Shown here piece by piece: positions 1-64,000 of a stretch of 64,000 nucleotides of DNA; positions within the stretch are counted from its first letter, which is position 1; every line of letters begins with the position of its first letter. The translations under genes and the position numbers were made by a program. Source of the DNA: an uncultured Chloroflexia bacterium (GTDB lineage: Bacteria; Chloroflexota; Anaerolineae; JAAYZQ01); assembly GCA_963701775.1 (NCBI GenBank), contig CAVPBH010000020.1, positions 221,527 to 285,526 of the forward strand, read 5' to 3'. The notes below the pieces were generated by a model that worked only from the letters and a program-made list of their open reading frames with translations, made no database searches and had not been told where the DNA came from.

Positions 1-305
1 TCCTGCGCTTCTACGCGGGCGAGCCCGGCTCCCAGGTGTGGAAGGACTGGGCGCTGCCGGCCGTTGCCTCCGTAGCCGCGGCCGGCACAACGAACGACCC
101 GATCGACGGCGTCTGGCTCAAAGAGCTGGACTATCTCGTGCCGCGCGCCTACGTCTTTACGCCCTACTGGGGCCAGACCGCCAACCCAGCCCTGGCCAAG
201 GCGCTGGAGACGGTCCTGATCGACCCGGCGGCGGACGTGGCGACGGTGATGCAGACGGCCGCCCAGGAGGCCCAGACGGCCCTGGACGAGCTACTCGCCA
301 AGTAA
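1..305 (+). CDS. ABC transporter substrate-binding protein, C-terminal fragment (gene starts upstream of window)
   Basis: Frame continues from window edge to TAA at 303-305. C-terminal sequence (...LKELDYLVPRAYVFTPYWGQTANPALAKALETVLIDPAADVATVMQTAAQEAQTALDELLAK) is typical of CUT1 solute-binding proteins. Two permease genes follow immediately. Confidence 0.6.
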   Translation, partial: LRFYAGEPGSQVWKDWALPAVASVAAAGTTNDPIDGVWLKELDYLVPRAYVFTPYWGQTANPALAKALETVLIDPAADVATVMQTAAQEAQTALDELLAK

Positions 306-333
306 CACCAAAGCGTCGAGGGGGCTGTCCAGT

Positions 334-1300
334 TTGGACAGCCCCCTCAATCAGGAAGGGCATGGCATGGCAGCCAAGCCGCACGCACTTCGGTCTCCCC
401 GGCGGCGCGCGGGAGGCTTTGCCCGGCGCGAGACGATCACCTTCTATCTCCTGATCGCCCCCTGGTTGCTGGGGTTCCTGCTCTTTGTCCTCGGCCCGAT
501 GCTGGCCTCACTCGGCATCAGCCTCACCCGGTGGGACCTGCTCAGCCCGGCCAAGTTCATCGGCCTGGACAACTACGAAAAGCTCTTCACACGCGACCCG
601 CTCTTCTGGCAATCTCTGAAGGTTACTGCCGTCTACACCGCAGTGTACGTGCCCATCGAGCTGGCCGGCGGACTGGTCCTGGCGATGCTCGATGAACCAG
701 AAGATCCGGGGCGTGAGCGTCTTCCGCACCATCTACTACCTGCCCTCGGTGCTGCCGGCCGTCGCCTTCATCGTCGTCTGGATGTGGATTCTCCATCCCG
801 ACGTGGGCCTGATCAACACCCTCCTCTCCTATGTCGGCATCGACGGACCGCGCTGGCTGGCAAATCCCCACTGGTCTCTGCCGGCCTTGTTGATGATGAG
901 CCTGTGGGGCCTGGGCCGCGGGATGGTCATCTACCTGGCGAGCCTGCAGGGCATCCCCAAACACCTCTACGAGGCGGCCGCCATCGACGGCGCCACTGGC
1001 TGGCAATCCTTCCGCAAGATCACCCTGCCCTTACTCACCCCCACGATCTTTTTCAACCTGGTGCTGAGCATCATCAGTACGTTCCAGACCTTCACCGGCG
1101 CCTTCGTGGCCACCAACGGCGGCCCGCTTGACTCCACCCTCTTCTACGTCCTCTACCTCTACCGCCAAGCGTTCCAGTTCTTTAACATGGGCTACGCCTC
1201 GGCCCTGGCGTGGGTTCTCTTTGTCATTATCCTGGTGCTGACCCTGGTCATCGTCCGCACGTCCGACCGGTGGGTTTACTACGAGGGGGAGAGAGGATGA
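334..1300 (+). CDS. ABC transporter permease (MalF/UgpA-like, CUT1 family) with an apparent frameshift near 690-700
   Basis: N-terminal part is in the frame of ORF 334..1131 (TM helix ITFYLLIAPWLLGFLLFVLGPML). The rest is in the frame of ORF 692..1300 (NQKIRGVSVFRTIYYLP...EAAAIDGA permease signature). A 1-bp indel is needed to join them. Confidence 0.75.
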
Positions 1301-2223
1301 GCCACCCCGCACGCCGCGTCACCTCCGCCGCCGGGCGGACGGGCACGAGGCCCTATGCTACGGGTGGGACGAGCAAGCGCCAGCGATCCCAGGCGATCCA
1401 AAGCCGCGTTCGCTCTACCCTGGGGGTCCTGGCCGCTCTGGTCGTCGCCATCCTCTTCCTGCTGCCCCTCTTCTGGATGATCTCCTCGTCGCTCAAGCCC
1501 GAATACCAGGTGCTCGAGTCGCCACCCCGCTGGCTGCCGCACCCCGTGGTCTGGTCCAACTACCCCGAAGCCCTGACCTACGTGCCCTTCGGCCGCTATG
1601 CCCTCAACACCCTCTTCATCGCCGTCATGGTCATCCTGGGACATGTCCTTTCCTGCACGCTGGTGGCCTATGGTTTTGCCCGCTTCCGGGCGCCGGGCAA
1701 GAAGGCGCTTTTCTTGGTGCTGCTCGCGACCATGATGCTTCCCTACCCGGTGACCATGGTGCCGCTTTACATCCTATTCAGCCGGATAGGCTGGGTCAAT
1801 AGCTTCTGGCCCCTCATCGTTCCCGCCTTTTTCGGCAGCCCCTTCTACATCTTTCTCCTGCGCCAGTTCTTCCTGACCCTGCCCCCCGACCTGGAGGATG
1901 CTGCCCGCGTGGACGGAGCCAACACCCTGCAGACGATCTGGCACGTCATCCTGCCGGCCTCGCGCCCCGCGATGGCGACCGTCGCCATCTTTTCCTTCCA
2001 GGCGGTGTGGAACGACTTTCTTCCTCCCCTGATCTACCTGCACGACCAAACCAAGTACACCATCTCGCTCGGGCTCAGCTTCTTCCGGAGCACCTACGAC
2101 GTGCGCTGGGGCTACCTGATGGCCGCCTCGCTGGTGACGATGCTGCCCGTCGTCATCCTCTTCTTCATCGCGCAGCGGCTGTTCATCCAGGGAATCACAC
2201 TAACCGGGCTCAAAGAGGGATAA
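1297..2223 (+). CDS. ABC transporter permease (MalG/UgpE-like)
   Basis: ATG at 1297 overlaps the upstream stop (ATGA). Six-TM profile with permease signature (DLEDAARVDGANTLQTIWHVILPASRPAM). Intact to the TAA at 2221-2223. Confidence 0.85.
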   Translation: MSHPARRVTSAAGRTGTRPYATGGTSKRQRSQAIQSRVRSTLGVLAALVVAILFLLPLFWMISSSLKPEYQVLESPPRWLPHPVVWSNYPEALTYVPFGRYALNTLFIAVMVILGHVLSCTLVAYGFARFRAPGKKALFLVLLATMMLPYPVTMVPLYILFSRIGWVNSFWPLIVPAFFGSPFYIFLLRQFFLTLPPDLEDAARVDGANTLQTIWHVILPASRPAMATVAIFSFQAVWNDFLPPLIYLHDQTKYTISLGLSFFRSTYDVRWGYLMAASLVTMLPVVILFFIAQRLFIQGITLTGLKEG

Positions 2224-2460
2224 TACCCGGCATCGACGGTGCCGGCGTGCGGGAGCGGCTGCGCGCCATCCGGGCGCTGCTGCGGCGGCTCGGCGACGGC
2301 CCCCGGCACCCTCTCTCCCGAAGCTGAAGACACGACAGCCGCGGCCAGGACCGCCCGGCGGGAGTACCCGCCCGCCTCCGCACAGTGAGGCGCACTCCCT
2401 CGCCCGTCACCTTGAATCTGGCAGTGTTTCGGACCGGGATGCCGGCGCGACCTGACGTCC

Positions 2461-2489
2461 TTGCTCACATCGCCGCTACGTGGTAATAT
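2461..2489 (+). promoter_or_regulatory. candidate sigma70-type promoter TTGCTC-N17-TAATAT
   Basis: -35-like hexamer at 2461-2466 and -10-like hexamer at 2484-2489 with a 17-bp spacer. Lies about 115 bp upstream of the zinc-ribbon ORFs at 2605/2630. Confidence 0.3.
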
Positions 2490-2604
2490 GCCACTTGGGT
2501 GCTGCGCGATGCGCGGGCCGCGGCGACAGCCAGGCCACGCCAACCCACCAGCCGCCGTGAGCCAGAATCGGCAACGAAGGCGCTCGCTCGCACGGGCCTA
2601 CTCA

Positions 2605-3540
2605 TGATTTGTGATGTCTGCTCCCGTGAGTGCACCAAGATTACAAGACCAGGGCCAGCGGCCGCTGGAGCCTCAACCTCTGCGCCGCCTGCTACAATCG
2701 CCTCCTCAGCCGCAAGCTCGCGGCACGGCCCGCACCCGCCGAGCTACTCGAATCGGCCCGCGGAGCCGGCGGCACTCCCCTCGAGTGGCCCTTGTGCGAG
2801 TACTGCGGCGAAGACGTCAACCAGCTCGACCTCGGTTACTACACGCTCGCGGGCACGCAGCGCCGCTTCGGCTCTCGTCCGCTGCCGCAACAGCCAAAAA
2901 GGCCACGTTCACCAGCGCCGATGCGACTACCGCCAAGCTGCGCGAGCGCGCCTGCGAAGGACTCTGGACCGATCACCGCACGACTTCACAACGCCCGAAG
3001 AGCGCCGCCGGTACGGCCGGCTCGGGCAGCCGCCCGCGCAGCCCAAATCAAGGCCGAAATCCAGCAAGGCACCTGCCGACCAGTGGCAGGGTCGCCCGAA
3101 CGCACTCGAGCTTGTCCAGCCGCGTCGGCGCACCGTCGACCCCATCCTCCCGCTCTGCCAACAGGAAGCTCCACGCCGGGGCCCGCGTGTCCGACCTCAC
3201 CGGACCTGAGCGCGACGCTCTCAGGCCGCGTAAGCCTGCGACAACTACCGCCGCCGCATGTCCGATCCCCGCCAAGCGCGCAGAAAAGCGGGCCAAGGAA
3301 TCCGCGCGGCGCCTCACGCCCAGGCCCCATCAGCCCAATCTCATCCTCACCCAGGCGCGTGAAGCTGCCGGCTACACCCTGTCTGCGCTCGCCTCTGCCC
3401 TCGGGGTCCACCGTGAGACCGTCAGCCGCTGGGAGCGCCACTTCGTGCTTCCCCGCTCCCAGCCCCTGCGCCTGCGCGTCGCCCAGCTGCTGGGCTGCCG
3501 GCCCTGGACTGGCAGTCCGACGCTCGATCCAACTCCTCGG
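2605..3540 (+). other. disrupted or unresolved locus: N-terminal C4 zinc-ribbon segment and C-terminal XRE-type helix-turn-helix segment in different frames
   Basis: Zinc-ribbon segment MICDVCSRECTKI / LCAACYNRL...CEYCGEDVNQLDLGYYTLAGTQRRFG at 2605-2870. HTH_XRE-like segment ILTQAREAAGYTLSALASALGVHRETVSRWERHFVLPRS at about 3340-3480. All three frames between them translate to R/P/A-rich low complexity, so no single clean ORF connects the two. Confidence 0.3.
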
Positions 3541-3667
3541 CCCTGCCTGCTGCTCAATTGCCCCTTCCCAACCTCGGCCTCATTGCCCCAGTTGCATGCC
3601 GAGTCTCAGCCCAGCGGGCTGAGACACAACCCTCACCTTCTCCCGGAAGCCACGCTCGCACCCCGAT

Positions 3668-3720
3668 TTGACAGGCCCCTGTCGCTCCGGTATGATATCT
3701 CATGGTCAATATATAGACCA
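3668..3720 (+). promoter_or_regulatory. consensus sigma70 promoter TTGACA-N17-TATGAT with downstream inverted repeat TGGTC-N8-GACCA
   Basis: TTGACA at 3668-3673 and TATGAT at 3691-3696 (17-bp spacer). Palindrome TGGTCAATATATAGACCA at 3703-3720. The PadR start codon follows at 3753 after an AGAGAGGAG Shine-Dalgarno. Confidence 0.5.
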
Positions 3721-3752
3721 TACGCATACGACCGCAGAGAGGAGCGACAGGC

Positions 3753-4100
3753 ATGGATCTGGAAAGGGTCGAGTACTGGAAGTCCTTGATCAACATGAGC
3801 CTGAGCAAGTTTCTGATCCTGCAGACCTTGCACCAAGAACCCTGTCACGGATATGCCATTCTCGAGAGGTTGAAGCAGCTTTCGGGAGATTGCTGCACGC
3901 CCACCTACCGGAGGGATCTATCCCGTGCTGAAGCAGCTCATACAAGGGGGCTACGCCACGGCCAGGTCAGAGACCGAGCGAGGTCGAGGCACGAAGGGTC
4001 TACGAGCTGACCGAGAAGGGTATAAAGGCGCCTATCAGGCGGCCATCGGGGCGTGGCAGGACGTGGTGCCTCTTCTGGTCAAGATTGTGGCCGATTCCAG
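3753..4100 (+). pseudogene. PadR family transcriptional regulator, broken by at least 3 frameshifts
   Basis: N-terminal PadR motif in frame of 3753 (LSKFLILQTLHQEPCHGYAILERLKQLSG). The continuation PTGGIYPVLKQL, then EARRVYELTEKGIKA (the PadR RKYYRLTEKG motif), then AYQAAIGAWQDVVPLL each lie in a different frame. Confidence 0.6.
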
Positions 4101-4159
4101 AGCTATAAGAGCTGCGGGAGATACTATATGGGCGCGTCATTGCTGACGGACGGCGAAGT

Positions 4160-5050
4160 TCTTCGTCAAAGATCCTGGCGGAGCTGATCCCGCTATTCTT
4201 TGTCATCACCTTCCTGGCGGGCCTGATCCTCGAGTATGTATCGCCGGAAAAAGATCCGGAAGGTCCTGGGAGGCAAGAAGGGGCCTGGTGGCAGGTTGGC
4301 AGCCATCCTGCTCGGATTCGTCACCCCCTTCTGCTCCTGCTCGACGATTCCCATGCTGGCTGGGATGTTGGGGCGCGTGTGCCCATCGGCATCCTGACCA
4401 CCTTCCTCTTCGCCTCGCCCTACCCGGTGGAAATCGCAGTGGTCGTGCTTGCGCCTCTGTTCGGCATCCCCTTTGCCCTAGCCTTCTTTCTCGCGGGCGG
4501 CATCGTCGCCTACATCGGGGGGTGGTTGGTCGACCGGGCGCACTGGGAAGATCAGGTCAAGGAGATCGCCATCCCCGAGCTGTCCCTAGGAGACGCGGAC
4601 CTCGACGGGGTCGCCGCCATGCTCGAGGACGGCTTCTGGGCAAAGGTCAAGCGCGCCCTGCGGTACGCCGCCGGCTTCTTCAAGAAGGTGTTCGTGTACC
4701 TGGTCGTGGGCAGCGCATTTGGAGCGCTCATCTACGGCTTTCTGCCGGAGGACCTGGTCGTCGAAGTACGCCGGCGGGGCCAGCCTAGCTTGCCGTCCCC
4801 ATCGCCGCCCTGATCGGTACCCCGTTGTACCTCGAGCTCGGCGGCCGTCATCCCGATCGTCTACTCACTGTCACTCAAGGGGATGAGCAACGGCGCCATC
4901 ATCGCCTTCTTGATCACCGCGACGTCGATCAGCCCACCGGGAGCTCATCATGCTGGGCGCGATGTTCAAGCGCAAGTACATCGTCACCTTCGTCGTGGCC
5001 ATGATCATCGCGGCAATCGTCACCGGCTATACCGTCAGCCTCATACACTG
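4160..5050 (+). pseudogene. DUF318/YraQ-type permease often linked to ars operons (ArsP-like), multiple frameshifts
   Basis: Permease motifs are spread over three frames: ILAELIPLFFVITFLAGLILEYVSPEK, KIRKVLGGKKG.GGRLAAILLGFVTPFCSCSTIPMLAGMLG, VPIGILTTFLFASPYPVEIAVVVLAPLFGIPFALAFFLAGGIVAYIGG, and a C-terminal GMSNGAIIAFLITATSISPPELIMLGAMFKRKYIVTFVVAMIIAAIVTGY. At least 4 indels. Confidence 0.5.
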
Positions 5051-5074
5051 ATTCGGAGGGGAATGATGGAACAG

Positions 5075-5390
5075 AAAACAACGGAGATCATCCTGGTCTC
5101 GGGCGCGTGCTGCTCGCTGTCCCTGGCCGCCGTCGAGAAGGAGCTGGAGAAGCGCCTGCGCCAGGCCATCGAGCAATTGAGCCTCACTGCGGAAGTTCGG
5201 GGTCGTGTCGCTGAGCGGGGTATTGGCCAACAAGGCGGATGTAACCGCCGAGCAGTCACGCCTCCTTCAGGCCTTTTTCCAGAAGTACGGCGCGCGCTTC
5301 GCGCCTGCCGGCCTCGCAGGCACCCGCGTCCTCTTTGCCGGAAACTCACCCACGCCCGACAAACTTAAGGAGATCCTGCAGACCTTGTAG
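5075..5390 (+). CDS. small ArsD-like / thioredoxin-fold protein with vicinal cysteines (one apparent frameshift near 5210)
   Basis: MEQKTTEIILVSGACCSLSLAAVEKELEKRL has CC followed by an amphipathic helix, as in the ArsD N-terminus (MVFDPAMCCSTGVCG). The C-terminal part (VLFAGNSPTPDKLKEILQTL) continues in the frame of ORF 5205..5390. Placed between the permease and ACR3 genes. Confidence 0.35.
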
Positions 5391-5477
5391 CCGGCCACAG
5401 CGTGACGGGACAGGCCGGCCCGGCGACCTCTCAGCCGCCGGACCGGTCGCCCTACTTCCCACTGACCGCCCGTCCGC

Positions 5478-5871
5478 TTATTCGACAGCCGTCAGCCCTC
5501 GCTTCTCGAGCTCCTCGCTGATCATCTCGATCGAGATGCCGCCCGCGATCCTCGGCTGCCCATCGAAGGCGATGACCGGCAGGCTCACATTCATCATAAA
5601 CACCGCCCGGTGCGCCAGCGGAAACTCGTCCATGCGCGGCGAGAATACGTCGATGTACTCCACATCCGTGCCGTCGCCGTAGTAACGGGCCAGCCTGCGT
5701 TCCAGGTCCGCCGCCTGCTCCTCCATGGTCGGGGAGGCAACAGCCTCCACCGTTTCCTCGCCGTCCGGCCCACAACTTGGGCCGCAAGCCGAGCCTCAGC
5801 CGCACCCTGCGTCTCCAGAGCCGTCCCAAAAACCTGCACCCTTACTTTCACCTTCTCGCCCTCAGCCATGC
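5478..5871 (-). CDS. hypothetical small protein, possibly thioredoxin-fold/ArsD-like without Cys, one apparent frameshift
   Basis: AAAGGAG Shine-Dalgarno before ATG at 5869-5871 (MAEGEKVKVRVQVFG...). Continues after a shift near 5760 into ORF 5478..5750 (DVEYIDVFSPRMDEFPLAHRAVFMMNVSLPVIAFDGQPRIAGGISIEMISEELEKRGL), which loosely resembles the ArsD C-terminal half. Confidence 0.3.
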
Positions 5872-5959
5872 GGCTTGTCTGCTCCTTTTTGTAATTCGAA
5901 ATCGTGCATCCGCGACTCTCGCGACGCGTCAGGCTTCCTGGCCCGACTTTGCCTGCTCC

Positions 5960-6984
5960 TTTGCCGCCTGCGCCTGGCAAAGGCCGGCAGAATTGGTACC
6001 AAAGAGCTTCCACTCGGAATTTCTTGCCAGATAGACCAATCGTGAGCATCACCGGCACCTCCATCAACGGCCCGATGACCGTAAACGGCAACCATCGGAG
6101 CGCCCAAAGACCGTCACCGCCATGGCGATGGCCAACTCAAAGTTGCGGCCGGTGCAGTGAAAGGACGTCGTCGCCGAGTCGGCGTCGCAAAAGCCCATCT
6201 TGCGGCTGACCATCAGACGAAAAACAGCACGAAGAAGAAGAGACCAGCGGCATGGCCATCCGCCAGATCAAGCGGGATCTGCAGGATCACATCGCCCTTC
6301 AGGGCAAACATAACGACCAGCGTGAACAGCAGCGCGATGAGCTGCACATCTCCAGCCCCGGGAGCGCCTTGGTCTCGAACCACTCCCGCCCCTTCACTTC
6401 AGCATCAAGTCGGGACAGGACCCCGGCCACCAGGGGCAGCCCCAGGTACAGCAGCACGCTCTGCGCCATCACGCCGATGCCGACAGACCCCGCGCGCCCA
6501 GGGTCAGCCAGATAAAGAAACGCGTGGTCACCATCTGGATCAGACGTGTTCCAGGCCATCAGGCCGATCCCCAGCGGCCGTTGCCTCGCGCCAGATCGGT
6601 CCAGACCAGGACCATGGCGATGCAGGGGGCCACCCCCAACAGGACCAGGCCGGTCCATAGTCGGGATATCGCGCAGGAAAGATCCAGCCAAGAGGTACAG
6701 CAGGAAAGGATTGAAGGCATAGTTGAAAAAGACCACGACAGCCGCCAGCCTTCCAGTCACGGACGGCCTTGCCACCTTCCAACTTCAATTTGGTCATGGC
6801 CGGGTAGATCATCATAAACAGGCCGAGCGGGAATGCCCAGCTCCAGGGCCTTGCCGACCTGCGGCAAGATACTTGCCCAGCAGCAAGCCGACGGCCATCG
6901 CCAGAAAAATCCACACCGGCAAGAGCTTGCTGTCCAGGATAGAGACCTGGTTCTTTGCGGGCCGTTGTCCTCTTCGCTGCTCAT
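5960..6984 (-). pseudogene. arsB: ACR3-family arsenite efflux transporter, heavily frameshifted
   Basis: ACR3 motifs lie in three minus-strand frames: MSSEEDNG...ILPQVGKALELGIPARP; LFMMIYPAMTKLKLEGGKAVRDWKAGG; AAVVVFFNYAFNPFLLYLLAGSFLRD; and a C-terminal FTVIGPLMEVPVMLTIGL. Confidence 0.65.
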
Positions 6985-7051
6985 TCGTGGCTCCTTTGTG
7001 TCCGATTGGTGTTATGCCTCTTCTCCTAGTGCGCTGCCGAAGAGTCTCGCC

Positions 7052-7469
7052 CTACTCCTGCCGGAGAAGTTCCGGCACCCGCGCGGCAATCTCGTCGCGC
7101 ACGTCGCGAAACGCAACCATTATCTTTTCGTCAGTGATTTTGGTGTTGCCGGATCGGGGAAGCCAGGGGCTCCCGACTGCCCTTCCCCAGCCACACCGGG
7201 CAGTCTCGGCTGCGTTATCGCAGACGGTGACGACGACGTCGAAATCGATACCACGGAACTCGAGCGCGCTCTTGGTAGCGCCCCCGGGTGCTCGATGCCT
7301 AACTCTCGGCCAGGGCGCGCACGGCCATGGGATGGACGTAACCCGTCGGCTCGGTGCCGGCGCTGACTGCCTCCCACTCGTCGCCCAGGCGAGCATTTGA
7401 CGATCGCCTCGGCCATCTGCGACGGGCCGAGTTGCCTGTGCAAAGGAACAGGACTCTGCGTTTCACCAC
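7052..7469 (-). pseudogene. arsC: arsenate reductase, LMW-PTP (thioredoxin-coupled) type, at least 3 frameshifts
   Basis: KRRVLFLCTGNSAR then SQMAEAIVKCSPG, then EWEAVSAGTEPTGYVHPMAVRALAE, then DFDVVVTVCDNAAE...ITDEKIMVAFRDVRDEIAARVPELL. The segments are distributed over three frames of the minus strand. Confidence 0.65.
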
Positions 7470-7534
7470 TCTGAGCGCCTCTGTCAGCACACGTGGCGGC
7501 CGGCGCCACAGGCTGACTTCCGGTGCCAGCTTCG

Positions 7535-7849
7535 TCACGTCCAGCAAGGCGAGGTAGCGAGCGTTTGAGTCTCTCCCAGCCGCTCCGCAACGATGGAGTA
7601 GTAGACCCACTGCGCATCACGGCGGTTGCACACCAACCCGGCCTGTCGCAGCACGCCCAGGTGGTGAGATGCCAGCGGTTGGGGCAGGCCGAGCTGTTCG
7701 ATGATGTCGCAGACACACGTCTCCTGTTGGGTAAGCAACTTCAGAATGCGCAGCCGGTTCTCGTCGGCGATCACACGCAGCATGGCAGCGAGCTCCTCCA
7801 CGCTTTCCCCAGTCGTATCTGTGCTCATGGCCTCGTTTCGACTCCTCAC
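7535..7849 (-). CDS. arsR: ArsR/SmtB family metalloregulator
   Basis: Intact 104-aa ORF with the HTH and metal-binding ELCVCDL-like motif (AAMLRVIADENRLRILKLLTQQETCVCDIIEQLGLPQPLASHHLGVLRQAGLV). Sits directly upstream of the arsC/ACR3 remnants. Confidence 0.85.
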   Translation of the reverse strand: MRSRNEAMSTDTTGESVEELAAMLRVIADENRLRILKLLTQQETCVCDIIEQLGLPQPLASHHLGVLRQAGLVCNRRDAQWVYYSIVAERLGETQTLATSPCWT

Positions 7850-7984
7850 TAACTTCCAGTCGCCTGCCTATCAACGCAGGTTGATCACTATCTTTGTGTT
7901 GACGGTGCTGTCAAGTACGGGCCTGTTATTTGTTCTTTCGCTCTATCTCCACCTCTGATGTACGGCACGCCCATACGCCGGCCT

Positions 7985-9271
7985 TCAAGGGCACTGGATG
8001 ATCCCCCGCGCCCACAGGCAGTCCCCACACACGGGGAACTCGTTGCCAAAGCAGTCCTCTTCGTTCGTCTCGGCGTACTGGCAGCCGCCGCAGTCGGCGC
8101 AGGGCGAAAAGTCAAACTCGATCACCCGCTCCCGGAAACGGCGGAACTCCTCGTGCGCCCAGATGCTGCCGATCGGCTCTTCTTTGGCGTTGCCCACGCT
8201 GTAGCGGCGGATGGCTTTCTCTCGTCCCAGGACGTAGCAGGTGTACGAGTGCATCAGCGGGATGCAGGGGCTCACACTCCCGTCCCAGCAGACGGCAGCA
8301 GCTCCCTGCCGCACGAAACGGCAGTAGCCGGCGCCTTCCATCGGCCGCCCTTGAAGCGGATCGATCAACCCCCCGTGCCGCATCAGCCCTATGAGCGGTT
8401 CGAGCGTGTCGCGGCGCGCGTCTAGTCGGGGCAGCACCATCTCCGGAGACCAGGGCGAGCGCTGGCGGTGCGAGCTGGCGGTCGAAAGGCCGTACAGGAT
8501 GTCGTCCTTGTACTCGCTGCTGTACGGCAGAACGTTTGTCACCACCACAAAGCTTGCCCCCATGGTCAGAGCGAGCCGGCGCAGTCGCGGCAGCTCCGCC
8601 AGGTTGCGCTTGGTGGCAACGAACTCCAGGCCGATCTCAGGGTTGGCCCGCTTCAGCTCCCACTGCAAGTCGCGCAGGACGGCCACGTTCTCCTGGACCG
8701 TGCCCAGGTCGGCTCCAGGCCGGGCGCCCGCGTGCGCTTCGGGCGTCGCTCCATCCACGGAGAGCACCAGCGAATCGAGCCCGGCCTCGATCAGACCCTT
8801 CGCCTTCGGCGAGTCCAGGAGCAGCCCATTGCTGATCATCTCGGTGCGGGCGCCCAGCTCGTGCCCCAGCGCCACCATCTCGACTATGCCGGGGTGGAGA
8901 AGCGGCTCGCCAAGGCCCCAGAAGGCCATCGTGTGCAGCGAAGTGACACCCCGCAGACCCTCTACCAGCCGGTAGTACGTATCCATCGTCATCGTACCGA
9001 CGGGCTCGTTCCAGGTATTCCGCACGCAGGTGCCGCACTTCAGGTTGCAGGCCGAAGTGGGTTCCACATACACCTTGCGCAGCGGTGGGTCAGACGGCCG
9101 CATCATCAGCCCGTCCTCCGTCTCCTCGATCGATAGCTCCGCCGTGGGCGTCAGACCCCAGCGCTGGCGAACCGCGTTGGGTAGGTGCAGGTACCCCTTG
9201 TTGCCCACGCGCGCATGAAGGCCTTTCGCTTTGCCCGGAACTTGGCGCATTCTCTTCCTTCTCTCGTTCAC
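7985..9271 (-). CDS. radical SAM/SPASM-domain enzyme with N-terminal SpoVT/AbrB-like domain; candidate tungsten-cofactor oxidoreductase maturase (Cmo-like)
   Basis: Intact 428 aa. N-terminal swapped-hairpin-like segment (KGYLHLPNAVRQRWGLTPTAELSIEETEDGLMMRP). Radical SAM CxxxCxxC (TSACNLKCGTCVRN). Cys-rich C-terminal SPASM region (CRFVRQ...CWDGSVSPC...CADCGGCQYA...CGDC). Two AOR genes lie 10-14 kb away on the same strand. Confidence 0.75.
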   Translation of the reverse strand: MNERRKRMRQVPGKAKGLHARVGNKGYLHLPNAVRQRWGLTPTAELSIEETEDGLMMRPSDPPLRKVYVEPTSACNLKCGTCVRNTWNEPVGTMTMDTYYRLVEGLRGVTSLHTMAFWGLGEPLLHPGIVEMVALGHELGARTEMISNGLLLDSPKAKGLIEAGLDSLVLSVDGATPEAHAGARPGADLGTVQENVAVLRDLQWELKRANPEIGLEFVATKRNLAELPRLRRLALTMGASFVVVTNVLPYSSEYKDDILYGLSTASSHRQRSPWSPEMVLPRLDARRDTLEPLIGLMRHGGLIDPLQGRPMEGAGYCRFVRQGAAAVCWDGSVSPCIPLMHSYTCYVLGREKAIRRYSVGNAKEEPIGSIWAHEEFRRFRERVIEFDFSPCADCGGCQYAETNEEDCFGNEFPVCGDCLWARGIIQCP

Positions 9272-9321
9272 CCCCCACGATCCACGCGGGTGAATAGACC
9301 ATCGGCTGCAGGGGGGAGCGC

Positions 9322-10104
9322 CTATGCGTCTGTCTTCGACAAGGCCCTAGACCCGCCCGTCCCGCCGCAGCGCACCTGTACGATCTCCGCCAGAATGGCG
9401 AGGGCAATCTCGGCCGGGCTGCGCCCTCCCAGATCCAGCCCGATCGGGGCGCGCACCCGTGCGAGCTGCTCGTCCGTCACCCCATGTGCCCGCAGGTGGT
9501 CAAAGATGGTCCGCACCTTGCGCCGGCTGCCGATCATGCCCACGTAGGCCGCCGGCGTGTCGAGCGCCTGGTGCAGCGCCTGCTCGTCGGTCAGATGCGT
9601 CTGGGTCATGATCACCACGAAGGTCCAGGGCGTGATCGCCACCGGGTCGAATTGGGGCAGCGTCGCTCGCTCCGGCTGCACGTCGACCACTCGCACCAGG
9701 AAGCCTGCGACGCGCGCCATCTCGGCCAGTGGGCGGCCCAGATGTCCGCCTCCAACGATGAGCAGGACCGGCGCCGGCCGGTAGACCTCGACGAAGAGGG
9801 TCACGGCGCCGCCGCACAGCGTCCCCAGAGCATCCTGACCCGCCGCGTGCAGCGCAGAGTGGAACAGCCGCGACCGGCCCTCCTGCAGGGCGGCCATGGC
9901 TTCTTCACGCGCCTGCAGTTCCAGCTCGCCCCCGCCCACGTTGCCCGCAGCTCGGCCATCGGGCCATACAAGCAGCTTGAAGCCCACCTGGGCGGGCGAT
10001 GCGCCCTGCACATCCACCACGGTCGCCAGGGCAACCGGCTCGTTGTTCTCCAACGCCGCGTTCAGTGCGGCGATCACGTCTCTCACGATCTCTTCCTCCC
10101 GCCG
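9322..10104 (-). CDS. XdhC/CoxI family molybdenum/tungsten cofactor insertion accessory protein
   Basis: XdhC_CoxI N-terminal domain (VRDVIAALNAALENNEPVALATVVDVQGASPAQVGFKLLVWPDG) plus Rossmann-like C-terminal domain (PVLLIVGGGHLGRPLAEMARVAGFLVRVVD...AYVGMIGSRRK). Probable GTG start overlaps the stop of the upstream small ORF (GTGTGA). Confidence 0.75.
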   Translation of the reverse strand, partial: RREEEIVRDVIAALNAALENNEPVALATVVDVQGASPAQVGFKLLVWPDGRAAGNVGGGELELQAREEAMAALQEGRSRLFHSALHAAGQDALGTLCGGAVTLFVEVYRPAPVLLIVGGGHLGRPLAEMARVAGFLVRVVDVQPERATLPQFDPVAITPWTFVVIMTQTHLTDEQALHQALDTPAAYVGMIGSRRKVRTIFDHLRAHGVTDEQLARVRAPIGLDLGGRSPAEIALAILAEIVQVRCGGTGGSRALSKTDA

Positions 10105-10109
10105 GACGG

Positions 10110-10334
10110 TCACACGTCGATCCGGCCGATCGGCCCATCGAGCTCCAGCCTGACCTTTCCATACCCCTGGATGTAGAACCAGACTTCCTGGCTCACGGGC
10201 GGAACCCGCGCCCACAGCTCCCGCGGCATGTACACCGTTCCGTAGCGCCTCCCCCACTCGCCGACCACGATTCCGACGTAGTCATCCGGGCTGTCAGGCT
10301 TGCCCACCCGACCGGATGGGACCTCACCGCCCAT
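10110..10334 (-). CDS. hypothetical 74-aa protein coupled to xdhC
   Basis: ORF MGGEVPSGRVGKPDSPDDYVGIVVGEWGRRYGTVYMPRELWARVPPVSQEVWFYIQGYGKVRLELDGPIGRIDV. Its ATG overlaps the stop of a 32-codon ORF upstream (TGATG) and its stop overlaps the xdhC GTG start. No family recognised. Confidence 0.35.
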   Translation of the reverse strand: MGGEVPSGRVGKPDSPDDYVGIVVGEWGRRYGTVYMPRELWARVPPVSQEVWFYIQGYGKVRLELDGPIGRIDV

Positions 10335-10433
10335 TCATCAGTCGACGACCATCAGCCGCAGCTCGATCGTGAGCGCGCCCCCCTCGTCTTTCAGATACTT
10401 CTTGAACCAGCCTGACTTGGTCTTGGCCAGGAT
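10335..10433 (-). CDS. possible 32-aa micro-ORF with strong Shine-Dalgarno (MILAKTKSGWFKKYLKDEGGALTIELRLMVVD)
   Basis: GGAGGGAGAGG followed by ATG on the minus strand. Ends at TGA overlapping the ATG of the 74-aa ORF. Could instead be the N-terminus of a single 106-aa gene split by a frameshift. Confidence 0.2.
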
Positions 10434-10581
10434 CATTCCTCTCCCTCGCTACCGGTCCATCCGGGTCCGAATCTCGCGCGGCGGAAAGCGGATCGCCCCG
10501 CACTGGCACACCTTGGCGCACGAGCCGAAGCCGTCATCGTGACTCCTGCCCCTCCGTGATCCTTGCTTGGGAAGCTCCCAT

Positions 10582-10764
10582 CTACTCCTGTCCTGCCTCC
10601 AGGTGGCCGCGCAGCCCCTTGCGTCGCACATCCTGCACCTGCGACCAGACCACCTCTTTCAGAAAGCGCAGGGCTGCTGCCTCATCCCGGTCGACGACGA
10701 TCATCTGCAGTTCCTGCTGTTCGCACTCGTCCAGCACCACGGATATCTTTGCTTCTCTTCCCAC
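10582..10764 (-). CDS. possible small hypothetical protein downstream of ccdA
   Basis: About 60 codons after the ccdA stop in the minus frame of ORF 10582..11040 (KISVVLDECEQQELQMIVVDRDEAAALRFLKEVVWSQVQDVRRKGLRGHLEAGQE). Protein-like composition; start probably GTG. No family assigned. Confidence 0.25.
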   Translation of the reverse strand: MGREAKISVVLDECEQQELQMIVVDRDEAAALRFLKEVVWSQVQDVRRKGLRGHLEAGQE

Positions 10765-10796
10765 TTTGACCCTCGACCCTATTCGCTGGCCCCGAG

Positions 10797-11474
10797 TCAC
10801 GCAATCCACAGGAAGTACAGGCCGACGCCGATGATGATCACCCCGCTCACCCGCTCGATGACCGTCGACCAGCGCCCAAGCGCCTGCATCTGCTTCAGCG
10901 CCCCGGCAAAGGTCCCGGCCAGGAGGATCGGCACGCCTCGCCCCAGCGAATAGACGAACAGCAGCGCCGCGCCGTAGACGAGAGCCCCTTCCTTGCTCAT
11001 CACGTAGGTCAGGATCGCCGCCAGCACCGGCGTGGCGCACTGCGAGGCCACCAGCCCGGAGACCAGCCCAAGCGCCAGCGCCCCCGGCACGCCCCGCAGC
11101 CGGATCCGCTCACGCAGCCGGGCCAAGCCTGATACCTGGGGAGGGTTGAAGACCCCCAGCATCGACAGGCCGATCAGCATGCAGACGGCAGCGAGCAAGT
11201 AGTACCACACCCGCGACGTGCCGCCGATTAGCCCACCGACCAGGCTGGCGACGACGCCCAGCATCATGAAGGTGATCGCCAGCCCCACGGTGAAGGTCAA
11301 CGACAGCGAAAAGGACCGCCCGCGTCCGAGCTGGCCCGACCCGCCGACATAGCCGATGATCAGCGGGATCATGGCCACGTTGCACGGGCCGATGCTCGTC
11401 ACGATGCCCCCCAGGAAGACCAGCACAAAGGCCAGCGGCGAGGCGGTTTGCAGGACGGATGGGTCCAGATCCAC
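10797..11474 (-). CDS. ccdA: cytochrome c biogenesis protein CcdA (DsbD transmembrane-domain family)
   Basis: Intact 225 aa, six TM segments, with the two conserved cysteines (IGPCNVAMIPL ... ASQCATPVLAAIL). Confidence 0.85.
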   Translation of the reverse strand: MDLDPSVLQTASPLAFVLVFLGGIVTSIGPCNVAMIPLIIGYVGGSGQLGRGRSFSLSLTFTVGLAITFMMLGVVASLVGGLIGGTSRVWYYLLAAVCMLIGLSMLGVFNPPQVSGLARLRERIRLRGVPGALALGLVSGLVASQCATPVLAAILTYVMSKEGALVYGAALLFVYSLGRGVPILLAGTFAGALKQMQALGRWSTVIERVSGVIIIGVGLYFLWIA

Positions 11475-11475
11475 G

Positions 11476-12036
11476 TTACTGCCCTCCCGCCAGGAACCGC
11501 AGCTTCTCCCGCAGCGCCTCCGCCGTCATCACGCCCAGCACGGTCTCCTGCTGTCCCGACTTGTCGTAGAATATCTGGGTCGGGATGGCGTAGATGCGGG
11601 CAACCTGCAGCAGCTTGGTATTGGTCTTGTCGTACACGTCGACGTCGACGAGCCCGACCGTGCTCTCGAACTCGGGATACACCTCGGCCACGATCGCCAT
11701 CATCTCCTTGCACTTGGCGCAGTTGGTGGAGTGATAGAAGCCCAGCGCCGGCTGCCCCGCTGCCAGCAGGCGCCCCAACTGCGCCTCCGCAGTCCCGCCG
11801 GACACGGTGGTTGCGGGGACCTGGGCGGACGCCGGCTTCGCAGCCGAGGTTGCCGGCGGCTGGCTCGCCGCTCCCGGAATGGCGTCGGCCGGCGCGTCGC
11901 CTGCCGACTTGGCCCCCTTAGCGACCAGGATGATGATGGCCGCCAGCAGCACCACGCCCCCAATGATGGCGGCCTTGGGGAACCCCTTCTTCGGGCCGGC
12001 AACCTTCTTCTGCGCGCGTCGTCTATGGCTCATCAT
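11476..12036 (-). CDS. membrane-anchored thioredoxin-like protein (TlpA/ResA-like thiol:disulfide oxidoreductase)
   Basis: N-terminal TM anchor, Ala/Pro-rich linker, then thioredoxin fold with CxxC (FYHSTNCAKCKEMMAIV...YAIPTQIFYDKSGQ). Stop overlaps the ccdA start. Confidence 0.75.
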   Translation of the reverse strand: MMSHRRRAQKKVAGPKKGFPKAAIIGGVVLLAAIIILVAKGAKSAGDAPADAIPGAASQPPATSAAKPASAQVPATTVSGGTAEAQLGRLLAAGQPALGFYHSTNCAKCKEMMAIVAEVYPEFESTVGLVDVDVYDKTNTKLLQVARIYAIPTQIFYDKSGQQETVLGVMTAEALREKLRFLAGGQ

Positions 12037-12330
12037 CCACCACTCCTTCTCCCTGCTCCACTGCCTCTGCCAGCCACTCCCGGATCTCGAGCGCAGACGG
12101 CACCCGCCCGCCGCAGACCAGCTTCCCGTTGATCACCAACCCGGGCGTGAAGAGCAGCCCGTAGCGCCGAAAGTCCTCGGGCTCATGCAGGTGCATCAGG
12201 GTCACCCTCTCCAGGTCTTACCTCGCCGGACTCGCTTCGGCCATCAACTCCAGGACGGCGACGGCAAGTCCCTCCAGGCGGTAGCAGTTGGCGCATCCGG
12301 GGCCGAGAATCTTGATGTCCGGCATCGTGC
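12023..12330 (-). pseudogene. thioredoxin family protein (redox-active disulfide protein 2 type) interrupted by an in-frame TAA
   Basis: MPDIKILGPGCANCYRLEGLAVAVLELMAEASPAR, then TAA, then DLERVTLMHLHEPEDFRRYGLLFTPGLVINGKLVCGGRVPSALEIREWL. Colinear with the intact paralog at 14504-14755. Confidence 0.55.
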
Positions 12331-12333
12331 TCA

Positions 12334-12772
12334 CTCCTCGATGATGATTTCCGGCTCGACCGCCAGTTGGCTTGTGATCGAGTGCGCCACCAGGCTGTAC
12401 TTCTGGGCCGATTCCAGCGCCCGCTCGATCCGCTTGCGGCTGTCGCCCCGCACCACGATCGCGGGGCCGCAGAACGACGCGGGTAAACGTCTCGGTACGG
12501 TCCAGGGCGATTTGCTTGGTGCCCTCAGCATGGCAGTCGTAGCTCACTAGGTCGATCTTGAAGCGCTCGCAGGCCCACAGGAACATCATCATGATGCAGG
12601 TGTTGACGGCGGCGACAAAGGCGTCCTCCGGCGTCAGGACTCCCTCGTGACCGTGGGCATCAGGCGGGGCCGAAAATGCCATCACCGGGCCGTTGCCCAT
12701 GCGGACCTCGCCCAGGTGCTCCCCCTTCCAGGTTACGTCGGTGTGATACTTGTATTCCATGGTCGTCTCCAA
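12334..12772 (-). CDS. OsmC/Ohr family peroxiredoxin-like protein with one apparent frameshift near 12480
   Basis: METTMEYKYHTDVTWKGEHLGEV...AFVAAVNTCIMMMFLWACERFKIDLVSYDCHAEGTKQ...TFTRVVLRP in one frame. The C-terminus IVVRGDSRKRIERALESAQKYSLVAHSITSQLAVEPEIIIEE is in another frame (ORF 12331..12531). Confidence 0.65.
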
Positions 12773-13563
12773 TCGTCAGCTAACCGTGCTCGCCGGGCTC
12801 GGCGGCGGACGATGGCCAGGGCGTACTCGCGCAGAACGGCTTCGCGCCACTCGGCTTCCTCGCCGTCCGGGACCTGGTTGTAGAGCTTGACTGCCTCCAT
12901 CAGCTCGCCGGCCGTGGCCTCGCTCACCGGCTTGCCTAGCTCGCGGAATTGCTCGAGGATGGCGGGCAGGGCCAGCACTTGTACGCGGCGGCCATTGATA
13001 CTGATCTGAGCCACCGGGATGCCCGAGCCGCAGGCGCACGTGGCCGTGGTTACGGCGTCCGGTTCTCCCTCCACCTTCAGCCCCGCGGCGCCCGCCTCCG
13101 GCTCGCCCTCGCCGCCGGGCGCCTGGTCCTCTACGTCGATGAGGGTTGGCCGCATATTGCCGAGCAGGCGATCCACCTCGCGGGCCAACTCCTGGGCCGC
13201 CACCTGGGCCACCTCTTCCCCCGCGGCATCCAACTGGCGCCTGCCTTGGGGCTGGGGCAGACCGTCCTGCGCGATCAGGTCGCTGATCACGACGCTCGCT
13301 GCAGGTTTGGCACTGTACTTCTCTGTCGCCCGCGCCGCGCAGCGCATGTCACAGCCGTCGACGGCGATGGTGGGGTAAAAACGGGCAAAGGCTCGCTCTC
13401 GTTCCTCGCCGGCCAGGAAGAGGGGCAGGCACAGCGTGACCGTCTCCTCGGGGCGCAGCCGCTCCAGCACCTGGAGCACCGCCATCCGCGAGACCGTCCC
13501 TTCCGGAAGATCCTCGCCGCTGCAAGAGATCAGACCGACTTTCTTCTTGGGCAGGTCGACCAT
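12733..13563 (-). CDS. DGC-domain putative zinc-binding protein (long form)
   Basis: N-terminal Cys cluster and DGC motif (LISCSGEDLPEG...TLCLPLFLAGEERERAFARFYPTIAVDGCDMRCA). Acidic linker and a second Cys cluster (TATCACGSGIP). The 3' end overlaps the OsmC start, so the true stop is uncertain. Confidence 0.6.
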   Translation of the reverse strand: MVDLPKKKVGLISCSGEDLPEGTVSRMAVLQVLERLRPEETVTLCLPLFLAGEERERAFARFYPTIAVDGCDMRCAARATEKYSAKPAASVVISDLIAQDGLPQPQGRRQLDAAGEEVAQVAAQELAREVDRLLGNMRPTLIDVEDQAPGGEGEPEAGAAGLKVEGEPDAVTTATCACGSGIPVAQISINGRRVQVLALPAILEQFRELGKPVSEATAGELMEAVKLYNQVPDGEEAEWREAVLREYALAIVRRRARRARLADDWRRPWNTSITPT

Positions 13564-13566
13564 GGC

Positions 13567-14004
13567 TTACTTCTCCTCGCTCTTCTCGCCCAGCAGCTCG
13601 TCCACCTTGGCCGCGATCTCTTCGGCCAGGATGCGGGCCAGCTCGCGTCCGTTGTCGCCAATGTCCGACACCCCCTGCGCGCGCAGCTCCTTGTGGGCGC
13701 GGAAAACGTCGAACACGCGAAAGGTGGCGCTCGGTGTGCCGCCGGCTTGCTCGATGCTGATCCGGGCGCAGGCCTTCGGGCATCCGTCGATGGCGATGGT
13801 CTTGTGCTCGCCCACCAGGCGGCGGCTTCCCTCGTCGTCGGGCAGGGTCAGCCGCGCCAGGCAGACCGTGGCGGTCTCTTCGGGCCGCAGCTCTTCCACC
13901 ACCACGTAGGTCGCCTCCCGCCCAACGCTGCCAAAAGCCTTGCCGATCCCACTGCATGGGACGAGCAGCACGCGGTCGTTGTCGGTCTCTCTCTGCTCAC
14001 TCAT
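13567..14004 (-). CDS. DGC-domain putative zinc-binding protein (short form)
   Basis: Intact 145 aa (LLVPCSGIGKAFGSVGREATYVVVEELRPEETATVCLARL...HKTIAIDGCPKACA). Confidence 0.65.
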   Translation of the reverse strand: MSEQRETDNDRVLLVPCSGIGKAFGSVGREATYVVVEELRPEETATVCLARLTLPDDEGSRRLVGEHKTIAIDGCPKACARISIEQAGGTPSATFRVFDVFRAHKELRAQGVSDIGDNGRELARILAEEIAAKVDELLGEKSEEK

Positions 14005-14486
14005 AACTTCTTCGCTGCCTCCTCGGCCTGGCGCCGCATCACCACCAGGTAGTCCTCTGCCGCCAATAGGTTGGCCTGGTCGGCCTGCCAGTCACGGAGG
14101 GCGACCAGGGCCAGCCAGCCCCGGCCGTACGGTTCTTGGTTGATCAGCTCCGGGCTGGTCTCCAGCTCCTGGTTGATGTGCTGCACCGTCCCGCTCACCG
14201 GCGAGAGGAGATCGATGGCAACCTTGATCGTCTCGATGCTGCCCAGGTAGTCGCCCTGTGCCATCTGCGTGCCGGCCGGCTCAATCTCGGCAAAGGCGAC
14301 GTCACCGCTGGACTGTTGGACGTAATCGCTCACGCCCACCCGCGCCAGGCCCTCTTCGACCTGGACCCAGAGGCCAGCCTCGCTGTACCAGCAGCCTTTA
14401 ATCACTTTGAACACGAACTTGTCTACCGTGGCTTCCAGATATTCGGCTTCCACGTAGCTCCTCCTCCTGCTATGGTGTTGAATCAT
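14001..14486 (-). CDS. glycine-cleavage H-protein-like lipoyl-domain protein
   Basis: GcvH-like core with the conserved lysine position (GSIETIKVAIDLLSPVSGTVQHINQELETSPELINQEPYGRGWL). Stop overlaps the next gene (GTGA/ATGA style). Confidence 0.65.
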   Translation of the reverse strand: MIQHHSRRRSYVEAEYLEATVDKFVFKVIKGCWYSEAGLWVQVEEGLARVGVSDYVQQSSGDVAFAEIEPAGTQMAQGDYLGSIETIKVAIDLLSPVSGTVQHINQELETSPELINQEPYGRGWLALVALRDWQADQANLLAAEDYLVVMRRQAEEAAKKL

Positions 14487-14503
14487 ACTATCCGATCAGC
14501 CCA

Positions 14504-14755
14504 CTAGCCCTCGGCCATGGCCGCGTTGGCTATCCAGGTCGATACCTCGGCCTTGCTCGGGATCCGTCCCGCGCTGACCACCTTGCCGTCGATGACCAAC
14601 CCCGGCGTACCCAGGATCTTGTATGTCATGATCTGTCGCATGTCCGTCACGTGGGTGAACGCTGCCTCGACCCCCATCTCGGCGGCCGCTTCGCGGGCGA
14701 TTTGTTCGAGCCGCTGGCAATTGGCGCATCCCACCCCCAGGATCTTGATCTCCAT
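14504..14755 (-). CDS. thioredoxin family protein (redox-active disulfide protein 2 type)
   Basis: Intact 83 aa (MEIKILGVGCANCQRLEQIAREAAAEMGVEAAFTHVTDMRQIMTYKILGTPGLVIDGKVVSAGRIPSKAEVSTWI). Confidence 0.8.
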   Translation of the reverse strand: MEIKILGVGCANCQRLEQIAREAAAEMGVEAAFTHVTDMRQIMTYKILGTPGLVIDGKVVSAGRIPSKAEVSTWIANAAMAEG

Positions 14756-14830
14756 GGTGCAATCCTCCTATTTCTTCATGTAGAAAACCTTATATGCACG
14801 GCATTGCATATTTGCACGCAAAAAAGAGAG

Positions 14831-15196
14831 TCACGCCCCCTGGCAGCGCGGGCATGGGCAATTGTCCACGGCCGTCTCCGGCACCGGCGGGAAGATCACG
14901 CCTTCGCCCGCAGTTGCCACCGTCAGCGCCCGGCTTTCGGCGAGCAGCCCGGCCAGGCGCTCATCCGCCAGGCGGTAGTAGATCAGCGTGCCCTCACGCC
15001 GGTCGGTCACCAGCCCCGCCTCGCGCAGCGTCGCCAACTGCTGCGAGACGTAGGGCTGGCGCTGGTCTAGGACGGCCGTCAGATGGCAGACACAGGCCTC
15101 CTGGAACGCCAAGAGATCCAGGATGCGCAGACGCACCGGGTGTGAGAGTGCCTGGAAAAGCTCAGCCTGCTTCTCGTAGCCTCCGGACTCTTCCAT
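14831..15196 (-). CDS. ArsR/SmtB family transcriptional regulator with Cys-rich C-terminus
   Basis: Intact 121 aa (LSHPVRLRILDLLAFQEACVCHLTAVLDQRQPYVSQQLATLREAGLV); C-terminal CPCPRC. First gene of the minus-strand redox cluster. Confidence 0.85.
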   Translation of the reverse strand: MEESGGYEKQAELFQALSHPVRLRILDLLAFQEACVCHLTAVLDQRQPYVSQQLATLREAGLVTDRREGTLIYYRLADERLAGLLAESRALTVATAGEGVIFPPVPETAVDNCPCPRCQGA

Positions 15197-15214
15197 CTAT
15201 CCGTAGCTCCTATC

Positions 15215-15265
15215 GAATATTCAAAAAGATGCACGTATCATACCTAACCGGTCCGGCCCTGTCAA
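15215..15265 (-). promoter_or_regulatory. consensus sigma70 promoter TTGACA-N17-TATGAT (minus strand) with GAATATTC palindrome between -10 and the start codon
   Basis: Reverse complement of 15237-15265 reads TTGACAgggccggaccggttaggTATGAT. Perfect 8-bp palindrome GAATATTC at 15215-15222 in the leader. ArsR start codon at 15196. Confidence 0.5.
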
Positions 15266-15367
15266 ATCGGGAGGGCCTTGCATAACAGCACCTGGGAGGC
15301 AAAGAAGTCGCGGCGGGTCTTCCGCCTGCCGGGGCGTATCCCTCTTCGCCGTCTCCGAGCCGCACTA

Positions 15368-16561
15368 TCAGGCGCAGAGCGCCTGGGCGGCCAAGGCGTA
15401 GACACGCGCAGCCGCTGTGAGCTGCGCAACGTCCAGCCGCTCTTCGAGGGTGTGGCACAGGGCCTCTTTGCCCGGCCCGTAGTTGACGGTCGGGATGGCC
15501 AGGTCGTTCACCAGGAAATCCATGTCCAGGTAGCCATTGTGGTAGGCTCGCTCAGGCGGCCGGCCGGTGACTTGGCAATGCGCCTCGTGCAGCGCGCGGG
15601 TGAGCGGGCTGTCTCCGAGCGTGGCCGACGGGTTCAGGCCCCGCTGGCGGATGAGGGGCCATTTCCAGTCCGGCCGGTCGATCTCGACGCTCCCGCGGAA
15701 GCCGGGCAGCGACTCGGCCAGGCCGGCGAGAAGATCCCCGATCTCTGCCAGGACGCCTGCCTGGGTTTCGCCCGGCACCGTGCGCCGGTCGATCCAGACG
15801 TCGCAGCGATCCGGTACGTTGTTGTAGGCTGTGCCTCCCTGGATGAGGCCGACGTTGACGGTGCCGCGCACCGTCCCCACACCCGGCACATCGACCGCGC
15901 GCGGCTCGAGCCGCGCCAGCGCTTCCACGACGCGTGCGGCGTGCCCGACGGCGTTGATCCCCAACCAGGGCGTGGAGCCATGGGCCTGTTTACCCAGGAG
16001 CGTGATACGTGCCGGCACGGTACCCTTGTGGCCGACGATGAGCTGCAGGTCCGACGGCTCGGTGACGATGGCCGCTTCGGCCTGGATGCGGTCCTCCACC
16101 AGCGAGAAGCTTCCGCGATGCTCCGACTCTTCGTCGATCACCGCCGCGAGGGCCACGCCCTTGCGCAGCGGCAGGCCGGCCTGCGCCAACGCGCCGATGG
16201 CGGCGATGGAAGCGGCAAGGCCACCTTTCTGGTCCACGGCACCGCGGCCCCAGATGGCCCCGCTCACGAGGCGCCCGCTGTACGGGTCGGGCATGCCCAG
16301 TGCGGGCACCGTGTCTGTATGGGCGTGGAACAACAGCCCAACGGGCCCGCCATCGCGCCCGGGCAGCTCAGCCAGGACATTGAGCCGGCCCTGGTGGACG
16401 TCGCGCACGGTCACGGCCAAGCCCATCGCGACCAGGCGTGTGGCCAGCCACTCGCCCAGCGCCCGCTCCTGGCCGTTGGGGCTCGGGATTCGAACCAGCT
16501 CCTGGGCGAGGCTCACAAGCGCGGCATCGTCGATCTGGGACAAGAGCGAATGGGAGTCCAT
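15368..16561 (-). CDS. M20 family metallopeptidase (ArgE/DapE/N-carbamoyl-amino-acid amidohydrolase-like)
   Basis: MDSHSLLSQIDDAALVSLAQELVRIPSPNGQE...HAHTDTVP...GRGAVDQKGGLAA...IDEESEHRG; intact. Upstream in-frame extension of the ORF is probably not translated. Confidence 0.8.
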   Translation of the reverse strand: MDSHSLLSQIDDAALVSLAQELVRIPSPNGQERALGEWLATRLVAMGLAVTVRDVHQGRLNVLAELPGRDGGPVGLLFHAHTDTVPALGMPDPYSGRLVSGAIWGRGAVDQKGGLAASIAAIGALAQAGLPLRKGVALAAVIDEESEHRGSFSLVEDRIQAEAAIVTEPSDLQLIVGHKGTVPARITLLGKQAHGSTPWLGINAVGHAARVVEALARLEPRAVDVPGVGTVRGTVNVGLIQGGTAYNNVPDRCDVWIDRRTVPGETQAGVLAEIGDLLAGLAESLPGFRGSVEIDRPDWKWPLIRQRGLNPSATLGDSPLTRALHEAHCQVTGRPPERAYHNGYLDMDFLVNDLAIPTVNYGPGKEALCHTLEERLDVAQLTAAARVYALAAQALCA

Positions 16562-16608
16562 GGACCATCTCCTATGTGCTGGTGGGCGAACCAATGAGGA
16601 AACGCCAC

Positions 16609-17686
16609 TCACGACGAGCGGAGCACGAGTGCACCGGGGGAGCAGACCGAGGCGCACAGCCCGCAGGACCGGCACAGCGACCGATCCAGCAGCATCTGCC
16701 GATCAGGCGCCATCCGGCGGGCGCCATAGGCGCACACGGTGACACAGCGCCCGCACTCGGTGCACAGCTCGGGACGAAAGAGGAACTCGAGCGGTGCCCG
16801 GTCCGGCTGCTCGCGCAGGGCATCGAGTGCCACGCCGCGGAGGCCGGCCAGGGACGGCTCGCCGTGGTGTTGGAGCCAGCGCTCCATCTGCGTGACCGTC
16901 TTGGCGAACCAACCCAGGCCCAGAAGCAGCGGCGCCGTGTGCGCGCCGACCGCCGTGGCCCCGGCCATCACCATTTCGACGGCATCCTCGGCCGAGGCGA
17001 CCCCACCGGTGCCGATCACGGGCACCGGGTGGCGCAGCGCAATCTCGGCCACGGCGCGCAGCGCCAGGGGCAGGATGGCGCGGCCGGAAAGCCAGGCCCC
17101 AGAGCCCAACAAAGGGCGGCGGCGATCCAGGTCGAGGCGCAGGGCCGGGCCGACCGAGTCGATCGCCGTGATGCCGTCGGCCCCCTCGCGTATGCATGCC
17201 CCGACCACCTCTGCCAGGTTCGCCCAGTTGGCGCTGACTCTTCACGAGGATTGGGATCGAGACGGCGCGCCTTGCGGCGGCGACCATCGGGGCCGCGTCT
17301 TCCGCACGGTACGAGACCAGCTCCAGCAGGTCGGCTCCCGCGTGCGCCAGGGGCGCGGCCAGCTCGGCTACCTCGGCCGGGGTCTGGCCGGTACTAGCGA
17401 TCAATACGCCGGACCGCCCGGCCAGGCTCGGCAGCTCTTGCTCGAGCCAGTGCGAGGCCGGCAGGTCCGACCAGCCCTCGGTGTTCAGGAGGCTGCCCGC
17501 GCCGGCCGCCGCGATGTGCGGTGTGGGGTTGGTGGTCGCGCGCGGGCGGATGGTCTTGGTGACGACCGCCGCGGCGCCGGCCGCGTAGGCAGCGCGGATG
17601 CCGGCGGCGTTCCAGGAAAGCGGACCCGAAGCCAAGATGAGCGGATGCGGGAGCCGAAAGCCGCACAGGTCAACGCTCAGGTCCAT
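16609..17686 (-). CDS. dihydroorotate/dihydropyrimidine dehydrogenase-like flavoenzyme with C-terminal 2x[4Fe-4S] domain (PreA-like); one apparent frameshift near 17215
   Basis: N-terminal DHOD fold (MDLSVDLCGFRLPHPLILASGPLSWNAAGIRAAYAAGAAAVVTKTI...IPILVK). Continues in another frame (ACIREGADGITAIDSVGP...VIGTGGVASAEDAVEMVMAGATAVG). C-terminus has CTECGRCVTVCAYGA and CRSCGLCASVCSPG. Confidence 0.65.
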
Positions 17687-17705
17687 GCACCTTGCTCCCT
17701 TCCCC

Positions 17706-19064
17706 TCATCCAATGCCAAACGGTTGGGTCGAGGCGCCCCACAACTGCTGCGCCGCCTCGGCCACTCGGCGACGGGTGGCAGCTTCGTTGTAGCCAGGCA
17801 CCTGCCCGTCGCGCATCAGCCAGCGCCCGGCGCACATCACTCCCCGTAGATCGGCAGGGTTGCGCCACAGCAGGAGCTGGTCGGCCAGGTTGTGCGCGGC
17901 GAGCGGGGTGGGCAGGTCCGCCCGGATGAGCAGTAGATCGGCAGACGCACCGGGCGCCAGCACCCCGACGCCCTCCAGGCCGAGTGCCCGGGCGCCGTTC
18001 TGCGTGGCCATGGTCCACGCCACATGCGCAGGCATGACTGCGGGGTCGAGCAGGCGGGCCTTGGGGATCAGCGCGGCTGCGCGCATCACCTCGAAAAAGT
18101 TGTTCACGTAGCCGTCGGTTCCGAGCGCCACGTTGACGCCTGCCGCCAGCAGCTCGGGCACAGGCGCCAGGCCTCCGCCCACCTCGCAGTTGGAGATGGG
18201 CTGGTGCGAAACGTGCACGCCGTGACGAGCCAGGAGTTCGATCTCGGCCCTGTCGATCTGGACGCACTGCGAGGCCAGCACATGCTCACCCAGGACGCCC
18301 AGGCGCTCGTAGTAGGCAGCCGGGCGCAGGCCAAAGCGCTCCAGGCAGTATTCGGGTTCGTACGTTCCCTCTGAGAGGTGCATGTGGATGCGGGCGCCAA
18401 GCGCGGCGGCTTCCTCGAACGTCCGCCGGATAAAGTCACCCGAGCAGGTGAAGGTGGTATGAAAGCACTGCATGCCGGAGACGAGGCCCGGCTGCCGCCG
18501 GCAGGCGGCGGCGAAGCCGGCGTTCTCCTGGATGCCGAGGAGGCCGTTCTCTTCGCTCACACGCTGTGTGGCCTCGAAGGAAAGGATGCCGTGCAGCCCG
18601 CGCCGGCGGACGATGTCTGCTTCTACCTGGAGCGCGCCCGGCAGAGCATTCGGCGCCTCCAGGCAGTCGTAGAAGGCCGTCACGCCGCTGCGGATCATCT
18701 CAAGGCAGGCCCAATCTGTGGCCGCCGCGATGAGGTCATGGGTCAGGCAGTCCTCCACGCGCGGCCACCAGAAGCCGGCCAGGAACGGCCAGAAGCCGGC
18801 CGGCGCCTCGCCGAGGGGTATGCCATGTGCCAGCACGCCGTACATGTGGTGGTGGGCATTGACGAACGAGGGCGTGAGGACGCAATCCTGGGCGTCCACA
18901 ACCTCAGCGCCGGAGAAGCGGCGCCGGAGCTCCGCATTGGGTGCGGCAGCAACCACCCGGCCGTCCGCCACGGCGACCCCACAGCCGGGCTGCGGAGCCC
19001 GTGTCGTATCGGCCCACAGCCACCCACCCAGGATCAACAGCGCCGGCATGGCTGTTCTGCTCAC
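17706..19064 (-). CDS. ATZ/TRZ-family amidohydrolase (SsnA/MtaD-like aminohydrolase)
   Basis: Intact 452 aa; metal-binding HxH (SFVNAHHHMYG), HMHLSE, GTDGYVNNFFEVMRAA. Confidence 0.8.
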   Translation of the reverse strand: MSRTAMPALLILGGWLWADTTRAPQPGCGVAVADGRVVAAAPNAELRRRFSGAEVVDAQDCVLTPSFVNAHHHMYGVLAHGIPLGEAPAGFWPFLAGFWWPRVEDCLTHDLIAAATDWACLEMIRSGVTAFYDCLEAPNALPGALQVEADIVRRRGLHGILSFEATQRVSEENGLLGIQENAGFAAACRRQPGLVSGMQCFHTTFTCSGDFIRRTFEEAAALGARIHMHLSEGTYEPEYCLERFGLRPAAYYERLGVLGEHVLASQCVQIDRAEIELLARHGVHVSHQPISNCEVGGGLAPVPELLAAGVNVALGTDGYVNNFFEVMRAAALIPKARLLDPAVMPAHVAWTMATQNGARALGLEGVGVLAPGASADLLLIRADLPTPLAAHNLADQLLLWRNPADLRGVMCAGRWLMRDGQVPGYNEAATRRRVAEAAQQLWGASTQPFGIG

Positions 19065-19345
19065 CCTCCCGACACGGCCGGAAAGAGCAGTATCTCATCG
19101 CCGTCCGCCAGCACGACGCCGCGCGGCTCGCCCGAGATCAGCTTCCGGTTGACGAACATCACGAGGTGTGACACCACCGAGCCATCGGCTTCCAGCAGCA
19201 TCTCGGACAGCGGCGATCCGTGCGCGGCGGCCAGGACCTCGAGAAGGGCATAGAGGCCGGCGTTCTCGGGAAGCGCCACCGACTCCTCAGCCAGTCTCAC
19301 CGCACTGCGCAGGATGTTGTGATAGCGAACCGTCACAGTGGCCAT
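19061..19345 (-). CDS. MoaD/ThiS-family small sulfur-carrier-like protein ending in Gly-Gly
   Basis: MATVTVRYHNILRSAV...VVLADGDEILLFPAVSGG followed by stop. Immediately downstream of the first AOR gene. Confidence 0.6.
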   Translation of the reverse strand: MATVTVRYHNILRSAVRLAEESVALPENAGLYALLEVLAAAHGSPLSEMLLEADGSVVSHLVMFVNRKLISGEPRGVVLADGDEILLFPAVSGG

Positions 19346-21282
19346 TGTTTGCCTGTCCAATCTGCTTCTCCGCCGGCCTTCATTCCTGGGTAGAGCCGGC
19401 AGGCGGCCTCGTCCAGGCCCAAGTCGCGCAACCGGTCCGGCGTGGGCCAACCGGTGCGCAAGTCCCAGCCTCGGAGCGCATAGTATTCGTCGAGCATCGG
19501 CTCCAGGTCAATGACCTGACCGGCGGCGTTGCCCGAAGGCGAAGGCTCCTGGCTGAAGCGGCGCGGCAGGCGGTCGTCGGCACGGGAGATGCCGTGCAGC
19601 ACGTTGTAGCTGCGCTGAAGGTTGTAGATGCGCTCACCGATCTGTTTCAGGCGCTCGACCGGCATCTCCATGCCGGTTACTGCTTCGAGTGCCGCGGCCA
19701 GGTCGGGCCAATAGAGCTCGGCCAGTACGAAGGTCCCCCCCGACTTGCACACGCCGACCGAGTCCACCACCGCGCCGAAATCCTCCCCGTCCTTGACCAG
19801 GAAGGGCTTATGTCGGGTGGCCAGGGGTTGGGCCATCTCGGGCAGGTAAGCCTCCCCATAGCGGCGCCGTGCCTCGTCGGGGTAGCCGGTCTCGTCGATC
19901 ACGGGGAAGGCCTTGAGATGATCGGCGCCACGATTCGAGGTGGCGTGGGCCAGGCCCATCGACCGCTGCGCGCGCCCGTCCTGGGCGGCGATCTCCATGC
20001 CCTTCACGTGCATAGCGAACTCTTCGCTGCCGCGCCCGATGACCTGTGCAGCACGACGCACCCCCTCGGCCAACAGGTCGCCGAGGCCTTCGCGTGCCCC
20101 GATCTGCTCCAGCAGCCGCAAGGCCACGTCGGCCCTGCCCCATTCGAGCCATAGACCGCCCGTTTCCTCGAGGTTCAGGATTTCCTCCTGCCAAAGTTCC
20201 ATGGCAAAGCCGATTGCCCGGCCGGCCGAGATGGTGTCCATGCCCAAGTCGTCGCACATCCGGTTCGCCTTGAGGATGGCATCCAGGTCGCCGCTCCACA
20301 GGTTGGCTCCAAAGGCGTTCAGCGTCTCGTACTCGACGCTGTGCAGCGTCGTGCCGGCGAACCGGCCGTCGGGCAGGAGATGCAGCTTGTCGCAGCCTAT
20401 GGGGCAGCCAGAGCAGGCCAGGTGGCGCACCAACGCGCGCTTCTCAAGCGCCTCGGCGTTGATCTTGTCCACATCGGGGAACGACCCCGCCTGGAAGTTG
20501 CGCGTCGGAAAACGGCCCAGTGGGTCCATCAGCGAGACGATGCCGGGCGTGCCGTGCGACGAGACTGCTTTGTAGATGGGGTTGCTGCGCAGGCGCAGGT
20601 GAAAGTCCACGGCAAGAGCATGCGAGCGGGCCGGATCGGCGAAGCGCACCGACCCCTGCCCGCGCACGGCCACTGCCTTGAGGTTCTTGCTGCCCATGAC
20701 GGCACCCAGGCCGCAGCGCCCCAGCGATCGTTGTGACGTGACCTGGATGCTGGCAAAGCGCACCAGGCGCTCGCCGGCCGGCCCGATGCACGCCACCTTT
20801 ACGCCTGGGTCGCCCCACTGCCGGCGGATGGCCGCTTCAGTTTGCGACGTCGTCTGGCCCCAGAGGCCAGCGGCATCCCGCAGCTCGGCTCGGTCGCCGG
20901 CGATGGCCAGGTAGACGGGGCGCGGTGCTTGCCCGCGCACGGCGACGGCATCCCATCCGGCGAACTTTAGTTCGGGCCCAAAGAAACCGCCGGCATTGGC
21001 ATCCCCGTAGATGCCGGTGAGAGGCGACTTGGCCACGGCTTCCATGCGGCAGCTATTGGGCATGAGCGTGCCGACCAGGGGGCCGGCGGCCAGGATGAGC
21101 AGGTTCTCGGGGCCAAGTGGATCGACCCCCGGGCCGACTTCTTCCCAGAGCATCTGCGTGCCGAGCCCATTGCCGCCCAGGAAGCGCTCGGCCCATGTGG
21201 CACTCAGCTCCCGCGCCAAGATGGTGCCATGGGTGAGGTCGACGTCGAGCCACTTGCCGGCAAAGCCCTTGTAAGGGAACAT
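19333..21282 (-). CDS. tungsten-containing aldehyde:ferredoxin oxidoreductase family protein (AOR 1)
   Basis: Intact 649 aa spanning the AOR N-terminal and pterin/4Fe-4S domains (MFPYKGFAGKWLDVDLTHG...SPLTGIYGDANAGGFFGPELKFAGWDAVAVRG...GCPIGCDK...). Confidence 0.9.
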   Translation of the reverse strand: MFPYKGFAGKWLDVDLTHGTILARELSATWAERFLGGNGLGTQMLWEEVGPGVDPLGPENLLILAAGPLVGTLMPNSCRMEAVAKSPLTGIYGDANAGGFFGPELKFAGWDAVAVRGQAPRPVYLAIAGDRAELRDAAGLWGQTTSQTEAAIRRQWGDPGVKVACIGPAGERLVRFASIQVTSQRSLGRCGLGAVMGSKNLKAVAVRGQGSVRFADPARSHALAVDFHLRLRSNPIYKAVSSHGTPGIVSLMDPLGRFPTRNFQAGSFPDVDKINAEALEKRALVRHLACSGCPIGCDKLHLLPDGRFAGTTLHSVEYETLNAFGANLWSGDLDAILKANRMCDDLGMDTISAGRAIGFAMELWQEEILNLEETGGLWLEWGRADVALRLLEQIGAREGLGDLLAEGVRRAAQVIGRGSEEFAMHVKGMEIAAQDGRAQRSMGLAHATSNRGADHLKAFPVIDETGYPDEARRRYGEAYLPEMAQPLATRHKPFLVKDGEDFGAVVDSVGVCKSGGTFVLAELYWPDLAAALEAVTGMEMPVERLKQIGERIYNLQRSYNVLHGISRADDRLPRRFSQEPSPSGNAAGQVIDLEPMLDEYYALRGWDLRTGWPTPDRLRDLGLDEAACRLYPGMKAGGEADWTGKQWPL

Positions 21283-21285
21283 CTC

Positions 21286-21693
21286 TCACCCCACGCTTTC
21301 CAAGACGATTGCGCCCGGCGGACACATCGGCGCACACTCGGGCCGGCCGCCGCACAGGTCACACTTGAGTGCGACGCCCAACTCCTCGTCGACCCAGATG
21401 GAGTCATAGGGGCAGGCGGCCGCGCAGTCGCCGCAGCCCGCGCATATCCCGGTATCGACCAGCCATGCCCCGGTGCTCAGGTCCAAGGTGATGGCGCCCG
21501 TCGGGCAGGCGGCCGCGCAGGGCGCGTCGTCGCATTGGCGGCAGATGATAGGCGTGAACGGCCCTTCGTCGCGCGGAGCTGCGATGGCCACGCGCGAGCG
21601 CCGCAGCCAGACGGCCTGCTCGTGGTGAAAAGAGCAAAAGTTCTGGCAGATGCGGCAGCCGGTACACTTTTCAGCGTGAGTCTCGAGTCGCAC
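21286..21693 (-). CDS. 4Fe-4S dicluster ferredoxin-domain protein (likely AOR electron partner)
   Basis: Intact 135 aa with multiple CxxCxxCxxxCP motifs (CTGCRICQNFC, CRQCDDAPCAAACP, CAGCGDCAAACP, CDLCGGRPECAPMCP). Confidence 0.8.
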   Translation of the reverse strand: MRLETHAEKCTGCRICQNFCSFHHEQAVWLRRSRVAIAAPRDEGPFTPIICRQCDDAPCAAACPTGAITLDLSTGAWLVDTGICAGCGDCAAACPYDSIWVDEELGVALKCDLCGGRPECAPMCPPGAIVLESVG

Positions 21694-21701
21694 AGTCTCC
21701 C

Positions 21702-23588
21702 CTATTCGGCCAACAGAGTCGGAATGTCAAAGGCGTCCAGCCCGAGCCGTGCCAGCGTCGCAGGCGCCGGCCTGCCGGCCGCATCCCAGCCGCGCAGGCG
21801 GTAGTAGCGGTCGAGCATAGCGTCCAGGTCGCGCACGATCCCGGTGTGGATGGGCGGTGCGCCGGCGCCCTCACCCAGCGCGGTCGGGTGAGCGTAGATC
21901 GGCAGGGGCTCGGTGGAAAAGCGCTCAGGCAGCCGGTCATCCTGGCGCGACAGGCCCAGCCGCAGGTTATAGAGCCGCTCAAGGTTGACGATGCGCTCTC
22001 CACTCTGCAGGAGCTCCTGACCACTCACCGGGCGCCCCCACAGCGCGCTGAGCCCCTCGGCCAAGTCTTCTGGATAGAGCGCATAGGTCTCGGCGGTGCT
22101 GAACTTGCAGACCCCCAGCGCATCAGAGACCGCGCAGTAGTTTTCCGAAAAGACGACCAGGTCGGGCTTGTAGGTCTCGTCGTCGGTCTGCATCAAAGCC
22201 GGCACCATCTCGGCGGGAAAGAGCCGCTCGGCTGCGGGTAGGTTGCCGGCCAGGTCGATGGTGGGCAGGGCGTAGAGGTGGTCGGCCCCCCGGTTCGACG
22301 TGGCGTGACCGAGGCCAAAGCCCTTGGCGATGCGCGGTTCCTGCCGAGGCAGCTCCATGCCCTTGACGTGCATGGCATAGCGCGGCGCATCGCCGCCGAT
22401 GGCCTGGGCAGCGCCGCGGCAGCCTCCGGCCAGCAGGTCGCCGAGGCCCCGCCGCTGGGCGATGGCCTCGATCAAGGTGAGCAGGCCTGGCCCATCGCCC
22501 CACTCGAGGCGAAACTCGGCATCGGACAGGAGCCCGCGTTGGCGGCACTCCAAGGCAAAAGCGATGACCACCCCGGTCGAAATGGTATCCAGCCCCAGGT
22601 TGTTGCAGAGGCGGTTGGCATGGAGCACGACCTCTGGGTCGACGACGCCGCACATCGGTCCGAGCGCGTCGGTGCTCTCGTACTCGGGTCCCTCCAGCTC
22701 GCCGGCATGTGGTCCGGCCTCTACGCGCGTCAGGCGGCTGCAGCGGATGGGACAGGCATAGCAGCCTGTGGTGCCGGTCGTGAATTGGGCGATGGCGCGG
22801 GCATCGATCCGGCCCGCGTGCGGCAGCTGGCCCTGTTGGTGGTTGTAGGCGGGCAGGTCGCCCGTGCGGTTCTTGCCCGCGATAAGCAAGACTGTGCCCC
22901 ACTCCCGTAGGCCGGCCACATTCGGATGCTCATGCACCCGCCGGGCCATCGCCACGGCAACCTCTTTGAACGCTGGCGGCAGCTCCAATCGGGCCCGGCC
23001 GCGCACGACAACCGCCTTCAAGTTCTTGCTGCCCATCACGGCTCCGCCGCCACAGCGCGCAGCGGCGCGCCCTCGGTCGTTGATGATGGCCGCGATAGAC
23101 ACACCGTGCTCGCCGGCCGGACCGATGCAGGCCACGCGCGCGCCACCCTTCTCCAACTGCTCGTGGGTCGCCTGGGTTCCCTGGCCCCACAGATGACCGG
23201 CTGGCCGGATGGCGATACGGCCCGGGCCGACCTCCAGGTAGGCAGGCTGCTCGGCCCGGCCCGTCACCACCAGCGCTTCGTACCCGGCCTGGCGCAGCGC
23301 AGCCCCGAACATTCCCCCGGTGTTGGCATAGCCGTAGATGCCGGTCAGCGGCGAGTGGAAGGTGACGTGCGTGCGCGCGCCGGTCGGCCAGGGCGTCCCG
23401 GTGAAGGGGCCGACGGCAAAGACCAGCGGGTTCTCCGGCGCCAGCGGGTGCCGGGGATCGGCGATGTGCCGCGAGAGCAGCACCGCGCCGAGCCCACGAC
23501 CCCCAATAAAGTGCGTTTCCACCCCCTGTTCGGCAGGCTCCAGGCGAACCGCGCCTGTCGACAGGTCAATCCAGGCGATTTCTCCCAC
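21702..23588 (-). CDS. tungsten-containing aldehyde:ferredoxin oxidoreductase family protein (AOR 2)
   Basis: Intact 628 aa; paralog of AOR 1 (MGEIAWIDLSTGAVRLEPAE...SPLTGIYGYANTGGMFGAALRQAGYEALVVTG...). Confidence 0.9.
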   Translation of the reverse strand: MGEIAWIDLSTGAVRLEPAEQGVETHFIGGRGLGAVLLSRHIADPRHPLAPENPLVFAVGPFTGTPWPTGARTHVTFHSPLTGIYGYANTGGMFGAALRQAGYEALVVTGRAEQPAYLEVGPGRIAIRPAGHLWGQGTQATHEQLEKGGARVACIGPAGEHGVSIAAIINDRGRAAARCGGGAVMGSKNLKAVVVRGRARLELPPAFKEVAVAMARRVHEHPNVAGLREWGTVLLIAGKNRTGDLPAYNHQQGQLPHAGRIDARAIAQFTTGTTGCYACPIRCSRLTRVEAGPHAGELEGPEYESTDALGPMCGVVDPEVVLHANRLCNNLGLDTISTGVVIAFALECRQRGLLSDAEFRLEWGDGPGLLTLIEAIAQRRGLGDLLAGGCRGAAQAIGGDAPRYAMHVKGMELPRQEPRIAKGFGLGHATSNRGADHLYALPTIDLAGNLPAAERLFPAEMVPALMQTDDETYKPDLVVFSENYCAVSDALGVCKFSTAETYALYPEDLAEGLSALWGRPVSGQELLQSGERIVNLERLYNLRLGLSRQDDRLPERFSTEPLPIYAHPTALGEGAGAPPIHTGIVRDLDAMLDRYYRLRGWDAAGRPAPATLARLGLDAFDIPTLLAE

Positions 23589-23594
23589 GGCCGG

Positions 23595-24569
23595 CTAGGC
23601 CCAGAAGTCGTGAGGCCAGGCGTGGGCCTTCAGCCTCTCCATGTCCTCGACCGGCAGTGGCCCCTTCTCCGCGGCCCGCACGTTGAACTGCACGTGGCGG
23701 GCGCGGCGGACGCCGGCGATCACCGACGATACGGCGCGATGGCTCAGGCAGAAGCGCAGTGCCGCCTCGGGGAGTGACTCCACGTCCCCGCGCAGCAGCC
23801 ATTGCAGCGCCTGGGTATGTTCGTAGACTTGCTGTTTGCGGTCGCCACGGAAATAGTCGTTGCGCCAGTCGCCCTCCGGGAAGGTCGTCTCGGGCCCGAT
23901 CATGCCGGTGAGTGAGCCCTCGTCAAAGGGGCAGCGGGCGATGATGCCGACGTTGTTCCGCTGGGCCAGCGGGAAGAGTGCCTGTTGCGGCTCCTGCTGG
24001 TAGATGTTGTAGACCACTTCGCAGGCGTCAATCAGCCCGGTAGCGATCGCCTCTCGGGGCAGGTGCGCCTCGGTAAACGGAAAGACCAGCGACAGGCCAA
24101 AGGCGCGGATCTTGCCCTGCTCCTTGAGCCGCACCACCGCCTCCTTCCAGCCGTCGAACGCTGCCCATTCGTCCAGCCACACGTGCATCATCTGCAGGTC
24201 GAGCGTCTCCTGCCCCAGGTTCTGCAGGCTCTGCTCGGTGCTGTCGATGATCCACTGCGCGGAAAATGCTTCGACGAACGAGTCGCCGGGCTTTGGTGAG
24301 AAGTTGTAGTTCATGGGCCGCACTTTTGTGCCTACGTGCACCCGCTCCGAGCGGCCGCGCAGGGCCTGGCCGATCAGCCGCTCGCTGTGGCCGGCGCCAT
24401 ACCCCATGGCCGTGTCGACAAAGGTGACGCCGAGGTCGATGGCCTGGCCTAGTGCGGCCAGAGCCTCGTCATCGCTGCTGCCCTTCCACCAGTCACCGCC
24501 AATGCCCCAAGCACCAAAGCCGACCTCGGACACTTCAAAGCCCGTCTTGCCCAACATTCGATAACGCAT
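23595..24569 (-). CDS. aldo/keto reductase
   Basis: Intact 324 aa (MRYRMLGKTGFEVSEVGFGAWGIGG...FVDTAMGYGAGHSERLIG...). Confidence 0.85.
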   Translation of the reverse strand: MRYRMLGKTGFEVSEVGFGAWGIGGDWWKGSSDDEALAALGQAIDLGVTFVDTAMGYGAGHSERLIGQALRGRSERVHVGTKVRPMNYNFSPKPGDSFVEAFSAQWIIDSTEQSLQNLGQETLDLQMMHVWLDEWAAFDGWKEAVVRLKEQGKIRAFGLSLVFPFTEAHLPREAIATGLIDACEVVYNIYQQEPQQALFPLAQRNNVGIIARCPFDEGSLTGMIGPETTFPEGDWRNDYFRGDRKQQVYEHTQALQWLLRGDVESLPEAALRFCLSHRAVSSVIAGVRRARHVQFNVRAAEKGPLPVEDMERLKAHAWPHDFWA

Positions 24570-24594
24570 AGATTCCTCCCTTGGTTGGTTGCAG

Positions 24595-25467
24595 CTAAGC
24601 GGCCTCGACCAGCTCGCGCAGGTAATACTTGTGCCGGCCGAAAGCTCCGCCGAAATTCATCGCGCCGATCTCCAATACACCGGGCACGCGAGCGGCTGCC
24701 TCGGCGGCCGCCTTGATGCCGCGCGCCATCAGGCCTTCCGTGGCGCCGAACATCAGCAGGTTCAGGATCGAACCGGTGCCCTCCGGCACGCGGCTGCCTG
24801 CAATGCGGTCGCGCAGCACCGGAACATACTCCAACTCGCGATAGACCTGTTCCAGCCCATATCCAAGGGGCGCCACACCGTCGACGCCGGCTATGGCCTC
24901 CTTGGCCGCCTGGACGGCGAGCACTGCCGAGGCAGCCGTCTGTGCATAGCAGACGATGTGCCCGTCGGTGCCGGCGGTGGACAGCCAGAACGTAGGCTCG
25001 TACACAAACTCGCCGGTCGTAGTCGGGACCACACTCACCAGGTGGCTGCCCACTTCGCGCCGGGTGTCGTACCCCTGCCAGCGCGCAGCCGTGGGTGAGT
25101 AGAGGTCGACTGTCACGGTATCTTGCACCCCCGGCAGCATTGCGTCAAAGACCGCAAGGGTCGGGATGAGCGTAGCCAACACGATGCGCAGCGCCAGCTC
25201 GTCGACCAGATCCTGGCGCCGGCTTGGCGGCATGGTGCATGCCACAAAGACGCCTGGCCGTCCGTCGGGCGTTTCCTGGGGCCGCGCAACCCGCTCGATG
25301 CCGGCGTTGATACGCGAGCCCAGCTCGCTGGAGCCCGCTGCGCCCACAAACTGATGTGCACCTCCCAAGGCCACTTCCTCGGAGATGGCGGTCAGGAGAA
25401 GGCGTACTACCTCCAGGTCCCAGGCCTCGGCGAAGGTATCCTGGATCGTCACCTCACCGATCTTCAT
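24595..25467 (-). CDS. formylmethanofuran:tetrahydromethanopterin formyltransferase (Ftr)/FhcD-like protein
   Basis: Intact 290 aa. N-terminus MKIGEVTIQDTFAEAWDLEVVRLLLTA parallels the Ftr N-terminus (MEINGVEIEDTFAEAF...); ETPDGRPGVFVAC segment. Length matches Ftr (about 296 aa). Confidence 0.6.
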   Translation of the reverse strand: MKIGEVTIQDTFAEAWDLEVVRLLLTAISEEVALGGAHQFVGAAGSSELGSRINAGIERVARPQETPDGRPGVFVACTMPPSRRQDLVDELALRIVLATLIPTLAVFDAMLPGVQDTVTVDLYSPTAARWQGYDTRREVGSHLVSVVPTTTGEFVYEPTFWLSTAGTDGHIVCYAQTAASAVLAVQAAKEAIAGVDGVAPLGYGLEQVYRELEYVPVLRDRIAGSRVPEGTGSILNLLMFGATEGLMARGIKAAAEAAARVPGVLEIGAMNFGGAFGRHKYYLRELVEAA

Positions 25468-26522
25468 CCGACCCCCTCGTTGACCACCACGACCTTGAGG
25501 CCGGTGCGCGTGTTGGCGAAACTGAAGGCGTCGTAGATCTGCTCCAGGGGATAGCGGTGGGAGATGAGCGGGCCAACCTTCATTCTGCCTGACGCCAGGA
25601 GCGCCAGCGCTTTTTCATAGTCGGCGCGGGTCGAGTCGTGGCTGCCCACCAAGCGCAGCTCCTTGTAGTGGACGACGTCCAGGTTGAGCGTCACCGGGTC
25701 ACTCAGCGTGGCAGCGAAGTAGAGCACCTGTCCCTGCTTGGCCGCCATCTGGAGAGCCTCCTCCAGAACAGATGGGTCCAGCCCTGCCGCGCTGACGATA
25801 ACGTCGGCGCCCATGCCGTCGGTGATCTGCTTCACCTGCTCGACCAGCTCAGGGTCAAGCTGGTGGGCAAGCCTGGCCTTGACGACGTGGTCGGCGCCTA
25901 CGGCGCGGGCCGCCTCCAGGCGGTTCTCCTTCAGGTCGGCGGCGATGGTCGTGAGCCCCCGGTTCTTGAGAAGCTGCAGGTGCACGAGGCCGATAGGTCC
26001 TGCCCCCAAGACGAGTCCGACTCCGCCCAGGGGCACATCGACCAGTTTGTTGTTGCCGTTGATGCAGCAGGCCAGTGGTTCCGTCAGGGCGGCCTCGACC
26101 AGGTCTGTGCCCTGGGGCACGTGGAGCAGGTTGCGGAAGGGGTAGATCGCGTACTGCGCAAAGCCGCCGGCGATGTAGCCTTGGCTGACGCACAGATTCT
26201 CGTGCCCGCGCCGGCAGTAACGGCAGTAGCCACAGGGCAGCCGGCCGTCGGGCACGACGCGGTCGCCCACGCGGAGCCCCGGCTGGTCAGGCACGCCCTC
26301 GCCCACCCCCCGGATGATGCCGGACAACTCGTGGCCCATCTGGAAGGGAAACGAGATCTTCCAGCCCTTGGGCCTCTTGCCCACAAAGAGGTTCAGGTCC
26401 GTGCCACAGATGCCGCACGCAGCCACCTGCACCACCACCTGGCCCGGCCCAGGCTCGGGCACCTCGCGTTCTTCAAAGATGAAGGTGCCGTTCTCAAGGA
26501 TCAAGGCGTGTTTGCTTTTCAT
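25464..26522 (-). CDS. zinc-dependent alcohol dehydrogenase (MDR family, threonine/sorbitol dehydrogenase-like)
   Basis: MKSKHALILENGTFIFEEREVPEPGPGQVVVQVAACGICGTDL, structural Zn Cys cluster (CGYCRYCRRGHENLC), GAGPIGL Rossmann motif; intact. Longer upstream ORF extension probably untranslated. Confidence 0.85.
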   Translation of the reverse strand: MKSKHALILENGTFIFEEREVPEPGPGQVVVQVAACGICGTDLNLFVGKRPKGWKISFPFQMGHELSGIIRGVGEGVPDQPGLRVGDRVVPDGRLPCGYCRYCRRGHENLCVSQGYIAGGFAQYAIYPFRNLLHVPQGTDLVEAALTEPLACCINGNNKLVDVPLGGVGLVLGAGPIGLVHLQLLKNRGLTTIAADLKENRLEAARAVGADHVVKARLAHQLDPELVEQVKQITDGMGADVIVSAAGLDPSVLEEALQMAAKQGQVLYFAATLSDPVTLNLDVVHYKELRLVGSHDSTRADYEKALALLASGRMKVGPLISHRYPLEQIYDAFSFANTRTGLKVVVVNEGVG

Positions 26523-26547
26523 TCTCTTCCTTTCAGTCCTCTCCGGT

Positions 26548-27999
26548 TCACCCTGTGCGAGAGGCGGCATAGTAGTAAGGGGAAACCGGCAGGCCGGCCT
26601 GCCCGAAGCGCCTGTTGCCATACTCCTCGGCCTGAGCAAGCAGGTCCTCCTCGTCGGCGACCAGCAGCTTGTGATCCTGCACCAGGATGCGGCCGTCGAC
26701 GATCACCGTATCCACATCGTGGACGGCACTGGCGCAATAGACAAGGTTGTTGACGATGTTGTTGATGGGCCGCATGTGGGGGCCGGTGAAATCCACCAGG
26801 ATCAGGTCGGCCTTCTTACCTGCTTCGAGCGAGCCAATCTCCGCTTCCATGCCCAGGGCGCGGGCGCCGCCCATCGTCGCCATCTCCAGGACCTGGTAGG
26901 CATGCAATGCCGTGGCATCCAACTGGTTCACCTTCTGTAGGAATGCCGCCACCCGCATGGCCTCAAACATGTCCATGTTGTCGTTGACCGCACAGCTATC
27001 GGTGCCTAGCGACACAGTAACACCCGACTTGAGCATCTTGGCGATAGGGGCAATGCCATCGGCCACCTTCATGTTGCATTCGGGGTTGTGCGCCACCCGG
27101 GTGTCCGTCGCTTTAAGCAGGCCGATGTCCTCATCGGAAAGCCAGATGCAGTGCGCGCCCAGGACGTCGGGCCCGAGCAGCCCCAGCTCGTACAAGTAGC
27201 GCGTCGGCGTGGTGCCGTACAGGTTGTGGATGTTGTCCCATTCGAAGCGTGTCTCGGCGATGTGAATATGAATGCCGATACCTTTCTCAGTCGCCAGCGC
27301 CCGCACCCGGCGCATCTGCTCGCCCGAGCAAGAGTTCGGGCAGGCCAGCCCGTAGCGGAAGCTGACGCGCCCGCCCTGCGAGGCCCGGCAGCGTGCGATC
27401 AGCCGGTCGGCCAGGTCCATCGCCTCGCCACTGGGCAGGAGCATGCCCTCGCGGTTCCACTGGTCTACATCCGTCAAGGTCAGGGCGTGCACGATGCGCA
27501 GACCCATCGCCTCAAAGACATCGACCACTTCGGGCGGCGTGGCCCACTCCATGTTCAACAGGCAGGTGATCCCCGAGCGCAGCGCCTCCAGGCAGCCCAG
27601 CCGCGAGGAGTGAATCTGCAGGCCATAGTCGCCGCGCAGGTAGCCCGCCACAGCCAGGACGATGCGGGGCGACGACACCTTCTCGACCCATTCCACCAGC
27701 TCCAGGTCGTCGGGCATGCCCTTGAGATAGCTCTGCAGAAAGTGGTGGTGCGTGTCGACCAGCCCCGGCAGCACCGCTTTGTGCCGCGCATCCAGCACCC
27801 GGCGGCCGGTGTAGCGGCGCAGGAGGGCTGCGGTGTCGTCGACGGCCACGATGCGGCCGCCCTGCACCGCCACAGCGCCATCCCAAAGCGTACGCTGAGC
27901 CGCGTCCATCGGGATGACGACCCCGTTGCGGACGATCAGATCCACCTGCCCTTCCCCTTGTCCAGGCGAGGGGGAAGCAGACGGCGGTTGTTCGCTCAT
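26548..27999 (-). CDS. ATZ/TRZ-family amidohydrolase (chlorohydrolase/deaminase-like), paralog of 43507-44955
   Basis: Intact 483 aa; LPGLVDTHHHFLQSYLKG, HIHIAETRFE, HNPECNMKVADG, SLGTDSCAVNDNMDMFEAMR. Confidence 0.8.
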   Translation of the reverse strand: MSEQPPSASPSPGQGEGQVDLIVRNGVVIPMDAAQRTLWDGAVAVQGGRIVAVDDTAALLRRYTGRRVLDARHKAVLPGLVDTHHHFLQSYLKGMPDDLELVEWVEKVSSPRIVLAVAGYLRGDYGLQIHSSRLGCLEALRSGITCLLNMEWATPPEVVDVFEAMGLRIVHALTLTDVDQWNREGMLLPSGEAMDLADRLIARCRASQGGRVSFRYGLACPNSCSGEQMRRVRALATEKGIGIHIHIAETRFEWDNIHNLYGTTPTRYLYELGLLGPDVLGAHCIWLSDEDIGLLKATDTRVAHNPECNMKVADGIAPIAKMLKSGVTVSLGTDSCAVNDNMDMFEAMRVAAFLQKVNQLDATALHAYQVLEMATMGGARALGMEAEIGSLEAGKKADLILVDFTGPHMRPINNIVNNLVYCASAVHDVDTVIVDGRILVQDHKLLVADEEDLLAQAEEYGNRRFGQAGLPVSPYYYAASRTG

Positions 28000-29117
28000 G
28001 GCAAGGCCTCGTCAATCACCTGTGATAGGTCGCGCGCCACGATCGGAAGGCGCTGGGCGCGGCTCATCTGGCGGAAGCGCACGTAGCAGTTGGGGCACGA
28101 GGTTACGATCTGCTCGGCACCGGCCGCGACGGCCTGCTCCAGGCGCATGACCACGGCGCGGTTGGCCATCTTCTGGCTGGTGAAGTAGACTCCCCCGCCG
28201 GCGCCGCAGCAAAGCGAATCTTTCCGGTTGGCCGGCATCTCGACCAACTCCAGCCCAGGCACAGCGCCAAGGAGGGCGCGGGGCTGCTCGTATAGGCCCA
28301 TGTGGCGGCCCAATACGCACGGGTCGTGCCAGGTCACCCGCACGGGCAATTCGGCCAGCCGGCCCTCGACGTGCGGCAGCAGGAACTCGCTCAGGTGCTG
28401 CACCTCAAACCCCACAGGCAGGCCGAGCTCGCCCGGGAGCAGGTGCTTGAGGGTCTGGTAGCAGGAGGGGCACGTCGTCAGCACCAGGTCCGGCTGCCAG
28501 CGCTCGATGCGCTCCAGCGTGGCCTGCGCCACGTCGCGGGCGGCCTGCACCTGGCCTATCTCGTACAGCGGCAGGCCGCAGCAGGTGTCGTCCGGAAAGA
28601 CGGCCGCATCCAGCCCCAGCTTGGCCAGCAGCCCCGTCATGGCCTGCAGCACTTCGCGGGCCATGCGCGTGGTGGTGCAGCCCGGATAGTACAGCACCGA
28701 GACCTTGCGGGGCACGGCGGGCGGGACGGCCTGCTCGCCTGCCGGACCATACGGATTGAGGTGCATCCGCGTCAGCGCGACGACGCGCTCATGCCCGGGC
28801 AGGGCATGCCCGGCTTCGGCCAGATCGGCGCGCCAGGCGTGAAAGATCTCGGTGAGTGGGACGCCCACCGGGCAGTGTGCCTCGCAGCTTCCGCACAGGG
28901 TGCAGGCATAGGCGTGATCGAGGAACTCTTCCGTAATCTCCACCTGGCCTTCGAGGGTCGCCTGGGCCATGCGCACTCGCCCACGGGCGTATTGCGTCTC
29001 CCAGCCCGGGGTGAAAGGATAGGTGGGGCAGACGTGCTCCACTCCCTTCCAGCCCCACACCCGGCAAAAGCCGCAGCGGGAGCAATCGTAGAGCTGTTTT
29101 CTGTGGTCTTCCAGCAT
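27996..29117 (-). CDS. Fe-S cluster-binding protein with CCG domains (GlcF/HdrD-like)
   Basis: Intact 373 aa; two ferredoxin-type Cys motifs (CSRCGFCRVWGW, CTLCGSCEAHCP) and CCG-type motifs (DTCCGLP, CPSCYQ, DSLCCGAGGG, CPNCYVRF). Confidence 0.75.
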   Translation of the reverse strand: MLEDHRKQLYDCSRCGFCRVWGWKGVEHVCPTYPFTPGWETQYARGRVRMAQATLEGQVEITEEFLDHAYACTLCGSCEAHCPVGVPLTEIFHAWRADLAEAGHALPGHERVVALTRMHLNPYGPAGEQAVPPAVPRKVSVLYYPGCTTTRMAREVLQAMTGLLAKLGLDAAVFPDDTCCGLPLYEIGQVQAARDVAQATLERIERWQPDLVLTTCPSCYQTLKHLLPGELGLPVGFEVQHLSEFLLPHVEGRLAELPVRVTWHDPCVLGRHMGLYEQPRALLGAVPGLELVEMPANRKDSLCCGAGGGVYFTSQKMANRAVVMRLEQAVAAGAEQIVTSCPNCYVRFRQMSRAQRLPIVARDLSQVIDEALP

Positions 29118-29127
29118 TGGTCGCCCC

Positions 29128-30468
29128 CTAGAGCCCGATAACGCCTGGGTTCATGATGTTGTTGGGATCCAGCGCCCGCTTGAGGGTCTTGAGCATGCTC
29201 CAGTAGCCCGTGTCGCCGAGGTGTGCCTGCAGGTGAGGCGCCCACTGGCGGCCCTTGGTGTAGGGGCAGCCACCCATGGCAAGCGCGGCGTCCATCATCT
29301 CGGGCAGCGCCGCCTGGAGCCGGGCGTACGCCTCCTGGTCGCCTGGGTGATGGAAGAGAAGGCTGACGTGCTCGGAGCCGGTGGGCTCGGGGAACATCTG
29401 CTGCGAGAACTTGACAATTCCGTGCCGCTGCATGATCTCGCGCATGAGCAAGGTAGCGCTCTCCAGCTTGGAGAAAGGCAGGAAGAAGGTCACCGCAGCC
29501 GCAATGCCGTCCTTGAACTCTTCGCCGGTGTGGAACCAGCGATACGTCCAGAACTTTTGCGGGGCTTCGGGCCCCTCGCACCGAAAGGACGGGTAGCGGG
29601 CGACGATGGCCCGGATGCGCTCCACGCGATGGTCCACCTCGGCGGCATCTCCCTCGACATTCACATCGAACAGGAGCCAGTCCGGCTTGATAATTGGAAC
29701 CGAGATGAAGCACACCAAGTCGTGCTGTGCCAGCTCGCGAAAGATCTCAATGCCATCGTGCAGGCTGGTGCCTACGTAGCGCTCCAGGTAGACCTTCTCG
29801 GGAAGAGGGTACATGCGCAGCGTTACCTCGGTGATGACGCCGAATGCTCCCTCGGAACCGACGAAGAGCCCGGTCAGGTCAGGCCCCAGGGCATAGCGGA
29901 AGAAGGTGCTCGCTGCCGGATTGGCCCCGGTGCCGGTCGATACGATTTCACCCGAAGGCAGCACAGCCTTCAGCCCCAGTACCTGGTGGCCCTGGCTGAC
30001 GTACTTGATATTGCCCCAGCCAATCCCCGGCCTCGATACGTGCGCCCCCAGCGTACCGGCCATGGCGCCCGAGGGCGCGATGCCGATCTTCCAGCCCCGC
30101 TGCTCCAGCATATCCATCAGCTTCACGAAGGTCAGACCGGTCTGTGCGGTGACCGTGCCGGTGTCCTCGTCGATGTCCAGGAGTTTGTCCAGCCGGAGCG
30201 TTTCCAGGAGAATGCCCCCATCCGATTGGCAGCCGCCTTCCTGGGCCGAGCCTGCCGCCGCGCGGCGACACCGGGACGCCCAGCTCATTCGCCAGACGTA
30301 AGATGGCGGCGATTTCGTCGGCGCTGCCCGGTTTGACCGCGCAGAGAGGCCAGCGCGGCGGCTGCGTGCCAAAGTCCTGCGTATAGGCCATCAATATGAA
30401 CGGCTCGTCGGTAACATACTCCGGCCCGACAATGTCGCGCAGGCGAGCGAGTAGGTCTCGTCTATCCA
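29128..30468 (-). CDS. FAD-binding oxidase (GlcD-like) with one apparent frameshift near 30280
   Basis: N-terminal FAD_binding_4 in the frame of ORF 29948..30691 (MDRRDLLARLRDIVGPEYVTDEPFILMAYTQDFG...AVKPGSADEIAAILRLANELGVPVSPRGG). Remainder in the frame of ORF 29128..30372 (GSAQEGGCQSDGGILLETLRLDKLLDIDEDTG...). Confidence 0.65.
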
Positions 30469-31223
30469 TGGTCCGTACCCGGGAAGAGAATGCCGTGCAT
30501 CTCGCGCACCAGGCGCTGCGGGTTCTCGTCCTGCCACACGCGGCGGCCGATTGCGACGCCGCCCGCTCCGGCTGCCACCACGTCGCGTACCACCTGGAGT
30601 GTGTCGTCGCCTGATCCGCTGTTCTTGGGCCCGCCGGCGACGACGATCGGAATCGGACAGGTGGCCACCACATCGCGGAAGGCCGCGACATCGCCGCAGT
30701 AGTTGGTCTTGACGATGTCTGCGCCCATCTCGAAGCCGATGCGTGCCGCGTGGGCGATGGCTGCGGGCTGGTAGGCCTGATCCTGTGCGGGCATCATCTC
30801 GGCCAACACCGGAACGCCAAAACGCTGGCAGCGCTCGGCCAGGTTGCCGAGGAAGCGCATCGTCTCCACCTCGCCGCCGCGTCCGAAGAAGATGGACACA
30901 GCCACCGCGTCGGCATCCAGGCGCAGCGCCGTCTCGACGGTGGCTACGGGCGTCTCCTGGCGTGCTTCGGGCGCCAAGCCGAGGGTGATGCTGACCCGGA
31001 GCACCAGGCCCACCGGATCTGCGACCGGCTCGACCAGGCGTGCCATGCCGGGGGTCACGAGCAGGGCATTGGCGCCGCCCGCCACCACCTGCTGCACGAG
31101 CGAGTAGGGGCGGTCGATCCCCTTGATGGGCCCCAGCCAGGGTCCATGATCCAGGGGCACCATCAGGCAGCGTTGCTGCGATCCGCGGAATAGCCTCCGC
31201 ATTCTCCGATCTTTGCCTGTCAT
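30462..31223 (-). CDS. class I aldolase, DhnA/LsrF-like (fructose-bisphosphate aldolase class I / thiolase-like family)
   Basis: Intact 253 aa (RMRRLFRGSQQRCLMVPLDHGPWLGPIKG...DAVAVSIFFG...ADIVKTNYCGDV...). Confidence 0.7.
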   Translation of the reverse strand: MTGKDRRMRRLFRGSQQRCLMVPLDHGPWLGPIKGIDRPYSLVQQVVAGGANALLVTPGMARLVEPVADPVGLVLRVSITLGLAPEARQETPVATVETALRLDADAVAVSIFFGRGGEVETMRFLGNLAERCQRFGVPVLAEMMPAQDQAYQPAAIAHAARIGFEMGADIVKTNYCGDVAAFRDVVATCPIPIVVAGGPKNSGSGDDTLQVVRDVVAAGAGGVAIGRRVWQDENPQRLVREMHGILFPGTDHG

Positions 31224-31226
31224 AAT

Positions 31227-32676
31227 TCACTCTCCTGCTTCTGCCAGAGCAAACTCACAGAAGGCCCGATAGGTATGATATCCGTCTTCATAGACTTTAG
31301 ATAATTCGTGATGTGGCTCGATTCGCTCCGGGCCGTCGAACGTACGCGATAGGCTCTCGGCAAAACTGCCCTGCCCCAAGTGCTGCTTGCAGAGCGCAAA
31401 GAGCACCCGGGTAACCGTCTCGCTGCCGGCATAGATGGAGACCGGGCGTTGGCAGACGTCTGCGATGATCTGCGGCCAGCCGGGTGTGGACGCGCCGCCG
31501 CCGGCGAGCGCAATCTCGTGCACTGCCACACCCATCTGGCCAAAGAGATCCAGGAAGACCCGCAGGCTGTAGGCGACACCCTCCATCACGGCGCGCAGCA
31601 CGTGCCGGGCATCGTGAGCGAGTTGCAGCCCGTAGAAGCCGGCCCGGAGCCTGTCGCTCCAGTAGGGGTTGCGCTCGCCCGCGAGGAAGGGAATGAAGCA
31701 TACCCCACCTGCCCCAGGCGCAACCTCGAGCGCTTCGGCTAGGCATGCATCAAAGGGCTTGCCTTGGCCCAGGAGCGCGTGGGCCCAGGTCAGGCTGCTG
31801 CCCGTCGTGGAAGATACGCCGCCCAACATTAGGTAGGGACCAAAGGGATAGATGTGCAGGCGGTGCTGAGGGTCGGGGTGCCGGTCGTTCTCGATTGGAA
31901 GGAACACCATGGAGGAGCTGCCCAGCGAGCACACAACCCGCCCAGGCTTCAGCGGCGCAGCACCAAACAATGCAGCAACGTCTCCCATGCCTACGACAAC
32001 TCTTGCGTCGGGCGGCAGGCCAAGTTGGCGTGCCACGTCGGGCAGGAGCCGGCCTCCGCCGCCGTCGCCGGGCCGGATGGGCGGCAGGACCGCGGCATCC
32101 AGGCCGGCCAGCGGCAACCGGTCGAGCGCGTAGCGGCGGCTGGACCAATCGAGGAGTGCGGCGCCGCCCGGCTCGGTCAGGTCGGTGCAGATCTCGCCGG
32201 TCATGCGATACCGCACATAGTCCTTGGGCCAGAGCAGGCTGCGCGTGCGGTCCAGCGCCTCGGGCCGGTGGCGGCGCAGCCAAACCAGCTTGGGCAGGGT
32301 GAAGGTGCTGTTCAGTTGGTAGGGTGGAAGGCGCAGGAGTGGCCTGCAACTCCTCTGTTTCGGCCGCGGCACGGCGGTCCAGCCAAAGGATGGTGGGCGG
32401 GATGACCTTGCCCTCCGCGTCGAGCAAGACCCCGGTGTGCATCTGCCCGGTAAAGGAAAGAGCCGCGACCTCGTGCAGATCGTGGCCGTCCCGCGCCAGG
32501 GCCGAGAGAGCCGTCTGCAGGGCCCGCCACCACTGCCCCGGGTCTTGCTCGGCCCAGCCGGGCTGCTCGGCGCTGTAACCATAGCGGGAAGTGGCGGCGC
32601 CTGTTACCCGCCCCTCGCCGCTGTACAGCACGGCTTTGAGCGACGACGTGCCGACGTCGATGGTCAAGATGCTCAC
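31227..32676 (-). CDS. FGGY-family carbohydrate kinase (xylulokinase/glycerol kinase-like) with one apparent frameshift near 32330
   Basis: N-terminus MSILTIDVGTSSLKAVLYS...QWWRAL in ORF 31750..32676. Remainder in ORF 31227..32582 (YQLNSTFTLPKLVWLRRHRPE...GSSSMVFLP...GGGASTPGWPQIIADV). Confidence 0.7.
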
Positions 32677-32686
32677 AGACGATCCC

Positions 32687-34171
32687 TCACGGCATCAGCC
32701 CCTTGTCCCGGTAGTAGCGCCGGGCATCGGCCAGGATGCGGTCCAGGTCATCCTCCTGGGCAGGAGTCAACGGCTGCACCTGGTGAGTGGCCAGGATGCG
32801 CTCCACCCGCGCGCGCGCATAGTCAATCGCCGTCTTCTTGTCCGCGGCCAGCCATTGGCCGTAGCTCAAGCGGTCGGCCGCACGGGGCATATACTGCTCC
32901 CTGCGAAACCACTTCAGGGTGTGTTCCGTGTCCAGGTAGTGGCCTGGGATGGGCCCCACCTTCTGGATCAGCTCCAGCGCAATCGTGTCGTCGTCTACCT
33001 GTTCGCCCGAGATAAAGCGGCCAATCATGCCTGCGATATCGTCGTCGAGCACGGCCTGCACCGGGTGTGCCGTCATCTCGGCGGCGACCCCAAAGTGCAA
33101 TAGCAGGTGGTTTGCACCTGAGAGGGCGGCGGCAAACCCCGCCATCGCCTTTTCGTAGCCGGCCTGGTAGTCGATGGTCTTGGCCGAGACGTAGCCCGGC
33201 GAACCGTTGCCACAGGGCACCTGATAGTGGCGCCACATCTGGTTCCAGATGGCATTATTGATCGAAGCTTCGATCTGGCCAAAGGCCGGCGCCCCGTTGC
33301 TCATGTTCATGGACAAAGCAAAGTGGCCGATGAGCATGCGGTGGCCTGGGCGCAGAAGCTGCGTGAGCACGATCATGGCCATGTGCTCGGCATTGCTGAC
33401 CACGACCGAGCCGGCCGCCGTCACCGGGCCGGTGCCCCCCATGATGCAGCCGTCGACCGTCAGGATCGGGAAGTCGGCCTCGACCATCCGGCGGGCGACC
33501 GATATCGCATCGCCGTTCCACATGAGCGGCGCGGACGAAGTGACGACGCCCGAGATCTCGACCCCAATCGCCTGGGCCATCTGTATGTTAAAGATCTCAC
33601 ACCCCTGCGTGTAGCAGACCGATTGGTGCTTGGTCGAGTGGCGCATGAGCAGGGCCACCCCCTCGGGCATGGCCATCACCGGCGGCACGCCTTCGAAGCC
33701 ATAGTAGGGATAGCAGCCCAGGCAGCTCAACGTCGGCAGCGCGTCCAGGACGCGGGCGCACTCGACGAACTCGGCCCGGGTGGGCGAGCGCGGCTCGTAG
33801 GTGTCCAGATCGATGGTCTGCATCCCCGAGGTGTGCGAGAAGTGCAAGGTGTTGCCGCCATACTCCAGGTCGTGGCGCGGGTCGCGCGCCCGAACACGGA
33901 AGGTGGGCGGCACACGGCGCAGGCACTCCTCGACCAGGGCAGGAGGGAAGCGGACGCGGTGCGCGTCGGCATCGACCCTACAGCCGTGGCCGGCCAGGAA
34001 CTCGAGTGCCCAGCCGGATTCCATGCGCACGCCGGTCTCGTCCAGGACCCGCAGTGTGGCCCTGTGGATGTCAGCCACCTGCTCGTCGGTGATGAACTCG
34101 ATGGGCTTGAGCCTTAGCGTAAAGCCGTCTTGGTTCACTCTGTGTTTCTCCACCAGCCACATGCGCCGCAC
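32687..34171 (-). CDS. MttB-family (trimethylamine methyltransferase superfamily) corrinoid-dependent methyltransferase, non-pyrrolysine type
   Basis: Intact 494 aa with no in-frame amber; MttB-like architecture (…FPILTVDGCIMGGTGPVTAAGSVVVSNAEHMAMIVLTQLLRPG…LSYGQWLAADKKTAIDYAR). Confidence 0.8.
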   Translation of the reverse strand: MRRMWLVEKHRVNQDGFTLRLKPIEFITDEQVADIHRATLRVLDETGVRMESGWALEFLAGHGCRVDADAHRVRFPPALVEECLRRVPPTFRVRARDPRHDLEYGGNTLHFSHTSGMQTIDLDTYEPRSPTRAEFVECARVLDALPTLSCLGCYPYYGFEGVPPVMAMPEGVALLMRHSTKHQSVCYTQGCEIFNIQMAQAIGVEISGVVTSSAPLMWNGDAISVARRMVEADFPILTVDGCIMGGTGPVTAAGSVVVSNAEHMAMIVLTQLLRPGHRMLIGHFALSMNMSNGAPAFGQIEASINNAIWNQMWRHYQVPCGNGSPGYVSAKTIDYQAGYEKAMAGFAAALSGANHLLLHFGVAAEMTAHPVQAVLDDDIAGMIGRFISGEQVDDDTIALELIQKVGPIPGHYLDTEHTLKWFRREQYMPRAADRLSYGQWLAADKKTAIDYARARVERILATHQVQPLTPAQEDDLDRILADARRYYRDKGLMP

Positions 34172-34221
34172 CCGTCAGGGCGGCCCGGAGCCCCCGGGCC
34201 GCCCCGGTCGTCGAGGCAGCC

Positions 34222-35610
34222 CTATGCCAAGGGCATGCCCGCCCGAATTGCCGTCTCTTGCACCTCATCGTAGATGCGCTGCCACTCGGCACTGGGCGTG
34301 AGCGTCTTGACGTCGTAGCACTCCGCAAAGCTCTGGCCCTTAGGGGCCTGCCCAAGCTGCGCCTCGTACAGGGGCAGCAGCCGGTTGGCCACATCATTGG
34401 CCTGGGCTCGGCTCATGCCGGCCGTCTTCTTGTACACCTCTCCGGCAAAGCGCACTTCCAGCGGCGTCAGGTAGTTGGAATACTTGCCGCCGGCGGAGCG
34501 CGTGCCGGTGCACGAGGTCGTGCCCGACACGCTCAGGTTCATCATGCCCACAGCCGACTCTAGGAGGAGCATCGGTGTGGCAGGCCCGGCCGTCTGGTTG
34601 AGGACCGAATTGACACACAGATGGGCATTGCGGCTCAGCGCCTGGAAGACGACACTCTGTGCCCAGAGGGCGTGCCGCCCGCAGTTGCCCATGTAGCGCA
34701 TGTCATACGGGAACGACGCGCCGTTGCTGGCCTGGTAGGCGTTGTAGAGCAAGATAGTGCAGGCAATGCACGACACCACGGCCCCCTCTGGACCGCCCGC
34801 ATAGCCGCCGATCATGGACCAGGAGCCGCCATATACCACTCCGTCGCAGTTAAACGCCTGCACCACCTTGTGCAGGCTCTCGTAGGAGGTCTTGAGCTCG
34901 ACGGGTGACAAGACCAGGACGATGTCACGCTCCGGCACATATCCGCCTGGGATGCCATAGCCGCCCAACACACCGTAGTGGGTGGGCGACGTGCCGACGG
35001 CATAGAGCCCCATGCCTTCCCGACCGGCACGACGCAGCGCCTCGTATGTGGCCTGTGCCTGCCACTTGCCTACCATCAACTCGTAGGGCGATCCGGCGCG
35101 TATGGTGGCGCCATAGATCGCCTCGACCGAAGGGCCCTCGATACAGTCCACTTCGGGCACGCGCGCGATGCCTTCCAGCACCGGGATGAAGAGCTCCTCG
35201 CTCATCGCAATGCTCAAGGGGCACACCCACACCGGCAGGGTCGGGTCGTCCAGGCCGCGGTGCTTGAAGTGAGCAATCTCTTTGCCTTCGCCCAGGGTGA
35301 ACTCGGCCGGTGCAGCAGCCAGGCCCTCCAGGAGCTCTTCGCGGGTGAACATGATGCGGCGCTGCGTGTCGATGCACAGCATCCCCGCCTCGATTGCCGT
35401 GTCCATGCCGGCCTGAAAGAAGCGGTCCACCAGGTCATCATCCTGGTTGATGGGGTTCTTGGGGTCACAGGTCCTGAGCAGGTTGTGCTTTTTCAGGTTG
35501 GCGGCGATGGTGCGTGGAATCACCTCGGTGTCCCACTGGAACGTCTCGCACACGGGGCCGGTGTGGGCCCTATCCAGAACACGCAGAAGTCTCTCGCGGT
35601 CGATGGTCAT
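34222..35610 (-). CDS. MtmB-family (monomethylamine methyltransferase-like) protein without in-frame amber codon
   Basis: Intact 462 aa; alignable to archaeal MtmB at N- and C-termini (…FQAGMDTAIEAGMLCIDTQRRIMFTREELLEGL… ; …GQSFAECYDVKTLTPSAEWQRIYDEVQETAIRAGMPLA, cf. MtmB …GKTFQECYDVKTVTPTEEYMQVYDG…). No TAG in frame. Confidence 0.75.
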   Translation of the reverse strand: MTIDRERLLRVLDRAHTGPVCETFQWDTEVIPRTIAANLKKHNLLRTCDPKNPINQDDDLVDRFFQAGMDTAIEAGMLCIDTQRRIMFTREELLEGLAAAPAEFTLGEGKEIAHFKHRGLDDPTLPVWVCPLSIAMSEELFIPVLEGIARVPEVDCIEGPSVEAIYGATIRAGSPYELMVGKWQAQATYEALRRAGREGMGLYAVGTSPTHYGVLGGYGIPGGYVPERDIVLVLSPVELKTSYESLHKVVQAFNCDGVVYGGSWSMIGGYAGGPEGAVVSCIACTILLYNAYQASNGASFPYDMRYMGNCGRHALWAQSVVFQALSRNAHLCVNSVLNQTAGPATPMLLLESAVGMMNLSVSGTTSCTGTRSAGGKYSNYLTPLEVRFAGEVYKKTAGMSRAQANDVANRLLPLYEAQLGQAPKGQSFAECYDVKTLTPSAEWQRIYDEVQETAIRAGMPLA

Positions 35611-35622
35611 GGCAATCTCTCC

Positions 35623-36303
35623 TTACATGATCACAGTGGGCACCGGCGGCTTTTGACCGGAGGTGACCAGTTGCTTGCAGAGGGCGGGAGCTTGAGCAGC
35701 GTTGGCGGCCCAGCCATCCGCGCCGATCTGGGCCGCGAATTCGGGTGTGACCGGCCCGCCGCCCACAATGACATAAAGACGGTCGCGCAGGCCCATTTCC
35801 TTGAGCAGGTCGATCACCTCCTTCTGGTAGGGAAGCGAGGCGGTCATCAAGCTGGAAAGCGCCAGGATGCTGGCGCGCTGGTCCCGGCCGGCCTTGACGA
35901 ACTCGAGGGGCGGGATGTTCACCCCCAAGTCGACGACTTCGTAGCCGCCGACGGCCAGCATGGTGGCCACCAGGTTCTTGCCGATGTCGTGCAAGTCACC
36001 CGAGACGGTGCCAATGACGACCTTGCCGCCCGACCCAGCTCCGGCTCCGCCCTTGATCTGTGGCTGGAGCAGTGCCATGCAGCGCTTCATCTTTTCGCCG
36101 GCGATCATCAGGTCGGGCAGATAGATCTCGAACCTGGAAAAGAGGTCGCCGATCTCGCCCATTGCATCGGAGGCGACTTCGATCGCCTTCATGGCGTCGC
36201 CGCCCTCGGCGATGTACTGCTCTGTCAGGCCGGTCACCTCGTCATATTCCGAGTCGCCGACCAATGCCGCGCGCAACTTTTCCAATAACTCCTGTGTGCT
36301 CAT
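35623..36303 (-). CDS. cobalamin-binding corrinoid protein (MtmC/MttC-like)
   Basis: Intact 226 aa; B12-binding DxHxxG motif (GTVSGDLHDIGKNLVATML) with N-terminal helical cap. Confidence 0.85.
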   Translation of the reverse strand: MSTQELLEKLRAALVGDSEYDEVTGLTEQYIAEGGDAMKAIEVASDAMGEIGDLFSRFEIYLPDLMIAGEKMKRCMALLQPQIKGGAGAGSGGKVVIGTVSGDLHDIGKNLVATMLAVGGYEVVDLGVNIPPLEFVKAGRDQRASILALSSLMTASLPYQKEVIDLLKEMGLRDRLYVIVGGGPVTPEFAAQIGADGWAANAAQAPALCKQLVTSGQKPPVPTVIM

Positions 36304-36365
36304 CGTTCTCCCTTCTGATCGTTTGTATCGGCCGCGGTCTACCGCGCCTTCTCTCCAAATGCCAG

Positions 36366-37793
36366 TCAGCCTCTGAGCTTGGCGCGCTCCGCCGCTGCCA
36401 GGATGCGATCTATCTCTCGATCCTGCTCTTCAGACAAGGGCGGAACGCGATGGCTGCGTACCGTTTCTCTGGCCCAGTCGCGGGCGCGCTCGACCATGGT
36501 TTGGTCGCCCTGGGCATGCCATGCCTCGTAGCCCTGCCGGTCTGCCAGGCGGGGCAGCATCTGTTCGCCGCGCCAAGACAGCTTGGTGTGTCGAGTGCCA
36601 AGGAAGTTGCCTGACGAGCCCATCTCCTGGATCAGGCCAACGGCCAGCGTCTCTTCCCTCACGTCAATTCCCTTCAGGATGCGGCCGACCATGGCGTTGA
36701 TCTCGCAATCGATCACGAGCTGGACGGGCGACCACGCCTTTTCGGTCTCCAGTCCGCCGCCATTTGTGATCAGGTTGGCCCCCGCTTGCGCCAGGAGCAG
36801 CGCGCCCATCGCCTTTTCGATGGCCGCCTGCTCGTCGTGCGCCTTAGCGTCGGTCAAAGGCAATTGCGGGTGGGTAGGAATGCCATAGTGGCGGCCGAGC
36901 TGCGCCGTCGCGGCGCCCAGCAGGCCGACCTCGACCGCACCGACGGAGAGCAAGCCTTGGCGCATGTCCAGGAGGTGGGGATAGCTGGAAAGCGTCACCG
37001 GCGCTCCTGGCTGGACAAGCTGCGCCCATACGACGCCGGCCAGGTGTTCGGCCGCCTGCAGCACCAGCGCGCCGGCGAGGGTCACCGGGCTGTTTGCGCC
37101 CAGGGTAGGAGCGGGCAGGATGCAGATCGGATGGCCAGCCCGTACAAAGTGCGCTGCGCCGTCCAGTTGGTCGGCGGGATAGCGTAGGGGTGTCACCGGG
37201 TTGATTTGGCCGTAGATGTGCTGCCCGGTGACGGCGGCCATCTCGACGACCCATGGGGCGCACCCGTCAAAGACCCCGCCGGCTGTGGCTTTCTGGGTAT
37301 TGCGCAGCACCTCCGCCGTGATCCACTCGATCATGACAGGCGAGGGCTTGTCGGAGATGGTTCCGGTCGGCATGATGGGCAGGTGAATCTCGTCAAGGGC
37401 GTCCAACAGGCGCACCATGGGGCCGATGTCGGCCAGGCACGCCGGGCGCCGCTGCCCGGTCTCCAGGTCCACCAGGAAGAGGCCTGGGTGCGACTGGACG
37501 TAGAGCCGCCCTGGCCCGACTTCGAGATCCGACTCCCGGCTGCGCGCCCGGAGAGTAAAGCCGCGCGGGCACAGAGCGACGCATTCCTCCACCAAGTGCT
37601 CGGGGATACGTACGCGGCCACAGGCGGGCTCGACGCTGCAGCCGGCGTGCGCCAGGAGCCGGAGTGCCTCGTCGCTGCCGAAGACGACGCCGGTCCCGGA
37701 TAGGACCTCAAGAGCGGAGCGGTGAACGCGCTCTACTTCTCCGGTCGTGAGCATGTCCCTGGGACTCGGGCATGCATATCCCTTCAGGGACAT
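36366..37793 (-). CDS. MttB-family corrinoid-dependent methyltransferase, non-pyrrolysine type (second copy)
   Basis: Intact 475 aa, no in-frame amber; paralog of 32687-34171. Confidence 0.8.
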   Translation of the reverse strand: MSLKGYACPSPRDMLTTGEVERVHRSALEVLSGTGVVFGSDEALRLLAHAGCSVEPACGRVRIPEHLVEECVALCPRGFTLRARSRESDLEVGPGRLYVQSHPGLFLVDLETGQRRPACLADIGPMVRLLDALDEIHLPIMPTGTISDKPSPVMIEWITAEVLRNTQKATAGGVFDGCAPWVVEMAAVTGQHIYGQINPVTPLRYPADQLDGAAHFVRAGHPICILPAPTLGANSPVTLAGALVLQAAEHLAGVVWAQLVQPGAPVTLSSYPHLLDMRQGLLSVGAVEVGLLGAATAQLGRHYGIPTHPQLPLTDAKAHDEQAAIEKAMGALLLAQAGANLITNGGGLETEKAWSPVQLVIDCEINAMVGRILKGIDVREETLAVGLIQEMGSSGNFLGTRHTKLSWRGEQMLPRLADRQGYEAWHAQGDQTMVERARDWARETVRSHRVPPLSEEQDREIDRILAAAERAKLRG

Positions 37794-37884
37794 GGGCCCC
37801 TCCGCTTCCGCGTTGTGTCCTTACTCAGCCGTGAGATGGAGTTACGTGCCACGGTCCCACCTGCCTGGATTCCCCGCTTTCGTC

Positions 37885-37982
37885 GCGAGGCAAATGATAT
37901 AATCACTTGCCATACAGAATATATCATATCGAGAGCAGATTGTCAAGTGATACTTGACAGCGGTCCGGACTTGTGATATACT
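37885..37982 (+). promoter_or_regulatory. divergent regulatory region: TATAAT box, 19-bp perfect palindrome TGTCAAGTGATACTTGACA overlapping a TTGACA-N17-TATACT promoter for gntR
   Basis: Palindrome at 37941-37959; TTGACA at 37954-37959, 17-bp spacer, TATACT at 37977-37982. Upstream GATATAATCA palindrome; motif TTATATCATTTG present twice in opposite orientation (about 37890 and 37995). Confidence 0.5.
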
Positions 37983-38055
37983 CTTTTCCGTAGTTGGTTA
38001 TATCATTTGGGCATCGACCGCAAGGGCCGGATCGCGCGCGCGTCAGGAGTCACCG

Positions 38056-38826
38056 ATGACATCCGAGATGGCCGAACGCACTGAACTGGATCGTGGTGCC
38101 GAAATCCCGCTGTACCGGCGGATCGAAAAGGATTTGCTGACACAAATCGTCGAGGGCAGGCTCGAGCCTGGTCAGGCAATTCCGGCAGAGCGCGAGCTGT
38201 GCGACCTGTATGGCGTCAGCCGGATCACGGTGCGGCACGCCATCCGCGAGCTGGAAACCTCGGGCTACATACAGCGGCGCCAGGGAAAGGGCACGTTCGT
38301 CAGCCGCTCGCGCATCCGGCGCGAGATGGGCCGCTTGATCAGCTTCTCCGAGGAGCTCCGCCTGCAGGGGCGCGTGCCAGGCTCACGCCTTCTGAACCTC
38401 CAACACCGCCCGTCTGATGCTGCCACTTCCGCCCTACTCCGCATCCAGGAAGGTGAGCCGATGTGGATCGTGGAGCGGCTGCGCCTGGTCGACGGCGAGA
38501 TCGCCTCGCTGAGCATCTCCTATCTGCATCTTCCTCCCGAGGTCTATCTGACCCCTATGGAGCTCACGAACCAGCCTTCCCTTTGGGCCCTGCTCGAAGA
38601 GAAAGGGATCGTCATCTGTGAAGGCGACACTCTAGTACGTGCGATTGCCGCCGATGGTCACAATGCCCGCCTGTTGGGGGTGGCGGAAGGAGACCCGCTC
38701 TTGCTGCGCGAGGGTGTCAACTACGCCATGGGGGAAGCCCTGCAGGCGGTGGAGGCCTTTCAGACCATTAGCCGTGCCGATAGATACCACTACTCTCTGC
38801 ACCTCATCCGGCAAGGGTGCCCATAG
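38056..38826 (+). CDS. GntR family transcriptional regulator, HutC subfamily (UTRA effector domain)
   Basis: N-terminal wHTH (IPLYRRIEKDLLTQIVEGRLEPGQAIPAERELCDLYGVSRITVRHAIRELETSGYIQRRQGKGTFV). UTRA-like C-terminal domain. ATG at 38056. Confidence 0.85.
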   Translation: MTSEMAERTELDRGAEIPLYRRIEKDLLTQIVEGRLEPGQAIPAERELCDLYGVSRITVRHAIRELETSGYIQRRQGKGTFVSRSRIRREMGRLISFSEELRLQGRVPGSRLLNLQHRPSDAATSALLRIQEGEPMWIVERLRLVDGEIASLSISYLHLPPEVYLTPMELTNQPSLWALLEEKGIVICEGDTLVRAIAADGHNARLLGVAEGDPLLLREGVNYAMGEALQAVEAFQTISRADRYHYSLHLIRQGCP

Positions 38827-38971
38827 GGGAGCAAGGTGCCACGTAGGGCAAGCCTCGAAGCTTGCCTCGAATGCACAGCAGAAAGGAGGGAGAAGAGAAG
38901 GATAAGAACTGCCTGATGTGGGATGTCGAAGGGTAGGTCAAATGCTAGGAATCCAACGAGGAGGAAAGACA

Positions 38972-40366
38972 ATGTTGGTCAAGCGAGTTGTGTTTGCGAT
39001 TCTGTGTGTGGTAATGCTGGCGGCGTGCGGCGCCCAGCCCACCGCCGAGACTGTGATCCAGACAGTGAAAGAGACCGTCGAAGTGCCGGTGGAGCAGACG
39101 GTCGTGGTGCCGGTGGAGCAGACGGTCGTGGTGCCGGTAGAGCAGACGGTGATCGTGCCGGAAAACAAGCTTCAACTCTCCTTCGCCGGTCACGAGTACT
39201 TCAACTTGTCCTTCGGCCCGGCCGATCCGCCCCTGGTGACCATGCGGAAGGTAGCCGAGGCAAATTTCCCCGGCACCGAAATCCAGCTCATCATGCAGCC
39301 ACTGGATGGCAACAAGTATCACGACAACCTCGCCACTTACTTTGTGGCCAAAGACGCAACGGTGGACCTGATGTACGCCGCCGGCTACTGGATGACCGAG
39401 TTTGGCGCGGCCGGGTGGCTCGTGCCGCTCCAGGACAAGCTGGACCCCGCAGTGCTGGCCAAGTACGACCAGGCGTCACTCGACACCTTCAGCTACAAGG
39501 GTGACCTGCTGGGCATCGGCCCCGTGTGGGGCGGCATCGGTGGCCTCTACTACCGCAAGGACCTGCTCGATGCAGCCGGCCTGGCAGCACCGGCGACCTA
39601 CGATGACCTCATCGCCGCCTGCGATACGATTCTCCCCAACAACCCGGGCATGGGCTGCTGGGATTGGCCGGCCATGCGCAACCTCGTGCTGGTCAACCGC
39701 TGGTCGGAGTACCTGTACGGCTTTGGCGGCCAGTACAAGAACGAGTCTGACAAGTGTGCTATGAATTCGGCGGAAGGCGTGGCCGCCCTGGAGTTCATGA
39801 TTGGCCTGTTCGAGAACGGCTACACACCTCAAGAGGCGCTGTCGTGGAAAGAGGAAGACTCCAGCATCCGCTTCATCAGCGGCCAGACCCTCTTTGTTTC
39901 TGCGCGCCAGGACCTGCTGAACTACATCGACGACCCGACCAAGTCGCAGGTCGCCGGCAAGTGGGGCTTTATCCCCAACCCTGCCCAGCCGGGTGGCCGG
40001 CCCTCCGGCTTCACCGAGTTCTGGGCCTTTGCGATCTCTGCATCCTCGGACAACATCGACGAGGCGGTCAAAGTGCTGAACGTCTGGGCAGATACGGCGA
40101 CCATGGTGCCCTTCAACCTGGCCTGGGGCCCAATCCAGGGCAATGCCGAGGTCTACCAGGACGCCACAGTGCTCGCGGGCAACAAGTTCTTGCCCCTCGT
40201 CCAGGAGATCGCCAAGACGGCATTGGCGCCGCTGCCCAGCGCCAACTACGGCGAAGTAGTAGATGTCCTGCAGGCTGAGCTCCACTCGGCACTGTCGGGG
40301 AGCAAGACGGCGCAGCAGGCGCTGGACGATGCCTGTGCAGCCATCGATGTGATCGACGCGGAGTAG
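38972..40366 (+). CDS. ABC transporter substrate-binding lipoprotein (CUT1 family) with repetitive linker
   Basis: GAGGAGGA Shine-Dalgarno; signal peptide with lipobox (VVMLAACGAQP); family-1 solute-binding fold; intact. Confidence 0.85.
   Translation: MLVKRVVFAILCVVMLAACGAQPTAETVIQTVKETVEVPVEQTVVVPVEQTVVVPVEQTVIVPENKLQLSFAGHEYFNLSFGPADPPLVTMRKVAEANFPGTEIQLIMQPLDGNKYHDNLATYFVAKDATVDLMYAAGYWMTEFGAAGWLVPLQDKLDPAVLAKYDQASLDTFSYKGDLLGIGPVWGGIGGLYYRKDLLDAAGLAAPATYDDLIAACDTILPNNPGMGCWDWPAMRNLVLVNRWSEYLYGFGGQYKNESDKCAMNSAEGVAALEFMIGLFENGYTPQEALSWKEEDSSIRFISGQTLFVSARQDLLNYIDDPTKSQVAGKWGFIPNPAQPGGRPSGFTEFWAFAISASSDNIDEAVKVLNVWADTATMVPFNLAWGPIQGNAEVYQDATVLAGNKFLPLVQEIAKTALAPLPSANYGEVVDVLQAELHSALSGSKTAQQALDDACAAIDVIDAE
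39083..39154 (+). repeat. 3 x 24-bp tandem repeat encoding VPVEQTV(V/I) in the SBP linker
   Basis: gtgccggtggagcagacggtcgtg repeated three times with minor changes, in frame within the SBP gene. Confidence 0.7.
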
Positions 40367-40463
40367 CCGCGCATCACCCGTCGGCCTTTGAGTGAGCATC
40401 CGCGTCCCCGGGCTTGATCCGGGGACGCGGACCTTGCCCAAGGGAGGGCTCGAAGTGCCGGTC

Positions 40464-41402
40464 ATGGAGAACAGAATGGCGCAAGGCGCAGTGCATAGAG
40501 CCAGGCGGCCCAGGAGGCTCAGCGAGCCGACCATGGCTCTCATCTTCCTGTTGCCTGCTTTCATCGCAGTCGCGATCTTCCTGTACTATCCCCTGGTCCA
40601 GACCTTCATCTACAGCTTTTTCAAGATGCAGCGCACCATGGACTGGCTGCATGCCCCCTTCGTGGGCCTCAAGAACTATATCACGGTACTGACAAGCGAG
40701 GCATTCCGCGGGGCCTTTCTGTTCACGCTCTACTTCACCGTCGTGTCTGTGGCGCTGGAGATTGGCTTGGGGCTGGGCATGGCGATGGCCACGTTTTCGG
40801 TGTCCTCCCGGCTGCGGGGTGTCCTGCGCGCGGTGCTGGTGGTGCCGTGGGCCATCCCGCCCGTGGTGTCTGCCATGGTCTGGAAGTGGCTATACCACCC
40901 AGACGCCGGGTTGTTCGGCTACCTGGTACACGCCTCCGGCCTGACCGACAGCGCACCGCAATTCCTGACCGACCCGATCTTGGCCGTCCACTCTATTATC
41001 CTGGCCGACGTTTGGAAGAACTCGTCGATCATGGGCATCTTGATGCTGGGTGGGCTGGCGGCGATCTCCAAGGACGTCTACGACGCCGCAAAGGTTGACG
41101 GCGCGCGCGGATGGTTCCGTTTCCGGCGTGTGACGCTGCCTCTCCTCTTGCCCACCGTCCTGGTGTGCCTCCTCTTCCGTTCGTTGGAGGCGTTCCGCAT
41201 GTTCGAGCTGTCGTTTGCGTTGACGGGTGGTGGGCCGGGGACCACAACCGACACTCTGAGTACCTTCGCCTACAAGTACTTTTTCACCTATTCCAAGTTC
41301 GGACTGGGTTCTTCGTATGCCATGGTGATCTTTGCGATTGTCCTCGTGCTGGCCATCGCCTACGTGAGCCGCATCCGCAAGAACCTGAGGTTCAAAGGAT
41401 GA
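40464..41402 (+). CDS. ABC transporter permease (MalF-like, CUT1 family)
   Basis: Permease signature with six TM segments (…DVYDAAKVDGARGWFRFRRVTLPLLLPT…). Start ambiguous (ATG at 40464 or later at MALIF). Confidence 0.8.
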   Translation: MENRMAQGAVHRARRPRRLSEPTMALIFLLPAFIAVAIFLYYPLVQTFIYSFFKMQRTMDWLHAPFVGLKNYITVLTSEAFRGAFLFTLYFTVVSVALEIGLGLGMAMATFSVSSRLRGVLRAVLVVPWAIPPVVSAMVWKWLYHPDAGLFGYLVHASGLTDSAPQFLTDPILAVHSIILADVWKNSSIMGILMLGGLAAISKDVYDAAKVDGARGWFRFRRVTLPLLLPTVLVCLLFRSLEAFRMFELSFALTGGGPGTTTDTLSTFAYKYFFTYSKFGLGSSYAMVIFAIVLVLAIAYVSRIRKNLRFKG

Positions 41403-42331
41403 AAAGCAAGCACCGATACAGGTACCGGCGCCGCGCGAACCAGGTGCTGGACGTGCTGATCACGCTGCTCATTGCGGGCTTTTGCCTGGGTCCGCTCTAT
41501 TGGATTCTCGCCACCTCGTTCAAGCCGATGGGCACCGAGTACCTGATCCCACCCGAAGGGTGGCCGTCGAAGCCAACACTCGAAGCGTATCGGATTATCC
41601 TGGGAATCCCGTCCAAGGCCTCGCAGGAGGGGGTCAGTGGTGAGGGGGTGTTCGGGTCGGCCACGGAGGTGCCGCAGGCACCCTCACTGCACTTCCTTCT
41701 CCCGATTCGGAACAGCCTGATCGTCTCGTCGACGGTGGCGGTATGCAGCCTGTTCATCTGTTCGCTGGCGGCCTACACCATCGCCCGGCTGCGCTTCCGC
41801 TGGAAGATCCAGTCGCTACTCCTGCTGCAGGTGGCCGGGCTCCTGCCGGCGGTGATGGTCATAGCGCCTACCTTTGTGCTGATGCAAAAGCTCGACCTGC
41901 TGCGCACCCTGCCGGCCATCATCCTGCCCAACATTGCCTACAACGTCCCGCTCGGCACGTGGCTCCTGGCCGCCTATTTCTCGGAACTACCATGGGAGCT
42001 GGAGGATGCAGCCAAAGTGGACGGCTACAAGCCCTTCCAGATCTTCCGCAAGGTTATCTTGCCACTTGCAGCACCCGGCCTCTTTTCCGCCGGCGTGTTT
42101 GCGTTCCTGGGTTCTTGGGGCGAGTTCATCCTCTCCAGCGTGGTTACGATGGGCGTGAGTAGCGTCCAGACCGTCCCGGTCGCCATCTTGAACCTATCGT
42201 TCGAGTTCCGCTATCAGTGGACCTGGGTCTCGGCCGCCATCATTCTCTCGGTAGGCCTGATGGTGGCCATTGCCCTCTTCTTCCAGCGATGGGTCATCCA
42301 GGGCCTGACCGCAGGCTCTGTCAAATACTAG
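41399..42331 (+). CDS. ABC transporter permease (MalG-like, CUT1 family)
   Basis: ATG at 41399 overlaps the upstream stop (ATGA); …[28 protein letters not shown]…; intact. Confidence 0.85.
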
Positions 42332-42344
42332 GGAGGAAATCCGC

Positions 42345-43448
42345 GTGGCCGAAGTACGAGTAGAGAGCCTGTGCAAAGCCTTTGGCGAAGTGGGGGCCTT
42401 GCACGATGTGAGCTGCGCTTTCGAGGACAGGAGGCTGACGGTGCTGGTAGGCCCGTCCGGCTGTGGCAAATCCACTCTTCTGCGCACCGTGGCCGGGCTG
42501 CAAGATCCGACCAGCGGAACCGTCTACATCGGGGACGAGGACGTAAGCGGGGCTCCCCCCTGGGATCGAAACGTGGCAATGGTCTTCCAGAGCTATGCGC
42601 TCTACCCACACATGACCGTGTTCAAGAACATCGCCTTCCCCCTCGAAGCCGCCAAGATCCACAAGGACGAGATCCGGCGGCGGGTGACAGAGACCGCCAA
42701 GATCCTGCAGATCGAAGAACTGTTGAAGCGCAAGCCGCGGGAGCTGTCGGGAGGCCAGATGCAGCGCGTCGCGTTGGGGCGTGCCATCGTACGCCAACCC
42801 GATGTCTTCCTGATGGACGAGCCCCTGTCGAACCTCGATGCCAAGCTTCGCGTCCTGATGCGCGCCGAGCTCAAGCACCTGCAGCGGCAGCTCCAGGTGA
42901 CCACGATCTATGTAACGCATGACCAGGCCGAGGCCATGACGCTGGCCGACAAGCTGATCGTTATGAATGCAGGCCGCATCCAGCAGATGGGCAAGCCCGA
43001 GGACATTTACCGCCGGCCGGCCAACAAATTCGTAGCTGGCTTCATTGGCAGCCCTCCCATGAACTTTGTGGGATGCCGGTACGATCCCGAGCTCGAAACG
43101 TTGAGCGGCGCCGCGTTCGACATCCCGGTGCCGGCCCGGTGGCGCGGCGTGCTGCGGGGTGGTCCTGCACGGTCGCTCATCCTCGGGATCCGCCCCGAGG
43201 ACCTGGTGGTGGAGACGAGCCCTGTCCCCGGTGCAGTGAGGGCGACCGTCTACGTCATAGAGCAGATGGGCCGGGAGATCCTTCTCACGGCCATGCTGGG
43301 GACAGACGCCGTCCGGGTCTTCACCTCGGCCGACGCCACCCTGGACGCCGAACAGGAGGTGTGGTTGTCGATGCGCGAAGGGGCCACGCACCTGTTCGAC
43401 GGGCAGACGGAGGAATCGCTAGACTCGAGCGAAGCGCCCAAGGCCTGA
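42345..43448 (+). CDS. ABC transporter ATP-binding protein (MalK/UgpC-like)
   Basis: Walker [10 protein letters not shown], signature [14 protein letters not shown], Walker [13 protein letters not shown]; C-terminal TOBE-like domain; intact. Confidence 0.9.
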
Positions 43449-43477
43449 GGCACGCGACCCTTGGCTACGGTTTGCAC

Positions 43478-43500
43478 AGCCCGCGGCAGAGTCGCGGGCT
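43478..43500 (+). terminator. GC-rich hairpin after the ABC ATPase gene (weak terminator candidate, no T-tract)
   Basis: AGCCCGCGgcagagtCGCGGGCT, 8-bp perfect stem. Confidence 0.25.
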
Positions 43501-43506
43501 CTTGCT

Positions 43507-44955
43507 ATGACAAGGAAATGCCGAGAAGAAGAGAGCGTGGAAGCCAGGATCGCATGCCCTGAAGTGGACCTCGTCGTAGAACACGGTGCCGTCGTGGTCA
43601 TGGACGATGCCAGGACCATCCTCTGGGACGGCAGCCTGGCCATCGACCAGGGCCGCATCGTGGACGTCGGCCCCGCGAGCGATCTTTCCGGGCGCTACGT
43701 GGCCCACAGGAAGATCGACGCCCGACACAAGGCCGTCCTGCCCGGCCTGATCGACACCCATCACCACTTTCTACAGAACCTGGCCAAAGGCTCCCGAGAC
43801 GACCTGGCATTCCCGGATGAGTGGATTTCGCAAGTCTCGTCGCCGCTGATCGGCATGGCGGTGTGCGACTACCTGGCATGCGACTCGGAGCTCCAGCGTC
43901 ATGCGACGCGCATTGGCTGCGCCGAAGCGCTCCTTTCCGGGATCACGTGCATCGTCAATATGGAGTGGGCCACACCACCGGATGTCGTTGATATGTACGA
44001 GGAGGCGGGCATCCGCGCCGTGCACGTCCTCACCCTGACCGACGTCGACGAGTGGGGGAGCCCTGGGATGCTGCTGGGGGTGGACGCGACACTCGATCTG
44101 GCCGAGCGGCTCATCGAGCGCTGTGCACGCTCGGCCTCGGGCAGGGTGACCTTCCGGTACGGCCCAGCCTGCGAGAACTCGGTCAGCACCGGGCTACTGC
44201 GCCAGGTGCGCCGGCTGGCCGGCGAGCACAACTTGGGCATCCACATGCACATCGCCGAAAGCCGCTACGGCTGGGACAACATCCGGCGGAGACACAGCAG
44301 GACCCCTGTGCAGTACCTGGCCGAGCTGGGCATGCTGGGGCCAGACATGCTCGGCGCACATTGCATCTGGCTGGACGATGACGACATCCGCATACTGCGC
44401 GAGACCGGCACCTCGGTCTCGTACAACCCCGAATGCAATATGAAGATCGCGCTCGGCACAGCGCGCGTAGTAGACATGCTTGCGGCAGGCGTGGCCGTGT
44501 CGCTCGGCACCGACACATGTGCGGTCAATGACAACATGGACCTGTTCGAGGCCATGCGAGTAGGGGCGTTCCTGCAGAAACACGCTGCCATGGACCCGGC
44601 AGTCGTACCTGCCTGGGAGGCGCTGCGCATGGCGACGGCGGGCGGTGCACGGGCGCTCGGCCTTGGCGACGAAATCGGCACGCTGGAAGCCGGCAAGAAA
44701 GCCGATCTCATCCTGGTGGACCTGGAGGGAGTGCACTTGCGGCCGATCAATCACTTGGCCAACACCCTGGTGTACGCGGCCGGCGCCCGGGATGTTGAGA
44801 CGGTCATCGTCGACGGGCAAATCGTGGTGGAAGGCCGGGAGCTGCGTGCCTTCGACGCCGGGGCAGCGATGGCACAGGCAGAGCAATACGCCGCGCGGCG
44901 CTTTGAAGCAACCGGCTTGTACGTATCGCCCTACTACACCGGCTCCCGCTGCTGA
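43507..44955 (+). CDS. ATZ/TRZ-family amidohydrolase, paralog of 26548-27999
   Basis: Intact 482 aa; LPGLIDTHHHFLQNLAKG, HMHIAESRYG, YNPECNMKIALG, SLGTDTCAVNDNMDLFEAMR. Confidence 0.8.
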   Translation: MTRKCREEESVEARIACPEVDLVVEHGAVVVMDDARTILWDGSLAIDQGRIVDVGPASDLSGRYVAHRKIDARHKAVLPGLIDTHHHFLQNLAKGSRDDLAFPDEWISQVSSPLIGMAVCDYLACDSELQRHATRIGCAEALLSGITCIVNMEWATPPDVVDMYEEAGIRAVHVLTLTDVDEWGSPGMLLGVDATLDLAERLIERCARSASGRVTFRYGPACENSVSTGLLRQVRRLAGEHNLGIHMHIAESRYGWDNIRRRHSRTPVQYLAELGMLGPDMLGAHCIWLDDDDIRILRETGTSVSYNPECNMKIALGTARVVDMLAAGVAVSLGTDTCAVNDNMDLFEAMRVGAFLQKHAAMDPAVVPAWEALRMATAGGARALGLGDEIGTLEAGKKADLILVDLEGVHLRPINHLANTLVYAAGARDVETVIVDGQIVVEGRELRAFDAGAAMAQAEQYAARRFEATGLYVSPYYTGSRC

Positions 44956-44963
44956 CAAGTGCG

Positions 44964-44993
44964 CCCCGGCAGGCGGAGACTGGTCTGCCGGGG
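44964..44993 (+). terminator. hairpin (9-bp stem) downstream of amidohydrolase gene
   Basis: CCCCGGCAGgcggagactggtCTGCCGGGG followed by cgtctccgctttgc. Confidence 0.35.
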
Positions 44994-45199
44994 CGTCTCC
45001 GCTTTGCTTGCCCCGGCTGCCGCTCCTGCAGCCCCCTCCGCAAGCTACACACCTCGTGCATCTGCCCTCCATAACATCTCCACACTCTTCTGATAAGATG
45101 ACCATGGCTCAACAAGCGTGGGCCATCGAGAACCGGTACAACGGGACCTGCGGCGCGACCGAGTGAGCCGCGCCGTATAGGATTTGCAGGAGGAACGAT

Positions 45200-46405
45200 T
45201 TGAACAAGTCAATCGAGATTCGAGGCACATGGCTTCTGGCGCTCGCGATTCTGGTATCGGTCGGGATTGGGCTGAGCCTGCCGGCCTTCCATGCGTCGGC
45301 CGCGGCGGAACCGGCCGCCCAGGCCACGGCCGCGCCGGAGCAGGTTGCCCGCCCGGCGGTCTCCACCGTCTTGGACGAGGCGTCGGCCGCCAACGCAATG
45401 GAGTCACAAGTGGAGGCCGTCTACGAGGCCACCAGCCCCTCCGTCGTCAACATCACCAACCGAACCTACATTTACTACCGCTTCATGGGCGCCGCGCAGG
45501 AGCAGGAGGGAACCGGCTCGGGCTTTGTGTACGATACGGAGGGCCACATCCTCACCAACTACCACGTCATCGAGGACGCGGATGAGATCCTGGTCACCCT
45601 GTCCGACGGACAGGTCTTCCCAGCCAAGGTCGTGGGCTCGGACCCCACCAATGACCTGGCGGTCCTCCACATAGACGCCGGCGATGCATTGCCCCCACCC
45701 TTGGTGTTGGGCGACTCTGAAGACCTAAAGGTCGGGCAGACCGTGCTCGCCATCGGCAACCCGTTTGGCCTGCAGCAGACCCTGACGACCGGCGTGGTCA
45801 GCGCGCTGGGCCGCGTGATCGAGAGCCCAGAAGACAATCAGTTCATCGGCGAGGCCATCCAGACCGACGCGGCCATCAACCCCGGCAACTCGGGCGGGCC
45901 AATGCTCGATCTCCAGGGCAGGGTCATCGGCATCAACTCACAGATCCTGAGCACCAGCGGCTCCTCGGCCGGCATCGGCTTTGCCGTGTCGTCCAACACC
46001 GCACTGCGTGTCGTTCCAATGCTGATCGAGCAGGGGTACTACCCTCACGCCTGGCTTGGCGCGGACATGGTCGCCCTCACTTCGGCTACCGTCCAGGTCT
46101 TGCAGCAGGCCGGCGTGGACCTTCCCACCGAATCGGGCTTGCTGGTGCTGTCTACGACGTCCGGCGGCCCCGCGGATGATGCGGGCATCCGGGCCGGCAG
46201 CCGTTGGATCCGGTATGGTCCGTACCAGATCCCCGTGGGCGGCGACGTGATCACCGCCATCGACGGCATCACCCTGACGGACCTCGAAACCCTGACGGTT
46301 TACCTCGAGTCCGAAAAGACGATCGGCGACACCGTCACCCTAACCATTCGCAGGGACGCCGACGAGCTCGCGCTGCCCGTGACATTGGGGGAGCAGCCCC
46401 GCTGA
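45200..46405 (+). CDS. HtrA/DegP-family trypsin-like serine protease with PDZ domain
   Basis: AGGAGG followed by a TTG start; signal/TM (LLALAILVSVGIGLSLPAF); catalytic triad context (HVIEDADEILV, DLAVLHID, GNSGGPMLD); C-terminal PDZ. Confidence 0.85.
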   Translation: MNKSIEIRGTWLLALAILVSVGIGLSLPAFHASAAAEPAAQATAAPEQVARPAVSTVLDEASAANAMESQVEAVYEATSPSVVNITNRTYIYYRFMGAAQEQEGTGSGFVYDTEGHILTNYHVIEDADEILVTLSDGQVFPAKVVGSDPTNDLAVLHIDAGDALPPPLVLGDSEDLKVGQTVLAIGNPFGLQQTLTTGVVSALGRVIESPEDNQFIGEAIQTDAAINPGNSGGPMLDLQGRVIGINSQILSTSGSSAGIGFAVSSNTALRVVPMLIEQGYYPHAWLGADMVALTSATVQVLQQAGVDLPTESGLLVLSTTSGGPADDAGIRAGSRWIRYGPYQIPVGGDVITAIDGITLTDLETLTVYLESEKTIGDTVTLTIRRDADELALPVTLGEQPR

Positions 46406-46548
46406 CGCAGCCTGCGACGCTTGGGCAATCATGAAGCCAGGCCATTCCACTATCAGGATTGCCTTCCATGCACGTGCCTCGAGTATGGTATACTCAGGCA
46501 GGCGAACATGATGCTTTGGACCAAAGCGGTGCTCGGAGTGAAACAGTG

Positions 46549-47274
46549 ATGCCCAACCGGATCCTTGTCGTGGATGATGACCGTGAGATCGCCCGCCTTG
46601 TGCGCGCCTATCTCGAACAGAGCGGCTACCAGGTACTCGTCGCTTACGACGGCGAGACTGCATTGCGCATGATCCGCCATGATCGCCCTGACCTGGTGGT
46701 GCTGGACCTGATGCTGCCCGACCGCGACGGAAAGGACGTGACGCGGGTGGTCCGCAGCGATTCGGCCCTGGCGGCCCTGCCCATCATCATGCTCACGGCC
46801 CGCGTGGAAGACTATGACAAAATCGTCGGCCTGGAGATTGGCGCCGACGACTATGTGACCAAGCCGTTCAATCCCCACGAGCTTGTGGCCCGCATCCGGG
46901 CGGTCCTGCGCCGCGCACAGGCAGAGCCGACGCGGCCCCATGTGCACCAGGTGGGCGATCTCCTGGTCGACGTGGACGCTCACGAAGTCCGTGTGGGGGA
47001 CCTGGTCGTCCATCTCACGCCGACTGAGTTCAGCCTGCTGCTGGTGCTCGTCCAAAACGCGGGGCGCGCCCTCACCCGCCTCGAGCTGGTGGAAAAGGGC
47101 CTCGGCTACAGCTACGAGGGGCTTGACCGGACGGTAGACAGCCACATCAAGAACCTACGCCGCAAGCTGGCTGAGGCAGGATCGCCGGCGGACCTGGTCG
47201 AGACGGTGTTCGGCGTCGGCTACCGGCTGGTTACGACGGACTCGTCTCGCTCACCGCAGGGGGCAGGCGCATGA
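46549..47274 (+). CDS. OmpR-family two-component response regulator
   Basis: Receiver (ILVVDDDREIARLV…LDLMLPDRDG) plus winged-helix (…LTPTEFSLLLVLVQNAGRALTRLELV…VGYRL). Confidence 0.85.
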   Translation: MPNRILVVDDDREIARLVRAYLEQSGYQVLVAYDGETALRMIRHDRPDLVVLDLMLPDRDGKDVTRVVRSDSALAALPIIMLTARVEDYDKIVGLEIGADDYVTKPFNPHELVARIRAVLRRAQAEPTRPHVHQVGDLLVDVDAHEVRVGDLVVHLTPTEFSLLLVLVQNAGRALTRLELVEKGLGYSYEGLDRTVDSHIKNLRRKLAEAGSPADLVETVFGVGYRLVTTDSSRSPQGAGA

Positions 47275-48725
47275 ATCGCCTCTGGGTGCGGCTCACGCTC
47301 GCCTTTGGCCTGGTCGTGCTGGTGGCGATGGGCGCGACCGGTTTCCTCATAAACCGGACGACCAATGCCGAGTTCCGGCAGTACATCACACGCAGCGACA
47401 TGCAGGCGGCGGGCAGGGGCGTGCAGCAGCTCGTCGACTATTACGTCGAGAATGGGACCTGGGAAGGGGTAGGCGAGCTGCTGTCCGGTGGTGTCTGGAT
47501 GAGCGGGGGAACGGGGCTGGCTGTTGGGCCGTCGGTCAGTGTCACACGCGATGGGATGACAGTCATCGGAACGCGCGACGGGCCGCCTATGCAGGTCGAT
47601 GTCCTCTTGGCCGACGCCCGCGGGCAGATTGTCTACGACAGCACAGGCCAGAGGGAAGGAAGGCGCCTCAGGTACAGGGACAGGCAGGGGGCATCGGCCA
47701 TTACGCTGCCTGATGACGGGAGCTTGATTGGCTATCTCCTGGTTTCTGTCTCCGGCCCATCGGGCCGGCTCGGTTCCCTGGAGCAGGCGTTCCTGTACCG
47801 CATCCGCAGGGTCCTGCTCATCGGCGGTGCGCTGGCCGTGGGCCTGGTAGTGATCGTCGGCGCGGCGGTCAGCCGGAGCCTGACATCCCCACTGCAGCGC
47901 CTGGCCGCAGCCGCCCGTGAAGTGGCCAAAGGGCACCTGGGGCAGAAGGTCCAGGTCGAGGGCAGCCCTGAGGTCGCCGAAGTGGGGCGCGCCTTCAACG
48001 AGATGACCTCCGCGCTGGACCAGGCGGAGAAGCAGCGCAAGAACCTGGTGGCCGACGTGGCCCATGAGCTGCGGACCCCTCTCAGCGTGCTACAGGGCAA
48101 CCTGCGTGCCGTCCTCGACGGAGTCTATCCGTTGGACCAAGGCGAGATCGCGCGCCTGTACGACGAATCGCTCCTCCTGGGCCGCCTGATCGAAGACCTG
48201 CGGGAGCTGGCGCTGGCCGACGCGGGGCAGCTCCGCCTCGAAGTCAGGCAGATAGACGGCGCCCAGGTCATCCGGGACACCCTGGACAAGATGTCGATGC
48301 TCGCACAGGACCGCGAGATCATCATGGCGGCGGACCTCCCCGCCGATCCTCCGGCCGTCCTGGCCGATCCGGACCGCATGTGCCAGGTGCTCCGCAACCT
48401 GCTCCTGAACGCGGCGCAGCACACACCGGCCGGGGGTACGGTCACCGTGGCCGCTCGCCAAGTGGACGAGTTGCTCGAGATCTCGGTAGCAGACACCGGC
48501 GTCGGTATCTCCGCAGAGAACCTACCCCATGTTTTCGAGCGCTTCTGGCGGGCCGACCCTGCGCGCGCGCGCGGGAGCCGCCTGGGCGGCGGCACCGGGA
48601 TCGGACTGGCGGTCGCCCAAAGCCTCGTCGAAGCCCAGGGTGGGCGCATCTGGGTCGAGAGCGCGCTGGGAGAAGGCACAACGTTCCGTTTCACCCTGCC
48701 GATTGCCTTTTCGGCAGCCGGCTAG
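47271..48725 (+). CDS. sensor histidine kinase (TM, HAMP, HisKA, HATPase_c)
   Basis: ATGA overlap with the regulator gene; H-box VAHELRTPLSVLQGNL; N-box and G-boxes (LLLNAAQHTPAGGTVTV…DTGVGIS…GGTGIGLA). Confidence 0.85.
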   Translation: MNRLWVRLTLAFGLVVLVAMGATGFLINRTTNAEFRQYITRSDMQAAGRGVQQLVDYYVENGTWEGVGELLSGGVWMSGGTGLAVGPSVSVTRDGMTVIGTRDGPPMQVDVLLADARGQIVYDSTGQREGRRLRYRDRQGASAITLPDDGSLIGYLLVSVSGPSGRLGSLEQAFLYRIRRVLLIGGALAVGLVVIVGAAVSRSLTSPLQRLAAAAREVAKGHLGQKVQVEGSPEVAEVGRAFNEMTSALDQAEKQRKNLVADVAHELRTPLSVLQGNLRAVLDGVYPLDQGEIARLYDESLLLGRLIEDLRELALADAGQLRLEVRQIDGAQVIRDTLDKMSMLAQDREIIMAADLPADPPAVLADPDRMCQVLRNLLLNAAQHTPAGGTVTVAARQVDELLEISVADTGVGISAENLPHVFERFWRADPARARGSRLGGGTGIGLAVAQSLVEAQGGRIWVESALGEGTTFRFTLPIAFSAAG

Positions 48726-48731
48726 TCGATT

Positions 48732-48752
48732 GGCGCGATGGCCGCGCTTTTG
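48732..48752 (+). terminator. short GC hairpin followed by TTTT after the kinase gene
   Basis: gGCGCGatggcCGCGCttttg. Confidence 0.35.
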
Positions 48753-48786
48753 CTTGGCTGACGGCCTGGAGGACGGTGAACTGCGG

Positions 48787-49761
48787 GTGAGCCCGGCAAC
48801 CAGAAAGCGCCTTCAGAACCTGCTCAAGATTGTAGTCAGCGTCGGGTTCCTTGCCCTCCTCCTCTCCCGGGTGGAGCTGGGCGAGGTTTTCCGGCGTCTC
48901 CGGGAGATGGAGGTTCCCCTCTGGCTTGGCGCCATGGCACTCTACATCGCCGGCGAGTTCGTGCGCGGCTACCGCTGGGGCGTGCTGCTCTGGTCCCTCG
49001 GCTCCGAGGTGAGATGGAGACGCCTGACCTCGCTTTACTTCGTCGGCTCCTTCTACAACTTGGTGCTGCCCACCGGCTTTGGCGGCGATGCCGTCAAGGT
49101 ATTGGAGCTCTCAAGGGACGCCGGGGCAACGGCGGCCATCAGCTCCGTAGTCGTGGAGCGCTTCAGCGGGCTGTTTGTGATGTTCCTGTTTGCCGCTCTG
49201 GCGCTGATTGGAAGCTACCGGCTCGTCCCGCCCATGGTCGTCGTGGCCATTCTCGCCATCACGCTGGCCAGCATCCTGCTCGTCGCGCTCCTGCTGCAGC
49301 GCATCTGGATCGAGCGCTGGGGACGCGGGCTCCGGATCGACTGGCTGTTCGCCCGCGTCGTCCTCCTCCGCAAGCTCTACCAGTCACTCGGCCTCTACTC
49401 GCGCAAGGCGCTGGCACGGGCCACCGGCGCGGCGCTCGTATTCAACCTGATACAGATCCTGGCCAACATCCTCCTGGCGAGGGCCGTGGGCATCCACGTT
49501 CCCGTGGCCTACTTCTTCCTCTTCGTCCCGATCATCGCTTTCACAAACCTGCTGCCCTCTCTGGGTGGCCTGGGCCTGCGCGAAGGGGCGTACGTCTTTC
49601 TCTTCACCCAGGTCGGGGTCGACCACGATCATGCGCTGGCGCTGGCGTTGGCCCGCGACATGACACTCCTCGGCCTGGGGCTGATCGGTGCCCTCGTCTA
49701 CGTGGTGCAGAGCGCGCTGGCGAGCCGGCGCAAGTCCGAGTGCTCGGCTCCTGAGGAATAG
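48787..49761 (+). CDS. flippase-like / lysylphosphatidylglycerol-synthase transmembrane-domain family protein (UPF0104)
   Basis: Eight-TM profile with the family motif (FYNLVLPTGFGGDAVKVLEL); start codon uncertain (GTG at 48787 chosen). Confidence 0.55.
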   Translation: MSPATRKRLQNLLKIVVSVGFLALLLSRVELGEVFRRLREMEVPLWLGAMALYIAGEFVRGYRWGVLLWSLGSEVRWRRLTSLYFVGSFYNLVLPTGFGGDAVKVLELSRDAGATAAISSVVVERFSGLFVMFLFAALALIGSYRLVPPMVVVAILAITLASILLVALLLQRIWIERWGRGLRIDWLFARVVLLRKLYQSLGLYSRKALARATGAALVFNLIQILANILLARAVGIHVPVAYFFLFVPIIAFTNLLPSLGGLGLREGAYVFLFTQVGVDHDHALALALARDMTLLGLGLIGALVYVVQSALASRRKSECSAPEE

Positions 49762-49784
49762 GGGCAATCCGGCCTGCCCGCCCA

Positions 49785-50969
49785 CTACTCCGCGGGCGCG
49801 GAACCGTGCAGCGCTTGCCCTGCCGGCTCCACCGCCAGCTGCACCCACCGCCTCTCCCTCGCACTCGCCAGGACGGTCTCGCACAGCACCATCTCTCGCC
49901 ACCCATCCTCGAACGTCGCGAAGGAGAGAGCCGCCACAGGAGCCCCTCTCTCGATGTGGCCGTAGACGTCTGAGAAGAGCCGGACAAACGTGTCGGGATA
50001 CCCTTCGGCGTGACCCCCGGGATAGGCCGCGTAGCGGCGCACCTCGGGCTGCATCAAGGCCGGATCTTTCAGCAGCACCTCGTTGGGCCGGTCGCGGTGC
50101 CCCACCCACAGCTCACCCGGACGCTCCTGGCACCAATAGAGCGATCCCTCCGATCCGTCGATCTCCCACCACAACGCATTCTTCCGGCCTGCGCTGATCT
50201 GCGAAAGGGTGACCGCGCCGCGCGCGCCCCCCTCCAGATGCAGCAGCATCGTCGCCATGTCCTCGGTGCGGACCTCGACAGCTTCGGCGTCCTCCACGGC
50301 GGCGAGCTTGCTGGCAAAGGTCTCCACCGGGTGGCTGGGCCGGTAGCGGGTGGGGATGAAGGTGGCCATGTCGGCCATCACCTCGGTCACCTTCAGGCCC
50401 GTCAGCCACTGCAGCATGTCGAGCACGTGCGTGCCAATGTCCCCCACCGCCCGCACGTCGCCGCCCAACTCCGGCTCCAGCCGCCAGTTCCAGTCAGTGG
50501 GCCAAAGCAGCCAGTCCTGGCAGTATTCCGCGTGCAGGATGCGGGGCACGCCGATCTGCCCCGCCCGGATCCGGGCGCGTGCCTCCAGGTTCATGGGATA
50601 GAAGCGCAGGTTGTAGCAGACCGCACCCACGCGCTGCCGCGCCTCCGCCAAGCTCACCAGCCCGGCTGCCTGCGCGCTCGTCATGGCCAACGGCTTCTCG
50701 CACACCACGTGCTTGCCCGCCTCCAGCGCCGCCCTCGCCGCCGGGTAATGCTGGTGGTTGGGTGTGCACAGGTGGACCACGTCCACGCCGGCATCGGCCA
50801 GCAATTCGTCGAGGCTGCCGTACGCCCGAACGATGCCCTGCCGGCGGGCAAAGGCCTGCCCCTTGGCCGGCTCGCTGCCCAGCACGCCGGCAATCTCGAT
50901 GCCCAGCCGGCGCAGTGCCTCGCTGTGCGCCCCGCCCATGAACCCCGTCCCGACGATGGCTGCTTTCAT
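49785..50969 (-). CDS. Gfo/Idh/MocA family NAD(P)-dependent oxidoreductase
   Basis: MKAAIVGTGFMGGAHSEALRRLGIEIAGVLG Rossmann N-terminus; intact 394 aa from this ATG. Confidence 0.85.
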   Translation of the reverse strand: MKAAIVGTGFMGGAHSEALRRLGIEIAGVLGSEPAKGQAFARRQGIVRAYGSLDELLADAGVDVVHLCTPNHQHYPAARAALEAGKHVVCEKPLAMTSAQAAGLVSLAEARQRVGAVCYNLRFYPMNLEARARIRAGQIGVPRILHAEYCQDWLLWPTDWNWRLEPELGGDVRAVGDIGTHVLDMLQWLTGLKVTEVMADMATFIPTRYRPSHPVETFASKLAAVEDAEAVEVRTEDMATMLLHLEGGARGAVTLSQISAGRKNALWWEIDGSEGSLYWCQERPGELWVGHRDRPNEVLLKDPALMQPEVRRYAAYPGGHAEGYPDTFVRLFSDVYGHIERGAPVAALSFATFEDGWREMVLCETVLASARERRWVQLAVEPAGQALHGSAPAE

Positions 50970-51108
50970 CTCTCTCCTCCTTCGGCTGCTGATCGCCGAT
51001 TGTAGCATCCAAAGGGCCTTGCATCAACTTGATCATCGAAGGCAGTCTGGTATAATCAACCGCCGGCTGATTCGAGGATTGCCGTGCCCTGTGCCGAGGT
51101 ACGGGCAG

Positions 51109-51576
51109 ATGACCCTGAACGTGACATCAGACATCGACGCAGTTCCGATCCTCATACGCGCGTTCCAGGAGGCCGACCGCGCCGCTGTGGTCGACCTCTG
51201 GTACCGCTGCCACTTGGTCGTACCCTGGAACGACCCCGACCGTGACATCGACCGCAAGCTGCGCGTCCGCCCCGAATGGTTCCTGGTCGGCACCTCGGCC
51301 GGAATGGTCGTCGCCACCCTCATGGTCGGGTACGAAGGGCACCGCGGCTGGCTCAACTACCTGGCGGTCGATCCCGACTTCCGGCGCCGGGGCATTGGGC
51401 GCCTCCTCGTGACACACGCCGAGCAAATCCTGCGCGAGGCCGGCTGCCCCAAGATCTGCCTGCAGGTGCGCACCGGGAACAGGGCGGCGCTCGAGTTTTA
51501 CCGTGCGCTCGACTTCTTCCGGGACGACGTTATCGGCCTCGGCAAGAGGCTCGTGGACGACCAACGCGGGCACTGA
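51109..51576 (+). CDS. GNAT family N-acetyltransferase
   Basis: Acetyl-CoA binding motif (LAVDPDFRRRGIGRLLV); about 155 aa. Confidence 0.8.
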   Translation: MTLNVTSDIDAVPILIRAFQEADRAAVVDLWYRCHLVVPWNDPDRDIDRKLRVRPEWFLVGTSAGMVVATLMVGYEGHRGWLNYLAVDPDFRRRGIGRLLVTHAEQILREAGCPKICLQVRTGNRAALEFYRALDFFRDDVIGLGKRLVDDQRGH

Positions 51577-51904
51577 GAAGGATTGTCTACGAGACAACTC
51601 GAGGTTTGGGCAGCAGGCAGGGTGTGCGGTATGATCGTGCGGCACACCCCACCAAGAAGCCCGCGTCCAAGCCCAAGCCGACGTCGACCAAGACACCGAT
51701 CCCGGCGCCGACGAACACGCCCTTGCCGGCCTTTGACTACAGGGCGATACACCAATGCCAGTACGACAGCAAGAATTGCGGAGATTAGGTCCAGGGCGGA
51801 GCTTGCGCTGCGGCCCGACCTGCCCGTCGTCATCGGAGAGGCAGAGGACGGACTGTCGCTCGTCTTGGACATAGGCCTGAGACACACACAAGCTTGTGTC
51901 AACC

Positions 51905-51925
51905 CAAATGACAATGTCACCGAAG
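51905..51925 (+). repeat. solo copy of the IS terminal inverted-repeat sequence (CAAATGACAATGTCACCGAAG)
   Basis: Matches the IR at 59466-59484 (TCAAATGATAATGTCACCGAAGG) with 1 mismatch, including the flanking GAAG; no transposase nearby. Confidence 0.45.
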
Positions 51926-51932
51926 CGGCCCG

Positions 51933-51961
51933 TTGACACTGCTCCCCAAGTGGGGTAGAAT
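51933..51961 (+). promoter_or_regulatory. consensus-like promoter TTGACA-N17-TAGAAT immediately after the solo IR, upstream of the ADH gene
   Basis: TTGACA at 51933-51938; TAGAAT at 51956-51961; spacer 17 bp. ADH start codon at 51968. Confidence 0.45.
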
Positions 51962-51967
51962 GCCCGC

Positions 51968-52982
51968 ATGAGAGCAATGATCCTGGAGGCGCCCAGGCCT
52001 GTGGAGGAATACCCACTCACCCCGGCCGACCTTCCCATGCCGGAGCCGGGCCCGGGAGAGATACGGCTTGCAGGTGATGGCCTGCGCCGTGTGCCACACC
52101 GACCTGCACCTGGCCGAAGGAGAGGTTGTCCCCAGCAAGCTGCCCATCATCCCCGGTCACCAGGTCGCCGGCATGGTCGACAAGTTGGGCGAGGGGGTCG
52201 ACGGCTTTCATGCCGGCGAGCGCGCCGGCGTCGCATGGCTGAACTGGGCCTGCGGCGAGTGCAGCTATTGCCGGGAGGGCCGCGAGAACCTGTGCGACAG
52301 CGCCCGCTTCACCGGGCAGCACGTGGACGGCGGCTTTGCCGAGTTCATCGTCGTGCCGGCCGGCTTTGCCTATGCCATCCCGGCGGGCTTTTCCGCCGAA
52401 CAGGCTGCGCCGCTCCTGTGCGCCGGGGTGATCGGCTACCGATCGCTGCGCCTGTGCGAGATCGAGCCGGGGGGGAGGCTAGGCCTTTATGGCTTTGGCG
52501 CCTCGGCGCACGTGACAATCCAGGTGGCGCGCTACTGGGGCTGCGAGGTGTACGTCTTTACGCGGGGCAAGGAGCATCGCAGCCAGGCGATCGATCTGGG
52601 CGCAGCCTGGGTCGGGGCGGCGGAGGAGACGCCACCCCACGCCCTGGATGCTGCCATCACCTTCGCTCCTGCCGGACGCCTCGTTCCCCAGGCGCTGCGC
52701 GTCCTGCGCAAGGGGGGAACGGTGGCAATCAACGCTATCCACATGAGCCCGATCCCGGAGATACCCTACTTCCTGCTCTATGGGGAAAGGACGCTCCGCA
52801 GTGTGGCAAATGCCACGCGGCGCGATGCGCAGGATCTGCTCGATCTGGCGGCGGCGATCCCGATCCGAACTGAGGTGCAAGTCTACCCGCTTGCCGGGGC
52901 CAACGACGCGCTCCGGAGCCTCAAGCGCGCCGAAATCCGGGGCAGTGCCGTGCTAGAGGTTTCTACCGGCCGGCCGGATTGA
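51968..52982 (+). CDS. zinc-dependent alcohol dehydrogenase (AdhP-like) with one apparent frameshift near 52070
   Basis: N-terminus MRAMILEAPRPVEEYPLTPADLPMPEPGPGEIRL in the frame of ORF 51968. Continuation (Q)VMACAVCHTDLHLAEGE…GHQVAGMV…CGECSYCREGRENLC in ORF 52068..52982. Confidence 0.7.
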
Positions 52983-53009
52983 CACCGGCGGCTTGAAGGG
53001 ACTTGTCCA

Positions 53010-53933
53010 ATGCCTGACATCAACCCAATCCTCCGCCGTGCCCGCCCCGACGACCGGGCGGCGATGGAGCGCATCTGTGCCCACACCTGGGACGACGGCG
53101 ACTATATCCCCTACGTGTGGGACCACTGGTTGGCGGACGAGCGAGGCCCGCTCGTCGTCGGCGAGCTCGATGGGGAGGTGGTCGCCCTGTGCAAGATCTC
53201 TTTCCAGACCGCCGACCAAGTTTGGCTGCAGGGCATGCGCGTTGACCCCGACTATCGCCAGCGCGGCATCGGCCAGAGGTTCCTGGACTATAGCCTGGCG
53301 TATGCCCGCGACAACGGCGCGCGGGTGGCCCGGCTCAGCACGAGCATCCGCAACACGCCGGTGCACGTCATGGCGGCTAGGGCGGGCATGGAGCGCATCG
53401 GCGTCTGGGTGTTCTGGCAGGCCGAGGCGCTGGCCGAGGGCCCTCAGCTCCGCGTCTTGTCGCCCGCCGACCAGCCGGCCGTGGAGCTATTCCTGCGGAC
53501 AAGCCGCGTGCTGGAGACCTGCCGCGGCGTGTACCAGTCCGGGTGGGAAAACCTGGACCTGACGCCGGATCAACTGCCCCCCCTTCTCGAGGAGGGCCAC
53601 GCGCTGGCCCTGGGGGAGCCGGGCGGCCCCCTGGCCGCTCTCGCACTATTAGCCGAGGATCAAGAGGATCCGGGGCTGCATATCGGCTTTGCCGACGGCG
53701 ATCCGGCCGCGGTGCACGAGCTGGCGACGGCCCTCCGTGTCCACGCCGGCCGGCTTGGGGCGACCCGGGCACGGGCCTGGCTGCCGGAAGTGGATTGGCT
53801 GCGCGAGGCGTTCGCCTCGGCCGGCTACGCCTTTGGCGAGTGGCAGGGCGAGATGTGCCTCTACGAGCTCCGCTTCCCTCACCCCGGCCCTCTCCCCGAG
53901 GGACAGGGGGAGGGAGAGAACCATGCAGGCTAG
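53010..53933 (+). CDS. GNAT family acetyltransferase-domain protein (two-lobed, 307 aa)
   Basis: LRRARPDDRAAMERI… ; …MRVDPDYRQRGIGQRFLDYSLAYARDNG…; intact. Confidence 0.65.
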   Translation: MPDINPILRRARPDDRAAMERICAHTWDDGDYIPYVWDHWLADERGPLVVGELDGEVVALCKISFQTADQVWLQGMRVDPDYRQRGIGQRFLDYSLAYARDNGARVARLSTSIRNTPVHVMAARAGMERIGVWVFWQAEALAEGPQLRVLSPADQPAVELFLRTSRVLETCRGVYQSGWENLDLTPDQLPPLLEEGHALALGEPGGPLAALALLAEDQEDPGLHIGFADGDPAAVHELATALRVHAGRLGATRARAWLPEVDWLREAFASAGYAFGEWQGEMCLYELRFPHPGPLPEGQGEGENHAG

Positions 53934-55659
53934 GCGGCCGGCAGGGCGCCGCTGGGTTTGGATCCTCGGGGGGGCGCTGGCCCTGGCCGCGCTCGTCGCG
54001 GTCCTGGTTCTGACCCGCCCCGCCTGGACCTCATTCCTCTTCGGAGTGACCGGAGAGGAGTCGCTGCCCGCTCAGCTCCGGGGCGGCTTCGAATGGCTGG
54101 GCAACCTGACGCGCCGCCAGCCCAAGACCGACGACCTGGTGCCGGTGTCCAACGCCGGCGTGAACCCCTACGGCGTGAACGTGTTCCTGGAGCAGGAGGT
54201 CGAGCCGGCCAAGCGCGAGCAGTCGGTGCAGATGATCGCCGAGGCCGGGTTCCACTGGATCCGCCAGGAGTTCCCCTGGGAGGATATCGAGATCCACGGC
54301 AAGGGCGACTTTGAGGACCGCCGACACGAGCCCTACCGCTCGGCCTGGGAAAAGTACGACAACATCGTGGACCTGGCGGGCCAGTATGGCCTCGAGATCA
54401 TCGCACGGCTGAGCAACCCGCCCGCCTGGAGCCGGGCCGCCGGCGACGAAGCGGGCACCTTTGGCCCGCCCGACAACCTGGCGGACTATGGCGATTTCGT
54501 CGAGGCGGTGGTTCGCCGCTACCAGGGGCGCATCCACACCTACCAGATTTGGAACGAGCCCAACATCTACCCCGAGTGGGGCGAGCAGCCGGTCAGCCCT
54601 GAGGGCTACACCGAGCTTCTGAAGGAAGGCTACACCCGCGTCAAGGCAGCCTGCCCCGACTGTGTGGTCATCTCCGGTGCATTGGCACAGACCATCCCCC
54701 TCGGGCCGCGTGACTTGAACGACTTTATCTTTCTGCAGCGGATGTACGACGCGGGTGCGGCAGACTATTTCGACGTCCTGGCGATCCAGGGCTATGGGCT
54801 CTGGTCAGGCCCGACGGACCGCCGGATGCGGCCGCGCGTCCTCAACTTCTCGCGGCCCCTCTACATCCGCGAGATGATGGTCAAGAACGGCGATGCAGAC
54901 AAGCCGATCTGGATCACCGAGATGAACTGGAACGCCTCGCCGGAGGAGATGCCCAACAAGCCCTTCGGCTCGGTCACTCTCGAGCAGCAGGCCCGCTACG
55001 CCGTGTTGGCGTACCGGCGCGCCCAGGAGGAGTGGCCCTGGGTGGGTGTGGTGTGCACCTGGTTCTTCAAGCGGGCCACCGATACCGAAGTGGACCAGCC
55101 GATGTACTACTTCCGGCTTGTGGAGCCGGACTTTTCCCCCATGCCGGCCTATGGCGCCCTCAGCGACCTAATGCATGAGCCGCCGGTCCTCTATCGCGGT
55201 GTGCACCAGGAGGACGATTGGGCGCTCGAATACCAAGGGGCGTGGGCGGACCGATCTGACCCGTCGGCCGAGCTGGGTGCCTTCCGGCTGGCCGGTTCGC
55301 CGGATGCTGCGCTCAGGTTCACCTTCGTCGGGACGGACGTCCGGCTCACGCTCGCGCCTGGGGCCGTGGGGACGTGGAGCGTCGTGTTGGACGAAGGCAG
55401 TGAGAAGGCAGTGCAGGTCTCACCCGACGAGCCAGTTTGGCTGGCGCGCGGGCTCGGGCACGGCACGCACACGCTCACCCTGCGCACCGACGCGGGCGGG
55501 CTATCAGTCGACAGCATTGCCATCTTCAACCGCTCTCGGCTAATCCCGTGGCTCCTGGCCGCGGCAGCGCTCCTGGTGGTGGGCGCCGTTGCACGTATCC
55601 TCACTTCGAGACGGCGGCACTCTCCCGAGCCGGGCCCCTTCCGCCGGGTGCGGCGATGA
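53924..55659 (+). CDS. membrane-anchored glycoside hydrolase family 5-like (TIM-barrel cellulase-superfamily) protein
   Basis: N-terminal TM anchor (WVWILGGALALAALVAVLVL); GH5-like catalytic motifs (IWNEPN, ITEMNW); C-terminal beta-rich domain and second TM. Confidence 0.6.
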
Positions 55660-58054
55660 AGCGCCGGGCACTGCTCCCCCCGCTGCTTCTCGCGTCTATT
55701 CTCCTCCTGGCAACCGGGCTGCGCTTCTACGCCCTCGGCCGCCAGAGCCTGTGGAACGACGAGGGCACGAGCGTGGCCGTGGCCCAGCGCGATCTCGCGA
55801 CCATCGCCCGCGACGCAGCGGCAGACATCCACCCCCCGCTCTACTACGTGCTGCTCAGCCGGTGGGTGGGGGCGGCCGGCACGAGTGAGGCAGCGGTTCG
55901 CTCCTTTTCGGCGGTGCTGGGAATCGGGCTGGTGGCGCTCACCTACGCGCTCGGCAGTGTGCTGCTGGGCCGGCGACCCGGGTTGGCGGCGGCCTTCCTT
56001 GCTGCCATCAGCCCCTTCCAGGTGTACTATTCCCAGGAAGCGCGTATGTACATGCTGCTGGCCGTCCTTGCGGCCGGTGCGGTGCTGGCGCTTGCCCGGT
56101 GGGCCCGGCAGCCGACCTGGCTGTCGCTGGCGGCTGTTGCCCTGCTGGAGGCCGCGGGCCTCTGGACGCACTACTCCTTTGTCTTCGTTGTCCTGGCGCT
56201 GAACCTGGCTTTCCTTCTCTCGCTGCGCCGCGGAACGCTCCGGCGGCTTGTGCCCTGGGCCGTGTCGCAGGCGGTTGCCTTTCTCCTCTACGTTCCCTGG
56301 CTGCCGGTGGCGCTGCGCCAGGCAGGCAGTTGGCCCAGCCCGGCGAAGGCATCGTTCTTCCCTGCCCTGGCGGAAGCCTGGCGGTGGCTCGTCTTTGGCC
56401 CGACGATCGACACGCAGCAGTCCATGGCCTGTGTGCTGGCCTCGGCTCTGGTGGCGATGGGTGGGCTGGTGATGATCTATGCGGAGACTGGGCCGGGCAA
56501 GAGACCTCCCCTCAGTCCCCCCCGCAAGCAGGGGGGAGGCGAGGAAATGCCTCCGGCGAGGTGGTCCGCCGCATTGCTCCTGCTCTGGATCGGCCTGCCG
56601 GTGGGCCTGATCTTCGCCCTGGGGCTGTATCGCGAGGCATACCTAAAGTTCTTGCTCGTCGCTTCGCCGGCCGTCTGCCTTCTCCTGGCTGCGGCATTGA
56701 CCTGGCCCCGGGCCCGCCGATCACCTGTGCCGAGGGGCCGAGCTCTGCTGCGCGGTGCGCAGATCCTGCTCGCGGTCGGGATCGTGGCCGTGAGCGCGAT
56801 TGCCCTGCGCAACTACTACGCCGATGCCGGCCTATGCCCGCGACGACTACCGCGGCATCGCGGCCTACATCGACGCCCTGGGCCGGCCTGGGGACGCCGT
56901 CCTTCTCAACGCGCCGGGGCAACAGGAAGTGTTCGGCTACTACTACCAGGGCGATCTGCCGGTCCATCCTCTACCCGGGAGCCGCCCGTTGGATCCTGCT
57001 GCTACCGAGGCCGCGCTGGCAGGCATGGCGGCGCCCGGCGGTCGCATCTTTGCCGTGTTGTGGGCCACGGACGAGTCGGACCCCGGCCGCTTCGTCGAGA
57101 GCTGGCTGGATGGGCACACCTACAAGGCGCTTGACTCCTGGTACGGCAACGTCCGCCTGGCCGTCTACGCCGTGCCGGCGCAGACGCCTGCAGCGCCGGA
57201 CGTGAGGCTCGACGTTTCCCTGGCCGACGCCTCGTCTGGCGACGAGATCGAGCTTGTGGGCTATAGCCTGCTCCAGGAAATGCTGTCCGCGGGCGACATC
57301 GCCCAGATCAGCCTCTTCTGGCAGGTGGATCGGACCCCGGCGCGGCGCTACAAGGTCTTTGTGCACCTACTGGACGAGGCGAACCACATCGTCGGCCAGT
57401 ACGACGGCGAGCCGGGCGGCGGAGCGCTGCTGACCACCCTCTGGTCGCCGGGCGCCCTCATGGCCGATCACGTCGGCGTGGCCATCCACCCCGCCACGCC
57501 TCCGGGCGCGTATCGCGTCGAGGTGGGGCTGTACGACGCCGAGACGGGCCGGCGGATGGAGGCGCCCGGCGGTGCCACTCAGGTCTGGCTGGAACCACTG
57601 GAGGTTGTCCGGCCGGCAGCGGCCGCGCCCGCCGCCACCCTGGGAAGGCAGGATGCGTCCGGGGCCGATTTCGGCGCGATCCGCCTGCTCAGCTACGACA
57701 TCTACAAGTTAGGTTCTTCGGCCGGCAGCCAGCGAAGCGCTGCATCCGGGGGATCTGCTTCACATCGATCTCTACTGGCGGGCAGATGAGCGGCCGGCGG
57801 GCGACTGGTCGGTGTGGATCGGCCTCTTGGACGGCGATGGAGGAGAGGTGGGGGGAAGTGCCGCCATACCGTCCACCGGTTTCCCCACCAGCCTCTGGCA
57901 GGCCGGCGATGTCTGGCGCGGCCAGGTCGACCTTCCCGTTCCGGCAGACACGCGACCGGGGCGCTATAGGCTGAGGATTCTGCCCACAGCACCAGACGGC
58001 GCGCCCGCCGAGCCGTTCCTCACGGATCCGGTTCAGATCGAGGCACCCCAATGA
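55656..58054 (+). CDS. GT-C fold glycosyltransferase (family 39/PMT_2, ArnT-like) with large C-terminal domain; two apparent frameshifts (about 56820 and 57730)
   Basis: ATGA overlap at 55656. Multi-TM N-terminal region (LLLATGLRFYALGRQSLWNDEGTSVAVAQ…IHPPLYYVLL…). Continues in ORF 56800..57789 and then 57812..58054. Confidence 0.55.
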
Positions 58055-58070
58055 GCCTACGGAGCCAAGT

Positions 58071-59060
58071 ATGAAAATCTCTGTGATCGCCACGGTGCTG
58101 AACGAAGGCCCTTCCATCGAGCGGCTGCTGGAGTCGCTCGCCGGCCAGAGCCGTCCGCCCGACGAGGTCGTGGTCGTCGACGGCGGCTCGACCGACGGCA
58201 CCGCTGCCGCCCTCAGGGCATGGGCCGCTGCCGGCCGGCTGCCCGTCAAGACCGTCGTGCGGCCGGGGGCGAACATCTCCCAGGGCCGGAACGCCGCGGT
58301 TGCGGCTGCCACAGGCGACGTCATAGCCTCGACCGACGCCGGCGTACGGCTCGAGCCGGGCTGGCTGGAGGCGCTCGTCGCGCCCTTTGAGGACGAGGAA
58401 GGATCACGCGTGGAGGTGGTCTCAGGCTGGTTCGTCGCCGATCCGCAGACCCTCTTCGAGACGGCGATGGGGGCCACTGTGCTGCCCCGCCGGCGCGAGG
58501 TGAAGGTAGATACCTTCTTGCCCTCCAGCCGCTCCGTGGCCTTTCGGAAGGCGGCCTGGGAGGCAGCCGGCGGCTACCCGGAGTGGCTGGACTATTGCGA
58601 GGACCTCGTCTTTGACCTGAAGCTGCGGGAGCTGTATGGGGCCTTCCCCTTTGAGCCCACGGCCAGGGTGCACTTTCGACCGCGCGGCAGCCTGCGCACG
58701 TTCTGGAAGCAGTACTACCGCTACGCGCGCGGCGACGGCAAGGCCAACCTGTGGCGGAGGCGCCATGCCATCCGCTACCTGACCTACCTGGTGCTGCTGC
58801 CGGGGTTGGTGGGGCTGGCGCTGCGCGATTCGCCCTGGTGGTGGCTCGCGTTGGCGCTCGGCGCTGCTGCCTACACAGCCACGCCCTACCTGCGCCTGTG
58901 GCCGAGCCTGGCAGGCTACTCGTGGCCGGACCGGATCAAGGCTGTGCTGTTGGTGCCTGTCATCCGCGTCGTAGGGGACTGTGCCAAGATGGTTGGCTAC
59001 CCGGTGGGGCGGTTCTGGCGGTGGAGGAGTCGCGGCCGGGCCGAAATCCACTGGCGTTGA
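58071..59060 (+). CDS. family 2 glycosyltransferase
   Basis: MKISVIATVLNEGPSIERLLESLAGQSRPPDEVVVVDGGSTDGT… and DAG motif (ASTDAG); C-terminal TM segments; intact. Confidence 0.85.
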   Translation: MKISVIATVLNEGPSIERLLESLAGQSRPPDEVVVVDGGSTDGTAAALRAWAAAGRLPVKTVVRPGANISQGRNAAVAAATGDVIASTDAGVRLEPGWLEALVAPFEDEEGSRVEVVSGWFVADPQTLFETAMGATVLPRRREVKVDTFLPSSRSVAFRKAAWEAAGGYPEWLDYCEDLVFDLKLRELYGAFPFEPTARVHFRPRGSLRTFWKQYYRYARGDGKANLWRRRHAIRYLTYLVLLPGLVGLALRDSPWWWLALALGAAAYTATPYLRLWPSLAGYSWPDRIKAVLLVPVIRVVGDCAKMVGYPVGRFWRWRSRGRAEIHWR

Positions 59061-59072
59061 GCCGGGCGCCGC

Positions 59073-59380
59073 TCACTCCTGCTCGGTTGCTTCTCGCTCC
59101 TCATACCACTCGTCCTCGTCGGGCCAGTCGACGGCCCAATCGAGCTCCAGGGGCTCCAGGGCGATAACCTCCAACTGGGTGTCGCATAGGAGATATCGAT
59201 GGCCCAGTCGAGCTCCAGGGGCTCCAGGGCGATGACCTCCAACTGGGTATCGCAGTAGGGACAGAGGAGCTTTTGCCCAAGCCTGGGGTTGCTCAGGCCA
59301 AGCTGCCCATCGCAATCGGGGCAATAGCCGGTTGCCACAGAGCGGGTTCCTCCCTTCCTCTCCTGATCGTGCGGTAGCAT
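59073..59380 (-). pseudogene. LysW-like zinc-ribbon amino-group carrier protein disrupted by a 68-bp tandem duplication
   Basis: …GYCPDCDGQLGLSNPRLGQKLLCPYCDTQLEVIALEPLELDWA then the duplicated segment re-read out of frame. The second copy restores …CDTQLEVIALEPLELDWAVDWPDEDEWYEEREATEQE-stop (acidic tail typical of LysW) only in another frame. Confidence 0.5.
59133..59268 (+). repeat. 2 x 68-bp imperfect tandem duplication (3 mismatches in the 54-bp core)
   Basis: ggcccaatcgagctccaggggctccagggcgataacctccaactgggtgtcgca… versus ggcccagtcgagctccaggggctccagggcgatgacctccaactgggtatcgca… Period 68 bp is not a multiple of 3. Confidence 0.75.
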
Positions 59381-59500
59381 ATCCCGGGACCGGGAAAAAG
59401 TCAAGAGCAAGCAGCGAAACGGACCTGTCGCCGGTGCACTGTGAGATTCGGCAGTCCGTGTCAAATCAAATGATAATGTCACCGAAGGCGAGTCACTCAC

Positions 59501-60811
59501 TCAAATGATAATGTCACCGGTGAAGCCGCCTCCTTTGTTAGTACTTGTGAACAGGCCAGTGGGTCCTGCTTCTGAACCTGCGCGCCGGAGTTGGAGACGG
59601 TAAGCAGCGTCTGCCGGACATACTCGGTAATACCAGGAGCCGCGCCAGGCAGAGAGAGAAGGCGGTCCAAGAGCTCGTGGACTCTTGCCGTAACCGGCGA
59701 GGGTTGGTGCGGTCTCGCAGAGCTTGGCGTTCTCCTGTTGCAGCAGGTTGATGGCGATGGTTGCGCACAGGAGGTCGAAGGGAGTAGAGGTCTGATCGTA
59801 GCGGCGTTTCACCGGAGTGGCTTGTTCTCCTTTTCGGGAGAAGGACTTTTCGGTCAAGCGCATGACAGGCTGAAAGAGGTTGTAGTAGACCCACATCCTG
59901 TCGTACAGCTGGTTGGCGACCAGGGTTTGGGCAACGGTGTCGAGGCGGTCAAAGCCAAGGAAGGCACGGACCAGGGTAGAGTTCTTCTGCTCGACGATGC
60001 GGTTGTCATTCTTCTGATAGGGTAGACTGCGAGACAGACGAACCGTTGGGCCAGTTGTTTCCAGAAGCGAAGCAGGTGGTTGTTGAAGAAGGCGGAGTCG
60101 TTGTCGGGATGAACCTCGAGCACGGGGAAGGGGAGACGGGCCAGAATCCGGCTGAAACCATCTTGAATCACCAGATAACTTCGACCAAAGACAGCGACGC
60201 GCTCGCTCCAGCCGGTGGCGACGTCAACCATTTGGAGGGTGCACAAGTACTCGCCCGAGGCGCTGAAGCGACAATGGTGAACCAAGTCCACCTCGAAATG
60301 ACCAGGTTGATGCTCATCCCAGGGGATGCGTCTCATCGGTACATCACGGAGGGCAGCGTTGGGTTGTCTGGGGTTCTTGCGCGGCAAGCGCGGCTGATCT
60401 TGTTGGATGCGGGCCAGGATGCGGCCCACGGTGGAGACGCTGATCCGCTCCAGTTGGTACAACAGTGCAGAAGAGGTCTCCAGTTCCGCATGGGCAGCGA
60501 GGTGGCTGGCTAGCCAGGGCAAGTTGGGTGTGAGACGCTCAGCACAGATGTAGTCCATGCTTTCGGCGATGACGCGGAGAGCGTCGTCAACCACTGGCCC
60601 ATAGACACGAACCGCGTTGCCGGCAACGCGGTCGACGTTCCAGGCTACCGCTCATCAGCAGAATCAGGGTTTTGCGATCGAGCTTAGTGACGGTCTGCAT
60701 CTCGTCCAACAGACGTCCCTGCTCCTTGCGGCCGGCCTGGAGATAGCGCTTTTGCATAAGGTGAAGGTACTTCCGGCGTTCGTCAATCGTCATTTCGTCC
60801 TCGATGGCCAT
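59501..60811 (-). CDS. DDE (rve/integrase-core-like) transposase of the IS, split over three frames (two frameshifts near 60590 and 59875)
   Basis: N-terminal HTH part (ORF 60587..60811: MTIDERRKYLHLMQKRYLQAGRKEQGRLLDEM…). Catalytic core (ORF 59854..60594: …WDEHQPGHFEVDLVHHC…LEVHPDNDSAFFNNHLLRFWKQL…). C-terminal part (ORF 59501..59896: …YYNLFQPVMRLTEK…KRRYDQTSTPFDLL). Confidence 0.6.
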
Positions 60812-60838
60812 CGTTCCCCCGGTGACATTATCATTTGA
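59501..60838 (-). mobile_element. IS element (about 1.34 kb) bounded by 19-bp inverted repeats TCAAATGATAATGTCACCG; an extra IR copy lies 16 bp outside the left end (59466-59484)
   Basis: Left IR 59501-59519 and right IR 60820-60838 are perfect inverse complements. Internal transposase reading frames. Additional IR copies at 59466-59484 and 51905-51925. Confidence 0.7.
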
Positions 60839-61109
60839 CCGAACGATACCATCTCGGTGATATTATTACATGACTGAATACGCAGTCTTCTGCTTCCGAA
60901 TCGCATGTGGTAGAATGGCTTGATACAAGCGATTCCCGATGGCCGGAACTGCACGTCGTGTTGAAGAACTCGGCCACTGGGGAAGAACTGAGGCCCAACC
61001 CATGACAGACCTGAGACAAGGCCTGTAACTCGGTAGGACATGAGCTAGACTGGTTCTTCCAATGGTGGGAGATTTGCCGTAGCCACGAGCTAAGCTGTGG
61101 GAGAAGACG

Positions 61110-61440
61110 TTGTGCACCTACAACGAAGAGGACACCAAGTTGCACCTGATCACGCCGGCGCTGGCGCGGGCCGGCTGGACGGAGCTGCACGTTACGATGG
61201 GGTACCCCATCACCGCCGGGCATATCCTGCTGCGCGGCGAAGGGCAACACCGCCAACTGCCGCCCAAGAAAGCCGACTATCCTGCGCTACGCCGAGTCCT
61301 TTCTGATTGCCGAGGTGGAGACCTAGGACGAGGAACGTTGCATCGGTGCGGGACTTCAGCAGGCCAAGAGCTACGCCGAGATTTCGAGCTCTGCAATCCT
61401 ACCGTCGAGGAGGAAGCATGCCAAGTCTCTCGTCACTATG
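61110..61440 (+). pseudogene. fragment of a type I/III restriction enzyme R-subunit N-terminal (HSDR_N-like) domain with frameshift and in-frame TAG
   Basis: EEDTKLHLITPALARAGWTE…GHILLRGEGQHRQLPPKKADY then a shift to LRYAESFLIAEVET-TAG-DEERCIGAGLQQAKSYAEI. The HSDR_N motif resembles (R/K)ADY…AVVEAK…G..QA..YA. TGGTAGAAT extended -10 at about 60905. Confidence 0.4.
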
Positions 61441-61701
61441 AAGCTCATCTTGGGCGCCGTTGCAGCGGCGGCTGTGGTGTTTGCAGGCATTCTAGGCAAT
61501 GAGCTGTCAAAGAACATAGCCTATGCTTTCACAAGGTCAGGGTCGAAACCGAGGAGCAAGCCAAAGCTGATTTGGGCGCTGTTCTTTGTGTCCGCCGCGG
61601 TTGGGGTCACTCTCAGCACCTGGATTGCCCTGGCCCCCTGCCACTTGGCGGTGTCCGTGTTGAGGGCGAAGGAAGGAGCCTACTTGTCGGCTGATGATTA
61701 G
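61438..61701 (+). CDS. hypothetical small membrane protein (87 aa, two predicted TM segments)
   Basis: MKLILGAVAAAAVVFAGILGN… and …LIWALFFVSAAVGVTLSTWIALAP; lower-GC block; no family recognised. Confidence 0.3.
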   Translation: MKLILGAVAAAAVVFAGILGNELSKNIAYAFTRSGSKPRSKPKLIWALFFVSAAVGVTLSTWIALAPCHLAVSVLRAKEGAYLSADD

Positions 61702-62491
61702 ACAGGCTCTTCAATATGGCAAGCGCAGTTCGATTCGGAGATTCGAACTGCGGAGTTGGAGGATCTCGACTGGACACCGGGGCCGTGAGGTGCTCGTTGG
61801 ATTCAATTGCTCTGGTGCTCGTGGAGGTCGTCTCTTGGCCTTGGACGATTCGGGCAGATCACTCGATGAGTACAATACCTGGAAACCAACCATCTACGCT
61901 GGCCCGGACAGTGGCGCATCCTGCGTGATGGATGTGCTGACAACGACGCCAGGCGACGGCCATAAGGTAATCGTGGTTGCTTCCCGAGACTCGTACTGGT
62001 ACGCGTCAAAGCTCACGGTATTGGAGTTCGAGCGGGGCAAGTTCCACGAGAAAAGCGAGTACTGGAACCCGGGCTATCTCTACAGGCTGTATGCTGGAGA
62101 TGTCGACGGCGACCACACGGAGGAAATCGTCTGCTCTGGCGAGAACAATGATCTGAAAACCACGTTGGCCCTTGGGCGAAATGTCTACGTTGTCTTCGCT
62201 CTTGACAGTGCCAATATCGCTGGGCAAGCCCCTCCCATGCTGGGTGATGCTGCGCCCGGCAGCGAGCTCTGGTATGCTTATGTGACTCCAGATGGGCCTT
62301 CCATAGGGGGGGTGAGATTCATTGATATCGATGGGGAGGGTGTCGCTGAGTTCCACATTGATTTGTCAGACGCCTGCTCGTGGTATCTGGACAAGCAGGG
62401 AAACGTGGTCAGCCGTGGCATTGGCAGCGCTTGCAGGGGCGAAAGCCAATTGAACGTCATCCCAAGGAGTGAGTCCCGCCGTTCCCCGTAA
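61694..62491 (+). CDS. hypothetical protein with FG-GAP/VCBS-like Asp-rich repeats
   Basis: YAGDVDGDHTEEIVCSGENND and RFIDIDGEGVAEFHIDLSD resemble FG-GAP calcium-binding loops. Start may lie downstream of the 61725-61751 hairpin. Confidence 0.35.
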   Translation: MIRQALQYGKRSSIRRFELRSWRISTGHRGREVLVGFNCSGARGGRLLALDDSGRSLDEYNTWKPTIYAGPDSGASCVMDVLTTTPGDGHKVIVVASRDSYWYASKLTVLEFERGKFHEKSEYWNPGYLYRLYAGDVDGDHTEEIVCSGENNDLKTTLALGRNVYVVFALDSANIAGQAPPMLGDAAPGSELWYAYVTPDGPSIGGVRFIDIDGEGVAEFHIDLSDACSWYLDKQGNVVSRGIGSACRGESQLNVIPRSESRRSP

Positions 62492-62959
62492 TCTGGAGTA
62501 GATCCTGGGCAGCCTGCCATCCGGAGGCTTGCCCTCCGAACAGAAGACCCGCTTCCCAGCAGGCAACGGATCCTCATGTCCGTCATGGCGGCGCGCTTTG
62601 GCGTCGCAGTCAAGCCCGGCGTGGCCGTGGGCTGCACCAGGAAGCCGATGCGGTCGTTGCTCGCCAGTCTCTTCATCGAGTACACGCTTACGCGGGCGAC
62701 GCATATCGATTCCAGCGAGCATACGTCCCATTTCAGGCGCGGAGTTGGCAAGCGTGAGTACGTCCCTCACGGACTCGACCTTCTTGTTTTGCGATTGCAG
62801 GTGTGTCTCTGTCCTCAGCTGAAAGGCCACGTTCGCGCCCTCAGCAATCAGGAAATCATGCCAAAGTCCGTCCATCCTGGTGCACCTGGCCGCCTTGGGT
62901 AGTGGAGTGGTCTTGGACTGCTCCACAACAGGCAATCTGGCGCATGTAGACACGAGCAT
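62366..62959 (-). CDS. hypothetical ORF in lower-GC block (possible mobile/defence remnant); family not recognised
   Basis: 197-aa ORF (…MDGLWHDFLIAEGANVAFQLRTETHLQSQNKKVESVRDVLTLANSAPEM…). Region has several overlapping ORFs on both strands, so coding status uncertain. Confidence 0.2.
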   Translation of the reverse strand: MLVSTCARLPVVEQSKTTPLPKAARCTRMDGLWHDFLIAEGANVAFQLRTETHLQSQNKKVESVRDVLTLANSAPEMGRMLAGIDMRRPRKRVLDEETGEQRPHRLPGAAHGHAGLDCDAKARRHDGHEDPLPAGKRVFCSEGKPPDGRLPRIYSRLRGTAGLTPWDDVQLAFAPASAANATADHVSLLVQIPRAGV

Positions 62960-63413
62960 CGGGCTGATAGACGCACTCCTTTGGCAGGAGCGTGCGTGCT
63001 CCGCGACCGATCAGACCAGCCGGCTGAGATCCACGTCTAGCCCAGCGGCTTCGAGCTCTCGGACGATCTGGAGGCGCCTAGCACCTGCAGGACCCATCGG
63101 CACCCACAGCACGCCGATGAAGTCAGTAGGGATCTCCATGTCTCCGCTATGCAGTGCGCAGGCTCTTTGGCAGCCCAGTCTTCCGACAAAGATACCCGGC
63201 TCGACAAGGCGACGATGTCGGCGCAATGATCATGTCACAGTATCGCCCACCTGGAAAAGAGCCAGCAGACGGCCTGGTGTCTCATCATCTCTCGAGCGCC
63301 TGCCAGCCGGGAACCCTTCCTTGCCCTACAGCGTCTCTAAGACAAGGCAACCTACCAAGATAACCGGCAGGTGCAGGAGTACTTTCCGAGGAAAAGGGAG
63401 ATGGAGGTGTAAG

Positions 63414-64000
63414 ATGTTCAGGCGTACTATACTGGCGTTCGCAATGATTGCCGCGCTGCTCTTGCCCGGCGCGGCCCTGGCCGAAGGTCCCATCAGTCCG
63501 AACCATTCCGATCCGAGCTGGCAGGCATCCTACTGGAACAACGTGGACCTATCCGGCACGCCTATCCTTGAGCCGAGGAGAGACCGACCTCAGCTACAAC
63601 TGGGGCTACGGCTCGCCCGACCCGGCCGTCGTAGTCGACAACTTTTCCGCGCGCTGGACCCGCTACCTGTACATGGAACAGGCCGGCACCTATCGCTTTA
63701 CCATCACCGGCGATGATGGCGTTCGCGTCTTTGTCGACGACGTCCAGGTCATCAATGGCTGGTGGGATCATGGCGCCCAGACCTTCACCGCCGACCGGGC
63801 GCTGAGCGCGGGGCACCACCTGGTGCGCGTCGAGTTCTACGAGCGCGCCGGCGTGGCCGTCTGCCAGTTCTCCTGGACCCAGGTCGTGCCGATCACCAAC
63901 TGGCGCGGCGAGTACTACAACAACAAAACTCTGAGCGGGTCGCCTGCCCTGGTGCGCGACGACGCCAGCATCAACTTTGACTGGGGCGCGGGCTCGCCCG
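63414..64000 (+). CDS. secreted PA14-domain protein, 5' part (continues beyond window); one apparent frameshift near 63585
   Basis: GGAGG Shine-Dalgarno; signal peptide MFRRTILAFAMIAALLLPGAALA; SYWNNVDLSGTPIL then a shift to ETDLSYNWGYGSPDPAVVVDNFSARWTRYLYMEQAGTYRFTITGDDGVRVFVDD…WRGEYYNNKTLSGSPALVRDDASINFDWGAGSP (two PA14-like repeats). Confidence 0.6.

What the first reader, a model, noticed from the sequence alone, without database searches (positions are those of the whole stretch)
7985..15273. ArsR-bracketed redox cluster: Trx-like x2, GcvH-like, DGC-domain x2, OsmC, TlpA-Trx, CcdA, micro-ORFs, XdhC and an AbrB-radical-SAM/SPASM enzyme in one co-directional run
Twelve or more tightly packed minus-strand genes, many with overlapping stop/start codons, begin with an ArsR/SmtB regulator (14831-15196) behind a consensus promoter and end at a second ArsR (7535-7849). 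The combination is not a described operon. It joins thiol-redox proteins of the 'redox-active disulfide protein 2' type, two DGC-domain zinc-binding proteins, a GcvH-like lipoyl-type carrier and OsmC. It also carries a CcdA plus membrane-thioredoxin pair that exports reducing power, an XdhC cofactor-insertion protein and a radical SAM/SPASM enzyme. DGC and GcvH-like proteins are of unknown function. Their co-occurrence next to ars genes suggests an uncharacterised metal/metalloid (As, Sb, Se, W) thiol-handling system. It may be coupled to tungsten cofactor maturation for the nearby AORs.
Basis: partly seen in the sequence, partly recalled or inferred. Interest (0 to 1): 0.75.

Follow-up and report, generated by a model that had tools for sequence, protein, structure and literature searches.

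The report
Conserved lipoyl-carrier thiol module in arsenic islands
The gene run is real, and its core (an ArsR regulator, small thioredoxins, a lipoyl-carrier-like GcvH paralogue, two cysteine-rich DGC proteins and an unusual OsmC-fold protein) is an undescribed module that recurs in the same order next to arsenic-resistance genes in hundreds of genomes; the proposed link to tungsten enzymes is not supported.

Summary
Three of them carry defects: a 1-nt insertion in OsmC, an in-frame TAA in the second Trx_3, and a frame change in the tail of the long DGC gene.

The run is two recurrent arsenic-island modules joined head to tail.

Module A is ArsR-Trx_3-GcvH-like-DGCshort-DGClong-OsmC-like-Trx_3. 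At least 543 species genomes encode a relative of the long DGC protein. In the 80 best loci, 69 of 72 evaluable ones keep GcvH-DGC-DGC-OsmC in the same order. Of 55 long loci, 54 have an ArsR and 41 have Acr3, ArsC or ArsM.

The lipoyl-lysine position is invariant. A bona fide dihydrolipoyl dehydrogenase gene adjoins the GcvH-like gene in about 10 of 80 loci. The OsmC-like protein keeps the peroxidatic Cys, replaces the canonical second Cys by Ser, and has a new invariant Cys.

Module B is Trx_3-membrane Trx-CcdA-small ORFs-AbrB/radical SAM/SPASM-ArsR-ArsC-Acr3. The radical SAM family sits mostly beside ars genes, not AORs. XdhC is a rare insert.

Best reading: an As(III)-induced lipoyl/dithiol relay for arsenical stress. 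This is inferred, not shown. I found no description beyond one passing mention.

The parts
15237..15265 (-). Promoter-like site TTGACA-17-TATGAT upstream of ArsR1
   Evidence: 11 of 12 matches. Two such sites were found in 8.5 kb against 1.0 expected. This is a consensus match only.
15215..15223 (-). Operator-like half-site TGAATAT(TC), containing the GAATATTC palindrome, just 3' of the -10 box
   Evidence: Searches give the sequence and position; the full inverted repeat ATATTC[AG]-N6-[TC]GAATAT lies upstream of ArsR1-type genes in 14 of 73 loci (0.007 expected), and a half-site in 43 of 73 (9.5 expected).
14831..15196 (-). ArsR1: ArsR/SmtB regulator with a CVC motif (C35, C37) and a C-terminal CPCPxC
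   Evidence: NF033788, 96.9 bits against a cutoff of 55; the Cys residues are conserved in 45-53 of 55 orthologues.
14504..14755 (-). Trx_3 / ArsE-family small thioredoxin-like protein (CANC)
   Evidence: TIGR00412, 96.5 bits against 62; the CxxC is present in 73 of 74 orthologues.
14001..14486 (-). GcvH-like lipoyl-carrier paralogue with a conserved N-terminal extension of about 30 aa
   Evidence: GCV_H 1.7e-30; below the NCBIfam GcvH cutoffs (109.7 against 117; 104 against 115.9). K88 aligns with the lipoyl-Lys of solved H-proteins. K88 is invariant in 77 of 77.
13567..14004 (-). Short DGC-domain protein (C17, DGC75, C79); 4-nt overlap with the GcvH-like gene
   Evidence: PF08859, 5.5e-14; the three Cys are conserved in 79-80 of 80; no NCBIfam family.
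12733..13563 (-). Long DGC protein: N-terminal DGC domain (C14, C45, C71, C75), a disordered linker, and a C-terminal domain that opens with CxCGSG (C176, C178). The true stop is probably near 12776-12782 after a frame change.
   Evidence: all six Cys are invariant in 81 of 81; frame change in the tail; model with pLDDT 82.5; flavodoxin-like fold with no specific relative.
12331..12760 (-). OsmC-fold Cys protein, disrupted by a 1-nt insertion near 12460. It has C59 (peroxidatic position), an invariant C80, and Ser at the canonical second-Cys position.
   Evidence: alignment to 2onf and 2d7v. C59, C80 and S126 are each 76 of 76.
12023..12325 (-). Second Trx_3 (CANC) with an in-frame TAA at 12220-12218
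   Evidence: PF13192, 5.4e-16 on the read-through sequence; coordinates.
11476..12036 (-). Membrane-anchored thioredoxin (one N-terminal TM helix; CAKC at residues 106-109)
   Evidence: paired with CcdA in L015, L019, L080, L004 and L052.
10797..11474 (-). CcdA/DsbD_TM thiol-disulfide transporter (Cys31, Cys146)
   Evidence: PF02683, 2.4e-33; the ArsG model scores only 46 against 200. Cys positions.
10582..10770 (-). Conserved 62-aa ORF (s62), unknown family
   Evidence: no Pfam or NCBIfam hit; 56-88% identical copies in ars islands L015, L040, L004, L065, L114 and L145.
10338..10436 (-). Conserved 32-aa ORF (s32), preceded by a GGAG-type ribosome-binding site
   Evidence: sequence; 72-75% identity in L004 and L084, always directly upstream of s74.
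10110..10334 (-). Conserved 74-aa ORF (s74), unknown family; its stop overlaps the XdhC start
   Evidence: 70-71% identity in L004 and L084; about 32% relatives in L008, L014, L066, L070 and L110.
9322..10113 (-). XdhC-family cofactor-insertion protein; a rare insert in this context
   Evidence: XdhC_CoxI and XdhC_C. NF045664 scores 204 against 350; the XdhC-radical SAM pair occurs only in L014, L085 and L086.
7985..9250 (-). AbrB/MazE-like domain + radical SAM (CX3CX2C) + SPASM enzyme
   Evidence: 12 invariant Cys; the family is mostly ars-linked and falls below the TIGR04317 and TIGR04311 cutoffs.
7887..7914 (-). Second promoter-like site, TTGACA-16-GATAGT, upstream of ArsR2
7535..7828 (-). 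ArsR2 (ETCVCDI motif), head of a canonical ars operon
   Evidence: the order radical SAM-ArsR-ArsC-Acr3 is conserved in L124, whose ArsR is 88% identical.
7052..7465 (-). LMW-PTP-type arsenate reductase ArsC, broken by frame changes
   Evidence: the orthologue in L124 is intact (142 aa).
5990..6970 (-). Acr3 arsenite efflux permease, broken by at least 5 frame changes
   Evidence: the orthologue in L124 is intact.

Best explanation
The 7.3-kb run is two recurrent arsenic-island modules joined head to tail and placed under metalloid-sensing ArsR repressors.

Module A is ArsR1, Trx_3, GcvH-like, DGC-short, DGC-long, OsmC-like and Trx_3. I read it as a dithiol relay built around a lipoylated H-protein paralogue.

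Proposed electron path: NAD(P)H reduces dihydrolipoyl dehydrogenase. That enzyme is encoded in cis in about one locus in eight and is presumably the housekeeping enzyme here. It reduces the lipoyl arm on K88 of the GcvH-like carrier. The carrier then passes electrons, or a bound trivalent arsenical, to the cysteine-rich partners: the paired DGC proteins, the OsmC-fold protein with its C59/C80 pair, and the CxxC Trx_3 proteins.

Proposed purpose: to cope with trivalent arsenicals, which attack vicinal dithiols and lipoamide. The module would offer a dedicated protein-bound dithiol as trap or shuttle, would re-reduce or free arsenic-bridged and oxidised thiols, and would hand As(III) on to Acr3.

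Module B is Trx_3, membrane Trx, CcdA, small ORFs, AbrB-radical SAM/SPASM, then ArsR2-ArsC-Acr3. It would export reducing power to the outer face of the membrane and add a protein- or small-molecule-modifying radical SAM step of unknown substrate. XdhC is a lineage-specific insert.

Shown: the gene content, the conserved order, the linkage to ars genes, the conserved lipoyl-Lys and Cys positions, the cis-encoded Lpd in relatives, and the ArsR CVC motif with a conserved operator-like repeat.

Inferred: lipoylation, the direction of electron or arsenic flow, the role of each DGC and OsmC protein, induction by arsenite, and any effect on resistance.
For: Conservation of the core:
- At least 543 species-level genomes encode a relative of the long DGC protein.
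- In the 80 best loci, 69 of 72 evaluable ones have GcvH-DGCs-DGCl-OsmC in the same order and strand. Trx_3 is within 6 kb in 67 of 80 and an ArsR1-type gene in 63 of 80.
- Of 55 loci of at least 15 kb, 54 have an ArsR-family gene, 52 have Trx_3, 41 have Acr3, LMWP-ArsC or ArsM, and 35 have Acr3. The methyltransferase passes the arsenite methyltransferase cutoff, 337 against 263.
- The module occurs in at least five bacterial phyla and in a Hodarchaeota MAG, where the order is FeS-GcvH-DGC-DGC-OsmC-Trx_3-ArsR-ArsC.
- A 379-aa DGCs+DGCl fusion is on record.

Evidence for a lipoyl relay:
- K88 aligns with the lipoyl-Lys of solved H-proteins and is invariant in 77 of 77.
- The flavoprotein gene adjoining the GcvH-like gene in about 10 of 80 loci (directly upstream in 9, downstream of OsmC in L150) passes the dihydrolipoyl dehydrogenase equivalog cutoff in 4 of 4 intact cases, 479-511 against 408.8.
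- No GcvP, GcvT, E1 or E2 family appeared among the recurrent neighbour families that were inspected (not every cluster was identified).

Evidence for thiol chemistry and arsenic sensing:
- Invariant Cys sets are found in DGCs, DGCl, OsmC and Trx_3. ArsR1 has CVC plus CPCPxC.
- An operator-like repeat is conserved upstream of ArsR1-type genes.

Precedents:
- Ohr and OsmC are lipoyl-dependent thiol peroxidases. The Trichomonas OsmC system runs on H and L proteins. Both papers are in the reference list seen; their content is from my own knowledge.
- Arsenite binds lipoic acid, and a GcvH paralogue is arsenite-induced in Pseudomonas (PMC10138600).

Module B: the 80 closest metagenomic relatives of the radical SAM enzyme sit beside Acr3 (24), Trx_3 (25), an ArsR gene (18 with the ArsR1 query, 15 with ArsR2), CcdA (16), the tetrad (11-13) and ArsC (10).
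Against: - There are no expression, lipoylation, binding or resistance data for any member.
- The window encodes no Lpd, no lipoate ligase and no PF04060 protein in 64 kb.
- The OsmC-fold protein lacks the canonical second Cys (Ser in 76 of 76). It is only distantly related to characterised OsmC/Ohr: its best solved relatives are 'hypothetical proteins', and its best NCBIfam peroxiredoxin hit scores 27 against 166.
- 14 of 55 long loci show none of Acr3, ArsC or ArsM within 10 kb, including the closest relative, L004.
- The DGC fold is a generic flavodoxin-like sandwich with no diagnostic relative, so the DGC role is a guess.
- In this genome OsmC, the second Trx_3 and the tail of the long DGC gene carry defects. 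ArsC and Acr3 are badly broken. The system may therefore be inactive here, or the assembly may be error-prone.
Confidence: 0.45

Rival explanations
1. Generic peroxide defence. Module A is simply an Lpd / lipoyl-H-protein / OsmC hydroperoxide reductase. It is co-regulated with ars genes because arsenic causes oxidative stress, and it does not touch arsenic itself.
For: - GcvH-like and OsmC-fold genes are always together, and Lpd is encoded in cis in some loci.
- The peroxidatic-position Cys is invariant.
- There is direct precedent for Ohr/OsmC running on lipoyl proteins (references seen).
Against: - The canonical resolving Cys is replaced by Ser in 76 of 76, and the protein is far from characterised OsmC/Ohr.
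- This reading leaves the two invariant DGC proteins between carrier and OsmC unexplained.
- The regulator is a CVC-type ArsR, not a peroxide sensor.
- Neighbours are efflux, reduction and methylation genes for arsenic rather than other antioxidant genes.
Confidence: 0.2
2. Arsenical-transforming pathway. The DGC and OsmC-fold proteins are new thiol-dependent reductases for arsenate or pentavalent organoarsenicals, fed by the lipoyl carrier and Trx_3. The radical SAM/SPASM enzyme does anaerobic carbon-arsenic chemistry.
For: - Frequent linkage to ArsM, Acr3, ArsP-like permeases and ArsE-family Trx_3.
- The radical SAM sits inside the operon between ArsR and GcvH in L020, L028, L062, L071, L139 and L158.
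- No adjacent precursor peptide for the radical SAM.
Against: - There is no CX5R P-loop.
- 32 of 80 loci already carry an LMWP ArsC.
- SPASM enzymes are mostly protein or peptide modifiers.
- The radical SAM is present in only about 16% of module loci.
Confidence: 0.15
3. XdhC and the radical SAM/SPASM enzyme mature the pterin cofactor of the nearby tungsten AORs, and the thiol proteins serve that process.
For: - The best NCBIfam hits are 'tungsten cofactor oxidoreductase radical SAM maturase' and 'XdhC family aldehyde oxidoreductase maturation factor'.
- Two AORs lie at 19333-23588.
- L008 has ArsR-radical SAM-AOR, and that radical SAM passes the TIGR04317 cutoff.
- A few relatives sit beside AORs: L100, L102, L103, L140 and L142.
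Against: - Both window proteins score below cutoff: 298 against 380 and 204 against 350.
- AORs occur in 3 of 80 and 5 of 80 loci, against ars genes in most.
- XdhC is within 6 kb in 1 of 80 module loci.
- The AORs in the window are separated from the run by three unrelated genes and a promoter.
- No Moco/Wco riboswitch is present.
- XdhC-type chaperones are known for molybdenum hydroxylases, not AFOR-family enzymes (own knowledge).
Confidence: 0.07
4. Reactive-sulfur or thioarsenate handling. The lipoyl carrier and the DsrE-like-fold DGC proteins relay sulfane sulfur, as LbpA, DsrE and TusA do in sHdr systems, to make or break thiolated arsenicals in sulfidic sediments.
For: - There is precedent for GcvH-like LbpA as a sulfur-pathway carrier (PMC10332631 abstract; details from my own knowledge).
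- ArsR1 gives a partial hit to the sulfite-sensing BigR model.
- The hosts are mostly sediment anaerobes.
Against: - No rhodanese, TusA, sHdr, persulfide dioxygenase or SQR appeared among the recurrent neighbour families that were inspected.
- The NCBIfam GcvH_rel_desulf model scores only 39.5 against 150.
- ArsR1 has the As(III)-type CVC site.
Confidence: 0.08
5. Non-functional remnant or chance juxtaposition: the run is a decaying island of unrelated genes in this genome.
For: Frame defects occur in OsmC, the second Trx_3, the DGC-long tail, ArsC, Acr3 and the ArsP-like gene.
Against: - The order is conserved across dozens of genomes.
- Most genes of the run are intact.
- The nearest relative, L001, also a long-read MAG, has different frameshifts, which points to assembly errors.
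Confidence: 0.05

Closest known systems
ArsR-controlled ars operons and islands (ArsR-Acr3-ArsC, with ArsE-family Trx_3, ArsM, ArsP)
   Same: - CVC-type ArsR regulators and a promoter-proximal inverted repeat.
- Physical linkage to Acr3, LMWP-ArsC and ArsM.
- The Trx_3 proteins pass the MTH895/ArsE family cutoff.
- An ArsR-ArsP-ArsE-DGC operon was noted in Pseudodesulfovibrio mercurii ND132 (bioRxiv 10.1101/2022.10.17.512643).
   Different: - The GcvH-like, DGC-short, DGC-long and OsmC-fold genes are not named ars genes.
- No NCBIfam model covers the DGC proteins.
- None of the four has a tested role in arsenic resistance.
Lipoyl-dependent Ohr/OsmC peroxidase systems (Lpd + lipoylated protein + Ohr/OsmC; Trichomonas OsmC with H and L proteins)
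   Same: The same three protein kinds occur together without the rest of a glycine cleavage or 2-oxoacid dehydrogenase complex. The lipoyl-Lys and the peroxidatic-position Cys are conserved.
   Different: - The canonical resolving Cys is replaced by Ser, and a new invariant Cys80 appears.
- Two DGC proteins are always inserted between carrier and OsmC.
- Control is by ArsR rather than by a peroxide sensor.
- Lpd is encoded in cis in only a minority of loci.
LbpA lipoate-binding proteins of sHdr sulfur oxidation
   Same: A GcvH paralogue recruited away from glycine cleavage and working with small Cys proteins of alpha/beta fold.
   Different: There are no sHdr, TusA, DsrE3 or dedicated lipoate ligase genes nearby. 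The GcvH-related NCBIfam model is not matched (39.5 against 150).
TIGR04317 'tungsten cofactor oxidoreductase radical SAM maturase' and TIGR04311 'putative metalloenzyme maturase'
   Same: These are the best-scoring families for the radical SAM/SPASM enzyme. The CX3CX2C motif and the Cys-rich SPASM region are the same, and a few relatives sit beside AORs.
   Different: The score is below both cutoffs (298 against 380; 246 against 400). The enzyme has an extra N-terminal AbrB/MazE-like domain. Its family neighbours are mainly Acr3, ArsR, Trx_3 and CcdA.
CcdA/DsbD with extracytoplasmic thioredoxins (ResA/TlpA type), and ArsEFG of Shewanella
   Same: A DsbD_TM protein with two membrane Cys is paired with a membrane-anchored CxxC thioredoxin and a cytoplasmic Trx_3. 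ArsE-type Trx_3 and a DsbD_TM-related ArsG occur in ars operons (NCBIfam names; ArsEFG biology from my own knowledge).
   Different: The CcdA here scores 46 against the ArsG cutoff of 200 and looks like a reductant exporter, not an efflux permease. No cytochrome c maturation genes are nearby.
ArsD metallochaperone
   Same: This is a functional analogy only: a small Cys-rich protein that binds As(III) and hands it to an efflux system. The CxC of DGC-long recalls vicinal-Cys As(III) sites.
   Different: There is no sequence or fold relation, the partner pump is Acr3 rather than ArsA/ArsB, and nothing has been tested.

Membership tests
ars (arsenic resistance) operon/island | ArsR/SmtB repressor with an As(III)-binding Cys motif (CVC in the DNA-binding region) | tested here: met
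   ArsR1 has EACVCHL and ArsR2 has ETCVCDI. NF033788 is above cutoff for both. CVC is conserved in 52-53 of 55 ArsR1 orthologues.
ars (arsenic resistance) operon/island | Adjacent arsenite efflux pump and arsenate reductase | tested here: inconclusive
   Acr3 and LMWP-ArsC lie directly downstream of ArsR2 but are broken by frame changes in the window. They are intact in the related contig L124. Across long module loci, Acr3 is present in 35 of 55.
ars (arsenic resistance) operon/island | Induction by arsenite/antimonite and a contribution to resistance | not testable with these tools
   Needs expression and phenotype data.
Glycine cleavage system H protein (GcvH equivalog) | Score at or above the curated equivalog cutoff | tested here: not met
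   TIGR00527 scores 104.0 against 115.85, and NF002270 scores 109.7 against 117.
Glycine cleavage system H protein (GcvH equivalog) | Genomic association with GcvP/GcvT | tested here: not met
   No GcvP or GcvT appeared among the recurrent neighbour families that were inspected in 80 loci (not every cluster was identified), and none of the window genes scanned beside the run is one.
Lipoyl-carrier (H-protein fold) proteins | Lys at the lipoylation position in the hairpin | tested here: met
   K88 in IETIKVA aligns with ESVKAA of solved H-proteins and is invariant in 77 of 77. Actual lipoylation was not tested.
Lipoyl-dependent Ohr/OsmC peroxidase system | Peroxidatic Cys on the long helix | tested here: met
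   C59 aligns with the Cys of 2onf and 2d7v and is present in 76 of 76.
Lipoyl-dependent Ohr/OsmC peroxidase system | Resolving Cys at the canonical C-terminal position | tested here: not met
   KYSLVA in the window aligns with KYCF and ENCF in the solved relatives. Ser is present in 76 of 76, and a different invariant Cys, C80, appears.
Lipoyl-dependent Ohr/OsmC peroxidase system | Dihydrolipoyl dehydrogenase as electron source | tested here: inconclusive
   None is encoded in the 64-kb window. In about 10 of 80 related loci a gene adjoining the GcvH-like gene is one, and it passes the TIGR01350 cutoff in 4 of 4 intact cases.
TIGR04317 tungsten cofactor oxidoreductase radical SAM maturase | Score at or above the curated cutoff (380 bits) | tested here: not met
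   The score is 298.1. Nine relatives score 283-317. Only the AOR-adjacent enzyme of L008 passes, at 394.7.
TIGR04317 tungsten cofactor oxidoreductase radical SAM maturase | Adjacency to an AOR-family gene | tested here: not met
   The nearest AOR starts about 10 kb from the radical SAM gene, with many genes between. AORs are near 5 of 80 relatives.
RiPP radical SAM/SPASM maturases | A conserved precursor-peptide gene next to the enzyme | tested here: not met
   Clustering of small ORFs within 900 bp upstream and 600 bp downstream in 90 loci found only ArsR, Trx_3, glutaredoxin-like, Acr3 and MoaD-like genes. s32 and s74 accompany the enzyme only in the window, L004 and L084.
XdhC_rel_AOR / xanthine dehydrogenase accessory XdhC | Score at or above the curated cutoffs | tested here: not met
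   NF045664 scores 204 against 350, and TIGR02964 scores 110.6 against 161.6. The Pfam XdhC_CoxI and XdhC_C domains are present.
MTH895/ArsE family thioredoxin-like protein | Score at or above cutoff, and a CxxC motif | tested here: met
   TIGR00412 scores 96.5 against 62. CANC is present in both copies, and the CxxC in 73 of 74 orthologues.
ArsG aromatic aminoarsenical efflux permease | Score at or above the curated cutoff (200 bits) | tested here: not met
   NF040495 scores 46.1. The protein fits DsbD_TM/CcdA.
CcdA-thioredoxin reductant export pair | Two conserved membrane Cys in the DsbD_TM protein, plus a membrane-anchored CxxC thioredoxin | tested here: met
   Cys31 and Cys146 in CcdA. 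The adjacent gene encodes a TM helix and CAKC. Topology and substrate were not tested.
DGC domain (PF08859) | Pfam gathering score and the DGC motif with conserved Cys | tested here: met
   Scores are 52.5 and 57.9 against 27. The DGC motif and its flanking Cys are invariant. The metal content (Zn, Fe-S or As) is unknown.

The most novel reading that the evidence does not exclude
Protein-bound lipoamide is used as a dedicated arsenic-handling cofactor. A lipoylated GcvH paralogue traps or reduces arsenicals. The two DGC proteins are a new class of arsenical-binding or -reducing enzymes, which would give PF08859 a function. In many anaerobes an AbrB-radical SAM/SPASM enzyme adds oxygen-independent chemistry on arsenic compounds or on these proteins. 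Together this would be a new, widespread arsenic-detoxification pathway.
Probability: 0.2. Interest if true: 0.85.

Novelty: new variant of a known kind. Interest (0 to 1): 0.62.

Why it matters
Arsenic mobilisation and speciation in soils, aquifers and sediments is driven by anaerobes such as Anaerolineae and Acidobacteriota. These are exactly the lineages that carry this module.

- A conserved, ArsR-linked gene set built on a lipoyl carrier would add new genes to the ars repertoire.
- It would give a first functional context to the DGC domain and to a distinct OsmC subfamily.
- It would connect the classic target of arsenite (lipoamide dithiols) to a defence mechanism.
- It flags an ars-linked radical SAM/SPASM family whose nearest curated relatives are named for tungsten enzymes. 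Propagating that name to it would be wrong, since it scores below their cutoffs.

All of this is directly testable by expressing the module in arsenic-hypersensitive E. coli.

Tried and rejected
- **Exact-sequence look-up of the window's GcvH-like protein:** not on record, so the source genome could not be named. The nearest relative is a Chloroflexia MAG with 78% identity in DGC-long.
- **Selenocysteine reading of the in-frame stop in the second Trx_3:** rejected. The codon is TAA and lies away from the CxxC.
- **Sequence search of solved structures with the DGC-long profile:** nothing.
- **RiPP hypothesis for the radical SAM:** no conserved neighbouring peptide.
- **Riboswitch or other RNA element in 7000-24000:** nothing near a gathering score. 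The terminator-like count equals chance.
- **Literature searches:** terms were DGC domain, PF08859, COG4273, TIGR04317, GcvH + ars, radical SAM + Acr3, and ArsEFG. They found only a passing mention of an ArsR-ArsP-ArsE-DGC operon. Subscription-only papers were not searched.
- **Compositional island:** GC content is like that of the neighbours.
- **Single-linkage clustering of all neighbouring ORFs:** this lumped some families but still showed the recurrent partners.

Full report
**What is in the sequence**

Family searches confirm them:
- ArsR1 (14831-15196).
- An ArsE-family Trx_3 (14504-14755).
- A GcvH-like protein (14001-14486).
- A short DGC protein (13567-14004) and a long one (12733-13563).
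- An OsmC-fold protein (12331-12760).
- A second Trx_3 (12023-12325).
- A membrane-anchored CxxC thioredoxin (11476-12036).
- CcdA/DsbD_TM (10797-11474).
- Three small ORFs of 62, 32 and 74 aa.
- XdhC (9322-10113).
- An AbrB/MazE-radical SAM-SPASM enzyme (7985-9250).
- ArsR2 (7535-7828).

Several stop and start codons overlap, and most gaps are under 30 nt. A near-consensus promoter-like site (15265-15237) and the GAATATTC palindrome (15222-15215) lie upstream of ArsR1.

Four corrections are needed.
- OsmC reads through only if a 1-nt insertion near 12460 is removed. The second Trx_3 has an in-frame TAA, which is not a selenocysteine codon. The tail of the long DGC gene changes frame.
- XdhC starts at the GTG at 10113, overlapping the stop of the 74-aa ORF.
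- A second promoter-like site (7914-7887) precedes ArsR2, so ArsR2-ArsC-Acr3 is probably its own operon.
- Minus-strand genes continue to about 37.8 kb, so co-directionality alone says little.

**Is the core conserved?**

A search with the long DGC protein returned 3,834 significant relatives of about 248 aa. I annotated the 80 best loci by tblastn with the window's proteins and with Pfam-labelled genes from related contigs.

Results:
- In 69 of 72 evaluable loci the order GcvH-like, DGC-short, DGC-long, OsmC-fold is kept on one strand.
- Trx_3 is within 6 kb in 67 of 80 loci, and is the gene directly downstream of OsmC in 47 of the 72 loci where that position could be scored.
- An ArsR1-type gene is present in 63 of 80, and is directly upstream of GcvH in 30.
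- Among the 55 loci of at least 15 kb, 54 have an ArsR-family gene, 41 have Acr3, LMW-PTP ArsC or ArsM, and 35 have Acr3.
- The methyltransferase passes the arsenite methyltransferase cutoff.
- ArsA, ArsP-like permease and PstB genes also recur.

The hosts are mostly Chloroflexota (Anaerolineae and relatives). Acidobacteriota, Verrucomicrobiota, Omnitrophota and Lentisphaerae are also represented. A Hodarchaeota MAG carries FeS-GcvH-DGC-DGC-OsmC-Trx_3-ArsR-ArsC, although contamination of that MAG cannot be excluded. One contig encodes a DGC-short/DGC-long fusion.

**The second half of the run**

The other genes are optional. Within 6 kb of the anchor in 80 loci, CcdA occurs in 16, the membrane thioredoxin in 5, the radical SAM in 13 and XdhC in 1.

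I ran the reverse test with an alignment of the AbrB-radical SAM/SPASM enzymes against metagenome contigs. Among the 80 closest relatives, many on short contigs, the neighbours were:
- Trx_3 in 25.
- Acr3 in 24.
- An ArsR gene: 18 with the ArsR1 query and 15 with the ArsR2 query.
- CcdA in 16.
- The GcvH-DGC-DGC-OsmC tetrad in 11-13.
- ArsC in 10.
- The PF04060 Fe-S protein in 10.
- AOR in 5.
- XdhC in 4.

Three loci help place the window.
- In the closest locus (L084, 74% identity) the order is ArsR ... Trx_3-membrane Trx-CcdA-FeS-s32-s74-radical SAM-Acr3.
- L124 keeps radical SAM-ArsR2 (88% identical)-ArsC-Acr3, all intact.
- In several genomes the radical SAM sits between ArsR and GcvH, inside module A.

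The window is therefore best described as module A (ArsR1 to the second Trx_3) fused to module B (Trx_3, membrane Trx, CcdA, small ORFs, radical SAM, ArsR2, ArsC, Acr3), with XdhC inserted. XdhC-radical SAM pairs occur only in the nearest relatives: L014, L085 and L086.

**The tungsten/AOR idea**

- The best NCBIfam names for the radical SAM and XdhC point to tungsten or aldehyde oxidoreductase maturation, but both scores are below cutoff: 298 against 380 and 204 against 350.
- Of ten relatives tested, only the enzyme of L008, which is directly adjacent to an AOR, passes TIGR04317. Both ars-linked and other AOR-linked members score 283-317.
- AORs are within 10 kb in 3 of 80 DGC-anchored loci.
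- In the window the two AORs (19333-21282 and 21702-23588) are separated from ArsR1 by an M20 peptidase, a split PreA-like gene and an amidohydrolase.
- No cofactor riboswitch is present.

I rate this coupling unlikely for the run as a whole. It is possible only for the XdhC-radical SAM pair.

**Residue-level evidence**

- **GcvH-like.** It falls just below the canonical GcvH cutoffs. Its K88 aligns with the lipoyl-lysine of solved H-proteins and is invariant in 77 of 77 orthologues. It also has a conserved N-terminal extension of about 30 residues.
- **Lpd.** In about 10 of 80 loci a flavoprotein gene adjoins the GcvH-like gene (directly upstream in 9). In four of four intact cases it passes the dihydrolipoyl dehydrogenase equivalog cutoff, 479-511 bits against 408.8. 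No P-, T-, E1- or E2-type family appeared among the recurrent neighbour families that I inspected.
- **OsmC-fold protein.** It keeps the helix Cys (C59, 76 of 76). It has Ser where its solved relatives 2onf and 2d7v have the second Cys (76 of 76). It has a new invariant Cys80.
- **DGC proteins.** DGC-short has three conserved Cys (79-80 of 80). DGC-long has four in the DGC domain and a CxCGSG at the start of a well-predicted C-terminal domain.
- **ArsR1.** It has the CVC motif and a C-terminal CPCPxC.
- **Operator.** Upstream of ArsR1-type genes, the inverted repeat ATATTC[AG]-N6-[TC]GAATAT occurs in 14 of 73 loci (0.007 expected), and its half-site in 43 of 73 (9.5 expected). The window's GAATATTC is the right half-site, placed just after the -10 box.

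**How it most likely works**

Three facts frame the mechanism.
- Trivalent arsenicals target vicinal dithiols, and lipoamide in particular (stated in PMC10138600; also general knowledge).
- Ohr/OsmC proteins take electrons from lipoylated proteins, and Trichomonas runs OsmC on H and L proteins alone (papers listed in the references seen; content from my own knowledge).
- Here a lipoyl-carrier paralogue, sometimes with its own Lpd, is locked in an operon with four to five Cys proteins under an As(III)-type repressor, next to arsenite efflux genes.

I therefore propose a lipoyl/dithiol relay. NAD(P)H reduces Lpd, Lpd reduces the carrier, and the carrier serves the DGC pair, the OsmC-fold protein and Trx_3. 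The relay would trap or shuttle trivalent arsenicals, or restore arsenic-damaged thiols, and would feed Acr3. CcdA and the membrane thioredoxin would extend it to the outside of the membrane. The radical SAM would act on an unknown protein or small-molecule substrate.

Only the anatomy and its conservation are shown. All of the chemistry is inferred. I put about 0.8 on 'arsenic-stress thiol module' in general and 0.45 on the relay as stated.

The rivals are a plain peroxide reductase, a new arsenical reductase or C-As pathway, sulfur/thioarsenate handling, AOR maturation, and a decayed remnant.

**State of the locus in this genome**

OsmC, the second Trx_3 and the DGC-long tail carry single defects. 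ArsC, Acr3 and an ArsP-like permease (4233-4939) are badly broken, while their orthologues in L124 are intact.

The nearest relative, a long-read MAG, has frameshifts at other positions, and other window genes are also split (334-1300 and 16609-17719). Assembly error is therefore likely. The clustering of defects in the canonical ars genes leaves real decay open.

**Novelty**

- NCBIfam (June 2026) has no model for either DGC protein or for the small ORFs, and none is passed by the GcvH-like, OsmC-fold, XdhC or radical SAM proteins.
- Full-text searches found only a passing note of an ArsR-ArsP-ArsE-DGC operon in P. mercurii ND132 and an arsenite-induced GcvH paralogue in Pseudomonas, which its authors interpreted as folate metabolism.
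- Subscription-only literature was not covered.

I class the module as a new variant of a known kind (ars islands with thiol accessory genes). There is a minority chance that it is a new arsenic-handling mechanism.

Noticed in passing
window 5990-7465 (minus) and 4233-4939 (plus): The canonical ars genes beside the cluster are heavily broken: Acr3 by at least 5 frame changes, LMW-PTP ArsC by at least 2, and an ArsP-like permease by at least 1. The 1.3-kb radical SAM, XdhC, CcdA, GcvH-like and DGC-short genes are intact. The orthologues in L124 are intact. This is either real pseudogenisation or uneven long-read error.
   Followed up: partly
window 334-1300 and 16609-17719: An ABC-transporter permease and a PreA/dihydroorotate-dehydrogenase-like Fe-S gene are each split into two overlapping ORFs. 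This suggests scattered indel errors across the whole window.
   Followed up: no
window 15215-15223; upstream of ArsR1-type genes in L019, L022, L024, L027, L035, L036, L038, L044, L049, L050, L076, L107, L114, L125: A conserved operator-like inverted repeat, ATATTC[AG]-N6-[TC]GAATAT, is present in 14 of 73 loci against 0.007 expected. The window keeps only the right half-site well.
   Followed up: yes
window 10582-10770, 10338-10436, 10110-10334; L004, L015, L040, L065, L084, L114, L145: Three small ORFs with no Pfam or NCBIfam match are conserved in other ars islands. s32 and s74 are always adjacent and in the same frame, separated by TGATGA in the window. In L084 they lie directly upstream of the radical SAM gene.
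   Followed up: partly
L002:14904-15410, L164:930-1505 and 27 of 80 module loci: A protein of about 170-190 aa recurs in these ars islands but is absent from the window. Its C-terminus matches the [4Fe-4S] domain of the CFeSP gamma subunit (PF04060). Some loci also carry a weak MetH-activation-domain-like gene (L001:13958-14578). This hints at corrinoid or methyl-transfer chemistry.
   Followed up: partly
L165:8001-9140 (P0033): A 379-aa fusion of the short and long DGC proteins supports a physical partnership. It comes from a long-read MAG, so a lost stop codon cannot be excluded.
   Followed up: partly
L164 (Hodarchaeota MAG, GCA_048887005.1): The full module (FeS-GcvH-DGC-DGC-OsmC-Trx_3-ArsR-ArsC) is present on a contig assigned to an Asgard archaeon. 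This implies inter-domain transfer or a binning error.
   Followed up: no
L001:19554-19862, L007 near 11992: Additional DGC-like genes lie downstream of a second ArsR in some loci, so DGC proteins occur in more than one ars sub-operon.
   Followed up: no
window 19333-25467: Two paralogous AOR genes (42% identical) are followed by an aldo-keto reductase and a gene matching formylmethanofuran:tetrahydromethanopterin formyltransferase (FTR/FTR_C). That combination is unusual for a Chloroflexota-like genome.
   Followed up: no
L077:8410-9030 and 14 of 80 module loci: A protein of about 228 aa recurs near the module. From its sequence I guessed it is FmdE-like, but NCBIfam gave no hit and it was not scanned against Pfam.
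   Followed up: no
window 14825-14850: A terminator-like hairpin with a T-run overlaps the ArsR1 stop codon, ahead of the 75-nt gap to Trx_3. The count of such sites in the region equals chance.
   Followed up: no

Follow-up and report, generated by a model that had tools for sequence, protein, structure and literature searches.

The window, i.e. the whole stretch of 64,000 nucleotides analysed, belongs to an uncultured anaerobic Chloroflexi bacterium and contains an island of about 30 kb with a single regulator (Table 1). The island comprises a minus-strand row of 19 tightly packed genes (15368-37793) and a divergent plus-strand operon (38056-44955) formed by a GntR/HutC regulator, a CUT1 ABC importer and an amidohydrolase. 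The row starts promoter-proximally with MttB1 and ends distally with M20. Neighbouring genes are separated by at most about 62 nt or, in several cases, overlap by 4-8 nt, and the row has no strong promoter or terminator inside it. Families were assigned with Pfam and NCBIfam profile models, plus PDB matches for some proteins; all those named in the original prediction were recovered at the positions given there, as was its arrangement of 19 gapless or overlapping genes facing a GntR/HutC regulator, a CUT1 importer and a third ATZ/TRZ amidohydrolase. The row also holds AKR, Zn-ADH and MoaD-like genes, absent from that earlier list. The flanking genes are unrelated to the island: the left flank encodes ArsR, GcvH, DGC and thioredoxin, the right flank HtrA, a two-component system and envelope functions.

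Table 1. Features of the island, the minus-strand genes being listed from the control region outwards.
Feature	Position	Strand	Evidence or remark
MttB1, non-pyrrolysine MttB-superfamily corrinoid methyltransferase, 475 aa	36366-37793	-	PF06253 5e-87; TIGR02369 336 bits (cut-off 525)
Cognate corrinoid (B12-binding) protein	35623-36303	-	B12-binding and B12-binding_2 domains
Non-pyrrolysine MtmB-family methyltransferase, 462 aa	34222-35610	-	PF05369 3e-78
MttB2, second non-pyrrolysine MttB-superfamily methyltransferase	32687-34171	-	PF06253 8e-80
FGGY (xylulokinase-like) sugar kinase	31227-32676	-	Split by 1-nt insertion near 32340
DhnA/DeoC-family class I aldolase (ADH-synthase/LsrF-like)	30462-31223	-	NF005556 242.8 bits (cut-off 241); PDB: MJ0400 2e-55, LsrF 4e-29
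GlcD-like FAD-linked dehydrogenase	29128-30469	-	Split by 1-nt insertion near 30255
GlcF/GlpC-like Fe-S subunit, two CCG domains	27996-29117	-	Pfam/NCBIfam profiles
AmhB, ATZ/TRZ-family amidohydrolase	26548-27999	-	PDB 4dyk, 4gbd, 4f0r, about 1e-58 to 1e-63
Zn-dependent medium-chain (MDR) dehydrogenase (Zn-ADH), threonine- or polyol-dehydrogenase-like	25464-26537	-	Profile matches; overlaps Ftr-like start by 4 nt
Ftr-like protein, 290 aa	24595-25467	-	FTR and FTR_C domains; NCBIfam 155 bits (cut-off 297)
Aldo-keto reductase (AKR)	23595-24569	-	Conserved, adjoining core cluster
AOR2, tungsten-type aldehyde:ferredoxin oxidoreductase	21702-23588	-	AFOR_N and AFOR_C domains; PDB 1AOR 3e-118
Polyferredoxin, 4Fe-4S dicluster domains	21286-21693	-	Domain profiles
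AOR1, tungsten-type aldehyde:ferredoxin oxidoreductase	19333-21282	-	PDB 1AOR 1e-135
MoaD/ThiS-like small protein, 94 aa, C-terminal Gly-Gly	19061-19345	-	
SsnA-like ATZ/TRZ amidohydrolase	17706-19064	-	SsnA models 226-236 bits (cut-offs 444-455)
PreA/PydA/UacX-like FMN and Fe-S reductase	16615-17692	-	Frameshift near 17232-17240
M20 (ArgE/DapE/YgeY-like) amidohydrolase	15368-16675	-	Profile matches
Symmetric control region	37891-38009	.	Perfect 12-bp inverted repeat, centre 37950
Palindrome 8+3+8	37941-37959	.	TGTCAAGT-gat-ACTTGACA, whole TGTCAAGTgatACTTGACA
GntR/HutC-family regulator	38056-38826	+	GntR HTH and UTRA domains
CUT1-type ABC importer	38918-43448	+	
Substrate-binding protein (SBP)	38918-40366	+	Nearest MalE3 and TMBP
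Two permeases	about 40470-41402 and about 41381-42331	+	
MalK-type ATPase	42345-43448	+	
AmhC, third ATZ/TRZ amidohydrolase	43507-44955	+	Coupled to transporter; top NCBIfam model 5'-deoxyadenosine deaminase, 340 bits (cut-off 522)

The methyltransferase genes open the row. MttB1 has no in-frame stop codon and its counterpart in a related locus (L115) is also 475 aa long; MttB2 probably starts near 34138, its homologues starting at positions equivalent to 34138-34156. The best NCBIfam models of the corrinoid protein are MtgC/MtbC-like, each under its cut-off. The MtmB-like protein is about 30% identical to MtmB of M. barkeri, whose Pyl202 aligns with Tyr203. Apart from MtqB, the function of non-pyrrolysine MtmBs is unknown (PMC13044021). 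Among the remaining proteins, AmhB and AmhC both resemble MTA/SAH/5'-deoxyadenosine deaminases, and both AORs resemble the bona fide enzyme of P. furiosus, the polyferredoxin being their likely electron partner. The Ftr-like protein is predicted to have the full Ftr fold (pLDDT 88.6, TM-score 0.86 to 1ftr); its label as a formyltransferase is not established, since it has Asn236 at a position that is Glu in 16 of the 17 more remote Ftr relatives compared. An alternative aldolase frame of 279 aa was rejected in favour of the 253-aa one. Relative to all relatives, the FGGY, GlcD-like and PreA/UacX-like genes are split by 1-nt frameshifts, the first two being single-base insertions against a contig 92.5% identical; in L115 these two are unbroken (482 and 446 aa), and an unbroken PreA/UacX-like orthologue in L007 carries a DHO_dh domain and a C-terminal 2x[4Fe-4S] domain.

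The two operons diverge from a symmetric control region. The palindrome at its centre, originally described as a perfect 19-bp one, consists instead of two 8-bp arms around a 3-bp spacer and is made up of two -35 hexamers (TTGACA) that lie back to back and belong to divergent promoters close to consensus: one on the plus strand at 37954-37982 (-10 TATACT) and one on the minus strand at 37946-37918 (-10 TATATT), each with 11 of 12 positions matching and a TG extension. No other promoter in 35000-45600 matches 11 of 12 positions. The palindrome is a possible GntR operator. Directly downstream of each -10 box lies one arm of the 12-bp inverted repeat (CAAATGATATAA at 37891-37902 and TTATATCATTTG at 37998-38009), unique in the window at up to one mismatch. 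The palindrome is identical in L115 and in L037, the repeat is conserved in both, and ATGATATAA-like copies were identified in the GntR-methyltransferase intergenic regions of four more loci (L001, L002, L038 and L076). The arms are candidate operators of a HutC-type repressor. The regulator starts at ATG 38056, giving 256 aa as in L115. The best explanation of the arrangement, offered tentatively as a whole, is one GntR/HutC-controlled catabolic unit of two divergent operons sharing a symmetric promoter/operator region.

About 110 related loci were compared. The first set consists of 29 genome loci collected with the Ftr-like protein as the sole seed. In it the order FGGY-aldolase-GlcD-GlcF-AmhB-ADH-FTR-AKR is found again in Chloroflexota, Bacillota (including Ca. 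Formimonas warabiya), Spirochaetales and Thermotogae, and the Ftr-like gene always adjoins the Zn-ADH. MttB/MtmB genes are present in 19 of these loci, MttB2 being the methyltransferase that most frequently adjoins the core; four contain no methyltransferases other than URO-D and/or Pterin_bind ones, and the last six lie on short or truncated contigs. The arrangement far exceeds what chance would give, as the same gene order is seen again in dozens of loci belonging to four phyla. The methyltransferases, the corrinoid protein, the amidohydrolase, the sugar enzymes and the Ftr-like protein co-vary as a set, a point that the original prediction proposed to check, and the island is a module rather than a mosaic. 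Its transporter alone is exchanged, being of the CUT1 type, of the ECF type with a private S-component, or a Bmp/PnrA-type (purine) ABC. An AmhC homologue follows the transporter in both the CUT1 setting of the window and the Bmp setting of L022 (62% identical), where the Bmp protein is nearest to the purine/triazine binders 3s99 and AtzT.

The second set comprises 78 metagenome loci seeded on MtmB, counted where at least 8 kb long. Where MtmB is at least 60% identical to the window protein, the sugar/Ftr core is present in 12 of 15 loci; below 60%, genes for xanthine-dehydrogenase-family (XDH-family) enzymes, Bmp-ABC transporters, ATZ/TRZ amidohydrolases or reductive degradation of the purine ring are present in 19 of 22. 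Five mixed loci (L056, L062, L025, L004 and L013) join both gene sets. Among loci of the MtmB clade, the Bathyarchaeia-like L033 has two MtmB genes inside a complete cluster for reductive purine breakdown (XDH-family, PreT/PreA, PLP lyases, carbamate kinase, OTCases, amidohydrolase and Bmp-ABC). L034 contains three pairs of corrinoid protein and MtmB with GntR, Bmp-ABC and XDH; L035 and L036 contain Bmp-ABC, Rieske/VanA, amidohydrolase, corrinoid protein, MtmB, the corrinoid reductive activase RACo and XDH. A strong link joins this non-pyrrolysine MtmB clade to XDH-family genes, Bmp genes and purine-ring genes.

Only a subset of loci carries the AOR/SsnA/UacX tail, an accessory module, with SsnA-like orthologues in L007, L010, L025 and L062. 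Its SsnA-like and PreA-like parts, together with M20, had been noted to recall reductive purine/pyrimidine clusters, and the SsnA-like, UacX-like and M20 genes do partly match a pathway of reductive uric-acid breakdown published in 2025, which includes UacX, SsnA and YgeY (PMC12507026). The M20 gene, earlier counted within the enzyme set, was found in no related locus, and only its adjacent position assigns it to the island.

With somewhat less than even confidence, the gene content predicts anaerobic catabolism of methylated purine nucleosides. The substrate would be an imported methylated purine-type compound carrying a sugar, most likely nucleosides from nucleic-acid turnover, the cationic N-methyl species 7-methylguanosine and 1-methyladenosine being chemically the best fit for MttB/MtmB-type enzymes. 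After import by the CUT1 system, MttB1, the MtmB-like protein and MttB2 would hand the methyl groups over to the corrinoid protein in its Co(I) state; the methylcorrinoid:tetrahydrofolate methyltransferase and reductive activase, neither present in the window, are encoded elsewhere in the genome. AmhC and AmhB would then deaminate the base (exocyclic amidine hydrolysis) or open a ring. The AKR and Zn-ADH may take the sugar from aldose to polyol to ketose, to be phosphorylated by the FGGY kinase and cleaved by the aldolase into DHAP and a short aldehyde, which the two AORs with ferredoxin would oxidise to a 2-hydroxy acid, the putative substrate of GlcD/GlcF. The base would enter the reductive branch (UacX-like reductase, SsnA-like ring hydrolase and M20 amidohydrolase). 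The weakest step is that of the Ftr-like protein, which would handle a formamide from ring opening. Gene content, operon structure, co-variation across phyla, transporter exchange and the tie between the MtmB clade and purine genes are observed; all substrates and the sequence of steps are inferred. Comparative genomics favours the route first proposed (import of an N-methylated N-heterocycle or nucleoside, methyl transfer to corrinoid, hydrolytic opening and AORs).

Several observations count against a purine nucleoside. No nucleoside hydrolase or phosphorylase was found, either in the window or among the related loci examined, and the window has no XDH, Bmp transporter, hydantoinase or YgeX. 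In L012 and L015 the sugar/Ftr core lacks AmhB and has instead a GH4 glycosidase, a PfkB kinase and a URO-D methyltransferase. The assembly has frameshifts in three pathway genes, and the island proteins all miss the NCBIfam equivalog cut-offs. To our knowledge, the known MttB/MtmB substrates are all small aliphatic amines, with no heterocycle among them. The substrate may also be an N-methylated sugar: MttB2 homologues 55-56% identical lie in sugar-type surroundings where purine-catabolic genes are not recognisable, next to URO-D methyltransferases, an aldolase and an AOR in L116 and to CUT1, LacI, an Ord-like dehydrogenase and DHDPS in L117. Since an aldolase route would be superfluous for normal ribose, the sugar may be an unusual one, or the substrate may be something other than a riboside.

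No paper describing this gene combination was found. The island may point to the missing oxygen-free route for demethylating such methylated purine-type compounds. Caffeine undergoes anaerobic N-demethylation in sediments, a reaction for which no enzyme is known; both Anaerolineae and Bathyarchaeia were enriched in those sediments (bioRxiv 10.64898/2026.01.06.697959).

The island comprises a block of 19 minus-strand genes and a divergent plus-strand operon, in a window with a G+C content of about 65%. The minus-strand genes are separated by gaps of at most about 62 nt and several overlap by 4-8 nt. Read from the promoter, they encode MttB1, a B12-binding corrinoid protein, an MtmB-family protein, MttB2, an FGGY kinase, a DhnA/DeoC-family class I aldolase and a GlcD-like FAD enzyme, followed by a GlcF/GlpC-like CCG iron-sulfur protein, the ATZ/TRZ amidohydrolase AmhB, a Zn-dependent MDR dehydrogenase (Zn-ADH), an Ftr-like protein, an AKR and the tungsten-type aldehyde:ferredoxin oxidoreductase AOR2. 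The last six genes are a polyferredoxin, AOR1, a 94-aa MoaD/ThiS-like protein with a Gly-Gly end, an SsnA-like protein, a PreA/PydA-like FMN/Fe-S reductase (UacX-like) and an M20 hydrolase. On the plus strand a GntR regulator, with both its N-terminal GntR HTH and its C-terminal UTRA effector domain, precedes a CUT1 ABC importer (an SBP_bac_1 protein, two BPD_transp_1 permeases and an ATPase with MalK OB/TOBE domains) and a further ATZ/TRZ amidohydrolase, AmhC. Homologues of the window proteins come almost only from Chloroflexota/Anaerolineae metagenome-assembled genomes. No island protein reaches a function-naming NCBIfam cutoff, two generic subfamily models being narrowly passed (ArgE/DapE by the M20 protein and NF005556 by the aldolase), and all of them are divergent paralogues of named enzymes.

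Positions of the features discussed, in the window and in related loci (L numbers) from genome and metagenome collections
Locus	Position (nt)	Strand	Feature
Window	334-1300		Overlapping partial ORFs
Window	12733-15196	-	Gene group with a GcvH-like lipoyl-carrier gene
Window	15265		11/12 promoter match of the ArsR gene
Window	15368-37793	-	Block of 19 genes
Window	17232-17240	-	Frameshift, PreA/UacX-like gene
Window	19333-23588	-	Two AORs and ferredoxin
Window	26548-27999	-	AmhB
Window	near 30255	-	Single extra base relative to L115, GlcD-like gene
Window	30462-31223	-	Class I aldolase, 253-aa ORF
Window	near 32340	-	Single extra base relative to L115, FGGY kinase gene
Window	36755-36857	-	PYLIS_3 match in MttB1
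Window	37891-38009		Control region
Window	37941-37959		Palindrome
Window	38056	+	True start (ATG) of the GntR regulator
Window	38056-44955	+	GntR/HutC-CUT1-AmhC operon
Window	43507-44955	+	AmhC
Window	53689-57134		Overlapping partial ORFs
L004	12062-15716		Three-subunit Mo-hydroxylase (XDH family)
L011	11047-11658		Putative ECF S-component
L011	19369-19785		GcvH-like gene
L012	2298-3698		c46
L015	2465-3865		c46
L031	19810-20214		GcvH-like gene
L034	6317-13555		Three corrinoid-protein/MtmB pairs with GntR/UTRA
L035, L036	about 5000-13600		Oxygenase, SDR, amidohydrolase, corrinoid-protein, MtmB and RACo genes
L116	4314-20501		Methyltransferase island

With the true start of the GntR gene, the intergenic region between the two units measures 262 bp. 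It contains the palindrome TGTCAAGT-gat-ACTTGACA, which had been taken as the site of the regulator; the palindrome exists, but it is not purely a regulator site, since it is also built from two back-to-back TTGACA -35 boxes. An extended -10 box lies 17 nt beyond each of them, TATACT in the plus-strand and TATATT in the minus-strand promoter, and this divergent pair accounts for all the 11/12 promoter matches between positions 35000 and 45600. A perfect 12-bp inverted repeat, CAAATGATATAA / TTATATCATTTG, unique in the window, shares the centre of the palindrome and has one arm just downstream of each -10 box. The repeat is kept in close relatives, and ATGATATAA-like copies are present in the GntR-methyltransferase intergenic regions of relatives with an MtmB 69-81% identical. 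The control region, formed by the outer repeat, the two extended -10 boxes and the two -35 boxes, is nearly mirror-symmetric across 119 bp, and its layout is retained in relatives about 92% identical in DNA.

A single long transcript for the minus-strand block is plausible from the sequence, because no strong promoter lies inside its 22 kb and terminator-like sites are no more frequent there than in shuffled sequence. The next 11/12 promoter belongs to an unrelated ArsR gene. The flanks encode functions unrelated to the island, with no second methyltransferase, activase, XDH or nucleosidase, and for these reasons the limits set in the original prediction are retained. No riboswitch naming a ligand came up when the window and seven Bacillota/Spirochaete loci were scanned with Rfam, the sole match being a marginal PYLIS_3 inside MttB1.

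Several gene models needed revision. The aldolase is the 253-aa ORF, an overlapping 279-aa ORF being a wrong model. The FGGY, GlcD-like and PreA/UacX-like genes are each divided over two reading frames when compared with every relative. In L115, a locus 92.5% identical over 12.7 kb, the kinase (482 aa) and GlcD (446 aa) are intact. These three frameshifts could be assembly errors or genuine pseudogenes in a decaying gene set. Overlapping partial ORFs are also seen elsewhere in the window, a hint that indels may be widespread in the source assembly.

The MtmB-like protein is full-length (PF05369, 264 bits, profile positions 6-445 of 450) and its ORF is uninterrupted, with no in-frame UAG. It is about 30% identical to Methanosarcina barkeri MtmB, whose Pyl202 aligns with Tyr203, and an exact look-up of its sequence gave no record. 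The corrinoid protein gene lies immediately upstream. MttB1 and MttB2 (PF06253, 292 and 269 bits) are also full-length, continuous ORFs with no amber codon and a corrinoid protein nearby, and both remain under the cutoff of 525 bits of TIGR02369, the Pyl-type trimethylamine methyltransferase model (336 and 298 bits). The PYLIS_3 match, the mttB pyrrolysine insertion sequence, scores 38.9 bits against a gathering score of 38 and begins in phase at codon 313 of MttB1, a TTG (Leu) one base from TAG; it may be mere coding homology with mttB.

Closest in kind to the MtmB-like protein is MtqB of Methanococcoides methylutens Q3c, which likewise matches PF05369, lacks a pyrrolysine codon and has its cognate corrinoid protein, MtqC, adjacent (PMC13044021). 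Its activity on tetramethylammonium and choline, described in 2026, was the first function for any non-pyrrolysine MtmB (PMC13044021). By analogy, the window protein would be expected to methylate Co(I) from an N-methyl donor. However, MtqB is a methanogen enzyme whose methyl group is passed on to coenzyme M, whereas the window MtmB belongs to a bacterial/archaeal clade, located within purine and sugar clusters, that the same report lists as of unknown function (PMC13044021). With that one exception, roughly one thousand non-pyrrolysine MtmB homologues lack a known function. MttB1 and MttB2 resemble in the same way MtgB, MtcB, MtpB and MtyB, acting on glycine betaine, carnitine, proline betaine and gamma-butyrobetaine, and the Eubacterium limosum choline system (PMC8604678, PMC12155760), all of them PF06253 proteins with no amber codon and a corrinoid protein beside them. 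The known MttB-superfamily systems are three- or four-gene units for aliphatic quaternary amines, whereas in the window three methyltransferases share one corrinoid protein and belong to an operon of 19 genes that also encodes deaminase-like, sugar, AOR and purine-ring functions. Also unlike those systems, the window encodes no second methyltransferase or activase. Relatives carry Pterin_bind or URO-D second methyltransferases and a RACo activase.

A scan of genome collections with the Ftr-like protein as only seed recovered 29 loci from Anaerolineae/Caldilineae and other Chloroflexota, Bacillota/Clostridia (including the complete genome of Candidatus Formimonas warabiya DCMF), one Spirochaetales MAG and one Thermotogae MAG. 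The order (ADH')-FGGY-aldolase-GlcD-GlcF-AmhB-ADH-Ftr-like is found in nearly all of them, with AKR and the GntR regulator close by. MttB- and/or MtmB-type methyltransferases are present in 19, usually with a corrinoid protein, and URO-D and/or Pterin_bind methyltransferases alone in four; the remaining six are short or truncated contigs. The variable part is the transporter: CUT1 in Chloroflexota, ECF with a private S-component in Bacillota, and a Bmp/PnrA-type ABC system in L014, L018, L022 and L023. The Bmp protein of L022 is nearest to the purine/triazine binders 3s99 and AtzT, and an AmhC homologue follows that transporter as AmhC follows CUT1 in the window. An Ord-like amine dehydrogenase takes the place of GlcD/GlcF in L013 and recurs in L018, L025 and L076. 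In two loci with the core (L012 and L015) AmhB is missing, and genes for a GH4 glycosidase, PfkB kinase and URO-D methyltransferase are present instead. No nucleoside hydrolase or phosphorylase was identified among the unlabelled neighbour genes.

These genes had been treated as one set in the original prediction, and methyltransferases, corrinoid protein, sugar/Ftr core (FGGY kinase, aldolase, GlcD/GlcF, Zn-ADH and Ftr-like protein), AmhB, AKR and transporter do recur jointly, in four phyla and despite transporter replacement. This stands against a mosaic of independent head-to-tail pathways with no common substrate (quaternary-amine methylotrophy, a pentose/polyol route, aldehyde oxidation and reductive purine degradation), as do the confinement of the Ftr-like subfamily to this context, the 4-8-nt overlaps that span module borders, the lack of strong internal promoter or terminator signals and the single symmetric control region with its dedicated regulator. 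The mosaic would account for the AOR/ferredoxin/MoaD/SsnA/UacX tail being limited to a subset of related loci and rearranged in Thermotogae, for the M20 gene being unique to the window, for the modules found apart elsewhere (L033-L036, L116 and L117) and for the SsnA/UacX/YgeY steps being part of an already characterised pathway. On balance it is considered distinctly improbable.

The second scan, of metagenomes and seeded with an MtmB alignment, gave 78 loci, and neighbours were counted in the 37 that measure 8 kb or more, 33 of which have a corrinoid protein. Close MtmB homologues (69-98% identical) lie in the same cluster as in the window, and among the 15 loci with an MtmB at least 60% identical to it, 12 have the sugar/Ftr core and 9 a CUT1 transporter. 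Distant homologues (40-55%) have different contexts. In the 22 loci with an MtmB under 60% identical, XDH-family genes were identified in 13, Bmp-ABC in 11, an ATZ/TRZ amidohydrolase in 14, and at least one of XDH-family, Bmp-ABC or purine-ring genes in 19; the chance level for an XDH-family or Bmp gene is a few percent per random 20-kb stretch, as a rough estimate and not a matched control. In L033, from a Bathyarchaeia-like archaeon, the reductive purine cluster in which two MtmB genes lie is complete, with genes for an XDH-family enzyme, PreT and PreA, a pair of PLP enzymes, carbamate kinase, two OTCase-like proteins, an amidohydrolase and Bmp-ABC. In L034, three consecutive corrinoid-protein/MtmB pairs with a GntR/UTRA regulator adjoin Bmp-ABC and an XDH-family gene, an array suggestive of the stepwise loss of three methyl groups. 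L035 and L036 combine Bmp-ABC, an SDR, a Rieske/VanA-type oxygenase, an ATZ/TRZ amidohydrolase, a corrinoid protein, MtmB, a RACo corrinoid activase and a three-subunit XDH, so that O2-dependent and corrinoid-dependent demethylation may coexist in one locus. On the short contigs L053, L100 and L102 an AOR lies directly beside the corrinoid-protein/MtmB pair.

The observation made originally is real and its interpretation largely on target. The gene content, the operon-like architecture, the co-variation, the swapping of transporters and the purine linkage of the MtmB clade are observed; all substrates and the order of steps in the island pathway we infer. The reading tentatively preferred, and possible rather than probable, is that the island, under GntR control, serves an imported methylated purine-type compound carrying a sugar. 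The compound would enter by the CUT1 system and the three methyltransferases would move its methyl groups onto the corrinoid protein, after which AmhC and AmhB would hydrolytically deaminate it or open its ring. The sugar would be taken from aldose through polyol to ketose by AKR and Zn-ADH, phosphorylated by the FGGY kinase and split by the class I aldolase into DHAP and a short aldehyde. The AORs would oxidise this aldehyde, and GlcD/GlcF the hydroxy acid that results. The UacX-like, SsnA-like and M20 enzymes would finally degrade the base reductively. Weak points of this reading are that no enzyme for cleavage of the glycosidic bond is encoded, that the L012 and L015 variants lack AmhB, and that nothing in it accounts for the aldolase route or the Ftr-like protein. 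Literature searches found no link of MttB/MtmB enzymes to purines or nucleosides and no description of the Ftr-like cluster or of a pathway joining these families, in agreement with the claim that the combination is not a described pathway; the island is rated as a variant of corrinoid-dependent methyl-transfer catabolism that the literature searched does not describe.

The sugar enzymes and amidohydrolases allow another substrate. AmhB and AmhC are nearest to MTA/SAH/5'-deoxyadenosine deaminases, AmhC with 5'-deoxyadenosine deaminase as its top NCBIfam model and AmhB near MTA/SAH deaminase structures. The best solved relatives of the aldolase, MJ0400 (ADH synthase) and LsrF, both use methyl-ketone sugar phosphates; in NCBIfam it scores just above the cutoff of the ADH-synthase subfamily model NF005556 (242.8 against 241), but stays below the cutoffs of both the TIGR01949 equivalog (234.6 against 299) and NF006081, the model for LsrF (168 against 297). 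Zn-ADH is nearest to threonine 3-dehydrogenases and polyol dehydrogenases, and the kinase is xylulokinase-like (nearest XylB). GlcD (103-123 bits against a cutoff of 568) and GlcF, matched in its N-terminal part only, do not meet the glycolate oxidase GlcDEF cutoffs, and no GlcE was identified.

These likenesses would suit salvage of the S-adenosylmethionine by-product nucleosides 5'-methylthioadenosine (MTA) as well as 5'-deoxyadenosine. DadD/MtaD-like deaminases would give the inosine forms and the S-methyl group would pass to the corrinoid; the 5-deoxy or 5-methylthio pentose would be reduced by AKR, re-oxidised beside its methyl end by the threonine-dehydrogenase-like ADH, phosphorylated by the xylulokinase-like enzyme and cleaved in the manner of LsrF and ADH synthase to DHAP and a C2 unit, which the AORs would oxidise. 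The ECF (vitamin-type) and Bmp (nucleoside-type) transporters of the Bacillota versions fit such substrates, and Escherichia coli is known to grow on 5'-deoxynucleosides (PMC10986504). The logic of kinase plus aldolase, turning an unusual pentose into DHAP and a C2 unit, is shared with the DHAP shunt (DrdK-DrdI-DrdA and MtnK-MtnA-Ald2; PMC6079011, PMC10986504) and with LsrK-LsrG-LsrF, the adjacency of FGGY kinase and DhnA-type aldolase recalling LsrK/LsrF. However, the genes that define the known routes (MtnK/DrdK kinase, MtnA/DrdI isomerase and class II aldolase; PMC6079011) are absent from the island, which has a kinase of another family, AKR and ADH in place of an isomerase and a class I aldolase, and which differs from the AI-2 pathway in having neither LsrG nor an Lsr transporter. 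Moreover, 5'-deoxyadenosine has no transferable methyl group, and MTA, as an uncharged thioether, differs from every known MttB/MtmB substrate. Salvage of these nucleosides also leaves GlcD/GlcF and the Ftr-like protein unaccounted for, and does not explain the MtmB clade with XDH-family and purine-ring genes where the sugar genes are absent. It is regarded as quite unlikely.

Unlikely, too, is a substrate that contains no purine, namely a methylated sugar, amino sugar or glycoside, an option raised originally as an N-methylated sugar. Corrinoid systems would strip its N- or O-methyl groups, GlcD/GlcF or the Ord-like amine dehydrogenase would oxidise the freed amine or hydroxyl, the carbon chain would pass through AKR, ADH, kinase and aldolase, and the ATZ/TRZ enzymes would attack an amidine or guanidine group carried by the sugar. 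The window SBP is in fact nearest to the di-saccharide binders MalE3 and TMBP and to a sulfoquinovosyl-glycerol binder, and three methyltransferases would suit the stepwise demethylation of a trimethylammonium group. The loci with GH4 and PfkB and no AmhB, and those with the Ord-like enzyme, agree with such a sugar. So do two loci with MttB2 homologues (55-56% identity) in sugar-type contexts, in neither of which purine-catabolic genes are recognisable: L117, with MtmB, MttB, CUT1, LacI, an Ord-like protein and DHDPS, and L116, with MttB, many URO-D genes, an aldolase and an AOR. Against it, the cluster and the MtmB clade are repeatedly accompanied by Bmp-type (purine) transporters and by XDH-family, ATZ/TRZ deaminase-like and SsnA/UacX/hydantoinase genes, AmhB is present in nearly every locus, and no abundant natural candidate compound is evident. 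L116 is itself an unusually dense methyltransferase island, its MttB2 homologue (56%) lying among eight URO-D-family methyltransferase genes, two corrinoid proteins, the AOR with a MoaD-like gene, an HpcH aldolase and a GFO/IDH/MocA oxidoreductase.

The tail of the minus-strand block bears on the purine part of the preferred reading, a methylated purine-type compound carrying a sugar. AOR1 and AOR2 contain AFOR_N and AFOR_C, have a polyferredoxin partner and a MoaD-like gene in the island, and are nearest to the Pyrococcus furiosus AOR (1e-135 and 3e-118), ahead of FOR, WOR5 and BamB. A role of the AORs as purine (de)hydroxylases stays speculative, because both are closest to a bona fide aldehyde-oxidising AOR. 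The SsnA-like protein scores 236 and 226 bits in SsnA models with cutoffs of 444 and 455, and about equally in the ATZ/TRZ chlorohydrolase model. The PF01180-type gene directly downstream, frameshifted in the window, has an orthologue in L007 with DHO_dh and 2x[4Fe-4S] domains. The M20 protein scores 173 bits against 321 for YgeY and 219.4 against 217.6 for the generic ArgE/DapE model, and its gene was identified in no related locus.

The likeness of the SsnA, M20 and PreA-like parts to reductive purine clusters, noted originally, would be explained by the reductive uric-acid/2,8-dioxopurine pathway characterised in 2025 in E. coli and Clostridioides difficile (XdhD, YgfK/UacX, SsnA, HyuA, YgeW/YqeA or UacY, YgeY and YgeX; PMC12507026), the SsnA-like gene of the tail being directly followed by a UacX-type (PF01180 plus Fe-S) reductase and an M20 hydrolase. 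The window has no XdhD, HyuA, YgeW/YqeA/UacY or YgeX; among relatives, HyuA occurs in L007, L025 and L062 and the full set in L033, the D-hydantoinase of the relatives scoring above its own NCBIfam cutoff. Unlike that pathway, the tail is joined to methyltransferases and sugar enzymes, and contains two tungsten-type AORs where L004 and L056 have an XDH-family enzyme. The order AOR2-ferredoxin-AOR1-MoaD-SsnA-UacX is kept in three Anaerolineae loci, rearranged in Thermotogae (L025 and L062), inverted upstream in L043 and missing from most. A three-subunit XDH-family enzyme adjoins the core in L004, L013 and L056, and in L004 it directly follows AKR, the slot of the two AORs and ferredoxin in the window. 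Tungsten-type AORs and Mo-hydroxylases of the XDH family are thus positional alternates in this purine-linked cluster.

The Ftr-like protein contains the FTR and FTR_C domains and a full Ftr fold in its predicted model (pLDDT 88.6, TM-score 0.86 to 1ftr). It is about 30% identical to Ftr/FhcD and below the NCBIfam cutoffs (155 bits against 297 and 134 against 293). It belongs to a narrow separate subfamily, with only two full-length 50%-identity representatives better than E=1e-100 and then a gap to 37-40% identity. Asn236, present in the Ftr-like protein and in both representatives and invariant in alignment A1 (16/16), replaces a Glu found in 16 of 17 more distant Ftr representatives, presumably Glu245 (M. 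kandleri numbering), the catalytic acid of Ftr. The Ftr-like gene always adjoins Zn-ADH, the subfamily is seen only in this cluster context, and neither the window nor the 29 related loci contain methanofuran/H4MPT C1 genes. The locus thereby reveals a bacterial Ftr-like subfamily outside the methanopterin context.

A more specific proposal, rather doubtful as a whole, is that the non-pyrrolysine MtmB clade and the MttB paralogues are the missing O2-independent N-demethylases for methylpurines and nucleosides (m7G, m1A and methylxanthines such as caffeine), with methyl groups passing to tetrahydrofolate, and that the Ftr-like/Zn-ADH/amidohydrolase trio forms a new non-oxidative, formyl-capturing ring-opening branch with nucleosidase-free ribosyl removal. 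In this branch a purine carbon would be captured as a formyl group instead of being released, following a reverse-riboflavin-like logic of ring opening, deformylation, deamination and then ribosylamine reduction. No enzyme is known for anaerobic N-demethylation of methylated purines. Caffeine-degrading Pseudomonas have the Rieske N-demethylases NdmA/B/C, which depend on O2 and give off formaldehyde. Under the preferred reading the island would share their task, taking N-methyl groups off purines stepwise before ring degradation, and the Rieske/VanA-type oxygenase of L035 and L036 lies by an MtmB unit; the corrinoid system, in contrast, would run without O2 and save the methyl group as methyl-tetrahydrofolate. 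Wherever RNA and DNA break down, methylated bases and nucleosides are set free, and a 2026 preprint traced caffeine N-methyl carbon to methane in anoxic sediment, with Anaerolineae and Bathyarchaeia enriched and no enzyme identified (bioRxiv 10.64898/2026.01.06.697959). The island and its relatives constitute a testable candidate system with a cross-phylum gene set, one carrier, Ca. Formimonas warabiya, being kept in enrichment culture. If the reading is true, carbon-cycle models of sediments, soils and digesters would gain a hidden source of methyl groups that serves acetogens and syntrophs.

Other compounds were set aside: methanopterin, folate, riboflavin or F420 (methyl groups on carbon, or no polyol), glycerophosphocholine (no phosphodiesterase present), and mycosporine-like amino acids and aminoglycosides, both unsupported. 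Some neighbouring genes also deserve mention. A 467-aa protein, c46 (start MYVYICFDVEDP...), lies between GntR and FGGY in L012 and L015 and has no family match, the L012 copy having been compared with Pfam and NCBIfam. The putative ECF S-component of L011 (about 204 aa) has no Pfam or NCBIfam match either; the same type is present in L014, L018 and L021, always beside EcfT and two EcfA genes within Bacillota versions of the cluster, and may be a new substrate-specific S-component family. Finally, a GcvH-like lipoyl-carrier gene was identified just outside the cluster in the window, L011 and L031. In the window it is grouped with two DGC-domain proteins, an OsmC-like protein, thioredoxin and DsbD, behind the ArsR gene with its own promoter, and a thiol/redox link of this neighbourhood to corrinoid systems is possible.
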